From NCBI GenBank assembly GCA_964057225.1, contig OZ059896.1:4712001-4776000 (forward strand): a DNA stretch of 64,000 bases, written 5' to 3'. Position numbers and translations under genes: made by a program. How positions within the stretch are numbered: position 1 is the first letter of the stretch; each line of letters starts with the position of its first letter. This DNA comes from Auanema rhodensis. Its lineage: Eukaryota > Animalia > Nematoda. Below are positions 1 through 64,000 of the stretch, one piece after another. The notes under the pieces were generated by a model. The model was not told where the DNA came from, ran no database searches, and saw only the letters and a program-made list of their open reading frames with translations.

Positions 1-3000
1 CAAACAATCATAACTAATTTTTGTATTAAGCTTTCCTCAATGTAATATAGTGCATTCGATGCGGATTTTTAAGCTGCTTCGATCTGTGTTATCAGATTTG
101 CGCTAGCTTAAAAATGCACCGAGATATCAACTGATATAAGTTCACACTTATATCCTCGATTTTCACCCTGAAGAATTAATTTTTTCGTTGAATAACATTG
201 TCCATCGTTTTTGCCTCGAAAAAAGGAATCTAAAAACATCTACTTTTTGCTAAATTATCTTGAAATTTTTCGAAAAAATTTTTGTCAAAATGTTTTTGGA
301 AGCAATTTTGAGTGTACATGGAAACTCAACATACACTAATGCATCATTTTTCAAACAATCATAACTAATTTTTGTATTGAGCGTTTCTTAATGTATTATA
401 GTGCATTCGATGCGGATTTTTAAGCTGCTTCGATCTGTGTTATCAGATTTGCGCTAGCTTAAAAATGCACCGAGATATCAACTGATATAAGTTCACACTT
501 ATATCCTCGATTTTCACCCTGAAGAATTTATTTTTTCGTTGAATAACATTGTCCATCGTTTTTGCCTCGAAAAAAGGAATCTAAAAACATCTACTTTTTG
601 CTAAATTATCTTGAAATTTTTCGAAAAAATTTTTGTCAAAATGTTTTTGGAAGCAATTTTGAGTGTACATGGAAACTCAACATACACTAATGCATCATTT
701 TTCAAACAATCATAACTAATTTTTGTATTAAGCTTTCCTCAATGTAATATAGTGCATTCGATGCGGATTTTTAAGCTGCTTCGATCTGTGTTATTAGATT
801 TGCGCTAGCTTAAAAATGCACCGAGATATCAACTGATATAAGTTCACACTTATATCCTCGATTTTCACCCTGAAGAATTAATTTTTTCGTTGAATAACAT
901 TGTCCATCGTTTTTGCCTTGAAAGAAGGAATCTAAAAACATCTACTTTTTGCTAAATTATTTTGAAAAAATTTTTGTCAAAATGTTTTTGGAAGCAATTT
1001 TGAGTGTACATGGAAACTCAACATACACTAATGCATCATTTTTCAAACGATCATAACTAATTTTTGTGATGAGCGTTTCTCCATGTAGTATAATGCATTC
1101 GATGCGGATTTTTAAGCTGCGTCGATCTGTGTTATCAGATTTGCGCTAGCTTAAAAATGCACCGAGATATCAACTGATATAAGTTCACACTTATATCCTC
1201 GATTTTCACCCTGAAGAATTAATTTTTTCGTTGAATAACATTGTCCATCGTTTTTGCCTTGAAAGAAGGAATCTAAAAACATCTACTTTTTGCTAAATTA
1301 TTTTGAAATTTTTCGAAAAAATTTTTGTCAAAATGTTTTTGGAAGCAATTTTGAGTGTACATGGAAACTCAACATACACTAATGCATCATTTTTCAAACA
1401 ATCATAACTAATTTTTGTATTAAGCTTTCCTCAATGTAATATAGTGCATTCGATGCGGATTTTTAAGCTGCGTCGATCTGTGTTATCAGATTTGCGCTAG
1501 CTTAAAAATGCACCGAGATATCAACTGATATAAGTTCACACTTATATCCTCGATTTTCACCATGAAGAATTAATTTTTTCGTTGAATAACATTGTCCATC
1601 GTTTTTGCCTTGAAAAAAGGAATCTAAAAACATCTACTTTTTGCTAAATTATCTTGAAATTTTTCGAAAAAATTTTTGTCAAAATGTTTTTGGAAGCAAT
1701 TTTGAGTGTACATGGAAACTCAACATACACTAATGCATCATTTTTCAAACAATCATAACTAATTTTTGTATTAAGCTTTCCTCAATGTAATATAGTGCAT
1801 TCGATGCGGATTTTTAAGCTGCGTCGATCTGTGTTATCAGATTTGCGCTAGCTTAAAAATGCACCGAGATATCAACTGATATAAGTTCACACTTATATCC
1901 TCGATTTTCACCCTGAAGAATTAATTTTTTCGTTGAATAACATTGTCCATCGTTTTTGCCTTGAAAAAAGGAATCTAAAAACATCTACTTTTTGCTAAAT
2001 TATTTTGAAATTTTTCGAAAAAATTTTTGTCAAAATGTTTTTGGAAGCAATTTTGAGTGTACATGGAAACTCAACATACACTAATGCATCATTTTTCAAA
2101 CGATCATAACTAATTTTTGTATTGAGCGTTTCTTAATGTATTATAGTGCATTCGATGCGGATTTTTAAGCTGCTTCGATCTGTGTTATCAGATTTGCGCT
2201 AGCTTAAAAATGCACCGAGATATCAACTGATATAAGTTCACACTTATATCCTCGATTTTCACCCTGAAGAATTAATTTTTTCGTTGAATAACATTGTCCA
2301 TCGTTTTTGCCTCGAAAAAAGGAATCTAAAAACATCTACTTTTTGCTAAATTATCTTGAAATTTTTCGAAAAAATTTTTGTCAAAATGTTTTTGGAAGCA
2401 ATTTTGAGTGTACATGGAAACTCAACATACACTAATGCATCATTTTTCAAACAATCATAACTAATTTTTGTATTAAGCTTTCCTCAATGTAATATAGTGC
2501 ATTCGATGCGGATTTTTAAGCTGCGTCGATCTGTGTTATCAGATTTGCGCTAGCTTAAAAATGCACCGAGATATCAACTGATATAAGTTCACACTTATAT
2601 CCTCGATTTTCACCCTGAAGAATTAATTTTTTCGTTAAATAACATTGTCCATCGTTTTTGCCTTGAAAAAAGGAATCTAAAAACATCTACTTTTTGCTAA
2701 ATTATTTTGAAATTTTTCGAAAAAATTTTTGTCAAAATGTTTTTGGAAGCAATTTTGAGTGTACATGGAAACTCAACATACACTAATGCATCATTTTTCA
2801 AACGATCATAACTAATTTTTGTATTGAGCGTTTCTTAATCTATTATAGTGCATTCGATGCGGATTTTTAAGCTGCTTCGATCTGTGTTATCAGATTTGCG
2901 CTAGCTTAAAAATGCACCGAGATATCAACTGATATAAGTTCACACTTATATCCTCGATTTTCACCCTGAAGAATTAATTTTTTCGTTGAATAACATTGTC

Positions 3001-6000
3001 CATCGTTTTTGCCTTGAAAGAAGGAATCTAAAAACATCTACTTTTTGCTAAATTATTTTGAAATTTTTCGAAAAAATTTTTGTCAAAATGTTTTTGGAAG
3101 CAATGTTGAGTGTACATGGAAACTCAACATACACTAATGCATCATTTTTCAAACGATCATAACTAATTTTTGTATTAAGCTTTCCTCAATGTAATATAGT
3201 GCATTCGATGCGGACTTTTAAGCTGCGTCGATCTATGTTATCAGATTTGCGCTAGCTTAAAAATGCACCGAGATATCAACTGATATAAGTTCACACTTAT
3301 ATCCTCGATTTTCACCCTGAAGAATTAATTTTTTCGTTGAATAACATTGTCCATCGTTTTTGCCTTGAAAGAAGGAATCTAAAAACATCTACTTTTTGCT
3401 AAATTATTTTGAAATTTTTCGAAAAAATTTTTGTCAAAATGTTTTTGGAAGCAATGTTGAGTGTACATGGAAACTCAACATACACTAATGCATCATTTTT
3501 CAAACGATCATAACTAATTTTTGTATTGAGCGTTTCTTAATCTATTATAGTGCATTCGATGCGGATTTTTAAGCTGCTTCGATCTGTGTTATCAGATTTG
3601 CGCTAGCTTAAAAATGCACCGAGATATCAACTGATATAAGTTCACACTTATATCCTCGATTTTCACCCTGAAGAATTAATTTTTTCGTTGAATAACATTG
3701 TCCATCGTTTTTGCCTTGAAAGAAGGAATCTAAAAACATCTACTTTTTGCTAAATTATTTTGAAATTTTTCGAAAAAATTTTTGTCAAAATGTTTTTGGA
3801 AGCAATGTTGAGTGTACATGGAAACTCAACATACACTAATGCATCATTTTTCAAACGATCATAACTAATTTTTGTATTAAGCTTTCCTCAATGTAATATA
3901 GTGCATTCGATGCGGACTTTTAAGCTGCGTCGATCTATGTTATCAGATTTGCGCTAGCTTAAAAATGCACCGAGATATCAACTGATATAAGTTCACACTT
4001 ATATCCTCGATTTTCACCCTGAAGAATTAATTTTTTCGTTGAATAACATTGTCCATCGTTTTTGCCTTGAAAGATGGAATCTAAAAACATCTACTTTTTG
4101 CTAAATTATTTTGAAATTTTTCGAAAAAATTTTTGTCAAAATGTTTTTGGAAGCAATGTTGAGTGTACATGGAAACTCAACATACACTAATGCATCATTT
4201 TTCAAACGATCATAACTAATTTTTGTATTAAGCTTTTCTCAATGTAATATAGTGCATTCGATGCGGATTTTTAAGCTGCTTCGATCTGTGTTATCAGATT
4301 TGCGCTAGCTTAAAAATGCACCGAGATATCAACTGATATAAGTTCACACTTATATCCTCGATTTTCACCCTGAAGAATTAATTTTTTCGTTGAATAACAT
4401 TGTCCATCGTTTTTGCCTCGAAAAAAGGAATCTAAAAACATCTACTTTTTGCTAAATTATTTTGAAATTTTTCGAAAAAATTTTTGTCAAAATGTTTTTG
4501 GAAGCAATTTTGAGTGTACATGGAAACTCAACATACACTAATGCATCATTTTTCAAACAATCATAACTAATTTTTGTATTAAGCTTTCCTCAATGTAATA
4601 TAGTGCATTCGATGCGGATTTTTAAGCTGCGTCGATCTGTGTTATCAGATTTGCGCTAGCTTAAAAATGCACCGAGATATCAACTGATATAAGTTCACAC
4701 TTATATCCTCGATTTTCACCCTGAAGAATTAATTTTTTCGTTAAATAACATTGTCCATCGTTTTTGCCTTGAAAAAAGGAATCTAAAAACATCTACTTTT
4801 TGCTAAATTATTTTGAAATTTTTCGAAAAAATTTTTGTCAAAATGTTTTTGGAAGCAATTTTGAGTGTACATGGAAACTCAACATACACTAATGCATCAT
4901 TTTTCAAACGATCATAACTAATTTTTGTATTGAGCGTTTCTTAATCTATTATAGTGCATTCGATGCGGATTTTTAAGCTGCTTCGATCTGTGTTATCAGA
5001 TTTGCGCTAGCTTAAAAATGCACCGAGATATCAACTGATATAAGTTCACACTTATATCCTCGATTTTCACCCTGAAGAATTAATTTTTTCGTTGAATAAC
5101 ATTGTCCATCGTTTTTGCCTTGAAAGAAGGAATCTAAAAACATCTACTTTTTGCTAAATTATTTTGAAATTTTTCGAAAAAATTTTTGTCAAAATGTTTT
5201 TGGAAGCAATGTTGAGTGTACATGGAAACTCAACATACACTAATGCATCATTTTTCAAACGATCATAACTAATTTTTGTATTAAGCTTTCCTCAATGTAA
5301 TATAGTGCATTCGATGCGGACTTTTAAGCTGCGTCGATCTATGTTATCAGATTTGCGCTAGCTTAAAAATGCACCGAGATATCAACTGATATAAGTTCAC
5401 ACTTATATCCTCGATTTTCACCCTGAAGAATTAATTTTTTCGTTGAATAACATTGTCCATCGTTTTTGCCTTGAAAGAAGGAATCTAAAAACATCTACTT
5501 TTTGCTAAATTATTTTGAAATTTTTCGAAAAAATTTTTGTCAAAATGTTTTTGGAAGCAATGTTGAGTGTACATGGAAACTCAACATACACTAATGCATC
5601 ATTTTTCAAACGATCATAACTAATTTTTGTATTGAGCGTTTCTTAATCTATTATAGTGCATTCGATGCGGATTTTTAAGCTGCTTCGATCTGTGTTATCA
5701 GATTTGCGCTAGCTTAAAAATGCACCGAGATATCAACTGATATAAGTTCACACTTATATCCTCGATTTTCACCCTGAAGAATTAATTTTTTCGTTGAATA
5801 ACATTGTCCATCGTTTTTGCCTTGAAAGAAGGAATCTAAAAACATCTACTTTTTGCTAAATTATTTTGAAATTTTTCGAAAAAATTTTTGTCAAAATGTT
5901 TTTGGAAGCAATGTTGAGTGTACATGGAAACTCAACATACACTAATGCATCATTTTTCAAACGATCATAACTAATTTTTGTATTAAGCTTTCCTCAATGT

Positions 6001-9000
6001 AATATAGTGCATTCGATGCGGACTTTTAAGCTGCGTCGATCTATGTTATCAGATTTGCGCTAGCTTAAAAATGCACCGAGATATCAACTGATATAAGTTC
6101 ACACTTATATCCTCGATTTTCACCCTGAAGAATTAATTTTTTCGTTGAATAACATTGTCCATCGTTTTTGCCTTGAAAGATGGAATCTAAAAACATCTAC
6201 TTTTTGCTAAATTATTTTGAAATTTTTCGAAAAAATTTTTGTCAAAATGTTTTTGGAAGCAATGTTGAGTGTACATGGAAACTCAACATACACTAATGCA
6301 TCATTTTTCAAACGATCATAACTAATTTTTGTATTAAGCTTTTCTCAATGTAATATAGTGCATTCGATGCGGATTTTTAAGCTGCTTCGATCTGTGTTAT
6401 CAGATTTGCGCTAGCTTAAAAATGCACCGAGATATCAACTGATATAAGTTCACACTTATATCCTCGATTTTCACCCTGAAGAATTAATTTTTTCGTTGAA
6501 TAACATTGTCCATCGTTTTTGCCTCGAAAAAAGGAATCTAAAAACATCTACTTTTTGCTAAATTATTTTGAAATTTTTCGAAAAAATTTTTGTCAAAATG
6601 TTTTTGGAAGCAATTTTGAGTGTACATGGAAACTCAACATACACTAATGCATCATTTTTCAAACAATCATAACTAATTTTTGTATTAAGCTTTCCTCAAT
6701 GTAATATAGTGCATTCGATGCGGATTTTTAAGCTGCGTCGATCTGTGTTATTAGATTTGCGCTAGCTTAAAAATGCACCGAGATATCAACTGATATAAGT
6801 TCACACTTATATCCTCGATTTTCACCCTGAAGAATTAATTTTTTCGTTAAATAACATTGTCCATCGTTTTTGCCTTGAAAAAAGGAATCTAAAAACATCT
6901 ACTTTTTGCTAAATTATTTTGAAATTTTTCGAAAAAATTTTTGTCAAAATGTTTTTGGAAGCAATTTTGAGTGTACATGGAAACTCAACATACACTAATG
7001 CATCATTTTTCAAACGATCATAACTAATTTTTGTATTGAGCGTTTCTTAATCTATTATAGTGCATTCGATGCGGATTTTTAAGCTGCTTCGATCTGTGTT
7101 ATCAGATTTGCGCTAGCTTAAAAATGCACCGAGATATCAACTGATATAAGTTCACACTTATATCCTCGATTTTCACCCTGAAGAATTAATTTTTTCGTTG
7201 AATAACATTGTCCATCGTTTTTGCCTTGAAAGAAGGAATCTAAAAACATCTACTTTTTGCTAAATTATTTTGAAATTTTTCGAAAAAATTTTTGTCAAAA
7301 TGTTTTTGGAAGCAATGTTGAGTGTACATGGAAACTCAACATACACTAATGCATCATTTTTCAAACGATCATAACTAATTTTTGTATTAAGCTTTCCTCA
7401 ATGTAATATAGTGCATTCGATGCGGACTTTTAAGCTGCGTCGATCTATGTTATCAGATTTGCGCTAGCTTAAAAATGCACCGAGATATCAACTGATATAA
7501 GTTCACACTTATATCCTCGATTTTCACCCTGAAGAATTAATTTTTTCGTTGAATAACATTGTCCATCGTTTTTGCCTTGAAAGATGGAATCTAAAAACAT
7601 CTACTTTTTGCTAAATTATTTTGAAATTTTTCGAAAAAATTTTTGTCAAAATGTTTTTGGAAGCAATTTTGAGTGTACATGGAAACTCAACATACACTAA
7701 TGCATCATTTTTCAAACGATCATAACTAATTTTTGTATTAAGCTTTTCTCAATGTAATATAGTGCATTCGATGCGGTTTTTTAAGCTGCGTCGATCTGTG
7801 TTATCAGATTTGCGCTAGCTTAAAAATGCACCGAGATATTAACTGATATAAGTTCACACTTATATCCTCGATTTTCACCCTGAAGAATTACTTTTTTCGT
7901 TGAATAACATTGTCCATCGTTTTTGCCTCAAAAAAAGGAATCTAAAAACATCTACTTTTTGCGAAATTATTTTGAAATTTTTCGAAAAAGTTTTGTCAAA
8001 ATGTTTTTGGAAGCAATGTTGAGTGTACATGGAAACTCAACATACACTAATGCATCATTTTTCAAACGATCATAACTAATTTTTGTGATGAGCGTTTCTC
8101 CATGTAGTATAATGCATTCGATGCGGATTTTTAAGCTGCTTCGATCTGTGTTATCAGATTTGCGCTAGCTTAAAAATGCACCGAGATATCAACTGATATA
8201 AGTTCACACTTATATCCTCGATTTTCACCCTGAAGAATTAATTTTTTCGTTGAATAACATTGTCCATCGTTTTTGCCTCGAAAAAAGGAATCTAAAAACA
8301 TCTACTTTTTGCTAAATTATTTTGAAATTTTTCGAAAAAATTTTTGTCAAAATGTTTTTGGAAGCAATTTTGAGTGTACATGGAAACTCAACATACACTA
8401 ATGCATCATTTTTCAAACGATCATAACTAATTTTTGTATTAAGCTTTTCTTAATGTAGTATAGTGCATTCGATGCGGACTTTTAAGCTGCGTCGATCTGT
8501 GTTATCAGATTTCCGCTAGCTTAAAAATGCACCGATATATCAACTGATATAAGTTCACACTTATATCCTCGATTTTCACCCTGAAGAATTAATTTTTTCG
8601 TTGGATAACATTGTCCATCGTTTTTGCCTTGAAAAAAGGAATCTAAAAACATCTACTTTTTGCTAAATTATTTTGAAATTTTTCGAAAAAATTTTTGTCA
8701 AAATGTTTTTGGAAGCAATGTTGAGTGTACATGGAAACTCAACATACACTAATGCATCATTTTTCAAACGATCATAACTAATTTTTGTGATGAGCGTTTC
8801 TCCATGTAGTATAGTGCATTCGATGCGGATTTTTAAGCTGCGTCGATCTATGTTATCAGATTTGCGCTAGCTTAAAAATGCACCGAGATATCAACTGATA
8901 TAAGTTCACACTTATATCCTCGATTTTCACCCTGAAGAATTAATTTTTTCGTTGAATAACATTGTCCATCGTTTTTGCCTTGAAAGAAGGAATCTAAAAA

Positions 9001-12000
9001 CATCTACTTTTTGCTAAATTATTTTGAAATTTTTCGAAAAAATTTTTGTCAAAATGTTTTTGGAAGCAATGTTGAGTGTACATGGAAACTCAACATACAC
9101 TAATGCATCATTTTTCAAACGATCATAACTAATTTTTGTGATGAGCGTTTCTCCATGTAGTATAATGCATTCGATGCGGATTTTTAAGCTGCTTCGATCT
9201 GTGTTATCAGATTTGCGCTAGCTTAAAAATGCACCGAGATATCAACTGATATAAGTTCACACTTATATCCTCGATTTTCACCCTGAAGAATTAATTTTTT
9301 CGTTGAATAACATTGTCCATCGTTTTTGCCTTGAAAGATGGAATCTAAAAACATCTACTTTTTGCTAAATTATTTTGAAATTTTTCGAAAAAATTTTTGT
9401 CAAAATGTTTTTGGAAGCAATTTTGAGTGTACATGGAAACTCAACATACACTAATGCATCATTTTTCAAACGATCATAACTAATTTTTGTATTAAGCTTT
9501 TCTCAATGTAATATAGTGCATTCGATGCGGTTTTTTAAGCTGCGTCGATCTGTGTTATCAGATTTGCGCTAGCTTAAAAATGCACCGAGATATTAACTGA
9601 TATAAGTTCACACTTATATCCTCGATTTTCACCCTGAAGAATTAATTTTTTCGTTGAATAACATTGTCCATCGTTTTTGCCTCAAAAAAAGGAATCTAAA
9701 AACATCTACTTTTTGCGAAATTATTTTGAAATTTTTCGAAAAAGTTTTGTCAAAATGTTTTTGGAAGCAATGTTGAGTGTACATGGAAACTCAACATACA
9801 CTAATGCATCATTTTTCAAACGATCATAACTAATTTTTGTGATGAGCGTTTCTCCATGTAGTATAATGCATTCGATGCGGATTTTTAAGCTGCTTCGATC
9901 TGTGTTATCAGATTTGCGCTAGCTTAAAAATGCACCGAGATATCAACTGATATAAGTTCACACTTATATCCTCGATTTTCACCCTGAAGAATTAATTTTT
10001 TCGTTGAATAACATTGTCCATCGTTTTTGCCTCGAAAAAAGGAATCTAAAAACATCTACTTTTTGCTAAATTATTTTGAAATTTTTCGAAAAAATTTTTG
10101 TCAAAATGTTTTTGGAAGCAATTTTGAGTGTACATGGAAACTCAACATACACTAATGCATCATTTTTCAAACGATCATAACTAATTTTTGTATTAAGCTT
10201 TTCTTAATGTAGTATAGTGCATTCGATGCGGACTTTTAAGCTGCGTCGATCTGTGTTATCAGATTTCCGCTAGCTTAAAAATGCACCGATATATCAACTG
10301 ATATAAGTTCACACTTATATCCTCGATTTTCACCCTGAAGAATTAATTTTTTCGTTGGATAACATTGTCCATCGTTTTTGCCTTGAAAAAAGGAATCTAA
10401 AAACATCTACTTTTTGCTAAATTATTTTGAAATTTTTCGAAAAAATTTTTGTCAAAATGTTTTTGGAAGCAATGTTGAGTGTACATGGAAACTCAACATA
10501 CACTAATGCATCATTTTTCAAACGATCATAACTAATTTTTGTATTAAGCTTTTCTTAATGTAGTATAGTGCATTCGATGCGGACTTTTAAGCTGCGTCGA
10601 TCTGTGTTATCAGATTTCCGCTAGCTTAAAAATGCACCGAGATATCAACTGATATAAGTTCACACTTATATCCTCGATTTTCACCCTGAAGAATTAATTT
10701 TTTCGTTGAATAACATTGTCCATCGTTTTTGCCTCGAAAAAAGGAATCTAAAAACATCTACTTTTTGCTAAATTATTTTGAAATTTTTCGAAAAAATTTT
10801 TGTCAAAATGTTTTTGGAAGCAATTTTGAGTGTACATGGAAACTCAACATACACTAATGCATCATTTTTCGAACGATCATAACTAATTTTTGTATTAAGC
10901 TTTTCTTAATGTAGTATAGTGCATTCGATGCGGACTTTTAAGCTGCGTCGATCTGTGTTATCAGATTTCCGCTAGCTTAAAAATGCACCGATATATCAAC
11001 TGATATAAGTTCACACTTATATCCTCGATTTTCACCCTGAAGAATTAATTTTTTCGTTGGATAACATTGTCCATCGTTTTTGCCTTGAAAAAAGGAATCT
11101 AAAAACATCTACTTTTTGCTAAATTATTTTGAAATTTTTCGAAAAAATTTTTGTCAAAATGTTTTTGGAAGCAATGTTGAGTGTACATGGAAACTCAACA
11201 TACACTAATGCATCATTTTTCAAACGATCATAACTAATTTTTGTGATGAGCGTTTCTCCATGTAGTATAGTGCATTCGATGCGGATTTTTAAGCTGCGTC
11301 GATCTATGTTATCAGATTTGCGCTAGCTTAAAAATGCACCGAGATATCAACTGATATAAGTTCACACTTATATCCTCGATTTTCACCCTGAAGAATTAAT
11401 TTTTTCGTTGAATAACATTGTCCATCGTTTTTGCCTTGAAAGAAGGAATCTAAAAACATCTACTTTTTGCTAAATTATTTTGAAATTTTTCGAAAAAATT
11501 TTTGTCAAAATGTTTTTGGAAGCAATGTTGAGTGTACATGGAAACTCAACATACACTAATGCATCATTTTTCAAACGATCATAACTAATTTTTGTGATGA
11601 GCGTTTCTCCATGTAGTATAATGCATTCGATGCGGATTTTTAAGCTGCTTCGATCTGTGTTATCAGATTTGCGCTAGCTTAAAAATGCACCGAGATATCA
11701 ACTGATATAAGTTCACACTTATATCCTCGATTTTCACCCTGAAGAATTAATTTTTTCGTTGAATAACATTGTCCATCGTTTTTGCCTTGAAAGATGGAAT
11801 CTAAAAACATCTACTTTTTGCTAAATTATTTTGAAATTTTTCGAAAAAATTTTTGTCAAAATGTTTTTGGAAGCAATTTTGAGTGTACATGGAAACTCAA
11901 CATACACTAATGCATCATTTTTCAAACGATCATAACTAATTTTTGTATTAAGCTTTTCTCAATGTAATATAGTGCATTCGATGCGGTTTTTTAAGCTGCG

Positions 12001-15000
12001 TCGATCTGTGTTATCAGATTTGCGCTAGCTTAAAAATGCACCGAGATATTAACTGATATAAGTTCACACTTATATCCTCGATTTTCACCCTGAAGAATTA
12101 ATTTTTTCGTTGAATAACATTGTCCATCGTTTTTGCCTCAAAAAAAGGAATCTAAAAACATCTACTTTTTGCGAAATTATTTTGAAATTTTTCGAAAAAG
12201 TTTTGTCAAAATGTTTTTGGAAGCAATGTTGAGTGTACATGGAAACTCAACATTCACTAATGCATCATTTTTCAAACGATCATAACTAATTTTTGTGATG
12301 AGCGTTTCTCCATGTAGTATAATGCATTCGATGCGGATTTTTAAGCTGCTTCGATCTGTGTTATCAGATTTGCGCTAGCTTAAAAATGCACCGAGATATC
12401 AACTGATATAAGTTCACACTTATATCCTCGATTTTCACCCTGAAGAATTAATTTTTTCGTTGAATAACATTGTCCATCGTTTTTGCCTCGAAAAAAGGAA
12501 TCTAAAAACATCTACTTTTTGCTAAATTAATTTGAAATTTTTCGAAAAAATTTTTGTCAAAATGTTTTTGGAAGCAATTTTGAGTGTACATGGAAACTCA
12601 ACATACACTAATGCATCATTTTTCAAACGATCATAACTAATTTTTGTATTAAGCTTTTCTTAATGTAGTATAGTGCATTCGATGCGGACTTTTAAGCTGC
12701 GTCGATCTGTGTTATCAGATTTCCGCTAGCTTAAAAATGCACCGATATATCAACTGATATAAGTTCACACTTATATCCTCGATTTTCACCCTGAAGAATT
12801 AATTTTTTCGTTGGATAACATTGTCCATCGTTTTTGCCTTGAAAAAAGGAATCTAAAAACATCTACTTTTTGCTAAATTATTTTGAAATTTTTCGAAAAA
12901 ATTTTTGTCAAAATGTTTTTGGAAGCAATGTTGAGTGTACATGGAAACTCAACATACACTAATGCATCATTTTTCAAACGATCATAACTAATTTTTGTGA
13001 TGAGCGTTTCTCCATGTAGTATAGTGCATTCGATGCGGATTTTTAAGCTGCGTCGATCTATGTTATCAGATTTGCGCTAGCTTAAAAATGCACCGAGATA
13101 TCAACTGATATAAGTTCACACTTATATCCTCGATTTTCACCCTGAAGAATTAATTTTTTCGTTGAATAACATTGTCCATCGTTTTTGCCTTGAAAGAAGG
13201 AATCTAAAAACATCTACTTTTTGCTAAATTATTTTGAAATTTTTCGAAAAAATTTTTGTCAAAATGTTTTTGGAAGCAATGTTGAGTGTACATGGAAACT
13301 CAACATACACTAATGCATCATTTTTCAAACGATCATAACTAATTTTTGTATTAAGCTTTTCTTAATGTAGTATAGTGCATTCGATGCGGACTTTTAAGCT
13401 GCGTCGATCTGTGTTATCAGATTTCCGCTAGCTTAAAAATGCACCGATATATCAACTGATATAAGTTCACACTTATATCCTCGATTTTCACCCTGAAGAA
13501 TTAATTTTTTCGTTGGATAACATTGTCCATCGTTTTTGCCTTGAAAAAAGGAATCTAAAAACATCTACTTTTTGCTAAATTATTTTGAAATTTTTCGAAA
13601 AAATTTTTGTCAAAATGTTTTTGGAAGCAATGTTGAGTGTACATGGAAACTCAACATACACTAATGCATCATTTTTCAAACGATCATAACTAATTTTTGT
13701 ATTAAGCTTTTCTTAATGTAGTATAGTGCATTCGATGCGGACTTTTAAGCTGCGTCGATCTATGTTATCAGATTTGCGCTAGCTTAAAAATGCACCGAGA
13801 TATCAACTGATATAAGTTCACACTTATATCCTCGATTTTCACCCTGAAGAATTAATTTTTTCGTTGAATAACATTGTCCATCGTTTTTGCCTTGAAAGAA
13901 GGAATCTAAAAACATCTACTTTTTGCTAAATTATTTTGAAATTTTTCGAAAAAATTTTTGTCAAAATGTTTTTGGAAGCAATTTTGAGTGTACATGGAAA
14001 CTCAACATACACTAATGCATCATTTTTCAAACGATCATAACTAATTTTTGTATTAAGCTTTTCTTAATGTAGTATAGTGCATTCGATGCGGACTTTTAAG
14101 CTGCGTCGATCTGTGTTATCAGATTTCCGCTAGCTTAAAAATGCACCGAGATATCAACTGATATAAGTTCACACTTATATCCTCGATTTTCACCCTGAAG
14201 AATTAATTTTTTCGTTGAATAACATTCTCCATCGTTTTTGCCTTGAAAGAAGGAATCTAAAAACATCTACTTTTTGCTAAATTATTTTGAAATTTTTCGA
14301 AAAAATTTTTGTCAAAATGTTTTTGGAAGCAATGTTGAGTGTACATGGAAACTCAACATACACTAATGCATCATTTTTCAAACGATCATAACTAATTTTT
14401 GTATTAAGCTTTCCTCAATGTAATATAGTGCATTCGATGCGGATTTTTAAGCTGCATCGATCTGTGTTATCAGATTTGCGCTAGCTTAAAAATGCACCGA
14501 GATATTAACTGATATAAGTTCACACTTATATCCTCGATTTTCACCCTGAAGAATTAATTTTTTCGTTGAATAACATTGTCCATCGTTTTTGCCTCAAAAA
14601 AAGGAATCTAAAAACATCTACTTTTTGCGAAATTATTTTGAAATTTTTCGAAAAAATTTTGTCAAAATGTTTTTGGAAGCAATGTTGAGTGTACATGGAA
14701 ACTCAACATACACTAATGCATCATTTTTCAAACGATCATAACTAATTTTTGTGATGAGCGTTTCTCCATGTAGTATAATGCATTCGATGCGGATTTTTAA
14801 GCTGCGTCGATCTGTGTTATCAGATTTGCGCTAGCTTAAAAATGCACCGAGATATCAACTGATATAAGTTCACACTTATATCCTCGATTTTCACCCTGAA
14901 GAATTAATTTTTTCGTTGAATAACATTGTCCATCGTTTTTGCCTTGAAAAAAGGAATCTAAAAACATCTACTTTTTGCTAAATTATTTTGAAATTTTTCG

Positions 15001-15682
15001 AAAAAATTTTTGTCAAAATGTTTTTGGAAGCAATTTTGAGTGTACATGGAAACTCAACATACACTAATGCATCATTTTTCAAACGATCATAACTAATTTT
15101 TGTATTAAGCTTTTCTTATTGTAGTATAGTGCATTCGATGCGGACTTTTAAGCTGCGTCGATCTGTGTTATCAGATTTCCGCTAGCTTAAAAATGCACCG
15201 AGATATCAACTGATATAAGTTCACACTTATATTCTCGATTTTCACCCTGAAGAATTAATTTTTTCGTTGGATAACATTGTCCATCGTTTTTGCCTCAAAA
15301 AAAGGAATCTAAAAACATCTACTTTTTGCGAAATTATTTTGAAATTTTTCGAAAAAATTTTGTCAATATAAGTTCACACTTATATCCTCGATTTTCACCC
15401 TGAAGAATTAATTTTTTCGTTGAATAACATTGTCCATCGTTTTTGCCTCGAAAAAAGGAATCTAGAAACACCTACTTTTCGCTAAATTATTTTGAAATTT
15501 TTCGAAAAAATTTTTGTCAAAATGTTTTTGGAAGCAATTTTGAGTGTACATGGAAACGCAACCTACACTAATGCATCATTTTTCAAACGATCATAACTAA
15601 TTTTTGTATTAAGCTTTTCTTAATGTAGTATAGTGCATTCGATGCGGACTTTTAAGCTGCGTCGATCTGTGTTATCAGATTT
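1..15682 (-). repeat. 351-bp satellite array, left subfamily (~44-45 monomers, runs off the window edge)
   Basis: CAAAC(A/G)ATCATAACTAA recurs at 1, 352, 703 and onward. The array is the reverse complement of the one at 35912-64000. Diagnostic variants on the + strand: TTTTTGCTAAATT, CGTTTTTGCC, TTTTTCGAAAAAA. It ends at ...GTTATCAGATTT. Confidence 0.98.
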
Positions 15683-15703
15683 ACTTCAACTTCTAATCAA
15701 CAA

Positions 15704-15728
15704 CCCAACGGCCCTCTTTAGGGCCACA
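15704..15728 (+). promoter_or_regulatory. Histone mRNA 3' stem-loop (SLBP-binding hairpin), orphaned from its coding sequence
   Basis: CCCAAC-GGCCCT-CTTT-AGGGCC-ACA: 6-bp stem and 4-nt loop (15710-15725) with A/C-rich flanks, matching the histone 3' hairpin consensus. C at loop position 1 is the C. elegans form. Confidence 0.9.
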
Positions 15729-16050
15729 TTTAAATTTGATGTATTCATAATGATTTATAATATAATACTGTGTCTGTCTTGTCTTTTTTTGCTATGTAAT
15801 GATAATTGATAGGATATGTTTCGCTGTTATGTAAAGGAGAATCCCTATCTTTGATACTCCATATCCATCTCTATTTTTTTTTATGAATTTCATTAATTAT
15901 GCTTTCATGTTGATAACAACAACAGTGATCATATCTAATGCCTCACATGTTTCTATTCCACGTTTGTTCGCAAATAAACAGTTGTTTATGTTATTCTTAT
16001 CGTTTATATAAAATTTAAATATACATTTCTAGAATTTCTAGCAAAATTAA

Positions 16051-16160
16051 GCGCCAATATGCTTGGTGGCGATTACAATGGGTTTTTGCGCGGTGACCTC
16101 TACAGCACTAGTATATAACGGAGATGCTAGGGTTACTATTCAACACACAGCTTGATCAGC
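16051..16160 (+). promoter_or_regulatory. Putative histone H4 promoter and 5' UTR
   Basis: GC-richer patch with CCAAT (16054-16058), GTATATAA (16111-16118), an initiator-like TCA about 30 nt downstream (16140-16142), and a short leader to the ATG at 16161. Confidence 0.65.
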
Positions 16161-16205
16161 ATGTCTGAACGTGGTAAAGGAGGAAAAGGTCTTGAATTTA
16201 TATGA
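16161..16205 (+). pseudogene. H4: Histone H4 5' fragment (MSERGKGGKGLEFI*)
   Basis: ATG TCT GAA CGT GGT AAA GGA GGA AAA GGT CTT GAA versus canonical H4 MSGRGKGGKGLG: 10/12 identical, and both differences can be explained by GGA>GAA. Homology stops at about 16196. Too short for the ORF track. Confidence 0.88.
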
Positions 16206-16534
16206 TTGAATAATAAAATAGTGATTGACTTATCTGTGCTATGTGCTTGTTGTTGATTAGAAGTTGAAGTAATGATACTGACTACAACCGCTCTTTCTTT
16301 TTTTTAAAATGATATGATTGTTTAGATTTTCATTGCTTGCTTATGCTATTTTGAAAATTTGAATATTCTTAGTGTTGTATTTTTTTTAATTTTTATTTTT
16401 TCTCTTATTTTTTTCATATTTATACTTATATATATAAATATAATGTATATATTGAGAGATTTAGCTAACTAGTTAATATATTAGCATTTGTACAGTTCGG
16501 CTTTCATTGACTTTAGGAATGTGGGCGTGGTTTA

Positions 16535-17195
16535 TTTACTCTAGTATACTCTATACATCTCCTGATAATTGTTTGATCTTATTTATATTTGTTGAAAATT
16601 CTTCACATTTTCTTATTGAAAGTGCTTCTTGATATTTCTTATTTGCTTTTATTATTTGATTTTACAATGACTTGATATAACTTTCTTTTGTATCCTGTTC
16701 ATGGAATGAATAATTATATACTGTAGTATAATTTGTACATCTCTTGATAATTGTTTGTTCTTATTTGTATTTGTAGAAATTTTCCAAAACAAAATGCTTC
16801 TTAACACTTTTTCTTTGTTTTTAATACTTGATTTTACCATGACATGATATAACTTTCTTTCGTATCCTGCTCATGGAATAAATAATAGTTTACTCTAGTA
16901 TACTCTGTACATCTCCTGAAAATTTTCTCATTCTACTTTGTATTCTTTAAAAATTCTTCATGTTTTCTTACTGAAAATACTTCTTGATACTTCTTCTTTG
17001 CTTTTAATACTTGATTTTATCATGACTTGTTATAACTTTTTTTGAAACCTGTTTATATTTAAAATGTTTACTGATACTCTATAGTACGTTATATATCTCT
17101 TGATAATTTTCTCATTCTTCTTGGTATTTGTTAAAATTTTTTTATGTTTTCCTACTGAAGATGCTTCTTGATACTTTTTTTTGTTTTTAATACTT
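16535..17195 (-). repeat. ~180-bp satellite block 1 (T-rich strand on +; outermost monomers diverged)
   Basis: TTTACTCTAGTATACT...CTTGATAATTTTCTCATTC monomers begin just after GTGGGCGTGG at 16521-16530. Confidence 0.9.
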
Positions 17196-19412
17196 GAAGC
17201 ATTTTCAGTAAGAAAACATGAAGAAATTTTAACAAATACAAAGAAGAATGAGAAAATTATCAAGAGATGTACAAAGTATACTAGAGTAAACTATTATTTT
17301 ATCCATGAACAGGATACGAAAGAAAGTTATATCAAGTCATTGAAAAATCAAGTATTAAAAACAAAGAAAAAGTATCAAGAAGCATTTTCAGTAAGAAAAC
17401 ATGAAGAAATTTTAAAGAATACAATTAAGAATGAGAAAATTATCAGGAGATGTACAAAGTATACTAGAGTAAACTATTATTTATTCCATGAACAGGATAC
17501 GAAAGAAAGTTATAACAAGTCATGGTAAAATCAAGTATTAAAAACAAAAAAAAAGTATCAAGAAGCATTTTCAGTAAGAAAACATGAAGAAATTTTAACA
17601 AATACAAATAAGAATGAGAAAATTATCAAGAGATGTATAACATATTATAGAGTATCAGTAAACATTTAAAATATGAACAGGTTTCAAAAAAAGTAATATC
17701 AACTCATGGGGAAATCAAGTTTTAAAAGCAAAGAAGAAGTATCAAGAAGGATTTTCATTAAGAAAACATGAAGAAATTTTAACAAATACAAATAAGAATG
17801 AGAAAATTATCAAGAGATGTATAACATATTATAGAGTATCAGTAAACATTTAAAATATGAACAGGTTTCAAAAAAAGTAATATCAATTCATGGGTAAGTA
17901 TTAAAAGCAGAGAAGAAGTATCAAGAAGGATTTTCAGTAAGAAAACATGAAGAAATTTTAACAAATACAAAGAAGAATGAAAAAATTATCAAGAGATGCA
18001 TAACGTATTATAGAGTATCAGTAAACATTTAAAATATGAACAGATTTCAAAAAAAGTAATATCATTTCATGGGGAGGTATTAAAAACAAAAAAAAGTATC
18101 AAGAAGCATTTTCAGTAAGATAACATGAAGAAATTTCAACAAATACAAAAAAGAATGAGAAAATTATCGAAAGATGCATAACATATTATAGAGTATCAGT
18201 AAACATTTGGAATATGAACAGGTTTCAAAAAAAGTAATATCAATTCATGGGGAAGTATTAAAAGCAGAGAAGAAGTATCAAGAAGGATTTTCAGTAAGAA
18301 AACATGAAGAAATTTTAACAAATACAAAGAAGAATGAAAAAATTATCAAGAGATGCATAACGTATAATAGAGTATCAGTAAACATTTAAAATATGAACAG
18401 GTTTCAAAAAAGGTAATATCATTTCATGGGGAAGTATTAAAAGCAAAGAAGAAGTATCAAGAAGGATTTTCAATAAGAAAACATGAAGAAATTTTAACAA
18501 ATACAAAGAAGAATGAAAAAATTATCAAGAGATGCATAACGTATTGTAGAGTATCAGTAAACATTTAAAATATGAACAGATTTCAAAAAAAGTAATATCA
18601 TTTCATGGGGAAGTATTAAAAACAAAAAAAAGTATCAAGAAGCATTTTCAGTAAGATAACATGAAGAAATTTCAACAAATACAAAAAAGAATGAGAAAAT
18701 TATCGAAAGATGCATAACATATTATAGAGTATCAGTAAACATTTGGAATATGAACAGGTTTCAAAAAAAGTAATATCAATTCATGGAGAAGTATTAAAAG
18801 CAGAGAAGAAGTATCAAGAAGGATTTTCAGTAAGAAAACATGAAGAAATTTTAACAAATACAAAGAAGAATGAAAAAATTATCAAGAGATGCATAACGTA
18901 TTATAGAGTATCAGTAAACATTTAAAATATGAACAGATTTCGAAAAAAGTAATATCATTTCATGGGGAAGTATTAAAAGCAAAGAAGAAGTATCAAGAAG
19001 GATTTTCAATAAGAAAACATGAAGAAATTTTAACAAATACAAAGAAGAATGAAAAAATTATCAAGAGATGCATAACGTATTATAGAGTATCAGTAAACAT
19101 TTAAAATATGAACAGGTTTCAAAAAAAGTAATATCATTTCATGGGGAAGTATTAAAAGCAAAGAAGAAGTATCAAGAAGGATTTTCAATAAGAAAACATG
19201 AAGAAATTTTAACAAATACAAAGAAGAATGAAAAAATTATCAAGAGATGCATAACGTATTATAGAGTATCAGTAAACATTTAAAATATGAACAGGTTTCA
19301 AAAAAAGTAATATCATTTCATGGGGAAGTATTAAAAGCAAAGAAGAAGTATCAAGAAGGATTTTCAATAAGAAAACATGAAGAAATTTCAACAAATACAA
19401 ATAAGAATGAAA
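17196..19412 (+). repeat. ~180-bp satellite block 2 (A-rich strand on +, ~12 monomers, inverted relative to its neighbours)
   Basis: GAAGCATTTTCAGTAAGAAAACATGAAGAAATTTT repeats with 179-bp and 183-bp monomer classes. Junctions: TACTTGA|AGCATTTTC (~17196) and AAGAATGAAA|GAA|CCTTCTTG (~19413). Confidence 0.95.
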
Positions 19413-19415
19413 GAA

Positions 19416-22400
19416 CCTTCTTGATACTTCTTCTTTGCTTTTAAAACTTGATTTTACCATGACTTGTTATAACTTTTTTTGAAACCTGTTCATATTTAAA
19501 ATGTTTACTGATACTCTATAGTACGTTATATATCTCTTGATAATTTTCTCATTCTTATTTGTATTTGTTGAAATTTCTTCATGTTTTCTTATTGAAAATC
19601 CTTCTTGTTACTTCTTCTTTGCTTTTAATACTTCCCCATGAAATGATATTACCTTTTTTGAAACCTGTTCATATTTTAAATGTTTACTGATACTCTATAA
19701 TATGTTATACATCTCTTGATAATTTTCTCATTCTTATTTGTATTTGTTGAAATTTCTTCATGTTATCTTACTGAAAATGCTTCATGATACTTCTTCTTTG
19801 CTTTTAATACTTCCCCATGAAATGATATTACCTTTTTTGAAACCTGTTCATATTTTAAATGTTTACTGATACTCTATTATACGTTATGCATCTCTTGATA
19901 ATTTTTTCATTCTTCTTTGTATTTGTTAAAATTTCTTCATGTTTTCTTATTGAAAATCCTTCTTGTTACTTCTTCTTTGCTTTTAATACTTCCCCATGAA
20001 ATGATATTACCTTTTTTGAAACCTGTTCATATTTTAAATGTTTACTGATACTCTATAATATGTTATACATCTCTTGATAATTTTCTCATTCTTATTTGTA
20101 TTTGTTGAAATTTCTTCATGTTTTCTTACTGAAAATCCTTCTTGATACTTCTTCTCTGCTTTTAATACTTCCCCATGAATTGATATTACTTTTTTTGAAA
20201 CCTGTTCATATTTCAAATGTTTACTGATACTCTATAATATGTTATGCATCTTTCGATAATTTTCTCATTCTTTTTTGTATTTGTTAAAATTTCTTCATGT
20301 TTTCTTACTGAAAATCCTTCTTGATACTTCTTCTTTGCTTTTAAAACTTGATTTTACCATGACTTGTTATAACTTTTTTTGAAACCTGTTCATATTTAAA
20401 ATGTTTACTGATACTCTATAGTACGTTATATATCTCTTGATAATTTTCTCATTCTTATTTGTATTTGTTGAAATTTCTTCATGTTTTCTTATTGAAAATC
20501 CTTCTTGTTACTTCTTCTTTGCTTTTAATACTTCCCCATGAAATGATATTACCTTTTTTGAAACCTGTTCATATTTTAAATGTTTACTGATACTCTATAA
20601 TATGTTATACATCTCTTGATAATTTTCTCATTCTTATTTGTATTTGTTGAAATTTCTTCATGTTATCTTACTGAAAATGCTTCTTGATACTTTTTTTTGT
20701 TTTTAATACTTGATTTTACCTTGACTTGATATTACTTTCTTTCGTATCATGTTCATGGAATAAATAATAGTTTACTCTAGTATACTTTGTACATCTCTTG
20801 ATAATTTTCTCATTCTTATTTGTATTTGTTGAAATTTCTTCATGTTTTCTTATTGAAAATCCTTCTTGATACTTCTTCTTCGCTTTTAATACTTCCCCAT
20901 GAAATGATATTACTTTTTTTGAAACCTGTTCATATTTTAAATGTTTACTGATACTCTATTATACGTTATGCATCTCTTGATAATTTTTTCATTCTTCTTT
21001 GTATTTGTTAAAATTTCTTCATGTTTTCTTACTGAAAATCCTTCTTGATACTTCTTCTCTGCTTTTAATACTTCCCCATGAATTGATATTACTTTTTTTG
21101 AAACCTGTTCATATTTCAAATGTTTACTGATACTCTATAATATGTTATGCATCTTTCGATAATTTTCTCATTCTTTTTTGTATTTGTTAAAATTTCTTCA
21201 TGTTTTCTTACTGAAAATCCTTCTTGATACTTCTTCTTTGCTTTTAAAACTTGATTTTACCATGACTTGTTATAACTTTTTTTGAAACCTGTTCATATTT
21301 AAAATGTTTACTGATACTCTATAGTACGTTATATATCTCTTGATAATTTTCTCATTCTTATTTGTATTTGTTGAAATTTCTTCATGTTTTCTTATTGAAA
21401 ATCCTTCTTGTTACTTCTTCTTTGCTTTTAATACTTCCCCATGAAATGATATTACCTTTTTTGAAACCTGTTCATATTTTAAATGTTTACTGATACTCTA
21501 TAATATGTTATACATCTCTTGATAATTTTCTCATTCTTATTTGTATTTGTTGAAATTTCTTCATGTTATCTTACTGAAAATGCTTCTTGATACTTTTTTT
21601 TGTTTTTAATACTTGATTTTACCTTGACTTGATATTACTTTCTTTCGTATCATGTTCATGGAATAAATAATAGTTTACTCTAGTATACTTTGTACATCTC
21701 TTGATAATTTTCTCATTCTTATTTGTATTTGTTGAAATTTCTTCATGTTTTCTTATTGAAAATCCTTCTTGATACTTCTTCTTCGCTTTTAATACTTCCC
21801 CATGAAATGATATTACTTTTTTTGAAACCTGTTCATATTTTAAATGTTTACTGATACTCTATAATATGTTATGCATCTTTCGATAATTTTCTCATTCTTT
21901 TTTGTATTTGTTAAAATTTCTTCATGTTTTCTTACTGAAAATCCTTCTTGATACTTCTTCTTTGCTTTTAAAACTTGATTTTACCATGACTTGTTATAAC
22001 TTTTTTTGAAACCTGTTCATATTTAAAATGTTTACTGATACTCTATAGTACGTTATATATCTCTTGATAATTTTCTCATTCTTATTTGTATTTGTTGAAA
22101 TTTCTTCATGTTTTCTTATTGAAAATCCTTCTTGTTACTTCTTCTTTGCTTTTAATACTTCCCCATGAAATGATATTACCTTTTTTGAAACCTGTTCATA
22201 TTTTAAATGTTTACTGATACTCTATAATATGTTATACATCTCTTGATAATTTTCTCATTCTTATTTGTATTTGTTGAAATTTCTTCATGTTATCTTACTG
22301 AAAATGCTTCTTGATACTTTTTTTTGTTTTTAATACTTGATTTTACCTTGACTTGATATTACTTTCTTTCGTATCATGTTCATGGAATAAATAATAGTTT

Positions 22401-25400
22401 ACTCTAGTATACTTTGTACATCTCTTGATAATTTTCTCATTCTTATTTGTATTTGTTGAAATTTCTTCATGTTTTCTTATTGAAAATCCTTCTTGATACT
22501 TCTTCTTCGCTTTTAATACTTCCCCATGAAATGATATTACTTTTTTTGAAACCTGTTCATATTTTAAATGTTTACTGATACTCTATTATACGTTATGCAT
22601 CTCTTGATAATTTTTTCATTCTTCTTTGTATTTGTTAAAATTTCTTCATGTTTTCTTACTGAAAATCCTTCTTGATACTTCTTCTCTGCTTTTAATACTT
22701 CCCCATGAATTGATATTACTTTTTTTGAAACCTGTTCATATTTCAAATGTTTACTGATACTCTATAATATGTTATGCATCTTTCGATAATTTTCTCATTC
22801 TTTTTTGTATTTGTTAAAATTTCTTCATGTTTTCTTACTGAAAATCCTTCTTGATACTTCTTCTTTTCTTTTAAAACTTGATTTTACCATGACTTGTTAT
22901 AACTTTTTTTGAAACCTGTTCATATTTAAAATGTTTACTGATACTCTATAGTACGTTATATATCTCTTGATAATTTTCTCATTCTTATTTGTATTTGTTG
23001 AAATATCTTCATGTTTTCTTATTGAAAATCCTTCTTGATACTTCTTCTTTGCTTTTAAAACTTGATTTTACCATGATTTGTTATAACTTTTTTTGAAACC
23101 TGTTCATATTTTAAATGTTTACTGATACTCTATAATACGTTATGCATCTCTTGATAATTTTTTCATTCTTCTTTGTATTTGTTAAAAATTTCTTCATGTT
23201 TTCTTACTGAAAATCCTTCTTGATACTTCTTCTCTGCTTTTAATACTTCCCCATGAATTGATATTACTTTTTTTGAAACCTGTTCATATTTCAAATGTTT
23301 ACTGATACTCTATAATATGTTATGCATCTTTCGATAATTTTCTCATTCTTTTTTGTATTTGTTAAAATTTCTTCATGTTTTCTTACTGAAAATCCTTCTT
23401 GATACTTCTTCTTTTCTTTTAAAACTTGATTTTACCATGACTTGTTATAACTTTTTTTGAAACCTGTTCATATTTAAAATGTTTACTGATACTCTATAGT
23501 ACGTTATATATCTCTTGATAATTTTCTCATTCTTATTTGTATTTGTTGAAATATCTTCATGTTTTCTTATTGAAAATCCTTCTTGATACTTCTTCTTTGC
23601 TTTTAAAACTTGATTTTACCATGACTTGTTATAACTTTTTTTGAAACCTGTTTATATTTAAAATGTTTACTGATACTCTATAGTACGTTATATATCTCTT
23701 GATAATTTTCTCATTCTTATTTGTATTTGTTGAAATATCTTCATGTTTTCTTATTGAAAATCCTTCTTGATACTTCTTCTTTGCTTTTAATACTTCCCCA
23801 TGAAATGATATTACTTTTTTCGAAATCTGTTCATATTTTAAATGTTTACTGATACTCTATAATACGTTATGCATCTCTTGATAATTTTTTCATTCTTCTT
23901 TGTATTTGTTAAAATTTCTTCATGTTTTCTTACTGAAAATCCTTCTTGATACTTCTTCTCTGCTTTTAATACTTCCCCATGAATTGATATTACTTTTTTT
24001 GAAACCTGTTCATATTCCAAATGTTTACTGATACTCTATAATATGTTATGCATATTTCGATAATTTTCTCATTCTTTTTTGTATTTGTTAAAATTTCTTC
24101 ATGTTTTCTTACTGAAAATCCTTCTTGATACTTCTTCTTTGCTTTTAAAACTTGATTTTACCATGACTTGTTATAACTTTTTTTGAAACCTGTTCATATT
24201 TAAAATGTTTACTGATACTCTATAGTACGTTATATATCTCTTGATAATTTTCTCATTCTTCTGTGTATTTGTTAAAATTTCTTCATGTTTTCCTACTGAA
24301 GATGCTTCTTGATACTTTTTTTTGTTTTTAATACTTGATTTTACCATGACTTGTTATAACTTTCTTTCGTATCATGTTCATGGAATAAATAATATTTTAC
24401 TCTAGTATATTTTGTACATCTCTTGATAATTTTCTCATTCTTTTTTGTATTTGTTAAAATTTCTTCCTGTTTTCTTACTGAAAATGCTTCTTGATACTTT
24501 TTTTTTGTTTTTAATACTTGATTTTATCATGACTTGATTTTACTTTTGTTGAAACCTGTTCATATTTTAAATGTTTACTGATACTCTAGTATACTTTGTA
24601 CATCTTTCGATAATTTTGTCATTCTTTTTTGTATTTGTTAAAATTTCTTCATGTTTTCTTACTGAAAATCCTTCTTGATACTTCTTCTCTGCTTTTAATA
24701 CTTCCCCATGAATTGATATTACTTTTTTTGAAACCTGTTCATATTCCAAATGTTTACTGATACTCTATAATATGTTATGCATATTTCGATAATTTTCTCA
24801 TTCTTTTTTGTATTTGTTAAAATTTCTTCATGTTTTCTTACTGAAAATCCTTCTTGATACTTCTTCTTTGCTTTTAAAACTTGATTTTACCATGACTTGT
24901 TATAACTTTTTTTGAAACCTGTTCATATTTAAAATGTTTACTGATACTCTATAGTACGTTATATATCTCTTGTTAATTTTCTCATTCTTCTGTGTATTTG
25001 TTAAAATTTCTTCATGTTTTCCTACTGAAGATGCTTCTTGATACTTTTTTTTGTTTTTAATACTTGATTTTACCATGACTTGTTATAACTTTCTTTCGTA
25101 TCATGTTCATGGAATAAATAATATTTTACTCTAGTATATTTTGTACATCTCTTGATAATTTTCTCATTCTTTTTTGTATTTGTTAAAATTTCTTCCTGTT
25201 TTCTTACTGAAAATCCTTCTTGATACTTCTTCTTTGCTTTTAAAACTCGATTTTCCCATGAATTGATATTACTTTTTTTGAAACCTGTTCATATTTTAAA
25301 TGTTTACTGATACTCTATAGTACGTTATATATCTCTTGATAATTTTCTCATTCTTCTTTGTATTTGTTAAAATTTCTTCATGTTTTCTTACTGAAAATCC

Positions 25401-28400
25401 TTCTTGATACTTCTTCTTTGCTTTTAAAACTTGATTTTACCATGACTTGTTATAACTTTTTTTGAAACCTGTTCATATTTAAAATGTTTACTGATACTCT
25501 ATAGTACGTTATATATCTCTTGATAATTTTCTCATTCTTATTTGTATTTGTTAAAATTTCTTCATGTTTTCTTACTGAAAATGCTTCTTGATACTTTTTT
25601 TTGTTTTTAAAACTTGATTTTATCATGACTTGATATTACTTTCTTTCGTATCTTGTTCATGTAGTAAATAATTATTTACTCTAGTATACTTTGTACATTT
25701 CTTGATAATTTTCTCATTCTTCTTTGTATTTGTTAAAATTTCTTCATGTTTTCTTACTGAAAATCCTTCTTGATACTTCTTCTTTGCTTTTAAAACTCGA
25801 TTTTCCCATGAATTGATATTACTTTTTTTGAAACCTGTTCATATTTTAAATGTTTACTGATACTCTATAATACGTTATACATTTCTTGATAATTTTCTCA
25901 TTCTTCTTTGTATTTGTTAAAATTTCTTCATGTTTTCTTACTGAAAATCCTTCTTGATACTTCTTCTTTGCTTTTAAAACTTGATTTTACCATGACTTGT
26001 TATAACTTTTTTTGAAACCTGTTCATATTTAAAATGTTTACTGATACTCTATAGTACGTTATATATCTCTTGATAATTTTCTCATTCTTATTTGTATTTG
26101 TTAAAATTTCTTCATGTTTTCTTATTGAAAATCCTTCTTGATACTTCTTCTTTGTTTTTAATACTTGATTTTATCATGACTTGATATTACTTTCTTTCGT
26201 ATCTTGTTCATGTAGTAAATAATTATTTACTCTAGTATACTTTGTACATTTCTTGATAATTTTCTCATTCTTCTTTGTATTTGTTAAAATTTCTTCATGT
26301 TTTCTTACTGAAAATCCTTCTTGATACTTCTTCTTTGCTTTTAAAACTCGATTTTCCCATGAATTGATATTACTTTTTTTGAAACCTGTTCATATTTTAA
26401 ATGTTTACTGATACTCTATAATACGTTATACATTTCTTGATAATTTTCTCATTCTTCTTTGTATTTGTTAAAATTTCTTCATGTTTTCTTATTGAAAATC
26501 CTTCTTGATACTTCTTCTTTGTTTTTAATACTTGATTTTATCATGACTTGATATTACTTTCTTTCGTATCTTGTTCATGTAGTAAATAATTATTTACTCT
26601 AGTATACTTTGTACATTTCTTGATAATTTTCTCATTCTTATTTGTATTTGTTAAAATTTCTTCATGTTTTCTTACTGAAAATGCTTCTTGATACTTTTTT
26701 TTTGTTTTTAATACTTGATTTTACCATGACTTGTTATAACTTTCTTTCGTATCCTGTTCATGGAATAAATAATAGTTTACTCTAGTATACTTTGTACATT
26801 TCTTGATAATTTTCTCATTCTTATTTGTATTTGTTAAAATTTCTTCATGTTTTCTTACTGAAAATCCTTCTTGATACTTCTTCTTTGCTTTTAAAACTTG
26901 ATTTTACCATGACTTGTTATAACTTTTTTTGAAACCTGTTCATATTTAAAATGTTTACTGATACTCTATAGTACGTTATATATCTCTTGATAATTTTCTC
27001 ATTCTTATTTGTATTTGTTAAAATTTCTTCATGTTTTCTTACTGAAAATGCTTCTTGATACTTTTTTTTGTTTTTAATACTTGATTTTACCATGACTTGT
27101 TATAACTTTCTTTCGTATCCTGTTCATGGAATAAATAATAGTTTACTCTAGTATACTTTGTACATCTCCTGATAATTTTCTCATTCTTCTTTGTATTCTT
27201 GAAAATTTCTTCATGTTTTCTTACTGAAAATCCTTCTTGATACTTCTTCTTTGCTTTTAAAACTCGATTTTCCCATGAATTGATATTACTTTTTTTGAAA
27301 CCTGTTCATATTTTAAATGTTTACTGATACTCTATAATACGTTATACATTTCTTGATAATTTTCTCATTCTTCTTTGTATTTGTTAAAATTTCTTCATGT
27401 TTTCTTATTGAAAATCCTTCTTGATACTTCTTCTTTGCTTTTAATACTTCCCCATGAAATGATATTACTTTTTTTGAAACCTGTTCATATTTTAAATGTT
27501 TACTGATACTCTATAATATGTTATGCATCTTTCGATAATTTTCTCATTCTTTTTTGTATTTGTTAAAATTTCTTCATGTTTTCTTACTGAAAATCCTTCT
27601 TGATACTTCTTCTTTGCTTTTAAAACTTGATTTTACCATGACTTGTTATAACTTTTTTTGAAACCTGTTCATATTTAAAATGTTTACTGATACTCTATAA
27701 TACGTTATGCATCTCTTGATAATTTTTTCATTCTTCTTTGTATTTGTTAAAATTTCTTCATGTTTTCTTACTGAAAATCCTTCTTGATACTTTTTTTTTG
27801 TTTTTAATACTTGATTTTATCATGACTTGATATTACTTTTGTTGAAACCTGTTCATATTTTAAATGTTTACTGATACTCTAGTATAATTTGTACATCTTT
27901 CGATAATTTTCTCATTCTTCTTTGTATTTGTTAAAATTTCTTCATGTTTTCTTACTGAAAATCCTTCTTGATACTTCTTCTTTGCTTTTAAAACTTGATT
28001 TTACCATGACTTGTTATAACTTTTTTTGAAACCTGTTCATATTCCAAATGTTTACTGATACTCTATAATATGTTATGCATCTTTCGATAATTTTCTCATT
28101 CTTTTTTGTATTTGTTAAAATTTCTTCATGTTTTCTTACTGAAAATCCTTCTTGATACTTCTTCTTTGCTTTTAAAACTTGATTTTACCATGACTTGTTA
28201 TAACTTTTTTTGAAACCTGTTCATATTTAAAATGTTTACTGATACTCTATAGTACGTTATATATCTCTTGATAATTTTCTCATTCTTCTGTGTATTTGTT
28301 AAAATTTCTTCATGTTTTCCTACTGAAGATGCTTCTTGATACTTTTTTTTGTTTTTAATACTTGATTTTACCATGACTTGTTATAACTTTCTTTCGTATC

Positions 28401-31400
28401 ATGTTCATGGAATAAATAATATTTTACTCTAGTATATTTTGTACATCTCTTGATAATTTTCTCATTCTTTTTTGTATTTGTTAAAATTTCTTCCTGTTTT
28501 CTTACTGAAAATGCTTCTTGATACTTTTTTTTTGTTTTTAATACTTGATTTTATCATGACTTGATTTTACTTTTGTTGAAACCTGTTCATATTTTAAATG
28601 TTTACTGATACTCTAGTATACTTTGTACATCTTTCGATAATTTTGTCATTCTTTTTTGTATTTGTTAAAATTTCTTCATGTTTTCTTACTGAAAATCCTT
28701 CTTGATACTTCTTCTTTGCTTTTAAAACTTGATTTTACCATGACTTGTTATAACTTTTTTTGAAACCTGTTCATATTTAAAATGTTTACTGATACTCTAT
28801 AGTACGTTATATATCTCTTGATAATTTTCTCATTCTTATTTGTATTTGTTAAAATTTCTTCATGTTTTCTTACTGAAAATGCTTCTTGATACTTTTTTTT
28901 GTTTTTAAAACTTGATTTTATCATGACTTGATATTACTTTCTTTCGTATCTTGTTCATGTAGTAAATAATTATTTACTCTAGTATACTTTGTACATTTCT
29001 TGATAATTTTCTCATTCTTTTTTGTATTTGTTAAAATTTCTTCATGTTTTCTTACTGAAAATCCTTCTTGATACTTCTTCTTTGCTTTTAAAACTTGATT
29101 TTACCATGACTTGTTATAACTTTTTTTGAAACCTGTTCATATTTAAAATGTTTACTGATACTCTATAATACGTTATGCATCTCTTGATAATTTTTTCATT
29201 CTTCTTTGTATTTGTTAAAATTTCTTCATGTTTTCTTACTGAAAATCCTTCTTGATACTTTTTTTTTGTTTTTAATACTTGATTTTATCATGACTTGATA
29301 TTACTTTTGTTGAAACCTGTTCATATTTTAAATGTTTACTGATACTCTAGTATAATTTGTACATCTTTCGATAATTTTCTCATTCTTCTTTGTATTTGTT
29401 AAAATTTCTTCATGTTTTCTTACTGAAAATCCTTCTTGATACTTCTTCTTTGCTTTTAAAACTTGATTTTACCATGACTTGTTATAACTTTTTTTGAAAC
29501 CTGTTCATATTCCAAATGTTTACTGATACTCTATAATATGTTATGCATCTTTCGATAATTTTCTCATTCTTTTTTGTATTTGTTAAAATTTCTTCATGTT
29601 TTCTTACTGAAAATCCTTCTTGATACTTCTTCTTTGCTTTTAAAACTTGATTTTACCATGACTTGTTATAACTTTTTTTGAAACCTGTTCATATTTAAAA
29701 TGTTTACTGATACTCTATAGTACGTTATATATCTCTTGATAATTTTCTCATTCTTCTGTGTATTTGTTAAAATTTCTTCATGTTTTCCTACTGAAGATGC
29801 TTCTTGATACTTTTTTTTGTTTTTAATACTTGATTTTACCATGACTTGTTATAACTTTCTTTCGTATCATGTTCATGGAATAAATAATATTTTACTCTAG
29901 TATATTTTGTACATCTCTTGATAATTTTCTCATTCTTTTTTGTATTTGTTAAAATTTCTTCCTGTTTTCTTACTGAAAATGCTTCTTGATACTTTTTTTT
30001 TGTTTTTAATACTTGATTTTATCATGACTTGATTTTACTTTTGTTGAAACCTGTTCATATTTTAAATGTTTACTGATACTCTAGTATACTTTGTACATCT
30101 TTCGATAATTTTGTCATTCTTTTTTGTATTTGTTAAAATTTCTTCATGTTTTCTTACTGAAAATCCTTCTTGATACTTCTTCTTTGCTTTTAAAACTTGA
30201 TTTTACCATGACTTGTTATAACTTTTTTTGAAACCTGTTCATATTTAAAATGTTTACTGATACTCTATAGTACGTTATATATCTCTTGATAATTTTCTCA
30301 TTCTTATTTGTATTTGTTAAAATTTCTTCATGTTTTCTTACTGAAAATGCTTCTTGATACTTTTTTTTGTTTTTAAAACTTGATTTTATCATGACTTGAT
30401 ATTACTTTCTTTCGTATCTTGTTCATGTAGTAAATAATTATTTACTCTAGTATACTTTGTACATTTCTTGATAATTTTCTCATTCTTCTTTGTATTCTTA
30501 AAAATTTCTTCATGTTTTCTTACTGAAAATCCTTCTTGATACTTCTTCTTTGCTTTTAAAACTCGATTTTCCCATGAATTGATATTACTTTTTTTGAAAC
30601 CTGTTCATATTTTAAATGTTTACTGATACTCTATAATACGTTATACATTTCTTGATAATTTTCTCATTCTTCTTTGTATTTGTTAAAATTTCTTCATGTT
30701 TTCTTACTGAAAATCCTTCTTGATACTTCTTCTTTGCTTTTAAAACTTGATTTTACCATGACTTGTTATAACTTTTTTTGAAACCTGTTCATATTTAAAA
30801 TGTTTACTGATACTCTATAATACGTTATGCATCTCTTGATAATTTTTTCATTCTTCTTTGTATTTGTTAAAATTTCTTCATGTTTTCTTACTGAAAATCC
30901 TTCTTGATACTTCTTCTTTGCTTTTAAAACTTGATTTTACCATGACTTGTTATAACTTTTTTTGAAACCTGTTCATATTCCAAATGTTTACTGATACTCT
31001 ATAATATGTTATGCATCTTTCGATAATTTTCTCATTCTTTTTTGTATTTGTTAAAATTTCTTCATGTTTTCTTATTGAAAATCCTTCTTGATACTTCTTC
31101 TTTGCTTTTAATACTTCCCCATGAAATGATATTACTTTTTTTGAAACCTGTTCATATTTTAAATGTTTACTGATACTCTATAATATGTTAAGCATCTTTC
31201 GATAATTTTCTCATTCTTTTTTGTATTTGTTAAAATTTCTTCATGTTTTCTTACTGAAAATGCTTCTTGATACTTTTTTTTGTTTTTAATACTTGATTTT
31301 ACCATGACTTGTCATAACTTTCTTTCGTATCATGTTCATGGAATAAATAATATTTTACTCTAGTATATTTTGTACATCTCTTGATAATTTTCTCATTCTT

Positions 31401-34400
31401 CTTTGTATTCTTGAAAATTTCTTCATGTTTTCTTACTGAAAATCCTTCTTGATACTTCTTCTTTGCTTTTAAAACTCGATTTTCCCATGAATTGATATTA
31501 CTTTTTTTGAAACCTGTTCATATTTTAAATGTTTACTGATACTCTATAATACGTTATACATTTCTTGATAATTTTCTCATTCTTCTTTGTATTTGTTAAA
31601 ATTTCTTCATGTTTTCTTATTGAAAATCCTTCTTGATACTTCTTCTTTGCTTTTAATACTTCCCCATGAAATGATATTACTTTTTTTGAAACCTGTTCAT
31701 ATTTTAAATGTTTACTGATACTCTATAATATGTTATGCATCTTTCGATAATTTTCTCATTCTTTTTTGTATTTGTTAAAATTTCTTCATGTTTTCTTACT
31801 GAAAATCCTTCTTGATACTTCTTCTTTGCTTTTAAAACTTGATTTTACCATGACTTGTTATAACTTTTTTTGAAACCTGTTCATATTTAAAATGTTTACT
31901 GATACTCTATAATACGTTATGCATCTCTTGATAATTTTTTCATTCTTCTTTGTATTTGTTAAAATTTCTTCATGTTTTCTTACTGAAAATCCTTCTTGAT
32001 ACTTTTTTTTTGTTTTTAATACTTGATTTTATCATGACTTGATATTACTTTTGTTGAAACCTGTTCATATTTTAAATGTTTACTGATACTCTAGTATAAT
32101 TTGTACATCTTTCGATAATTTTCTCATTCTTCTTTGTATTTGTTAAAATTTCTTCATGTTTTCTTACTGAAAATCCTTCTTGATACTTCTTCTTTGCTTT
32201 TAAAACTTGATTTTACCATGACTTGTTATAACTTTTTTTGAAACCTGTTCATATTTAAAATGTTTACTGATACTCTATAATACGTTATGCATCTCTTGAT
32301 AATTTTTTCATTCTTCTTTGTATTTGTTAAAATTTCTTCATGTTTTCTTACTGAAAATCCTTCTTGATACTTCTTCTTTGCTTTTAAAACTTGATTTTAC
32401 CATGACTTGTTATAACTTTTTTTGAAACCTGTTCATATTCCAAATGTTTACTGATACTCTATAATATGTTATGCATCTTTCGATAATTTTCTCATTCTTT
32501 TTTGTATTTGTTGAAATTTCTTCATGTTTTCTTACTGAAAATCCTTCTTGATACTTCTTCTTTGCTTTTAAAACTTGATTTTACCATGACTTGTTATAAC
32601 TTTTTTTGAAACCTGTTCATATTCCAAATGTTTACTGATACTCTATAATATGTTATGCATCTTTCGATAATTTTCTCATTCTTTTTTGTATTTGTTAAAA
32701 TTTCTTCATGTTTTCCTACTGAAGATGCTTCTTGATACTTTTTTTTGTTTTTAATACTTGATTTTACCATGACTTGTTATAACTTTCTTTCGTATCATGT
32801 TCATGGAATAAATAATATTTTACTCTAGTATATTTTGTACATCTCTTGATAATTTTCTCATTCTTTTTTGTATTTGTTAAAATTTCTTCCTGTTTTCTTA
32901 CTGAAAATGCTTCTTGATACTTTTTTTTTGTTTTTAATACTTGATTTTATCATGACTTGATTTTACTTTTGTTGAAACCTGTTCATATTTTAAATGTTTA
33001 CTGATACTCTAGTATACTTTGTACATCTTTCGATAATTTTGTCATTCTGTTTTGTATTTGTTAAAATTTCTTCATGTTTTCTTACTGAAAATGCTTCTTG
33101 ATACTTTTTTTTTGTTTTAATACTTGATTTTATCATGACTTGATTTTACTTTTGTTGAAACCTGTTCATATTTTAAATGTTTACTGATACTCTAGTATAC
33201 TTTGTACATCTTTCGATAATTTTCTCATTCTTCTTTGTATTTGTTAAAATTTCTTCATGTTTTCTTACTAAAAATCCTTCTTGATACTTCTTCTTTGCTT
33301 TTAAAACTTGATTTTACCATGACTTGTTATAACTTTTTTTGAAACCTGTTCATATTTAAAATGTTTACTGATACTCTATAATACGTTATGCATCTCTTGA
33401 TAATTTTTTCATTCTTCTTTGTATTTGTTAAAATTTCTTCATGTTTTCTTACTGAAAATGCTTCTTGATACTTTTTTTTTGTTTTTAATACTTGATTTTA
33501 TCATGACTTGATATTACTTTTGTTGAAACCTGTTCATATTTTAAATGTTTACTGATACTCTAGTATAATTTGTACATCTTTCGATAATTTTCTCATTCTT
33601 CTTTGTATTTGTTAAAATTTCTTCATGTTTTCTTACTGAAAATCCTTCTTGATACTTCTTCTTTGCTTTTAAAACTTGATTTTACCATGACTTGTTATAA
33701 CTTTTTTTGAAACCTGTTCATATTTAAAATGTTTACTGATACTCTATAGTACGTTATATATCTCTTGATAATTTTCTCATTCTTCTTTGTATTTGTTAAA
33801 ATTTCTTCATGTTTTCTTACTGAAAATGCTTCTTGATACTTTTTTTTTGTTTTTAATACTTGATTTTATCATGACTTGATATTACTTTTGTTGAAACCTG
33901 TTCATATTTTAAATGTTTACTGATACTCTAGTATAATTTGTACATCTTTCGATAATTTTCTCATTCTTCTTTGTATTTGTTAAAATTTCTTCATGTTTTC
34001 TTGCTGAAAATCCTTCTTGATACTTCTTCTTTGCTTTTAAAACTTGATTTTACCATGACTTGTTATAACTTTTTTTGAAACCTGTTCATATTTAAAATGT
34101 TTACTGATACTCTATAGTACGTTATATATCTCTTGATAATTTTCTCATTCTTCTTTGTATTTGTTAAAATTTCTTCATGTTTTCTTACTGAAAATGCTTC
34201 TTGATATTTTTTTTTTGTTTTTAATACTTGATTTTATCATGACTTGATATTACTTTTGTTGAAACCTGTTCATATTTTAAATGTTTACTGATACTCTAGT
34301 ATAATTTGTACATCTTTCGATAATTTTCTCATTCTTCTTTGTATTTGTTAAAATTTCTTCATGTTTTCTTGCTGAAAATCCTTCTTGATACTTCTTCTTT

Positions 34401-34826
34401 GCTTTTAAAACTTGATTTTACCATGACTTGTTATAACTTTTTTTGAAACCTGTTCATATTTAAAATGTTTACTGATACTCTATAGTACGTTATATATCTC
34501 TTGATAATTTTCTCATTCTTCTTTGTATTTGTTAAAATTTCTTCATGTTTTCTTACTGAAAATCCTTCTTGATACTTCTTCTTTGCTTTTAATACTTTCC
34601 CATGAATTGATATTACTTTTTTTGAATCCTGTTCATATTTTAAATGTTTACTGATACTCTATAATACGTTATGCATCTCTTGATAATTTTCTCATTCTTA
34701 TTTGTATTTGTTAAAATTTCTTCATGTTTTCTTACTGAAAATGCTTCTTGATACTTTTTTTTTGTTTTTAATACTTAATTTTTCAATGACTTGTTATAAC
34801 TTTCTTTCGTATCCTGTTCATGGATA
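19416..34826 (-). repeat. ~180-bp satellite block 3 (~15.4 kb, ~85 monomers, several higher-order repeats)
   Basis: Continuous T-rich monomers of about 179-185 bp, with higher-order periods of 900/903, 724, 1468 and 368 bp. Confidence 0.97.
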
Positions 34827-35060
34827 ACAAATAAGAACAAACAATTATCAAGAGATGTACAAATTATACTACAGTATATAATTATTCATTCCATGAACAG
34901 GATACAAAAGAAAGTTATATCAAGTCATTGTAAAATCAAATAATAAAAGCAAAGAAGAAAAATCAAGAAGCACTTTCAATAAGAAAATGTGAAGAATTTT
35001 CAACAAATATAAATAAGATCAAACAATTATCAGGAGATGTATAGAGTATACTAGAGTAAA
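34827..35060 (+). repeat. ~180-bp satellite block 4 (diverged monomers; mirror of 16535-16768)
   Basis: Orientation switch at ...CATGGATAA|CAAATAAGAAC; reverse complement of 16535-16768. Confidence 0.9.
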
Positions 35061-35387
35061 TAAACCACGCCCACATTCCTAACGTCAATGAAAGCCGAAC
35101 TGTACAAATGCTAATATATTAACTAGTTAGCTAAATCTCAATATATACATTATATTTATATATATAAGTATAAATATGAAAAAAAAAAGAGAAAAAATAA
35201 AAATTAAAAAAAATACAACACTAAGAATATTCAAATTTTCAAAATAGCATAAGCAAGCAATGAAAATCTAAACAATCATATCATTTAAAAAAAAAGAAAG
35301 AGCGGTTGTAGTCAGCATCATTACTTCAACTTCTAATCAACAACAAGCACATAGCACAGATAAGTCAATCACTATTTTATTATTCAA

Positions 35388-35432
35388 TCATATAAATTCA
35401 AGACCTTTTCCTCCTTTACCACGTTCAGACAT
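35388..35432 (-). pseudogene. H4: Histone H4 5' fragment, second copy (MSERGKGGKGLEFI*)
   Basis: Exact reverse complement of 16161-16205. Confidence 0.88.
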
Positions 35433-35542
35433 GCTGATCAAGCTGTGTGTTGAATAGTAACCCTAGCATCTCCGTTATATACTAGTGCTGTAGAGGTCAC
35501 CGCGCAAAAACCCATTGTAATCGCCACCAAGCATATTGGCGC
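35433..35542 (-). promoter_or_regulatory. Putative histone H4 promoter and 5' UTR, second copy
   Basis: TTATATAC at 35475-35482 and ATTGG near 35535; mirror of 16051-16160. Confidence 0.65.
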
Positions 35543-35865
35543 TTAATTTTGCCGCTCAATTCTAGAAATGTATATTTAAATTTTATATAAACGATAAGAA
35601 TAACATAAACAACTGTTTATTTGCGAACAAACGTGGAATAGAAACATGTGAGGCATTAGATATGATCACTGTTGTTGTTATCAACATGAAAGCATAATTA
35701 ATGAAATTCATAAAAAAAAATAGAGATGGATATGGAGTATCAAAGATAGGGATTCTCCTTTACATAACAGCGAAACATATCCTATCAATTATCATTACAT
35801 AGCAAAAAAAGACAAGACAGACACAGTATTATATTATAAATCATTATGAATACATCAAATTTAAA

Positions 35866-35890
35866 TGTGGCCCTAAAGAGGGCCGTTGGG
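35866..35890 (-). promoter_or_regulatory. Histone 3' stem-loop, second copy
   Basis: TGT-GGCCCT-AAAG-AGGGCC-GTTGGG on the + strand (hairpin 35869-35884), the reverse complement of 15710-15725. Confidence 0.9.
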
Positions 35891-35911
35891 TTGTTGATTA
35901 GAAGTTGAAGT

Positions 35912-38900
35912 AAATCTGATAACACAGATCGACGCAGCTTAAAAATCCGCATCGAATGCACTATACTACATGGAGAAACGCTCAATACAAAAATTAGTTA
36001 TGATCGTTTGAAAAATGATGCATTAGTGTATGTTGAGTTTTCATGTACACTCAACAATGCATCCAAAAACATTTTGACAAAAATTTTCCCGAAAAATTTC
36101 AAAATAATTTCACAAAAAGTAGATGTTTTTAGATTCCTTTTTTCAAGACAAAGACGATGGACATTGTTATTCAACAAAAAAATTAATTCTTCAGGGTGAA
36201 AATCGAGGATATAAGTGTGAACTTATATCAGTTGATATCTCGGTGCATTTTTAAGCTAGCGCAAATCTGATAACACAGATCGACGCAGCTTAAAAATCCA
36301 CATCGAATGCACTATACTACATTGGGAAACACTCAATACAAAAATTAGTTATGATCGTTTGAAAAATGATGCATTAGTGTATGTTGAGTTTCCATGTACA
36401 CTCAACATTGCTTCCAAAAACATTTTGACAAAAATTTTCCCGAAAAATTTCAAAATAATTTCACAAAAAGTAGATGTTTTTAGATTCCTTTTTTCAAGAC
36501 AAAGACGATGGACATTGTTATTCAACAAAAAAATTAATTCTTCAGGGTGAAAATCGAGGATATAAGTGTGAACTTATATCAGTTGATATCTCGGTGCATT
36601 TTTAAGCTAGCGCAAATCTGATAACACAGATCGACGCAGCTTAAAAATCCACATCGAATGCACTATACTACATTGGGAAACACTCAATACAAAAATTAGT
36701 TATGATCGTTTGAAAAATGATGCATTAGTGTATGTTGAGTTTCCATGTACACTCAACATTGCTTCCAAAAACATTTTGACAAAAATTTTCCCGAAAAATT
36801 TCAAAATAATTTCACAAAAAGTAGATGTTTTTAGATTCCTTTTTTCAAGACAAAGACGATGGACATTGGTATTCAACAAAAAAATTAATTCTTCACGGTG
36901 AAAATCGAGGATATAAGTGTGAACTTATATCAGTTGATATCTCGGTGCATTTTTAAGCTAGCGCAAATCTGATAACACAGATCGACGCAGCTTAAAAATC
37001 CACATCGAATGCACTATACTACATTGGGAAACACTCAATACAAAAATTAGTTATGATCGTTTGAAAAATGATGCATTAGTGTATGTTGAGTTTCCATGTA
37101 CACTCAACATTGCTTCCAAAAACATTTTGACAAAAATTTTCCCGAAAAATTTCAAAATAATTTCACAAAAAGTAGATGTTTTTAGATTCCTTTTTTCAAG
37201 ACAAAGACGATGGACATTGTTATTCAACAAAAAAATTAATTCTTCACGGTGAAAATCGAGGATATAAGTGTGAACCTATATCAGTTGATATCTCGGTGCA
37301 TTTTCAAGCTAGCGCAAATCTGATAACACAGATCGACGCAGCTTAAAAATCCGCATCGAATGCACTATACTACATGGAGAAACGCTCAATACAAAAATTA
37401 GTTATGATCGTTTGAAAAATGATGCATTAGTGTATGTTGAGTTTCCATGTACACTCAACAATGCTTCCAAAAACATTTTGACAAAAATTTTCCCGAAAAA
37501 TTTCAAAATAATTTCACAAAAAGTAGATGTTTTTAGATTCCTTTTTTCAAGACAAAGACGATGGACATTGTTATTCAACAAAAAAATTAATTCTTCACGG
37601 TGAAAATCGAGGATATAAGTGTGAACCTATATCAGTTGATATCTCGGTGCATTTTCAAGCTAGCGCAAATCTGATAACACAGATCGACGCAGCTTAAAAA
37701 TCCGCATCGAATGCACTATACTACATGGAGAAACGCTCAATACAAAAATTAGTTATGATCGTTTGAAAAATGATGCATTAGTGTATGTTGAGTTTTCATG
37801 TACACTCAACAATGCATCCAAAAACATTTTGACAAAAATTTTCCCGAAAAATTTCAAAATAATTTCACAAAAAGTAGATGTTTTTAGATTCCTTTTTTCA
37901 AGACAAAGACGATGGACAATGTTATTCAACGAAAAAATTAAATCTTCAGGGTGAAAATCGAGGATATAAGTGTGAACCTATATCAGTTGATATCCCGGTG
38001 CATTTTCAAGCTAGCGCAAATCTGATAACACAGATCGACGCAGCTTAAAAATCCGCATCGAATGCACTATACTACATTGAGAAAAGCTAAATACAAAAAT
38101 TAGTTATGATCGTTTGAAAAATGATGCATTAGTGTATGTTGAGTTTCCATGTACACTCAACATTGCTTCCAAAAACATTTTGACAAAAATTTTCCCGAAA
38201 AATTTCAAAATAATTTCACAAAAAGTAGATGTTTTTAGATTCCTTTTTTCAAGACAAAGACGATGGACATTGTTATTCAACAAAAAAATTAATTCTTCAC
38301 GGTGAAAATCGAGGATATAAGTGTGAACTTATATCAGTTGATATCTCGGTGCATTTTTAAGCTAGCGCAAATCTGATAACACAGATCGACGCAGCTTAAA
38401 AATCCACATCGAATGCACTATACTACATTGGGAAACACTCAATACAAAAATTAGTTATGATCGTTTGAAAAATGATGCATTAGTGTATGTTGAGTTTCCA
38501 TGTACACTCAACATTGCTTCCAAAAACATTTTGACAAAAATTTTCCCGAAAAATTTCAAAATAATTTCACAAAAAGTAGATGTTTTTAGATTCCTTTTTT
38601 CAAGACAAAGACGATGGACATTGTTATTCAACAAAAAAATTAATTCTTCACGGTGAAAATCGAGGATATAAGTGTGAACTTATATCAGTTGATATCTCGG
38701 TGCATTTTTAAGCTAGCGCAAATCTGATAACACAGATCGACGCAGCTTAAAAATCCACATCGAATGCACTATACTACATTGGGAAACACTCAATACAAAA
38801 ATTAGTTATGATCGTTTGAAAAATGATGCATTAGTGTATGTTGAGTTTCCATGTACACTCAACATTGCTTCCAAAAACATTTTGACAAAAATTTTCCCGA

Positions 38901-41900
38901 AAAATTTCAAAATAATTTCACAAAAAGTAGATGTTTTTAGATTCCTTTTTTCAAGACAAAGACGATGGACATTGTTATTCAACAAAAAAATTAATTCTTC
39001 ACGGTGAAAATCGAGGATATAAGTGTGAACTTATATCAGTTGATATCTCGGTGCATTTTTAAGCTAGCGCAAATCTGATAACACAGATCGACGCAGCTTA
39101 AAAATCCGCATCGAATGCACTATACTACATGGAGAAACGCTCAATACAAAAATTAGTTATGATCGTTTGAAAAATGATGCATTAGTGTATGTTGAGTTTC
39201 CATGTACACTCAACAATGCTTCCAAAAACATTTTGACAAAAATTTTCCCGAAAAATTTCAAAATAATTTCACAAAAAGTAGATGTTTTTAGATTCCTTTT
39301 TTCAAGACAAAGACGATGGACATTGTTATTCAACAAAAAAATTAATTCTTCACGGTGAAAATCGAGGATATAAGTGTGAACCTATATCAGTTGATATCTC
39401 GGTGCATTTTCAAGCTAGCGCAAATCTGATAACACAGATCGACGCAGCTTAAAAATCCGCATCGAATGCACTATACTACATGGAGAAACGCTCAATACAA
39501 AAATTAGTTATGATCGTTTGAAAAATGATGCATTAGTGTATGTTGAGTTTCCATGTACACTCAACAATGCTTCCAAAAACATTTTGACAAAAATTTTCCC
39601 GAAAAATTTCAAAATAATTTCACAAAAAGTAGATGTTTTTAGATTCCTTTTTTCAAGACAAAGACGATGGACATTGTTATTCAACAAAAAAATTAATTCT
39701 TCACGGTGAAAATCGAGGATATAAGTGTGAACCTATATCAGTTGATATCTCGGTGCATTTTCAAGCTAGCGCAAATCTGATAACACAGATCGACGCAGCT
39801 TAAAAATCCGCATCGAATGCACTATACTACATGGAGAAACGCTCAATACAAAAATTAGTTATGATCGTTTGAAAAATGATGCATTAGTGTATGTTGAGTT
39901 TCCATGTACACTCAACAATGCTTCCAAAAACATTTTGACAAAAATTTTCCCGAAAAATTTCAAAATAATTTCACAAAAAGTAGATGTTTTTAGATTCCTT
40001 TTTTCAAGACAAAGACGATGGACATTGTTATTCAACAAAAAAATTAATTCTTCACGGTGAAAATCGAGGATATAAGTGTGAACCTATATCAGTTGATATC
40101 TCGGTGCATTTTCAAGCTAGCGCAAATCTGATAACACAGATCGACGCAGCTTAAAAATCCGCATCGAATGCACTATACTACATGGAGAAACGCTCAATAC
40201 AAAAATTAGTTATGATCGTTTGAAAAATGATGCATTAGTGTATGTTGAGTTTCCATGTACACTCAACAATGCTTCCAAAAACATTTTGACAAAAATTTTC
40301 CCGAAAAATTTCAAAATAATTTCACAAAAAGTAGATGTTTTTAGATTCCTTTTTTCAAGACAAAGACGATGGACATTGTTATTCAACAAAAAAATTAATT
40401 CTTCACGGTGAAAATCGAGGATATAAGTGTGAACCTATATCAGTTGATATCTCGGTGCATTTTCAAGCTAGCGCAAATCTGATAACACAGATCGACGCAG
40501 CTTAAAAATCCGCATCGAATGCACTATACTACATGGAGAAACGCTCAATACAAAAATTAGTTATGATCGTTTGAAAAATGATGCATTAGTGTATGTTGAG
40601 TTTCCATGTACACTCAACAATGCTTCCAAAAACATTTTGACAAAAATTTTCCCGAAAAATTTCAAAATAATTTCACAAAAAGTAGATGTTTTTAGATTCC
40701 TTTTTTCAAGACAAAGACGATGGACATTGTTATTCAACAAAAAAATTAATTCTTCACGGTGAAAATCGAGGATATAAGTGTGAACCTATATCAGTTGATA
40801 TCTCGGTGCATTTTCAAGCTAGCGCAAATCTGATAACACAGATCGACGCAGCTTAAAAATCCGCATCGAATGCACTATACTACATTGAGAAAAGCTAAAT
40901 ACAAAAATTAGTTATGATCGTTTGAAAAATGATGCATTAGTGTATGTTGAGTTTCCATGTACACTCAACAATGCTTCCAAAAACATTTTGACAAAAATTT
41001 TCCCGAAAAATTTCAAAATAATTTCACAAAAAGTAGATGTTTTTAGATTCCTCTTTTCAAGACAAAGACGATGGACATTGTTATTCAACAAAAAAAAATT
41101 AATTCTTCACGGTGAAAATCGAGGATATAAGTGTGAACCTATATCAGTTGATATCTCGGTGCATTTTCAAGCTAGCGCAAATCTGATAACACAGATCGAC
41201 GCAGCTTAAAAATCCGCATCGAATGCACTATACTACATGGAGAAACGCTTAATACAAAAATTAGTTATGATCGTTTGAAAAATGATGCATTAGTGTATGT
41301 TGAGTTTCCATGTACACTCAACAATGCTTCCAAAAACATTTTGACAAAAATTTTCCCGAACAATTTCAAAATAATTTCACAAAAAGTAGATGTTTTTAGA
41401 TTCCTTTTTTCAAGACAAAGACGATGGACAATGTTATTCAACGAAAAAATTAAATCTTCAGGGTGAAAATCGAGGATATAAGTGTGAACCTATATCAGTT
41501 GATATCTCGGTTCATTTTTAAGCTAGCGCAAATCTGATAACACAGATCGACGCAGCTTAAAAATCCGCATCGAATGTACTATACTACATTAAGAAACGCT
41601 CAATACAAAAATTAGTTATGATTGTTTGAAAAATGATGCATTAGTGTATGTTGAGTTTCCATGTACACTCAACATTGCTTCCAAAAACATTTTGACAAAC
41701 ATTTTCCCGAAAAATTTCAGAATAAATTTACAAAAAGTAGATGTTTTTAGATTCCTTTTTTCAAGACAAAGACGATGGACATTGTCATTCAACAAAAAAA
41801 TTAATTCTTCACGGTGAAAATCGAGGATATAAGTGTGAACCTATATCAGTTGATATCTCGGTGCATTTTCAAGCTAGCGCAAATCTGATAACACAGATCG

Positions 41901-44900
41901 ACGCAGCTTAAAAATCCACATCGAATGCACTATACTACATTGGGAAACACTCAATACAAAAATTAGTTATGATCGTTTGAAAAATGATGCATTAGTGTAT
42001 GTTGAGTTTCCATGTACACTCAACATTGCTTCCAAAAACATTTTGACAAAAATTTTCCCGAAAAATTTCAAAATAATTTCACAAAAAGTAGATGTTTTTA
42101 GATTCCTTTTTTCAAGACAAAGACGATGGACATTGTTATTCAACAAAAAAATTAATTCTTCACGGTGAAAATCGAGGATATAAGTGTGAACTTATATCAG
42201 TTGATATCTCGGTGCATTTTTAAGCTAGCGCAAATCTGATAACACAGATCGACGCAGCTTAAAAATCCACATCGGATGCACTATACTACATTGGGAAACA
42301 CTCAATACAAAAATTAGTTATGATCGTTTGAAAAATGATGCATTAGTGTATGTTGAGTTTCCATGTACACTCAACATTGCTTCCAAAAACATTTTGACAA
42401 AAATTTTCCCGAAAAATTTCAAAATAATTTCACAAAAAGTAGATGTTTTTAGATTCCTTTTTTCAAGACAAAGACGATGGACATTGTTATTCAACAAAAA
42501 AATTAATTCTTCAGGGTGAAAATCGAGGATATAAGTGTGAACTTATATCAGTTGATATCTCGGTGCATTTTTAAGCTAGCGCAAATCTGATAACACAGAT
42601 CGACGCAGCTTAAAAATCCACATCGAATGCACTATACTACATTGGGAAACACTCAATACAAAAATTAGTTATGATCGTTTGAAAAATGATGCATTAGTGT
42701 ATGTTGAGTTTCCATGTACACTCAACATTGCTTCCAAAAACATTTTGACAAAAATTTTCCCGAAAAATTTCAAAATAATTTCCCAAAAAGTAGATGTTTT
42801 TAGATTCCTTTTTTCAAGACAAAGACGATGGACATTGTTATTCAACAAAAAAATTAATTCTTCACGGTGAAAATCGAGGATATAAGTGTGAACCTATATC
42901 AGTTGATATCTCGGTGCATTTTCAAGCTAGCGCAAATCTGATAACACAGATCGACGCAGCTTAAAAATCCGCATCGAATGCACTATACTACATTAAGAAA
43001 AGCTTAATACAAAAATTAGTTATGATCGTTTGAAAAATGATGCATTAGTGTATGTTGAGTTTCCATGTACACTCAACATTGCTTCCAAAAACATTTTGAC
43101 AAAAATTTTCCCGAAAAATTTCAAAATAATTTCACAAAAAGTAGATGTTTTTAGATTCCTTTTTTCAAGACAAAGACGATGGACATTGTTATTCAACAAA
43201 AAAATTAATTCTTCAGGGTGAAAATCGAGGATATAAGTGTGAACTTATATCAGTTGATATCTCGGTGCATTTTTAAGCTAGCGCAAATCTGATAACACAG
43301 ATCGACGCAGCTTAAAAATCCACATCGGATGCACTATACTACATTGGGAAACACTCAATACAAAAATTAGTTATGATCGTTTGAAAAATGATGCATTAGT
43401 GTATGTTGAGTTTCCATGTACACTCAACATTGCTTCCAAAAACATTTTGACAAAAATTTTCCCGAAAAATTTCAAAATAATTTCACAAAAAGTAGATGTT
43501 TTTAGATTCCTTTTTTCAAGACAAAGACGATGGACATTGTTATTCAACAAAAAAATTAATTCTTCAGGGTGAAAATCGAGGATATAAGTGTGAACTTATA
43601 TCAGTTGATATCTCGGTGCATTTTTAAGCTAGCGCAAATCTGATAACACAGATCGACGCAGCTTAAAAATCCACATCGAATGCACTATACTACATTGGGA
43701 AACACTCAATACAAAAATTAGTTATGATCGTTTGAAAAATGATGCATTAGTGTATGTTGAGTTTCCATGTACACTCAACATTGCTTCCAAAAACATTTTG
43801 ACAAAAATTTTCCCGAAAAATTTCAAAATAATTTCCCAAAAAGTAGATGTTTTTAGATTCCTTTTTTCAAGACAAAGACGATGGACATTGTTATTCAACA
43901 AAAAAATTAATTCTTCACGGTGAAAATCGAGGATATAAGTGTGAACCTATATCAGTTGATATCTCGGTGCATTTTCAAGCTAGCGCAAATCTGATAACAC
44001 AGATCGACGCAGCTTAAAAATCCGCATCGAATGCACTATACTACATTAAGAAAAGCTTAATACAAAAATTAGTTATGATCGTTTGAAAAATGATGCATTA
44101 GTGTATGTTGAGTTTCCATGTACACTCAACATTGCTTCCAAAAACATTTTGACAAAAATTTTCCCGAAAAATTTCAAAATAATTTCACAAAAAGTAGATG
44201 TTTTTAGATTCCTTTTTTCAAGACAAAGACGATGGACATTGTTATTCAACAAAAAAATTAATTCTTCAGGGTGAAAATCGAGGATATAAGTGTGAACTTA
44301 TATCAGTTGATATCTCGGTGCATTTTTAAGCTAGCGCAAATCTGATAACACAGATCGACGCAGCTTAAAAATCCACATCGGATGCACTATACTACATTGG
44401 GAAACACTCAATACAAAAATTAGTTATGATCGTTTGAAAAATGATGCATTAGTGTATGTTGAGTTTCCATGTACACTCAACATTGCTTCCAAAAACATTT
44501 TGACAAAAATTTTCCCGAAAAATTTCAAAATAATTTCACAAAAAGTAGATGTTTTTAGATTCCTTTTTTCAAGACAAAGACGATGGACATTGTTATTCAA
44601 CAAAAAAATTAATTCTTCAGGGTGAAAATCGAGGATATAAGTGTGAACTTATATCAGTTGATATCTCGGTGCATTTTTAAGCTAGCGCAAATCTGATAAC
44701 ACAGATCGACGCAGCTTAAAAATCCACATCGAATGCACTATACTACATTGGGAAACACTCAATACAAAAATTAGTTATGATCGTTTGAAAAATGATGCAT
44801 TAGTGTATGTTGAGTTTCCATGTACACTCAACATTGCTTCCAAAAACATTTTGACAAAAATTTTCCCGAAAAATTTCAAAATAATTTCCCAAAAAGTAGA

Positions 44901-47900
44901 TGTTTTTAGATTCCTTTTTTCAAGACAAAGACGATGGACATTGTTATTCAACAAAAAAATTAATTCTTCACGGTGAAAATCGAGGATATAAGTGTGAACC
45001 TATATCAGTTGATATCTCGGTGCATTTTCAAGCTAGCGCAAATCTGATAACACAGATCGACGCAGCTTAAAAATCCGCATCGAATGCACTATACTACATT
45101 AAGAAAAGCTTAATACAAAAATTAGTTATGATCGTTTGAAAAATGATGCATTAGTGTATGTTGAGTTTCCATGTACACTCAACATTGCTTCCAAAAACAT
45201 TTTGACAAAAATTTTCCCGAAAAATTTCAAAATAATTTCACAAAAAGTAGATGTTTTTAGATTTCTTTTTTCAAGACAAAGACGATGGACATTGTTATTC
45301 AACAAAAAAATTAATTCTTCAGGGTGAAAATCGAGGATATAAGTGTGAACTTATATCAGTTGATATCTCGGTGCATTTTTAAGCTAGCGCAAATCTGATA
45401 ACACAGATCGACGCAGCTTAAAAATCCGCATCGAATGCACTATACTACATTAAGAAAAGCTTAATACAAAAATTAGTTATGATCGTTTGAAAAATGATGC
45501 ATTAGTGTATGTTGAGTTTCCATGTACACTCAACATTGCTTCCAAAAACATTTTGACAAAAATTTTCCCGAAAAATTTCAAAATAATTTCACAAAAAGTA
45601 GATGTTTTTAGATTTCTTTTTTCAAGACAAAGACGATGGACATTGTTATTCAACAAAAAAATTAATTCTTCAGGGTGAAAATCGAGGATATAAGTGTGAA
45701 CTTATATCAGTTGATATCTCGGTGCATTTTTAAGCTAGCGCAAATCTGATAACACAGATCGACGCAGCTTAAAAATCCACATCGAATGCACTATACTACA
45801 TTGGGAAACACTCAATACAAACATTAGTTATGATCGTTTGAAAAATGATGCATTAGTGTATGTTGAGTTTCCATGTACACTCAACATTGCTTCCAAAAAC
45901 ATTTTGACAAAAATTTTCCCGAAAAATTTCAAAATAATTTCACAAAAAGTAGATGTTTTTAGATTCCTTTTTTCAAGACAAAGACGATGGACATTGTTAT
46001 TCAACAAAAAAATTAATTCTTCAGGGTGAAAATCGAGGATATAAGTGTGAACTTATATCAGTTGATATCTCGGTGCATTTTTAAGCTAGCGCAAATCTGA
46101 TAACACAGATCGACGCAGCTTAAAAATCCACATCGAATGCACTATACTACATTGGGAAACACTCAATACAAAAATTAGTTATGATCGTTTGAAAAATGAT
46201 GCATTAGTGTATGTTGAGTTTCCATGTACACTCAACATTGCTTCCAAAAACATTTTGACAAAAATTTTCCCGAAAAATTTCAAAATAATTTCCCAAAAAG
46301 TAGATGTTTTTAGATTCCTTTTTTCAAGACAAAGACGATGGACATTGTTATTCAACAAAAAAATTAATTCTTCACGGTGAAAATCGAGGATATAAGTGTG
46401 AACCTATATCAGTTGATATCTCGGTGCATTTTCAAGCTAGCGCAAATCTGATAACACAGATCGACGCAGCTTAAAAATCCGCATCGAATGCACTATACTA
46501 CATTAAGAAAAGCTTAATACAAAAATTAGTTATGATCGTTTGAAAAATGATGCATTAGTGTATGTTGAGTTTCCATGTACACTCAACATTGCTTCCAAAA
46601 ACATTTTGACAAAAATTTTCCCGAAAAATTTCAAAATAATTTCACAAAAAGTAGATGTTTTTAGATTCCTTTTTTCAAGACAAAGACGATGGACATTGTT
46701 ATTCAACAAAAAAATTAATTCTTCACGGTGAAAATCGAGGATATAAGTGTGAACTTATATCAGTTGATATCTCGGTGCATTTTTAAGCTAGCGCAAATCT
46801 GATAACACAGATCGACGCAGCTTAAAAATCCACATCGAATGCACTATACTACATTGGGAAACACTCAATACAAACATTAGTTATGATCGTTTGAAAAATG
46901 ATGCATTAGTGTATGTTGAGTTTCCATGTACACTCAACATTGCTTCCAAAAACATTTTGACAAAAATTTTCCCGAAAAATTTCAAAATAATTTCACAAAA
47001 AGTAGATGTTTTTAGATTCCTTTTTTCAAGACAAAGACGATGGACATTGTTATTCAACAAAAAAATTAATTCTTCAGGGTGAAAATCGAGGATATAAGTG
47101 TGAACTTATATCAGTTGATATCTCGGTGCATTTTTAAGCTAGCGCAAATCTGATAACACAGATCGACGCAGCTTAAAAATCCACATCGAATGCACTATAC
47201 TACATTGGGAAACACTCAATACAAAAATTAGTTATGATCGTTTGAAAAATGATGCATTAGTGTATGTTGAGTTTCCATGTACACTCAACATTGCTTCCAA
47301 AAACATTTTGACAAAAATTTTCCCGAAAAATTTCAAAATAATTTCCCAAAAAGTAGATGTTTTTAGATTCCTTTTTTCAAGACAAAGACGATGGACATTG
47401 TTATTCAACAAAAAAATTAATTCTTCACGGTGAAAATCGAGGATATAAGTGTGAACCTATATCAGTTGATATCTCGGTGCATTTTCAAGCTAGCGCAAAT
47501 CTGATAACACAGATCGACGCAGCTTAAAAATCCGCATCGAATGCACTATACTACATTAAGAAAAGCTTAATACAAAAATTAGTTATGATCGTTTGAAAAA
47601 TGATGCATTAGTGTATGTTGAGTTTCCATGTACACTCAACATTGCTTCCAAAAACATTTTGACAAAAATTTTCCCGAAAAATTTCAAAATAATTTCACAA
47701 AAAGTAGATGTTTTTAGATTCCTTTTTTCAAGACAAAGACGATGGACATTGTTATTCAACAAAAAAATTAATTCTTCACGGTGAAAATCGAGGATATAAG
47801 TGTGAACCTATATCAGTTGATATCTCGGTGCATTTTCAAGCTAGCGCAAATCTGATAACACAGATCGACGCAGCTTAAAAATCCGCATCGAATGCACTAT

Positions 47901-50900
47901 ACTACATTAAGAAAAGCTTAATACAAAAATTAGTTATGATCGTTTGAAAAATGATGCATTAGTGTATGTTGAGTTTCCATGTACACTCAACATTGCTTCC
48001 AAAAACATTTTGACAAAAATTTTCCCGAAAAATTTCAAAATAATTTCACAAAAAGTAGATGTTTTTAGATTTCTTTTTTCAAGACAAAGACGATGGACAT
48101 TGTTATTCAACAAAAAAATTAATTCTTCAGGGTGAAAATCGAGGATATAAGTGTGAACTTATATCAGTTGATATCTCGGTGCATTTTTAAGCTAGCGCAA
48201 ATCTGATAACACAGATCGACGCAGCTTAAAAATCCACATCGAATGCACTATACTACATTGGGAAACACTCAATACAAAAATTAGTTATGATCGTTTGAAA
48301 AATGATGCATTAGTGTATGTTGAGTTTCCATGTACACTCAACATTGCTTCCAAAAACATTTTGACAAAAATTTTCCCGAAAAATTTCAAAATAATTTCCC
48401 AAAAAGTAGATGTTTTTAGATTCCTTTTTTCAAGACAAAGACGATGGACATTGTTATTCAACAAAAAAATTAATTCTTCACGGTGAAAATCGAGGATATA
48501 AGTGTGAACCTATATCAGTTGATATCTCGGTGCATTTTCAAGCTAGCGCAAATCTGATAACACAGATCGACGCAGCTTAAAAATCCGCATCGAATGCACT
48601 ATACTACATTAAGAAAAGCTTAATACAAAAATTAGTTATGATCGTTTGAAAAATGATGCATTAGTGTATGTTGAGTTTCCATGTACACTCAACATTGCTT
48701 CCAAAAACATTTTGACAAAAATTTTCCCGAAAAATTTCAAAATAATTTCACAAAAAGTAGATGTTTTTAGATTCCTTTTTTCAAGACAAAGACGATGGAC
48801 ATTGTTATTCAACAAAAAAATTAATTCTTCAGGGTGAAAATCGAGGATATAAGTGTGAACTTATATCAGTTGATATCTCGGTGCATTTTTAAGCTAGCGC
48901 AAATCTGATAACACAGATCGACGCAGCTTAAAAATCCACATCGAATGCACTATACTACATTGGGAAACACTCAATACAAAAATTAGTTATGATCGTTTGA
49001 AAAATGATGCATTAGTGTATGTTGAGTTTCCATGTACACTCAACATTGCTTCCAAAAACATTTTGACAAAAATTTTCCCGAAAAATTTCAAAATAATTTC
49101 ACAAAAAGTAGATGTTTTTAGATTCCTTTTTTAAAGACAAAGACGATGGACATTGTTATTCAACAAAAAAATTAATTCTTCACGGTGAAAATCGAGGATA
49201 TAAGTGTGAACCTATATCAGTTGATATCTCGGTGCATTTTCAAGCTAGCGCAAATCTGATAACACAGATCGACGCAGCTTAAAAATCCGCATCGAATGCA
49301 CTATACTACATTAAGAAAAGCTTAATACAAAAATTAGTTATGATCGTTTGAAAAATGATGCATTAGTGTATGTTGAGTTTCCATGTACACTCAACATTGC
49401 TTCCAAAAACATTTTGACAAAAATTTTCCCGAAAATCTTCAAGATAATTTCACAAAAAGTAGATGTTTTTAGATTCCTTTTTTCAAGACAAAGACGATGG
49501 ACATTGTTATTCAACAAAAAAATTAATTCTTCAGGGTGAAAATCGAGGATATAAGTGTGAACTTATATCAGTTGATATCTCGGTGCATTTTTAAGCTAGC
49601 GCAAATCTGATAACACAGATCGACGCAGCTTAAAAATCCACATCGAATGCACTATACTACATTGGGAAACACTCAATACAAAAATTTGTTATGATCGTTT
49701 GAAAAATGATGCATTAGTGTATGTTGAGTTTCCATGTACACTCAACATTGCTTCCAAAAACATTTTGACAAAAATTTTCCCGAAAAATTTCAAAATAATT
49801 TCACAAAAAGTAGATGTTTTTAGATTCCTTTTTTCAAGACAAAGACGATGGACATTGTTATTCAACAAAAAAATTAATTCTTCACGGTGAAAATCGAGGA
49901 TATAAGTGTGAACCTATATCAGTTGATATCTCGGTGCATTTTCAAGCTAGCGCAAATCTGATAACACAGATCGACGCAGCTTAAAAATCCGCATCGAATG
50001 CACTATACTACATTAAGAAAAGCTTAATACAAAAATTAGTTATGATCGTTTGAAAAATGATGCATTAGTGTATGTTGAGTTTCCATGTACACTCAACATT
50101 GCTTCCAAAAACATTTTGACAAAAATTTTCCCGAAAAATTTCAAAATAATTTCACAAAAAGTAGATGTTTTTAGATTCCTTTTTTCAAGACAAAGACGAT
50201 GGACATTGTTATTCAACAAAAAAATTAATTCTTCAGGGTGAAAATCGAGGATATAAGTGTGAACTTATATCAGTTGATATCTCGGTGCATTTTTAAGCTA
50301 GCGCAAATCTGATAACACAGATCGACGCAGCTTAAAAATCCGCATCGAATGCACTATACTACATTAAGAAAAGCTTAATACAAAAATTAGTTATGATCGT
50401 TTGAAAAATGATGCATTAGTGTATGTTGAGTTTCCATGTACACTCAACATTGCTTCCAAAAACATTTTGACAAAAATTTTCCCGAAAAATTTCAAAATAA
50501 TTTCACAAAAAGTAGATGTTTTTAGATTCCTTTTTTCAAGACAAAGACGATGGACATTGTTATTCAACAAAAAAATTAATTCTTCAGGGTGAAAATCGAG
50601 GATATAAGTGTGAACTTATATCAGTTGATATCTCGGTGCATTTTTAAGCTAGCGCAAATCTGATAACACAGATCGACGCAGCTTAAAAATCCACATCGAA
50701 TGCACTATACTACATTGGGAAACACTCAATACAAAAATTAGTTATGATCGTTTGAAAAATGATGCATTAGTGTATGTTGAGTTTCCATGTACACTCAACA
50801 TTGCTTCCAAAAACATTTTGACAAAAATTTTCCCGAAAAATTTCAAAATAATTTCACAAAAAGTAGATGTTTTTAGATTCCTTTTTTCAAGACAAAGACG

Positions 50901-53900
50901 ATGGACATTGTTATTCAACAAAAAAATTAATTCTTCACGGTGAAAATCGAGGATATAAGTGTGAACTTATATCAGTTGATATCTCGGTGCATTTTTAAGC
51001 TAGCGCAAATCTGATAACACAGATCGACGCAGCTTAAAAATCCACATCGAATGCACTATACTACATTGGGAAACACTCAATACAAAAATTAGTTATGATC
51101 GTTTGAAAAATGATGCATTAGTGTATGTTGAGTTTCCATGTACACTCAACATTGCTTCCAAAAACATTTTGACAAAAATTTTCCCGAAAAATTTCAAAAT
51201 AATTTCACAAAAAGTAGATGTTTTTAGATTCCTTTTTTCAAGACAAAGACGATTGACATTGTTATTCAACAAAAAAATTAATTCTTCAGGGTGAAAATCG
51301 AGGATATAAGTGTGAACTTATATCAGTTGATATCTCGGTGCATTTTTAAGCTAGCGCAAATCTGATAACACAGATCGACGCAGCTTAAAAATCCACATCG
51401 AATGCACTATACTACATTGGGAAACACTCAATACAAAAATTAGTTATGATCGTTTGAAAAATGATGCATTAGTGTATGTTGAGTTTCCATGTACACTCAA
51501 CATTGCTTCCAAAAACATTTTGACAAAAATTTTCCCGAAAAATTTCAAAATAATTTCACAAAAAGTAGATGTTTTTAGATTCCTTTTTTCAAGACAAAGA
51601 CGATGGACATTGTTATTCAACAAAAAAATTAATTCTTCACGGTGAAAATCGAGGATATAAGTGTGAACCTATATCAGTTGATATCTCGGTGCATTTTCAA
51701 GCTAGCGCAAATCTGATAACACAGATCGACGCAGCTTAAAAATCCGCATCGAATGCACTATACTACATTGAGAAAAGCTAAATACAAAAATTAGTTATGA
51801 TCGTTTGAAAAATGATGCATTAGTGTATGTTGAGTTTCCATGTACACTCAACAATGCTTCCAAAAACATTTTGACAAAAATTTTCCCGAAAAATTTCAAA
51901 ATAATTTCACAAAAAGTAGATGTTTTTAGATTCCTTTTTTCAAGACAAAGACGATGGACAATGTTATTCAACGAAAAAATTAAATCTTCAGGGTGAAAAT
52001 CGAGGATATAAGTGTGAACCTATATCAGTTGATATCTCGGTTCATTTTTAAGCTAGCGCAAATCTGATAACACAGATCGACGCAGCTTAAAAATCCGCAT
52101 CGAATGTACTATACTACATGGAGAAACGCTCAATACAAAAATTAGTTATGATCGTTTGAAAAATGATGCATTAGTGTATGTTGAGTTTCCATGTACACTC
52201 AACATTGCTTCCAAAAACATTTTGACAAAAATTTTCCCGAAAAATTTCAAAATAATTTCACAAAAAGTAGATGTTTTTAGATTCCTTTTTTCAAGACAAA
52301 GACGATGGACATTGTTATTCAACAAAAAAATTAATTCTTCACGGTGAAAATCGAGGATATAAGTGTGAACCTATATCAGTTGATATCTCGGTGCATTTTC
52401 AAGCTAGCGCAAATCTGATAACACAGATCGACGCAGCTTAAAAATCCACATCGAATGCACTATACTACATTGGGAAACACTCAATACAAAAATTAGTTAT
52501 GATCGTTTGAAAAATGATGCATTAGTGTATGTTGAGTTTCCATGTACACTCAACATTGCTTCCAAAAACATTTTGACAAAAATTTTCCCGAAAAATTTCA
52601 AAATAATTTCACAAAAAGTAGATGTTTTTAGATTCCTTTTTTCAAGACAAAGACGATGGACATTGTTATTCAACAAAAAAATTAAATCTTCAGGGTGAAA
52701 ATCGAGGATATAAGTGTGAACCTATATCAGTTGATATCTCGGTTCATTTTTAAGCTAGCGCAAATCTGATAACACAGATCGACGCAGCTTAAAAATCCGC
52801 ATCGAATGTACTATACTACATGGAGAAACGCTCAATACAAAAATTAGTTATGATCGTTTGAAAAATGATGCATTAGTGTATGTTGAGTTTCCATGTACAC
52901 TCAACAATGCTTCCAAAAACATTTTGACAAAAATTTTCCCGAAAAATTTCAAAATAATTTCACAAAAAGTAGATGTTTTTAGATTCCTTTTTTCAAGACA
53001 AAGACGATGGACATTGTTATTCAACAAAAAAATTAATTCTTCACGGTGAAAAGCGAGGATATAAGTGTGAACCTATATCAGTTGATATCTCGGTGCATTT
53101 TCAAGCTAGCGCAAATCTGATAACACAGATCGACGCAGCTTAAAAATCCGCATCGAATGCACTATACTACATTGAGAAAAGCTAAATACAAAAATTAGTT
53201 ATGATCGTTTGAAAAATGATGCATTAGTGTATGTTGAGTTTCCATGTACACTCAACAATGCTTCCAAAAACATTTTGACAAAAATTTTCCCGAAAAATTT
53301 CAAAATAATTTCACAAAAAGTAGATGTTTTTAGATTCCTTTTTTCAAGACAAAGACGATGGACAATGTTATTCAACGAAAAAATTAAATCTTCAGGGTGA
53401 AAATCGAGGATATAAGTGTGAACCTATATCAGTTGATATCTCGGTTCATTTTTAAGCTAGCGCAAATCTGATAACACAGATCGACGCAGCTTAAAAATCC
53501 GCATCGAATGTACTATACTACATGGAGAAACGCTCAATACAAAAATTAGTTATGATCGTTTGAAAAATGATGCATTAGTGTATGTTGAGTTTCCATGTAC
53601 ACTCAACATTGCTTCCAAAAACATTTTGACAAAAATTTTCCCGAAAAATTTCAAAATAATTTCACAAAAAGTAGATGTTTTTAGATTCCTTTTTTCAAGA
53701 CAAAGACGATGGACATTGTTATTCAACAAAAAAATTAATTCTTCACGGTGAAAATCGAGGATATAAGTGTGAACCTATATCAGTTGATATCTCGGTGCAT
53801 TTTCAAGCTAGCGCAAATCTGATAACACAGATCGACGCAGCTTAAAAATCCGCATCGAATGCACTATACTACATTGAGAAAAGCTAAATACAAAAATTAG

Positions 53901-56900
53901 TTATGATCGTTTGAAAAATGATGCATTAGTGTATGTTGAGTTTCCATGTACACTCAACATTGCTTCCAAAAACATTTTGACAAAAATTTTCCCGAAAAAT
54001 TTCAAAATAATTTCACAAAAAGTAGATGTTTTTAGATTCCTTTTTTCAAGACAAAGACGATGGACATTGTTATTCAACAAAAAAATTAATTCTTCACGGT
54101 GAAAATCGAGGATATAAGTGTGAACCTATATCAGTTGATATCTCGGTGCATTTTCAAGCTAGCGCAAATCTGATAACACAGATCGACGCAGCTTAAAAAT
54201 CCACATCGAATGCACTATACTACATTGGGAAACACTCAATACAAAAATTAGTTATGATCGTTTGAAAAATGATGCATTAGTGTATGTTGAGTTTCCATGT
54301 ACACTCAACATTGCTTCCAAAAACATTTTGACAAAAATTTTCCCGAAAAATTTCAAAATAATTTCACAAAAAGTAGATGTTTTTAGATTCCTTTTTTCAA
54401 GACAAAGACGATGGACATTGTTATTCAACAAAAAAATTAAATCTTCAGGGTGAAAATCGAGGATATAAGTGTGAACCTATATCAGTTGATATCTCGGTTC
54501 ATTTTTAAGCTAGCGCAAATCTGATAACACAGATCGACGCAGCTTAAAAATCCGCATCGAATGTACTATACTACATGGAGAAACGCTCAATACAAAAATT
54601 AGTTATGATCGTTTGAAAAATGATGCATTAGTGTATGTTGAGTTTCCATGTACACTCAACAATGCTTCCAAAAACATTTTGACAAAAATTTTCCCGAAAA
54701 ATTTCAAAATAATTTCACAAAAAGTAGATGTTTTTAGATTCCTTTTTTCAAGACAAAGACGATGGACAATGTTATTCAACGAAAAAATTAATTCTTCACG
54801 GTGAAAATCGAGGATATAAGTGTGAACCTATATCAGTTGATATCTCGGTGCATTTTCAAGCTAGCGCAAATCTGATAACACAGATCGACGCAGCTTAAAA
54901 ATCCGCATCGAATGCACTATACTACATGGAGAAACGCTCAATACAAAAATTAGTTATGATCGTTTGAAAAATGATGCATTAGTGTATGTTGAGTTTCCAT
55001 GTACACTCAACAATGCTTCCAAAAACATTTTGACAAAAATTTTCCCGAAAAATTTCAAAATAATTTCACAAAAAGTAGATGTTTTTAGATTCCTTTTTTC
55101 AAGACAAAGACGATGAACAATGTTATTCAACAAAAAAATTAATTCTTCACGGTGAAAATCGAGGATATAAGTGTGAACCTATATCAGTTGATATCTCGGT
55201 GCATTTTCAAGCTAGCGCAAATCTGATAACACAGATCGACGCAGCTTAAAAATCCACATCGAATGCACTATACTACATTGGGAAACACTCAATACAAAAA
55301 TTAGTTATGATCGTTTGAAAAATGATGCATTAGTGTATGTTGAGTTTCCATGTACACTCAACATTGCTTCCAAAAACATTTTGACAAAAATTTTCCCGAA
55401 CAATTTCAAAATAATTTCACAAAAAGTAGATGTTTTTAGATTCCTTTTTTCAAGACAAAGACGATGGTCAATGTTATTCAACGAAAAAATTAAATCTTCA
55501 GGGTGAAAATCGAGGATATAAGTGTGAACCTATATCAGTTGATATCTCGGTTCATTTTTAAGCTAGCGCAAATCTGATAACACAGATCGACGCAGCTTAA
55601 AAATCCGCATCGAATGTACTATACTACATGGAGAAACGCTCAATACAAAAATTAGTTATGATCGTTTGAAAAATGATGCATTAGTGTATGTTGAGTTTCC
55701 ATGTACACTCAACAATGCTTCCAAAAACATTTTGACAAAAATTTTCCCGAACAATTTCAAAATAATTTCACAAAAAGTAGATGTTTTTAGATTCCTTTTT
55801 TCAAGACAAAGGCGATGGACAATGTTATTCAACGAAAAAATTAAATCTTCAGGGTGAAAATCGAGGATATAAGTGTGAACCTATACCAGTTGATATCTCG
55901 GTTCATTTTTAAGCTAGCGCAAATCTGATAACACAGATCGACGCAGCTTAAAAATCCGCATCGAATGTACTATACTACATTAAAAAACGCTAAATACAAA
56001 AATTAGTTATGATTGTTTGAAAAATGATGCATTAGTGTATGTTGAGTTTCCATGTACACTCAACATTGCTTCCAAAAACATTTTGACAAACATTTTCCCG
56101 AAAAATTTCAGAATAAATTTACAAAAAGTAGATGTTTTTAGATTCCTTTTTTCAAGACAAAGACGATGGACATTGTCATTCAACAAAAAAATTAATTCTT
56201 CACGGTGAAAATCGAGGATATAAGTGTGAACCTATATCAGTTGATATCTCGGTGCATTTTCAAGCTAGCGCAAATCTGATAATACAGATCGACGCAGCTT
56301 AAAAATCCGCATCGAATGCACTATACTACATGGAGAAACGCTTAATACAAAAATTAGTTATGATCGTTTGAAAAATGATGCATTAGTGTATGTTGAGTTT
56401 CCATGTACACTCAACATTGCTTCCAAAAACATTTTGACAAAAATTTTCCCGAAAAATTTCAAAATAATTTCACAAAAAGTAGATGTTTTTAGATTCCTTT
56501 TTTCAAGACAAAGACGATGGACATTGTTATTCAACAAAAAAATTAATTCTTCACGGTGAAAATCGAGGATATAAGTGTGAACCTATATCAGTTGATATCT
56601 CGGTGCATTTTCAAGCTAGCGCAAATCTGATAACACAGATCGACGCAGCTTAAAAATCCGCATCGAATGCACTATACTACATGGAGAAACGCTCAATACA
56701 AAAATTAGTTATGATCGTTTGAAAAATGATGCATTAGTGTATGTTGAGTTTCCATGTACACTCAACAATGCTTCCAAAAACATTTTGACAAAAATTTTCC
56801 CGAACAATTTCAAAATAATTTCACAAAAAGTAGATGTTTTTAGATTCCTTTTTTCAAGACAAAGACGATGGACAATGTTATTCAACGAAAAAATTAAATC

Positions 56901-59900
56901 TTCAGGGTGAAAATCGAGGATATAAGTGTGAACCTATATCAGTTGATATCTCGGTTCATTTTTAAGCTAGCGCAAATCTGATAACACAGATCGACGCAGC
57001 TTAAAAATCCGCATCGAATGTACTATACTACATTAAAAAACGCTCAATACAAAAATTAGTTATGATTGTTTGAAAAATGATGCATTAGTGTATGTTGAGT
57101 TTCCATGTACACTCAACATTGCTTCCAAAAACATTTTGACAAACATTTTCCCGAAAAATTTCAGAATAAATTTACAAAAAGTAGATGTTTTTAGATTCCT
57201 TTTTTCAAGACAAAGACGATGGACATTGTCATTCAACAAAAAAATTAATTCTTCACGGTGAAAATCGAGGATATAAGTGTGAACCTATATCAGTCGATAT
57301 CTCGGTGCATTTTCAAGCTAGCGCAAATCTGATAATACAGATCGACGCAGCTTAAAAATCCGCATCGAATGCACTATACTACATGGAGAAACGCTCAATA
57401 CAAAAATTAGTTATGATCGTTTGAAAAATGATGCATTAGTGTATGTTGAGTTTCCATGTACACTCAACATTGCTTCCAAAAACATTTTGACAAAAATTTT
57501 CCCGAAAAATTTCAAAATAATTTCACAAAAAGTAGATGTTTTTAGATTCCTTTTTTCAAGACAAAGACGATGGACATTGTTATTCAACAAAAAAATTAAT
57601 TCTTCACGGTGAAAATCGAGGATATAAGTGTGAACCTATATCAGTTGATATCTCGGTGCATTTTCAAGCTAGCGCAAATCTGATAACACAGATCGACGCA
57701 GCTTAAAAATCCGCATCGAATGCACTATACTACATGGAGAAACGCTCAATACAAAAATTAGTTATGATTGTTTGAAAAATGATGCATTAGTGTATGTTGA
57801 GTTTCCATGTACACTCAACAATGCTTCCAAAAACATTTTGACAAAAATTTTCCCGAAAAATTTCAAAATAATTTCACAAAAAGTAGATGTTTTTAGATTC
57901 CTTTTTTCAAGACAAAGACGATGGACATTGTTATTCAACAAAAAAATTAATTCTTCACGGTGAAAATCGAGGATATAAGTGTGAACCTATATCAGTTGAT
58001 ATCTCGGTGCATTTTCAAGCTAGCGCAAATCTGATAACACAGATCGACGCAGCTTAAAAATCCGCATCGAATGCACTATACTACATGGAGAAACGCTCAA
58101 TACAAAAATTAGTTATGATCGTTTGAAAAATGATGCATTAGTGTATGTTGAGTTTCCATGTACACTCAACATTGCTTCCAAAAACATTTTGACAAAAATT
58201 TTCCCGAAAAATTTCAAAATAATTTCACAAAAAGTAGATGTTTTTAGATTCCTTTTTTCAAGACAAAGACGATGGACATTGTTATTCAACAAAAAAATTA
58301 ATTCTTCACGGTGAAAATCGAGGATATAAGTGTGAACCTATATCAGTTGATATCTCGGTGCATTTTCAAGCTAGCGCAAATCTGATAACACAGATCGACG
58401 CAGCTTGAAAATCCGCATCGAATGCACTATACTACATGGAGAAACGCTCAATACAAAAATTAGTTATGATCGTTTGAAAAATGATGCATTAGTGTATGTT
58501 GAGTTTTCATGTACACTCAACAATGCTTCCAAAAACATTTTGACAAAAATTTTCCCGAAAAATTTCAAAATAATTTCACAAAAAGTAGATGTTTTTAGAT
58601 TCCTTTATTCAAGACAAAGACGAAGGACAATGTTATTCAACGAAAAAATTAAATCTTCAGGGTGAAAATCGAGGATATAAGTGTGAACCTATATCAGTTG
58701 ATATCTCGGTGCATTTTCAAGCTAGCGCAAATCTGATAACACAGATCGACGCAGCTTAAAAATCCGCATCGAATGCACTATACTACATTGAGAAACGCTT
58801 AATACAAAAATTAGTTATGATTGTTTGAAAAATGATGCATTAGTGTATGTTGAGTTTTCATGTACACTCAACAATGCTTCCAAAAACATTTTGACAAAAA
58901 TTTTCCCGAAAAATTTCAAAATAATTTCACAAAAAGTAGATGTTTTTAGATTCCTTTATTCAAGACAAAGACGATGGACATTGTTATTCAACAAAAAAAT
59001 TAATTCTTCACGGTGAAAATCGAGGATATAAGTGTGAACCTATATCAGTTGATATCTCGGTGCATTTTCAAGCTAGCGCAAATCTGATAACACAGATCGA
59101 CGCAGCTTGAAAATCCGCATCGAATGCACTATACTACATGGAGAAACGCTCAATACAAAAATTAGTTATGATCGTTTGAAAAATGATGCATTAGTGTATG
59201 TTGAGTTTTCATGTACACTCAACAATGCTTCCAAAAACATTTTGACAAAAATTTTCCCGAAAAATTTCAAAATAATTTCACAAAAAGTAGATGTTTTTAG
59301 ATTCCTTTATTCAAGACAAAGACGAAGGACAATGTTATTCAACGAAAAAATTAAATCTTCAGGGTGAAAATCGAGGATATAAGTGTGAACCTATATCAGT
59401 TGATATCTCGGTGCATTTTCAAGCTAGCGCAAATCTGATAACACAGATCGACGCAGCTTAAAAATCCGCATCGAATGCACTATACTACATTGAGAAACGC
59501 TTAATACAAAAATTAGTTATGATTGTTTGAAAAATGATGCATTAGTGTATGTTGAGTTTCCATGTACACTCAACATTGCTTCCAAAAACATTTTGACAAA
59601 AATTTTCCCGAAAAATTTCAAAATAATTTCACAAAAAGTAGATGTTTTTAGATTCCTTTTTTCAAGACAAAGACGATGGACATTGTTATTCAACAAAAAA
59701 ATTAATTCTTCACGGTGAAAATCGAGGATATAAGTGTGAACCTATATCAGTTGATATCTCGGTGCATTTTCAAGCTAGCGCAAATCTGATAACACAGATC
59801 GACGCAGCTTAAAAATCCGCATCGAATGCACTATACTACATGGAGAAACGCTCAATACAACAATTAGTTATGATCGTTTGAAAAATGATGCATTAGTGTA

Positions 59901-62900
59901 TGTTGAGTTTCCATGTACACTCAACAATGCTTCCAAAAACATTTTGACAAAAATTTTCCCGAAAAATTTCAAAATAATTTCACAAAAAGTAGATGTTTTT
60001 AGATTCCTTTTTTCAAGACAAAGACGATGGACATTGTTATTCAACAAAAAAATTAATTCTTCACGGTGAAAATCGAGGATATAAGTGTGAACCTATATCA
60101 GTTGATATCTCGGTGCATTTTCAAGCTAGCGCAAATCTGATAACACAGATCGACGCAGCTTGAAAATCCGCATCGAATGCACTATACTACATGGAGAAAC
60201 GCTCAATACAAAAATTAGTTATGATCGTTTGAAAAATGATGCATTAGTGTATGTTGAGTTTTCATGTACACTCAACAATGCTTCCAAAAACATTTTGACA
60301 AAAATTTTCCCGAAAAATTTCAAAATAATTTCACAAAAAGTAGATGTTTTTAGATTCCTTTTTTCAAGACAAAGACGATGGACAATGTTATTCAACGAAA
60401 AAATTAAATCTTCAGGGTGAAAATCGAGGATATAAGTGTGAACCTATATCAGTTGATATCTCGGTGCATTTTCAAGCTAGCGCAAATCTGATAACACAGA
60501 TCGACGCAGCTTAAAAATCCGCATCGAATGCACTATACTACATTGAGAAACGCTTAATACAAAAATTAGTTATGATTGTTTGAAAAATGATGCATTAGTG
60601 TATGTTGAGTTTCCATGTACACTCAACATTGCTTCCAAAAACATTTTGACAAACATTTTCCCGAAAAATTTCAGAATAAATTTACAAAAAGTAGATGTTT
60701 TTAGATTCCTTTTTTCAAGACAAAGACGATGGACATTGTCATTCAACAAAAAAATTAATTCTTCACGGTGAAAATCGAGGATATAAGTGTGAACCTATAT
60801 CAGTTGATATCTCGGTGCATTTTCAAGCTAGCGCAAATCTGATAACACAGATCGACGCAGCTTAAAAATCCGCATCGAATGCACTATACTACATGGAGAA
60901 ACGCTCAATACAAAAATTAGTTATGATCGTTTGAAAAATGATGCATTAGTGTATGTTGAGTTTCCATGTACACTCAAAATTGCTTCCAAAAACATTTTGA
61001 CAAAAATTTTTTCGAAAAATTTGAAAATAATTTAGCAAAAAGTAGATGTTTTTAGATTCCTTTTTTCAAGACAAAGACGATGGACATTGTTATTCAACAA
61101 AAAAATTAATTCTTCACGGTGAAAATCGAGGATATAAGTGTGAACCTATATCAGTTGATATCTCGGTGCATTTTCAAGCTAGCGCAAATCTGATAACACA
61201 GATCGACGCAGCTTAAAAATCCGCATCGAATGCACTATACTACATGGAGAAACGCTCAATACAAAAATTAGTTATGATCGTTTGAAAAATGATGCATTAG
61301 TGTATGTTGAGTTTCCATGTACACTCAACAATGCTTCCAAAAACATTTTGACAAAAATTTTCCCGAAAAATTTCAAAATAATTTCACAAAAAGTAGATGT
61401 TTTTAGATTCCTTTTTTCAAGACAAAGACGATGGACATTGTTATTCAACAAAAAAATTAATTCTTCACGGTGAAAATCGAGGATATAAGTGTGAACCTAT
61501 ATCAGTTGATATCTCGGTGCATTTTCAAGCTAGCGCAAATCTGATAACACAGATCGACGCAGCTTAAAAATCCGCATCGAATGCACTATACTACATGGAG
61601 AAACGCTCAATACAAAAATTAGTTATGATCGTTTGAAAAATGATGCATTAGTGTATGTTGAGTTTCCATGTACACTCAACATTGCTTCCAAAAACATTTT
61701 GACAAAAATTTTCCCGAAAAATTTCAAAATAATTTCACAAAAAGTAGATGTTTTTAGATTCCTTTTTTCAAGACAAAGACGATGGACAATGTTATTCAAC
61801 GAAAAAATTAAATCTTCAGGGTGAAAATCGAGGATATAAGTGTGAACTTATATCAGTTGATATCTCGGTTCATTTTTAAGTTAGCGCAAATCTGATAACA
61901 CAGATCGACGCAGCTTAAAAATCCGCATCGAATGTACTATACTACATTAAGAAACGCTCAATACAAAAATTAGTTATGATTGTTTGAAAAATGATGCATT
62001 AGTGTATGTTGAGTTTCCATGTACACTCAACATTGCTTCCAAAAACATTTTGACAAACATTTTCCCGAAAAATTTCAGAATAAATTTACAAAAAGTAGAT
62101 GTTTTTAGATTCCTTTTTTCAAGACAAAGACGATGGACATTGTCATTCAACAAAAAAATTAATTCTTCACGGTGAAAATCGAGGATATAAGTGTGAACCT
62201 ATATCAGTTGATATCTCGGTGCATTTTCAAGCTAGCGCAAATCTGATAACACAGATCGACGCAGCTTAAAAATCCGCATCGAATGCACTATACTACATGG
62301 AGAAACGCTCAATACAAAAATTAGTTATGATCGTTTGAAAAATGATGCATTAGTGTATGTTGAGTTTCCATGTACACTCAAAATTGCTTCCAAAAACATT
62401 TTGACAAAAATTTTTTCGAAAAATTTGAAAATAATTTAGCAAAAAGTAGATGTTTTTAGATTCCTTTTTTCAAGACAAAGACGATGGACATTGTTATTCA
62501 ACAAAAAAATTAATTCTTCACGGTGAAAATCGAGGATATAAGTGTGAACCTATATCAGTTGATATCTCGGTGCATTTTCAAGCTAGCGCAAATCTGATAA
62601 CACAGATCGACGCAGCTTAAAAATCCGCATCGAATGCACTATACTACATGGAGAAACGCTCAATACAAAAATTAGTTATGATCGTTTGAAAAATGATGCA
62701 TTAGTGTATGTTGAGTTTCCATGTACACTCAACAATGCTTCCAAAAACATTTTGACAAAAATTTTCCCGAAAAATTTCAAAATAATTTCACAAAAAGTAG
62801 ATGTTTTTAGATTCCTTTTTTCAAGACAAAGACGATGGACATTGTTATTCAACAAAAAAATTAATTCTTCACGGTGAAAATCGAGGATATAAGTGTGAAC

Positions 62901-64000
62901 CTATATCAGTTGATATCTCGGTGCATTTTCAAGCTAGCGCAAATCTGATAACACAGATCGACGCAGCTTAAAAATCCGCATCGAATGCACTATACTACAT
63001 GGAGAAACGCTCAATACAAAAATTAGTTATGATCGTTTGAAAAATGATGCATTAGTGTATGTTGAGTTTCCATGTACACTCAACAATGCTTCCAGAAACA
63101 TTTTGACAAAAATTTTCCCGAAAAATTTCAAAATAATTTCACAAAAAGTAGATGTTTTTAGATTCCTTTTTTCAAGACAAAGACGATGGACATTGTTATT
63201 CAACAAAAAAATTAATTCTTCACGGTGAAAATCGAGGATATAAGTGTGAACCTATATCAGTTGATATCTCGGTGCATTTTCAAGCTAGCGCAAATCTGAT
63301 AACACAGATCGACGCAGCTTAAAAATCCGCATCGAATGCACTATACTACATGGAGAAACGCTCAATACAAAAATTAGTTATGATCGTTTGAAAAATGATG
63401 CATTAGTGTATGTTGAGTTTCCATGTACACTCAACAATGCTTCCAAAAACATTTTGACAAAAATTTTCCCGAAAAATTTCAAAATAATTTCACAAAAAGT
63501 AGATGTTTTTAGATTCCTTTTTTCAAGACAAAGACGATGGACATTGTTATTCAACAAAAAAATTAATTCTTCACGGTGAAAATCGAGGATATAAGTGTGA
63601 ACCTATATCAGTTGATATCTCGGTGCATTTTCAAGCTAGCGCAAATCTGATAACACAGATCGACGCAGCTTAAAAATCCGCATCGAATGCACTATACTAC
63701 ATGGAGAAACGCTCAATACAAAAATTAGTTATGATCGTTTGAAAAATGATGCATTAGTGTATGTTGAGTTTCCATGTACACTCAACATTGCTTCCAAAAA
63801 CATTTTGACAAACATTTTCCCGAAAAATTTCAGAATAAATTTACAAAAAGTAGATGTTTTTAGATTCCTTTTTTCAAGACAAAGACGATGGACATTGTCA
63901 TTCAACAAAAAAATTAATTCTTCACGGTGAAAATCGAGGATATAAGTGTGAACCTATATCAGTTGATATCTCGGTGCATTTTCAAGCTAGCGCAAATCTG
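35912..64000 (+). repeat. 351-bp satellite array, right subfamily (80 monomers, runs off the window edge)
   Basis: ORF-track starts are spaced exactly 351 bp apart, with one 353-bp unit (40922 to 41275). AAATCTG at 35912 recurs at 63994 = 35912 + 80x351 + 2. Diagnostic variants: TTTTCCCG, AATTTCACAAA, AGACAAAGACG. Confidence 0.99.

What the first reader, a model, noticed from the sequence alone, without database searches (positions are those of the whole stretch)
15681..35913. Giant nested palindrome: inverted 351-bp arrays and 1.09-kb inverted arms enclosing an ~18-kb core of a different satellite
Seen: both 351-bp arrays break at the same monomer nucleotide (...GTTATCAGATTT| on the left, |AAATCTGATAAC... 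on the right), join the same arm, and face opposite ways. An ordinary insertion would leave the flanks co-oriented and in phase, so this looks like a fold-back or inverted duplication that also marks an array polarity switch (inference). The arms differ at several sites and the flanking arrays are distinct subfamilies, which argues against a read fold-back artefact. The layout is symmetric repeats around a distinct core, reminiscent of fission-yeast centromeres or Foldback-type elements. It could be a specialised chromosomal domain or the scar of a fusion or breakage-fusion-bridge event.
Basis: partly seen in the sequence, partly recalled or inferred. Interest (0 to 1): 0.8.

Follow-up and report, generated by a model that had tools for sequence, protein, structure and literature searches.

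The report
Histone-relic-bounded satellite island, mirror-flanked
In the repeat-rich DNA that the roundworm Auanema rhodense is reported to discard from its body cells, a 20-kb island of a rare 184-letter repeat sits between two mirror-image leftovers of the histone gene cluster; it is one of nine copies of an old DNA-copying accident, not a centromere or a jumping gene.

Summary
The 351-bp array runs forward at 1-15683 and inverted at 35911-64000. Both arrays break at the same monomer base and join 1085-bp inverted arms (98.8% identical) around an 18-kb core of 184-bp satellite.

New here:
- The genome is not human. It is the Auanema rhodense germline assembly: the published AT-1 probe matches 115,040 times.
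- The arms are relics of the core-histone repeat unit: H3 3' stem-loop, H3-H4 spacer, H4 promoter plus 11 codons, a deletion, then the H4-H2B spacer. They are not transposon ends.
- The 351|arm joint carries a 23-nt inverted copy of sequence 560 bp further in, which is a template-switch or end-joining signature.
- The core has three more strand switches (J1, J2, J3).
- The structure is not unique. There are nine islands (eight on contig C4, one on C5), in both orientations, sharing the four kinds of junction letter for letter wherever each occurs.
- The 184-bp satellite seems to occur almost only in these islands.
- Arms group by side across islands, so the palindrome predates its amplification.

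Best reading: an old fold-back or template-switch inverted duplication, later amplified segmentally and probably without function. Earlier notes of this scan report similar fold-back strand switches in other satellites of this genome. Interest is modest.

The parts
1..15683 (+). 351-bp satellite array, forward orientation, 'L-type' subfamily (about 44 monomers, 95.7% alike)
   Evidence: TRF; monomer identity matrix and 15 diagnostic consensus sites. The diagnostic 28-mer occurs 96,581 times in the genome.
15684..15706 (+). 23-nt exact inverted copy of 16250-16272, sitting at the 351|arm joint in place of the native start of the H3 3'UTR. Read as a templated insertion or template-switch scar.
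   Evidence: Sequence. Alignment to the true histone unit and to the C1 relic, both of which have a different sequence here. This 23-mer next to the stem-loop occurs only in the 16 arm copies genome-wide.
15705..15751 (+). Histone mRNA 3' stem-loop relic (from histone H3)
   Evidence: Rfam RF00032, 28.3 bits, E 2e-5, below the gathering score of 34. 100% identical over 15707-15766 to the sequence after the H3 stop codon in the C3 histone unit.
15707..16194 (+). H3-H4 intergenic spacer, H4 promoter (TATATAA at about 16113) and the first 11 codons of H4 (ATG at 16161-16163, reading MSERGKGGKGL then out of H4). The promoter faces the core.
   Evidence: Alignment A1 to the 3688-bp histone unit on C3 (about 89% by BLAST; 88-100% per 60-nt block) and to the C1 relics (95%).
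16195..16520 (+). Relic of the H4-H2B spacer. The remaining 92 H4 codons and the H4 stem-loop are deleted. Contains the native 23-mer at 16250-16272.
   Evidence: Alignment A1; 91-92% identity to the C3 unit.
16530..16768 (+). Diverged 184-bp-type monomers forming the inner end of the arm. Left/right arm homology ends at 16768.
   Evidence: BLAST: about 76-83% identity to the core monomers, and the arm match ends at 16768/34827; segment map.
16769..17196 (+). 184-bp-type monomers, forward orientation, running up to strand switch J1
17159..17204 (.). J1: hairpin-type strand switch (forward to inverted 184-type array). The surrounding 246 nt fold into a stem of about 100 bp with a 28-nt loop.
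   Evidence: Dyad search, 56 of 60 positions matching with a 44-nt spacer. DNA fold -66.8 kcal/mol, z = -16.9. The exact 36-mer occurs 8 times in the genome, always inside an island. The microRNA-like Rfam hits here are this hairpin.
17196..19412 (-). 179-bp variant of the core satellite, inverted orientation (12.3 copies)
   Evidence: TRF; inverted-repeat pairs; map.
19412..19547 (.). J2: strand switch (inverted to forward) with a 134-nt spacer that is the remainder of one monomer
   Evidence: Inverted repeat I1: 792-nt arms, 96% complementary. Dyad 59 of 60. The exact 36-mer occurs 10 times in the genome, at least once in all nine islands.
19408..34821 (+). Main 184-bp satellite array (84.5 copies, 87% matches)
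   Evidence: TRF. The diagnostic 20-mer occurs only 802 times genome-wide, with the first hit at C4:1965149.
34821..34827 (.). J3: head-on joint between the forward 184-bp array and the inverted inner end of the right arm, with no local dyad
   Evidence: Sequence and dyad search, 32 of 60. The exact 41-mer occurs 10 times in the genome, at arm inner ends in 8 islands.
34827..35910 (-). Right arm: the same histone-unit relic inverted ('beta' haplotype). H4-relic ATG at 35432-35430 on the minus strand, facing the core.
35911..64000 (-). 351-bp satellite array, inverted orientation, 'R-type' subfamily (80 monomers, 98% alike)

Best explanation
This is one copy of a single-origin composite satellite 'island' in the tandem-repeat block near one end of an Auanema rhodense chromosome-scale contig (C4). 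A preprint reports such blocks as germline-restricted.

Inferred order of events:
1. A fragment of the core-histone repeat unit became joined to the abundant 351-bp satellite. The fragment ran from the H3 3' end through the H4 promoter and start into the H4-H2B spacer. The joint carries a 23-nt inverted copy of nearby sequence, a signature of template switching or polymerase-theta-type end joining. On its other side the relic borders a minor 184-bp satellite.
2. Fold-back or template-switch events (J1, J2, J3) inverted parts of the 184-bp array. They also produced a second, inverted copy of the [351 | relic | 184] boundary, giving mirror-image arms and oppositely oriented 351-bp flanks.
3. The two arms and their flanks diverged (9-14 differences per 1.09 kb; flanks became different 351-bp subfamilies).
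4. The whole island with its flanks was then copied as large segments, in both orientations, to nine places.
5. The window's copy further lost a partial arm duplication by recombination between direct repeats.

The structure most likely has no function of its own. It is a record of replication and repair errors that persist and amplify in gene-poor satellite DNA.

Shown: the anatomy, the histone origin, the single origin of all junctions, the copy census, and the grouping of arms and flanks. Inferred: the repair pathways, the order of events, germline restriction of this exact stretch, and the lack of function.
For: Genome identity: the published A. rhodense AT-1 FISH probe matches exactly 115,040 times at 176-bp spacing. 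Assembly size is 180.9 Mb against the 180 Mb reported.

Histone origin: Rfam stem-loop hit. C3:18.51-18.53 Mb holds a 3688-bp tandem unit with intact H2B, H2A, H3 and H4. The arm aligns to its H3-H4 spacer, H4 start and H4-H2B spacer, with the H4 body deleted.

Templated joint: the left 23-mer is an exact inverted copy of the native spacer 23-mer, is absent at that position from the C3 and C1 versions, and occurs only in the 16 arm copies. Templated inserts are a documented mark of polymerase-theta end joining in the C. elegans germline (PMC4490562).

Single origin and amplification, all junction words exact:
- 351|arm 36-mer: 16 copies.
- J1: 8 copies.
- J2: 10 copies.
- J3: 10 copies.
- Together they define 9 islands, and J2 orientation shows that both orientations exist.
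- Every arm copy examined lies at a 351 -> arm -> 184 boundary.

Palindrome older than amplification: arms fall into an alpha clade and a beta clade. Differences are 0-6 (alpha) and 0-8 (beta) within clades, and 9-14 between clades and between the two arms of one island. Each arm type keeps its own 351-bp flank subfamily, including in the flipped island P6.

The 184-bp satellite is rare: 802 hits of a 20-mer present in 171 of about 215 sampled monomers. None of the hits listed lies before C4:1.965 Mb.

Fold-back signatures: J1 is a stem of about 100 bp with a 28-nt loop and J2 has a 134-nt spacer. Fold-back inverted duplications with spacers and short inverted microhomology are well documented (PMC3907307).

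No ORF of note in arms or core.
Against: - The outer arms are now 18 kb apart and J3 has no local dyad. The exact event that made the second arm cannot be reconstructed, and several histories fit.
- The flanking 351-bp arrays show no mirror register. There is therefore no direct trace that the flanks were copied in the same fold-back, although array turnover could have erased it.
- The H4 proximal promoter (16041-16100) and the stem-loop are the best-conserved parts of the relic, 98-100% against 85-97% elsewhere. That leaves some room for retained activity.
- Where the 351-bp polarity flips back between successive islands was not found.
- No read, expression, small-RNA or chromatin data could be consulted.
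- That the 351-bp repeat is the preprint's 'AT-2', and that this stretch is eliminated from the soma, are inferences from abundance and position.
Confidence: 0.75

Rival explanations
1. The islands are working hairpin or double-stranded RNA sources. The two inward-facing relic H4 promoters transcribe convergently across a core full of strand switches (J1, J2). The resulting long hairpins feed nematode small-RNA pathways that mark the satellites for silencing or for elimination.
For: Both relic promoters face the core. The proximal promoter block 16041-16100 is 98-100% identical to the functional histone unit and to the C1 relic. J1 lies about 1 kb downstream and folds into a stem of about 100 bp. 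J2 has 792-nt arms, 96% complementary. Another first-reader note (s1-407141) raised the same idea.
Against: Conservation of the arms is explained by recent copying: same-type arms differ at only 0-8 sites. The TATA-to-ATG segment has an 11-nt gap and only 88% identity to the true unit. Nine islands of a rare satellite are a small source compared with about 34 Mb of 351-bp repeat. No RNA data were available.
Confidence: 0.08
2. The palindrome is an assembly artefact: a false inverted join of satellite contigs or a chimeric long read.
For: Satellite arrays and inverted repeats are classic sources of misassembly. No reads could be inspected here.
Against: The two arms differ at 12 sites and the flanks are different subfamilies. 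All four junction types recur exactly in up to nine islands with different core lengths (13-38 kb) and different arm variants. The source preprint reports about 29x HiFi coverage of repeat regions, with most reads uniquely mappable.
Confidence: 0.04
3. The island is a Foldback-like or composite mobile element whose inverted arms act as terminal repeats and which inserts at one specific nucleotide of the 351-bp monomer.
For: Inverted 1.09-kb ends. All 16 joints lie at the same monomer nucleotide. Earlier notes of this scan report site-specific elements in this genome's satellites.
Against: The flanks are inverted relative to each other and not co-oriented and in phase, so there is no target-site duplication. 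Each arm type carries its own flank subfamily, so flanks were copied with the island. The arms are histone-unit relics without subrepeats. There is no transposase-like ORF. Incomplete islands end in other satellites through ordinary breakpoints.
Confidence: 0.03
4. The islands are a specialised chromosomal domain, for example chromosome-specific landmarks for homologue recognition within otherwise shared terminal satellite blocks, or centromere-like units.
For: The 184-bp satellite and the arms are nearly confined to one contig: 8 of 9 islands are on C4. The preprint speculates that chromosome-specific repeats might aid homologue pairing. The symmetric layout superficially resembles a fission-yeast centromere.
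Against: There are multiple copies per chromosome and one on a second contig. No conserved short motif or binding-site array was identified. Rhabditid nematodes are holocentric (general knowledge, not tested here). The distribution is what local segmental duplication predicts.
Confidence: 0.05

Closest known systems
Fold-back (hairpin-primed) inverted duplications and replication template-switch rearrangements, as at human inv-dup breakpoints (PMC3907307) and breakage-fusion-bridge palindromes
   Same: There are two inverted copies descending from one junction, and spacers between inverted segments (28-44 nt at J1, 134 nt at J2). Breakpoints are simple, and short shared words are visible by eye at J1 and J2, though these were not tested against chance. 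The position is near a chromosome end.
   Different: The outer arms are 18 kb apart with a rearranged interior, so the original turn-around point is not identifiable. The product was later amplified to nine copies in both orientations. It all lies in satellite DNA of a nematode that discards such DNA from the soma.
Strand switches inside satellite arrays, as seen in complete assemblies of human and Arabidopsis centromeres (from my own knowledge) and in other satellites of this same genome (earlier notes s1-373195, s1-391297, s1-378785)
   Same: Arrays change polarity abruptly at a single breakpoint, and neighbouring arrays on either side belong to different homogenised subfamilies.
   Different: Here the switch in the 351-bp array is not a direct head-to-head joint. 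It is mediated by a histone-relic-bounded island of a second, rare satellite.
Polymerase-theta-mediated end joining with templated inserts in the C. elegans germline (PMC4490562, PMC4032859)
   Same: The junction carries an insert identical to nearby flanking sequence: 23 nt copied from 560 bp away.
   Different: The insert is in inverted orientation and longer than many reported inserts. The pathway is inferred from the scar alone. Correction of a quasi-palindrome by template switching would give the same result.
Drosophila Foldback (FB) elements
   Same: Long inverted ends around a central segment.
   Different: FB ends are built of short tandem subrepeats and the elements make target-site duplications (from my own knowledge). 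Here the ends are unique histone relics, the tandem repeats are in the middle, the flanks are inverted, and no transposase is present.
Fission-yeast regional centromeres (central core flanked by inverted inner and outer repeats)
   Same: Symmetric repeats around a distinct core.
   Different: There are nine copies, not one per chromosome. The core is itself a satellite. The host group is holocentric (general knowledge). No CENP-A data exist.
Large primate sex-chromosome palindromes maintained by arm-to-arm gene conversion
   Same: Kilobase-scale inverted arms with a spacer.
   Different: The arms are 98.8% identical, not above 99.9%. They group by side across islands and not by island, so there is no arm-to-arm homogenisation. 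There are no genes in the arms.

Membership tests
Fold-back / template-switch inverted duplication | Two inverted copies that descend from one original sequence, with shared private junctions | tested here: met
   Both arms carry the identical 351|arm 36-mer, including the 23-nt templated insert. The arms are 98.8% identical over 1085 bp.
Fold-back / template-switch inverted duplication | A turn-around joint with a short single-copy spacer and inverted microhomology | tested here: inconclusive
   The inner switches fit: J1 has a 28-44-nt loop and J2 a 134-nt spacer. The outer arms are separated by 18 kb of rearranged array and J3 has no local dyad, so the original turn-around of the arm duplication is not identifiable.
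Fold-back / template-switch inverted duplication | Support of each joint by spanning reads | not testable with these tools
   No read data. Indirect support comes from exact recurrence of each joint in 8-16 copies with different contexts.
Foldback-type / terminal-inverted-repeat transposon | Insertion footprint: co-oriented, in-phase flanks with a target-site duplication | tested here: not met
   The flanking 351-bp arrays are inverted and both end at the same monomer base in mirror image. The flank subfamily travels with the arm type.
Foldback-type / terminal-inverted-repeat transposon | Element-specific terminal repeats (subrepeat-built in FB) and a transposase in at least some copies | tested here: not met
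   The arms align to the histone repeat unit. The only ORF of 80 aa or more in 15600-36000 is a 115-aa TTG-start frame in satellite.
Regional centromere of the fission-yeast type | One such domain per chromosome | tested here: not met
   Eight islands on C4 and one on C5.
Regional centromere of the fission-yeast type | CENP-A chromatin on the core and heterochromatin on the flanks | not testable with these tools
   No chromatin data.
Gene-conversion-maintained palindrome (primate sex-chromosome type) | Arms of one palindrome more alike than arms of different palindromes | tested here: not met
   There are 9-13 differences between the two arms of one island, against 0-8 between same-side arms of different islands.
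Core-histone repeat unit (functional copy) | Intact histone reading frames with 3' stem-loops | tested here: not met
   Only 11 H4 codons remain, followed by a stop after 14 codons. The H3 body is absent. One stem-loop is retained at 28.3 bits, below Rfam's gathering score of 34. Intact genes exist on C3. The arm is therefore a relic.
Auanema rhodense germline-restricted terminal tandem-repeat block | The genome is the A. rhodense germline assembly | tested here: met
   The AT-1 FISH probe from the preprint matches exactly 115,040 times at 176-bp period. The assembly is 180.9 Mb against the 180 Mb reported.
Auanema rhodense germline-restricted terminal tandem-repeat block | Low somatic read depth, on the eliminated side of a telomere-addition site | not testable with these tools
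   Inferred only. The window lies 4.7 Mb from the end of a 23.6-Mb contig, is entirely satellite, and AT-1 arrays are nearby (preprint text).

The most novel reading that the evidence does not exclude
The nine islands are functional hairpin-RNA loci. Relic histone H4 promoters, captured into germline-only satellite DNA, drive convergent transcription through built-in fold-backs. This would yield small RNAs that direct heterochromatin formation on, or elimination of, the surrounding satellite block. A weaker variant is that they serve as chromosome-specific landmarks within otherwise shared terminal repeats.
Probability: 0.07. Interest if true: 0.8.

Novelty: new member of a known kind. Interest (0 to 1): 0.33.

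Why it matters
It gives a base-by-base natural history of how the large germline-only repeat blocks of a DNA-eliminating nematode are built. A fragment of the histone gene cluster was captured into a satellite. A rare new satellite lies beside the captured fragment. Strands were flipped by copying errors, and the whole package was then amplified in both directions. That supports the view that such blocks are places where repair scars accumulate and spread. It also supplies exact junction words that can serve as markers for checking assemblies, for chromosome-specific FISH, and for comparing strains. It does not point to a new mechanism unless the relic promoters prove to be active.

Tried and rejected
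1. Mirror register in the flanking 351-bp arrays: none. The mirror diagonal scores 94.75% and shifted diagonals 94.7-94.8%, so the palindrome proper is limited to the arms.
2. Origin of the 184-bp monomer from the histone H4-H2B spacer: local alignment against dinucleotide shuffles gave only z = 2-3, and a z = 4.9 hit on the opposite strand of another spacer looks spurious. Inconclusive and not claimed.
3. Relatedness of the 184-bp or 351-bp repeats to AT-1: none detected.
4. Selection on the relic promoter: window-wise identity is uneven but too sparse to test.
5. MicroRNA-family hits at 17068-17289 score far below the gathering scores. They are the J1 hairpin, not microRNA genes.
6. A unique mirror register at J2: shifted registers score as well as the true one, so its original extent cannot be read.
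8. Treating the 23-nt end repeats as transposon ends: rejected, because the right copy is native histone spacer.

Full report
**What is there**

The window is wall-to-wall satellite. A 351-bp repeat fills 1-15683 in one orientation and 35911-64000 in the other. Arrays of 179/184-bp repeats lie between them, and base skews flip accordingly. BLAST of the left boundary against the whole window finds a single long inverted match, 15366-16768 against 36228-34827, at 97.4%.

The non-satellite-351 part of the match is the 'arm'. It spans 15684-16768 on the left and 35910-34827 on the right. The two arms are 1085 bp long and 98.8% identical, with 12 differences. Both 351-bp arrays stop at the same monomer base, and the 36-mer across the joint is identical on the two sides.

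The flanking arrays are different homogenised subfamilies. Monomers are 95.7% alike on the left, 98.0% on the right and 93.9% across, with 15 fixed consensus differences. No mirror register exists beyond the arm.

Two additions:
- The inner 240 bp of each arm is already diverged 184-bp repeat.
- The core changes strand three more times, at J1 (about 17196), J2 (19412-19547) and J3 (34821-34827).

**Whose genome**

Earlier notes of this scan suggested the nematode Auanema rhodense and pointed to a 2026 preprint on its programmed DNA elimination. I tested this. The preprint's 28-nt FISH probe for its eliminated autosomal repeat AT-1 matches the window's assembly exactly 115,040 times at 176-bp spacing. 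The assembly is 180.9 Mb against the 180 Mb reported.

The diagnostic 28-mer of the 351-bp repeat occurs 96,581 times, about 34 Mb. That makes it one of the two dominant satellites. It is probably the preprint's second autosomal-terminal repeat, but this is an inference because the preprint's text gives no sequence for it.

The window lies 4.7 Mb from the end of a 23.6-Mb contig. This is the kind of terminal repeat block the preprint reports as germline-restricted. I could not test read depth.

**What the arms are**

The arm opens with a histone mRNA 3' stem-loop (Rfam RF00032, 28.3 bits, E 2e-5, below the gathering score). It also contains an H4-like start, MSERGKGGKGL, followed by a stop.

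A genome search with the arm found a 3688-bp tandem unit at C3:18.51-18.53 Mb. That unit encodes intact H2B, H2A, H3 and H4 on one strand. Alignment shows that the arm is this unit with pieces missing. In order, the arm contains:
- the sequence just after the H3 stop, with its stem-loop;
- the H3-H4 spacer;
- the H4 promoter and 33 nt of H4;
- a deletion of the rest of H4 and its stem-loop;
- about 330 bp of the H4-H2B spacer.

Identity to the C3 unit is 89-92%.

A second relic family lies at C1:3.37-3.47 Mb. It consists of a 5'-truncated H3, the spacer and a 3'-truncated H4, embedded between co-oriented 351-bp arrays. It is 95% identical to the arm and shares several indels with it against the C3 unit. 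A histone-unit variant therefore seems to have been a long-standing resident of the 351-bp satellite.

**The apparent terminal repeats**

The arm looks as if it had 23-nt terminal inverted repeats, at 15684-15706 and 16250-16272. The right one is native histone spacer, identical in the C3 unit. The left one replaces what the C3 and C1 versions have at the start of the H3 3'UTR. The left 23-mer followed by the stem-loop occurs nowhere in the genome except the 16 arm copies.

The 351|arm joint therefore carries a 23-nt insert copied in reverse from 560 bp away. Templated inserts are a hallmark of polymerase-theta end joining in the C. elegans germline (PMC4490562). Template-switch correction of a quasi-palindrome would give the same scar. 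The pathway is an inference.

**Not a one-off**

Exact-word censuses of the whole assembly gave these counts:
- 351|arm joint: 16 copies.
- J1: 8 copies.
- J2: 10 copies.
- J3: 10 copies.

Nearly every match is exact; only the second joint in Q1 and in Q2 has one mismatch. Together they define nine islands:

| Island | Contig | Position (Mb) |
|---|---|---|
| Q1 | C4 | 1.96 |
| Q2 | C4 | 2.10 |
| P6 | C4 | 3.19-3.23 |
| P2 | C4 | 3.84-3.86 |
| P3 | C4 | 4.05-4.06 |
| P1 (this window) | C4 | 4.73-4.75 |
| P5 | C4 | 5.26-5.27 |
| P4 | C4 | 5.44-5.45 |
| (unnamed) | C5 | 0.50-0.52 |

Segment maps of the fetched copies show the same order everywhere: 351 array, arm, strand-switching 184-bp array, inverted arm, inverted 351 array. 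Cores are 13-38 kb long.

Five islands have both full arms. P5's left arm is truncated and joined to an AT-1 array that has its own fold-back. Q1 and Q2 lack the second 351|arm joint. For the C5 island only one 351|arm joint was found.

The 184-bp repeat is rare. A 20-mer present in 171 of about 215 sampled monomers occurs only 802 times, and the listing begins at C4:1.965 Mb, inside island Q1. This repeat seems to live essentially only inside the islands. The full positional list was not shown, so that is a lower-confidence statement.

**Order of events**

Arms fall into two clades:
- alpha: P1-left, P6-right, P2/P3/P4-left. They differ from each other at 0-6 sites.
- beta: P1-right, P6-left, P2-P5-right, Q1/Q2-left. 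They differ at 0-8 sites. The C5 arm lies nearer beta.
- Alpha and beta arms differ at 9-14 sites, and so do the two arms of any one island.

Each arm type also carries its own 351-bp flank subfamily, including in P6, where everything is flipped. The orientation of J2 confirms that Q1, Q2, P6 and the C5 island are flipped relative to P2-P5 and P1.

Four conclusions follow:
- All arms descend from one junction.
- The inverted duplication happened once.
- The arms then diverged without arm-to-arm homogenisation.
- Only afterwards was the island copied, with its flanks, in both orientations.

P2-P5 carry an extra partial arm (arm positions 280-1085) about 2 kb inside the left arm. The window's left arm looks like the product of a deletion between these direct repeats, though its variant pattern is mosaic.

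Arms have two kinds of inner end. One kind flips at J3 after about 240 bp of diverged repeat. The other runs on about 430 bp further and flips at J1. The window has one of each.

**Nature of the switches**

- J1 is a textbook hairpin turn: 246 nt fold into a stem of about 100 bp with a 28-nt loop (z = -16.9).
- J2 has a 134-nt spacer equal to the rest of one monomer.
- J3 is a plain head-on breakpoint.

Short shared words are visible by eye at J1 and J2, but I did not test them against chance. These features match fold-back or template-switch inverted duplications as described at human breakpoints (PMC3907307). They also match notes from this scan on other satellites of the same genome (I did not re-test those).

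**What it is not**

It is not a Foldback-like transposon:
- The flanks are inverted and not co-oriented, and there is no target-site duplication.
- The flanks travel with the arms.
- The arms are histone relics.
- There is no transposase-like ORF.

It is not a fission-yeast-style centromere: there are eight copies on one contig. Rhabditid nematodes are also holocentric, which is general knowledge and was not tested here.

It is not a conversion-maintained palindrome.

It is very unlikely to be an assembly artefact, given exact recurrence in different contexts and the diverged arms. Only reads can settle that.

**What remains open**

- The relic H4 promoters face inward, and their proximal 60 nt are 98-100% conserved. 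Convergent transcription through the fold-backs into hairpin RNA cannot be excluded. I give it about 7%.
- The origin of the 184-bp repeat stays unresolved.

**Verdict**

This is a real, well-defined structure. It is best read as an old fold-back-type inverted duplication at a histone-relic boundary between two satellites, later amplified segmentally to nine copies in DNA that the worm probably discards from its soma. It is a new, nicely documented instance of a known kind of rearrangement, and of modest interest unless the relic promoters turn out to be active.

Noticed in passing
L048 (G000:C1:3425001-3435000), and C1:3.37-3.47 Mb generally: There are at least 12 copies of a histone relic embedded between co-oriented 351-bp arrays at 3.3-16-kb spacing. 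The relic has an H3 lacking its first ~38 codons and fused to satellite-derived codons, the H3-H4 spacer, and an H4 truncated after about 60 codons. [quoted passage not shown]
   Followed up: partly
L049 (G000:C3:18511001-18521000): The core histone cluster is a 3688-bp tandem unit with H2B, H2A, H3 and H4 all on one strand. Each gene is followed by a near-identical stem-loop. At least seven units were seen.
   Followed up: partly
G000:C4:5254001-5255250 (L037): The left edge of island P5 is an AT-1 (176-bp) array. It reverses strand about one monomer before it joins the arm inside the H4-H2B spacer relic. This is another fold-back joint, and a place where AT-1, the island and the 351-bp repeat meet.
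   Followed up: partly
G000:C4, 1.96-5.45 Mb: Island orientation is not random. The three islands at 1.96-3.23 Mb are flipped relative to the five at 3.84-5.45 Mb. This hints at a megabase-scale inverted arrangement with an axis near 3.5 Mb, although the spacings do not mirror exactly.
   Followed up: no
window 15213-15520: There is a 153-bp internal duplication within the last 351-bp monomer before the left arm (504-bp monomer), absent from the right side. It is why the long inverted match stops at 15366.
   Followed up: partly
G000:C4:1964554-1965517 and 2098543-2099506 (L045, L046): Islands Q1 and Q2 have a doubled left boundary: a 354-bp arm fragment, two 184-bp monomers, a short piece of 351-bp repeat and then the full arm. 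The second joint differs by one base. Q1 and Q2 are 134 kb apart and 97.7% identical over 10 kb.
   Followed up: partly
window 17181-17528: The only ORF of 80 aa or more in the region (115 aa, TTG start) lies in AT-rich satellite across J1. It looks spurious.
   Followed up: no

Follow-up and report, generated by a model that had tools for sequence, protein, structure and literature searches.

Histone orphons are solitary fragments that have split off from the clustered histone genes, and they were first described in sea urchin. The locus described here, which we call the relic, lies in a 64-kb window, by which we mean the whole stretch of DNA analysed. It resembles the orphons in being a piece of a histone cluster found away from any working cluster, incomplete, set within repetitive DNA, and still recognisable by its gene signals. 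It is unlike them in having no gene body; it is an intergenic slice with just 27 nt of a 3' UTR at one end and 11 codons at the other. It also differs in having been multiplied inside a duplication unit of satellite scale. A literature search combining histone orphons with satellites found nothing useful. The other close point of comparison is the 3' end of the C. elegans histone mRNAs. The ends cloned by Keall et al. 2007 read AACGGCCCTCTTTAGGGCCACAT, and their hairpin is bound by CDL-1 (PMC1924863). These mRNAs terminate 3-6 nt past the hairpin, and an AATCC core, then AATAAA, lies downstream of it (PMC1924863). The relic carries the same AACGGCCCTCTTTAGGGCCACAT at 15707-15729, down to the C that opens the loop and is specific to nematodes (PMC1924863). 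Unlike the C. elegans genes, it has no histone coding sequence 5' of the hairpin, and the AATCC and AATAAA motifs are missing 3' of it. In related organisms, the loose contig ends that belong to other histone genes lack these motifs too, and the downstream element may not be conserved in this lineage.

We read the relic, with a probability of about 0.8, as a non-functional fragment, of orphon type, from a nematode cluster of replication-dependent histone genes, hitch-hiking in a large satellite duplication unit. The window contains a 351-bp satellite (satA) and a 184-bp satellite (satB). By tandem-repeat and composition scans, its order is satA (1-15682), the non-satellite piece, an island of satB (~16537-34830), the piece reversed, and satA reversed (35912-64000). 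The tandem-repeat scan places the arrays themselves at 1-15520, 16791-34821 and 35912-64000. A literature search for repeats of these unit sizes found nothing useful, and papers on DNA elimination in Mesorhabditis and Caenorhabditis do not list them. A preprint on Auanema rhodense (10.64898/2026.08.27.747507) describes two tandem repeats in multi-megabase blocks, with units of 167-504 nt, in broad agreement with the window; its four FISH probe sequences are all absent from the window. The initial annotation had described the piece as the only non-satellite DNA in 64 kb. It is non-satellite, and arrays cover the remainder, but a second copy of the same piece is also present. No similarity to satA or satB was found in 15683-16290. 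A satellite origin of the relic was considered and rejected, the only matches being weak AT-rich ones at 16294-16409. On the right, degenerate 184-bp satellite grades in from ~16537. The orientation of satB switches near 17196, 19410 and 34830, so that an RNA running through the island would be self-complementary. The turn at ~34830, beside copy 2, is a short palindromic joint, ctgttcatgga ... tccatgaacag (window 34780-34860). The features are collected in Table 1.

Table 1. Features of the relic, its surroundings and its second copy (window coordinates).
Feature	Position	Strand	Remarks
Final satA monomer, partly rearranged	15366-15682	+	fused to the relic at 15682/15683
Inverted repeat, left arm	15681-15704	.	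perfect, 24 nt (TTACTTCAACTTCTAATCAACAAC)
Histone 3' UTR remnant	15683-15709	+	27 nt; ends in the conserved CCAAC flank
Histone mRNA 3' hairpin	15710-15725	+	GGCCCTCTTTAGGGCC; nematode type, CUUU loop; ACAT follows
Intergenic spacer	15726-16053	+	AT-rich, ~330 bp; without a noteworthy ORF
CCAAT box	16054-16058	+	
TATATAA box	16112-16118	+	49 nt upstream of the ATG
H4 stub	16161-16194	+	ATG, 10 further codons (MSERGKGGKGL, G3E) and base 1 of codon 12
AT-rich non-satellite DNA	16195-16536	+	joined to the H4 stub; not accounted for by the relic reading
Inverted repeat, right arm	16249-16272	.	
Differences between the copies	16037-16041; 16277, 16306, 16407, 16454-5, 16512, 16634, 16641		complex small indel at 16037-16041
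Second relic copy	35059-35911	-	mirror image; slice from hairpin to stub 35911-35399
Copy 2 hairpin	35869-35884	-	
Copy 2 CCAAT box	35535-35539	-	
Copy 2 TATA box	35475-35481	-	
Copy 2 H4 stub	35399-35432	-	
Copy 2 inverted-repeat arms	35321-35344 and 35890-35913		

The elements listed in the initial annotation are all present in 15683-16194, in the order given there and on the single (+) strand. The histone 3' stem-loop is perfect, as had been claimed, and has the same letters as the C. elegans histone mRNA ends and as 22 metagenomic histone loci of nematode type. It folds into a 6-bp stem and a 4-nt loop (-13.2 kcal/mol, z -3.2) and has conserved A/C-rich flanks. The sequence GGCCCTCTTTAGGGCC recurs exactly once in the 64 kb, on the minus strand in the second copy; shuffled sequences give an expectation of 0. 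In an E-value scan, the Rfam Histone3 model (RF00032) matches 15705-15751 with 28.3 bits and E 1e-5. The Rfam scan at the gathering threshold returned nothing across the whole window because that score is under the gathering score of 34 for RF00032. What lowers the score is the CUUU loop, the nematode version of this part of the hairpin. The proposed covariance scan recognises the element by E-value, with a score short of the threshold. Reading upstream from the hairpin, one meets 27 nt of UTR and then satA, and no histone reading frame.

Independent histone loci show where this hairpin ordinarily sits. Metagenome contigs were scanned with a 22-mer around the hairpin, which gave 22 loci, and H2A, H2B, H3 or H4 motifs were recognised at 9 of them. 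Several of the 22 are 100% identical to the relic over 15702-15728. The relic matches these loci in two places only: from 15699/15702 to 15728/15740 at up to 100%, and in the H4 start at 16160-16189 (87%, locus L019). The conserved hairpin block is about 15702-15735, and upstream of 15699-15702 the 3' UTR remnant no longer resembles other histone genes present in public contigs. The metagenomic loci share no promoter motif with the relic apart from the TATA box, which in them is 50-85 nt upstream of the ATG. By this comparison the spacer and promoter are lineage-specific. In locus L019, the genes for H4, H2B, H2A and H3 follow one another head to tail, all on the same strand, and about 300 nt separate a hairpin from the ATG after it. 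This layout indicates that hairpin, spacer, promoter and next gene are a natural arrangement in organisms with this hairpin.

The gene start at the right end of the slice is that of H4. Its ATG is at 16161-16163, a correction to the position first assigned. Past 16193, the frame reads EFI and stops at 16203-16205, and the resulting short ORF is MSERGKGGKGLEFI. A contig from a related organism (run X13) shares the stub to 16194 and then continues with GAAAGGGAGGAGCCAAACGCCATCGTAAGG, which encodes GKGGAKRHRK, true H4. DNA contigs from the same organism (run X1) also share the stub to 16194 and continue with the first nine letters of GAAAGGGAGGAGCCAAACGCCATCGTAAGG. The true H4 continuation in both sets of contigs places the break at 16194/16195. 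Of the "first 11-12 codons of H4" originally reported, 11 match and the twelfth falls on the breakpoint. Likewise, of the G>E changes reported in the stub, G3E is a change inside matching H4, and the second, at codon 12, is the breakpoint itself. G3E is older than the duplication. Thus, 11 matching codons stand against the about 103 of a complete H4 frame. Six-frame reading of 16195-16540 and of 15640-15735 turned up no histone coding sequence next to the relic, and neither of its flanks has a noteworthy ORF. Look-ups of the 42-aa and 58-aa ORFs gave no recorded matches, and no further copies were found by that route. The earlier suggestion of a slice of a histone cluster with both coding bodies lost is supported: the hairpin block and H4 start match nematode-type loci, H4 continues past the break in public contigs, and L019 has a like layout.

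The two seams align by BLAST (15366-16768 to 36228-34827) at 97.4% identity. Within the unique part, 15683-16768 (1086 bp), the copies are separated by about 8 difference events, or ~0.7%. They share the left junction (15682/3 corresponding to 35912/1) and also the H4 break. Since both the satA junction and the H4 break are common, duplication acted on the composite, after one capture of the histone piece rather than two. Judged from their sequence, the two copies represent a recent inverted duplication with identical breakpoints. The satA monomer beside copy 1 (317 nt) differs from its counterpart beside copy 2 at 23 sites, or 7%, and at the five of these sites that are listed, copy 2's letter is the one in most public contigs. 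That the monomers differ by 7% and the unique DNA by 0.7% points either to monomer turnover after the duplication or to an array edge that escaped homogenisation after it. The satA monomer at the copy 1 seam also contains an internal 153-bp duplication (window 15213-15682 compared with 35925-36228).

The order of events that we infer would be the following. The slice taken from the cluster would have comprised one gene's last 27 nt of 3' UTR with its hairpin block, then the spacer, the H4 promoter, the 5' UTR and codons 1-11. On the left, it would have been joined illegitimately to the 351-bp satellite through 2 nt of microhomology; satA ends at 15682 with ...CAGATTT, and the TT is common to both sides of the junction. 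On the right, H4 would have been interrupted at codon 12, its broken end becoming attached to AT-rich DNA that borders the 184-bp satellite. The composite of satA, relic and satB would later have been duplicated as a unit, in inverted orientation here. The elements would look intact because the copies are young and the elements short, rather than through selection.

A large inverted layout within satellites is a classic setting for misassembly, and, with so many repeats in the assembly, a fold-back or a misjoin might have produced the mirror copy. We find this extremely improbable. The arms are asymmetric, the neighbouring satellite monomers are 7% different, and the about 8 difference events involve letters of both versions that occur in independent runs. 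The contigs of four public runs (X1, X3, X10 and X13) were compared with 15500-16700. The G that copy 2 has at 16277 and at 16512 is present in all four, and at 16037-41 the copy-2 form predominates in X1. Such copy-specific letters in independent runs argue that the copies are not one sequence assembled twice. Another structural possibility is suggested by the 24-nt inverted repeat, whose arms are 100% complementary, flank the histone part, and occur in the window at the four expected places only. The 592-bp unit 15681-16272 could accordingly be a non-autonomous DNA transposon with 24-nt terminal inverted repeats and a captured histone fragment. Inside this unit there is 1 difference event between the copies, compared with 7 across the adjoining 492 bp on the right, and there is a TA at each outer end, as in the target duplications of Tc1/mariner elements. 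However, the TA belongs to the palindrome by construction, and the flanks are identical in both window copies. High-depth contigs cross the right arm and its boundary into the same flank (X1 record 8, 16252-16335), which speaks against recent mobility, and the unit was not seen in another context among the contigs listed. Thus, of the features of a MITE-like element, it has the terminal inverted repeats; varied flanks with target-site duplications were not seen among those contigs. A repeat search and inspection by eye found no larger imperfect inverted repeat around the 24-nt arms. Taken together, a mobile cassette is very unlikely. The 24-nt repeat might derive from a convergent sister gene, as a 3' UTR whose hairpin has been lost, from a template switch, or from transposon ends.

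Evidence on transcription comes from run X3, probably RNA. Its RNA nature is a guess, made for four small runs of one 2019 study in which between a fifth and a third of the sampled words are present. The X3 contigs lie on 16070-16373 and 16456-16638, with copy-2 letters and at depths of 14 and 6. No X3 contig falls on satA, the hairpin or the spacer. As satA is about a thousand times commoner than the relic in DNA runs and yet is missing in X3, X3 is more readily understood as RNA. Low-level transcription therefore appears to take in the promoter-proximal part and the stub, together with the right part and the first monomer of satB. The first contig, which is unspliced, starts at 16070, a position 42 nt upstream of the TATA box and directly after the copy-variable site 16069. 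With a start upstream of TATA, in contigs that carry neither strand nor ends, initiation at the H4 promoter is not demonstrated. If there is transcription, leftover or read-through activity is its likeliest explanation.

The public contigs also show how the relic varies outside the window. In X1, a second sequence type of the relic is present at about half depth, and in the related organisms B and C only the second type is seen, at low depth. One contig from organism C, 580 nt long, reaches across 15702-16184 without a break and may represent either a working cluster or another relic. It has 0 differences over 15702-15767, a replacement of 15768-15778 by ~92 nt, and then 30 mismatches and 16 gap letters. 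Most differences between the window and the second type are in the spacer. Among the variants listed in X1, none separates the two types in the hairpin block or in the stub, and 2 do so in the 120-nt promoter, at 16069 and 16119. In the same comparison, there are at least about 16 events in the 303-nt spacer and at least about 9 in the right part. A binomial estimate from the variants listed in X1 gives the deficit in the histone parts a P of about 0.01, a figure to be read with the caution that shared histone k-mers confound contig-based variant calls. The 5' UTR at 16131-16154 is heavily changed in organisms B and C.

The initial annotation had proposed that the regulatory parts were retained or co-opted, citing an intact hairpin and TATA box in both copies. 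The observation is correct, as GGCCCTCTTTAGGGCC is exact at both sites and the TATA box is present in both, but the proposal is unsupported. At a difference of 0.7%, one expects ~0.1 changes in the 16-nt hairpin and 0.05 in the 7-nt TATA box. With copies so young and elements so short, intactness is the null expectation and is uninformative on selection, and the coding stub is equally unchanged. Nor do we read co-option from the deficit of variants among the X1 types. The stub, which is useless to regulation, shares that deficit; constraint on the second type, if it is or recently was a working histone unit, would lower the divergence; and gene conversion and contig collapse bias the positions common to all histone genes. 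The low variation of the hairpin block, promoter core and stub fits parental constraint or gene conversion as well as it fits selection.

Three functional readings have nevertheless to be weighed. The two H4 promoters face inward and could drive transcription into the satB island, where the flips near the three positions given above would yield dsRNA for small-RNA silencing or for marking the repeats. The X3 contigs on 16070-16638 and their absence from satA are in keeping with this, part of the region is also present in three further probable RNA runs from that study, and the promoter core has few variants among the copies listed. We consider such a co-opted promoter decidedly unlikely, since the contig begins 42 nt before the TATA box, not as initiation there predicts, and the contigs are of low depth and give no strand, end or level. 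The RNA status of the runs is itself a guess, and the youth of the copies accounts for their near-identity. At the other end of the relic, satA abuts a perfect hairpin block with the correct flanks, 27 nt past the array end in both copies. Transcripts of satA might reach the hairpin and be cleaved there and stabilised by the histone hairpin-binding protein, given that C. elegans histone mRNAs end 3-6 nt past the same hairpin (PMC1924863). This has very little probability in our estimation. One hairpin per array of 15 to >28 kb would cap only the read-through of the last monomer, and the downstream elements conserved in C. elegans are missing. The absence of X3 contigs from satA, the hairpin and the spacer counts against it more weakly, since poly(A)-selected libraries would miss such RNA. 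Combining the two, a working satellite transcription module, in which the promoter makes satB RNA and the hairpin ends satA RNA, with histone-like timing and feeding a small-RNA or chromatin pathway, is decidedly unlikely. We infer instead that the relic lacks a function, as an orphon-type fragment carried along in the satellite duplication.

Such a fragment serves mainly as a unique and datable tag where two satellites of megabase scale meet. As a marker, it traces duplication and inversion of the arrays and allows monomer turnover to be compared with change in unique DNA, here 7% and 0.7%. The relic would matter more only if its promoter or hairpin were to act on satellite RNA.

Some further observations concern the same sequences elsewhere. 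In X10 and X13, which come from related organisms, summed depth reaches 19,000-42,000 in the bin around the hairpin (15705-15745), and the X10 bin around the H4 start (16156-16196) has 16,600, compared with about 8-11 for the remaining relic. Such depths may reflect histone arrays of very high copy number, or other repeats composed of the hairpin and H4-start pieces. In organism B, a contig matching 16195-16371 (X10 record 13) has 164 nt on its leftward side that do not fit the H4 stub of the window. The right part may thus have a different neighbour in organism B, which would be a clue to its origin. Tandem hairpin blocks, two or three to a locus, occur in the metagenomic histone loci L021, L005, L008, L012, L017 and L018. 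The first two blocks of L021 (positions 170-250) have a broken stem (GGCCCTCTTTAGCGCC), and an intact one follows.
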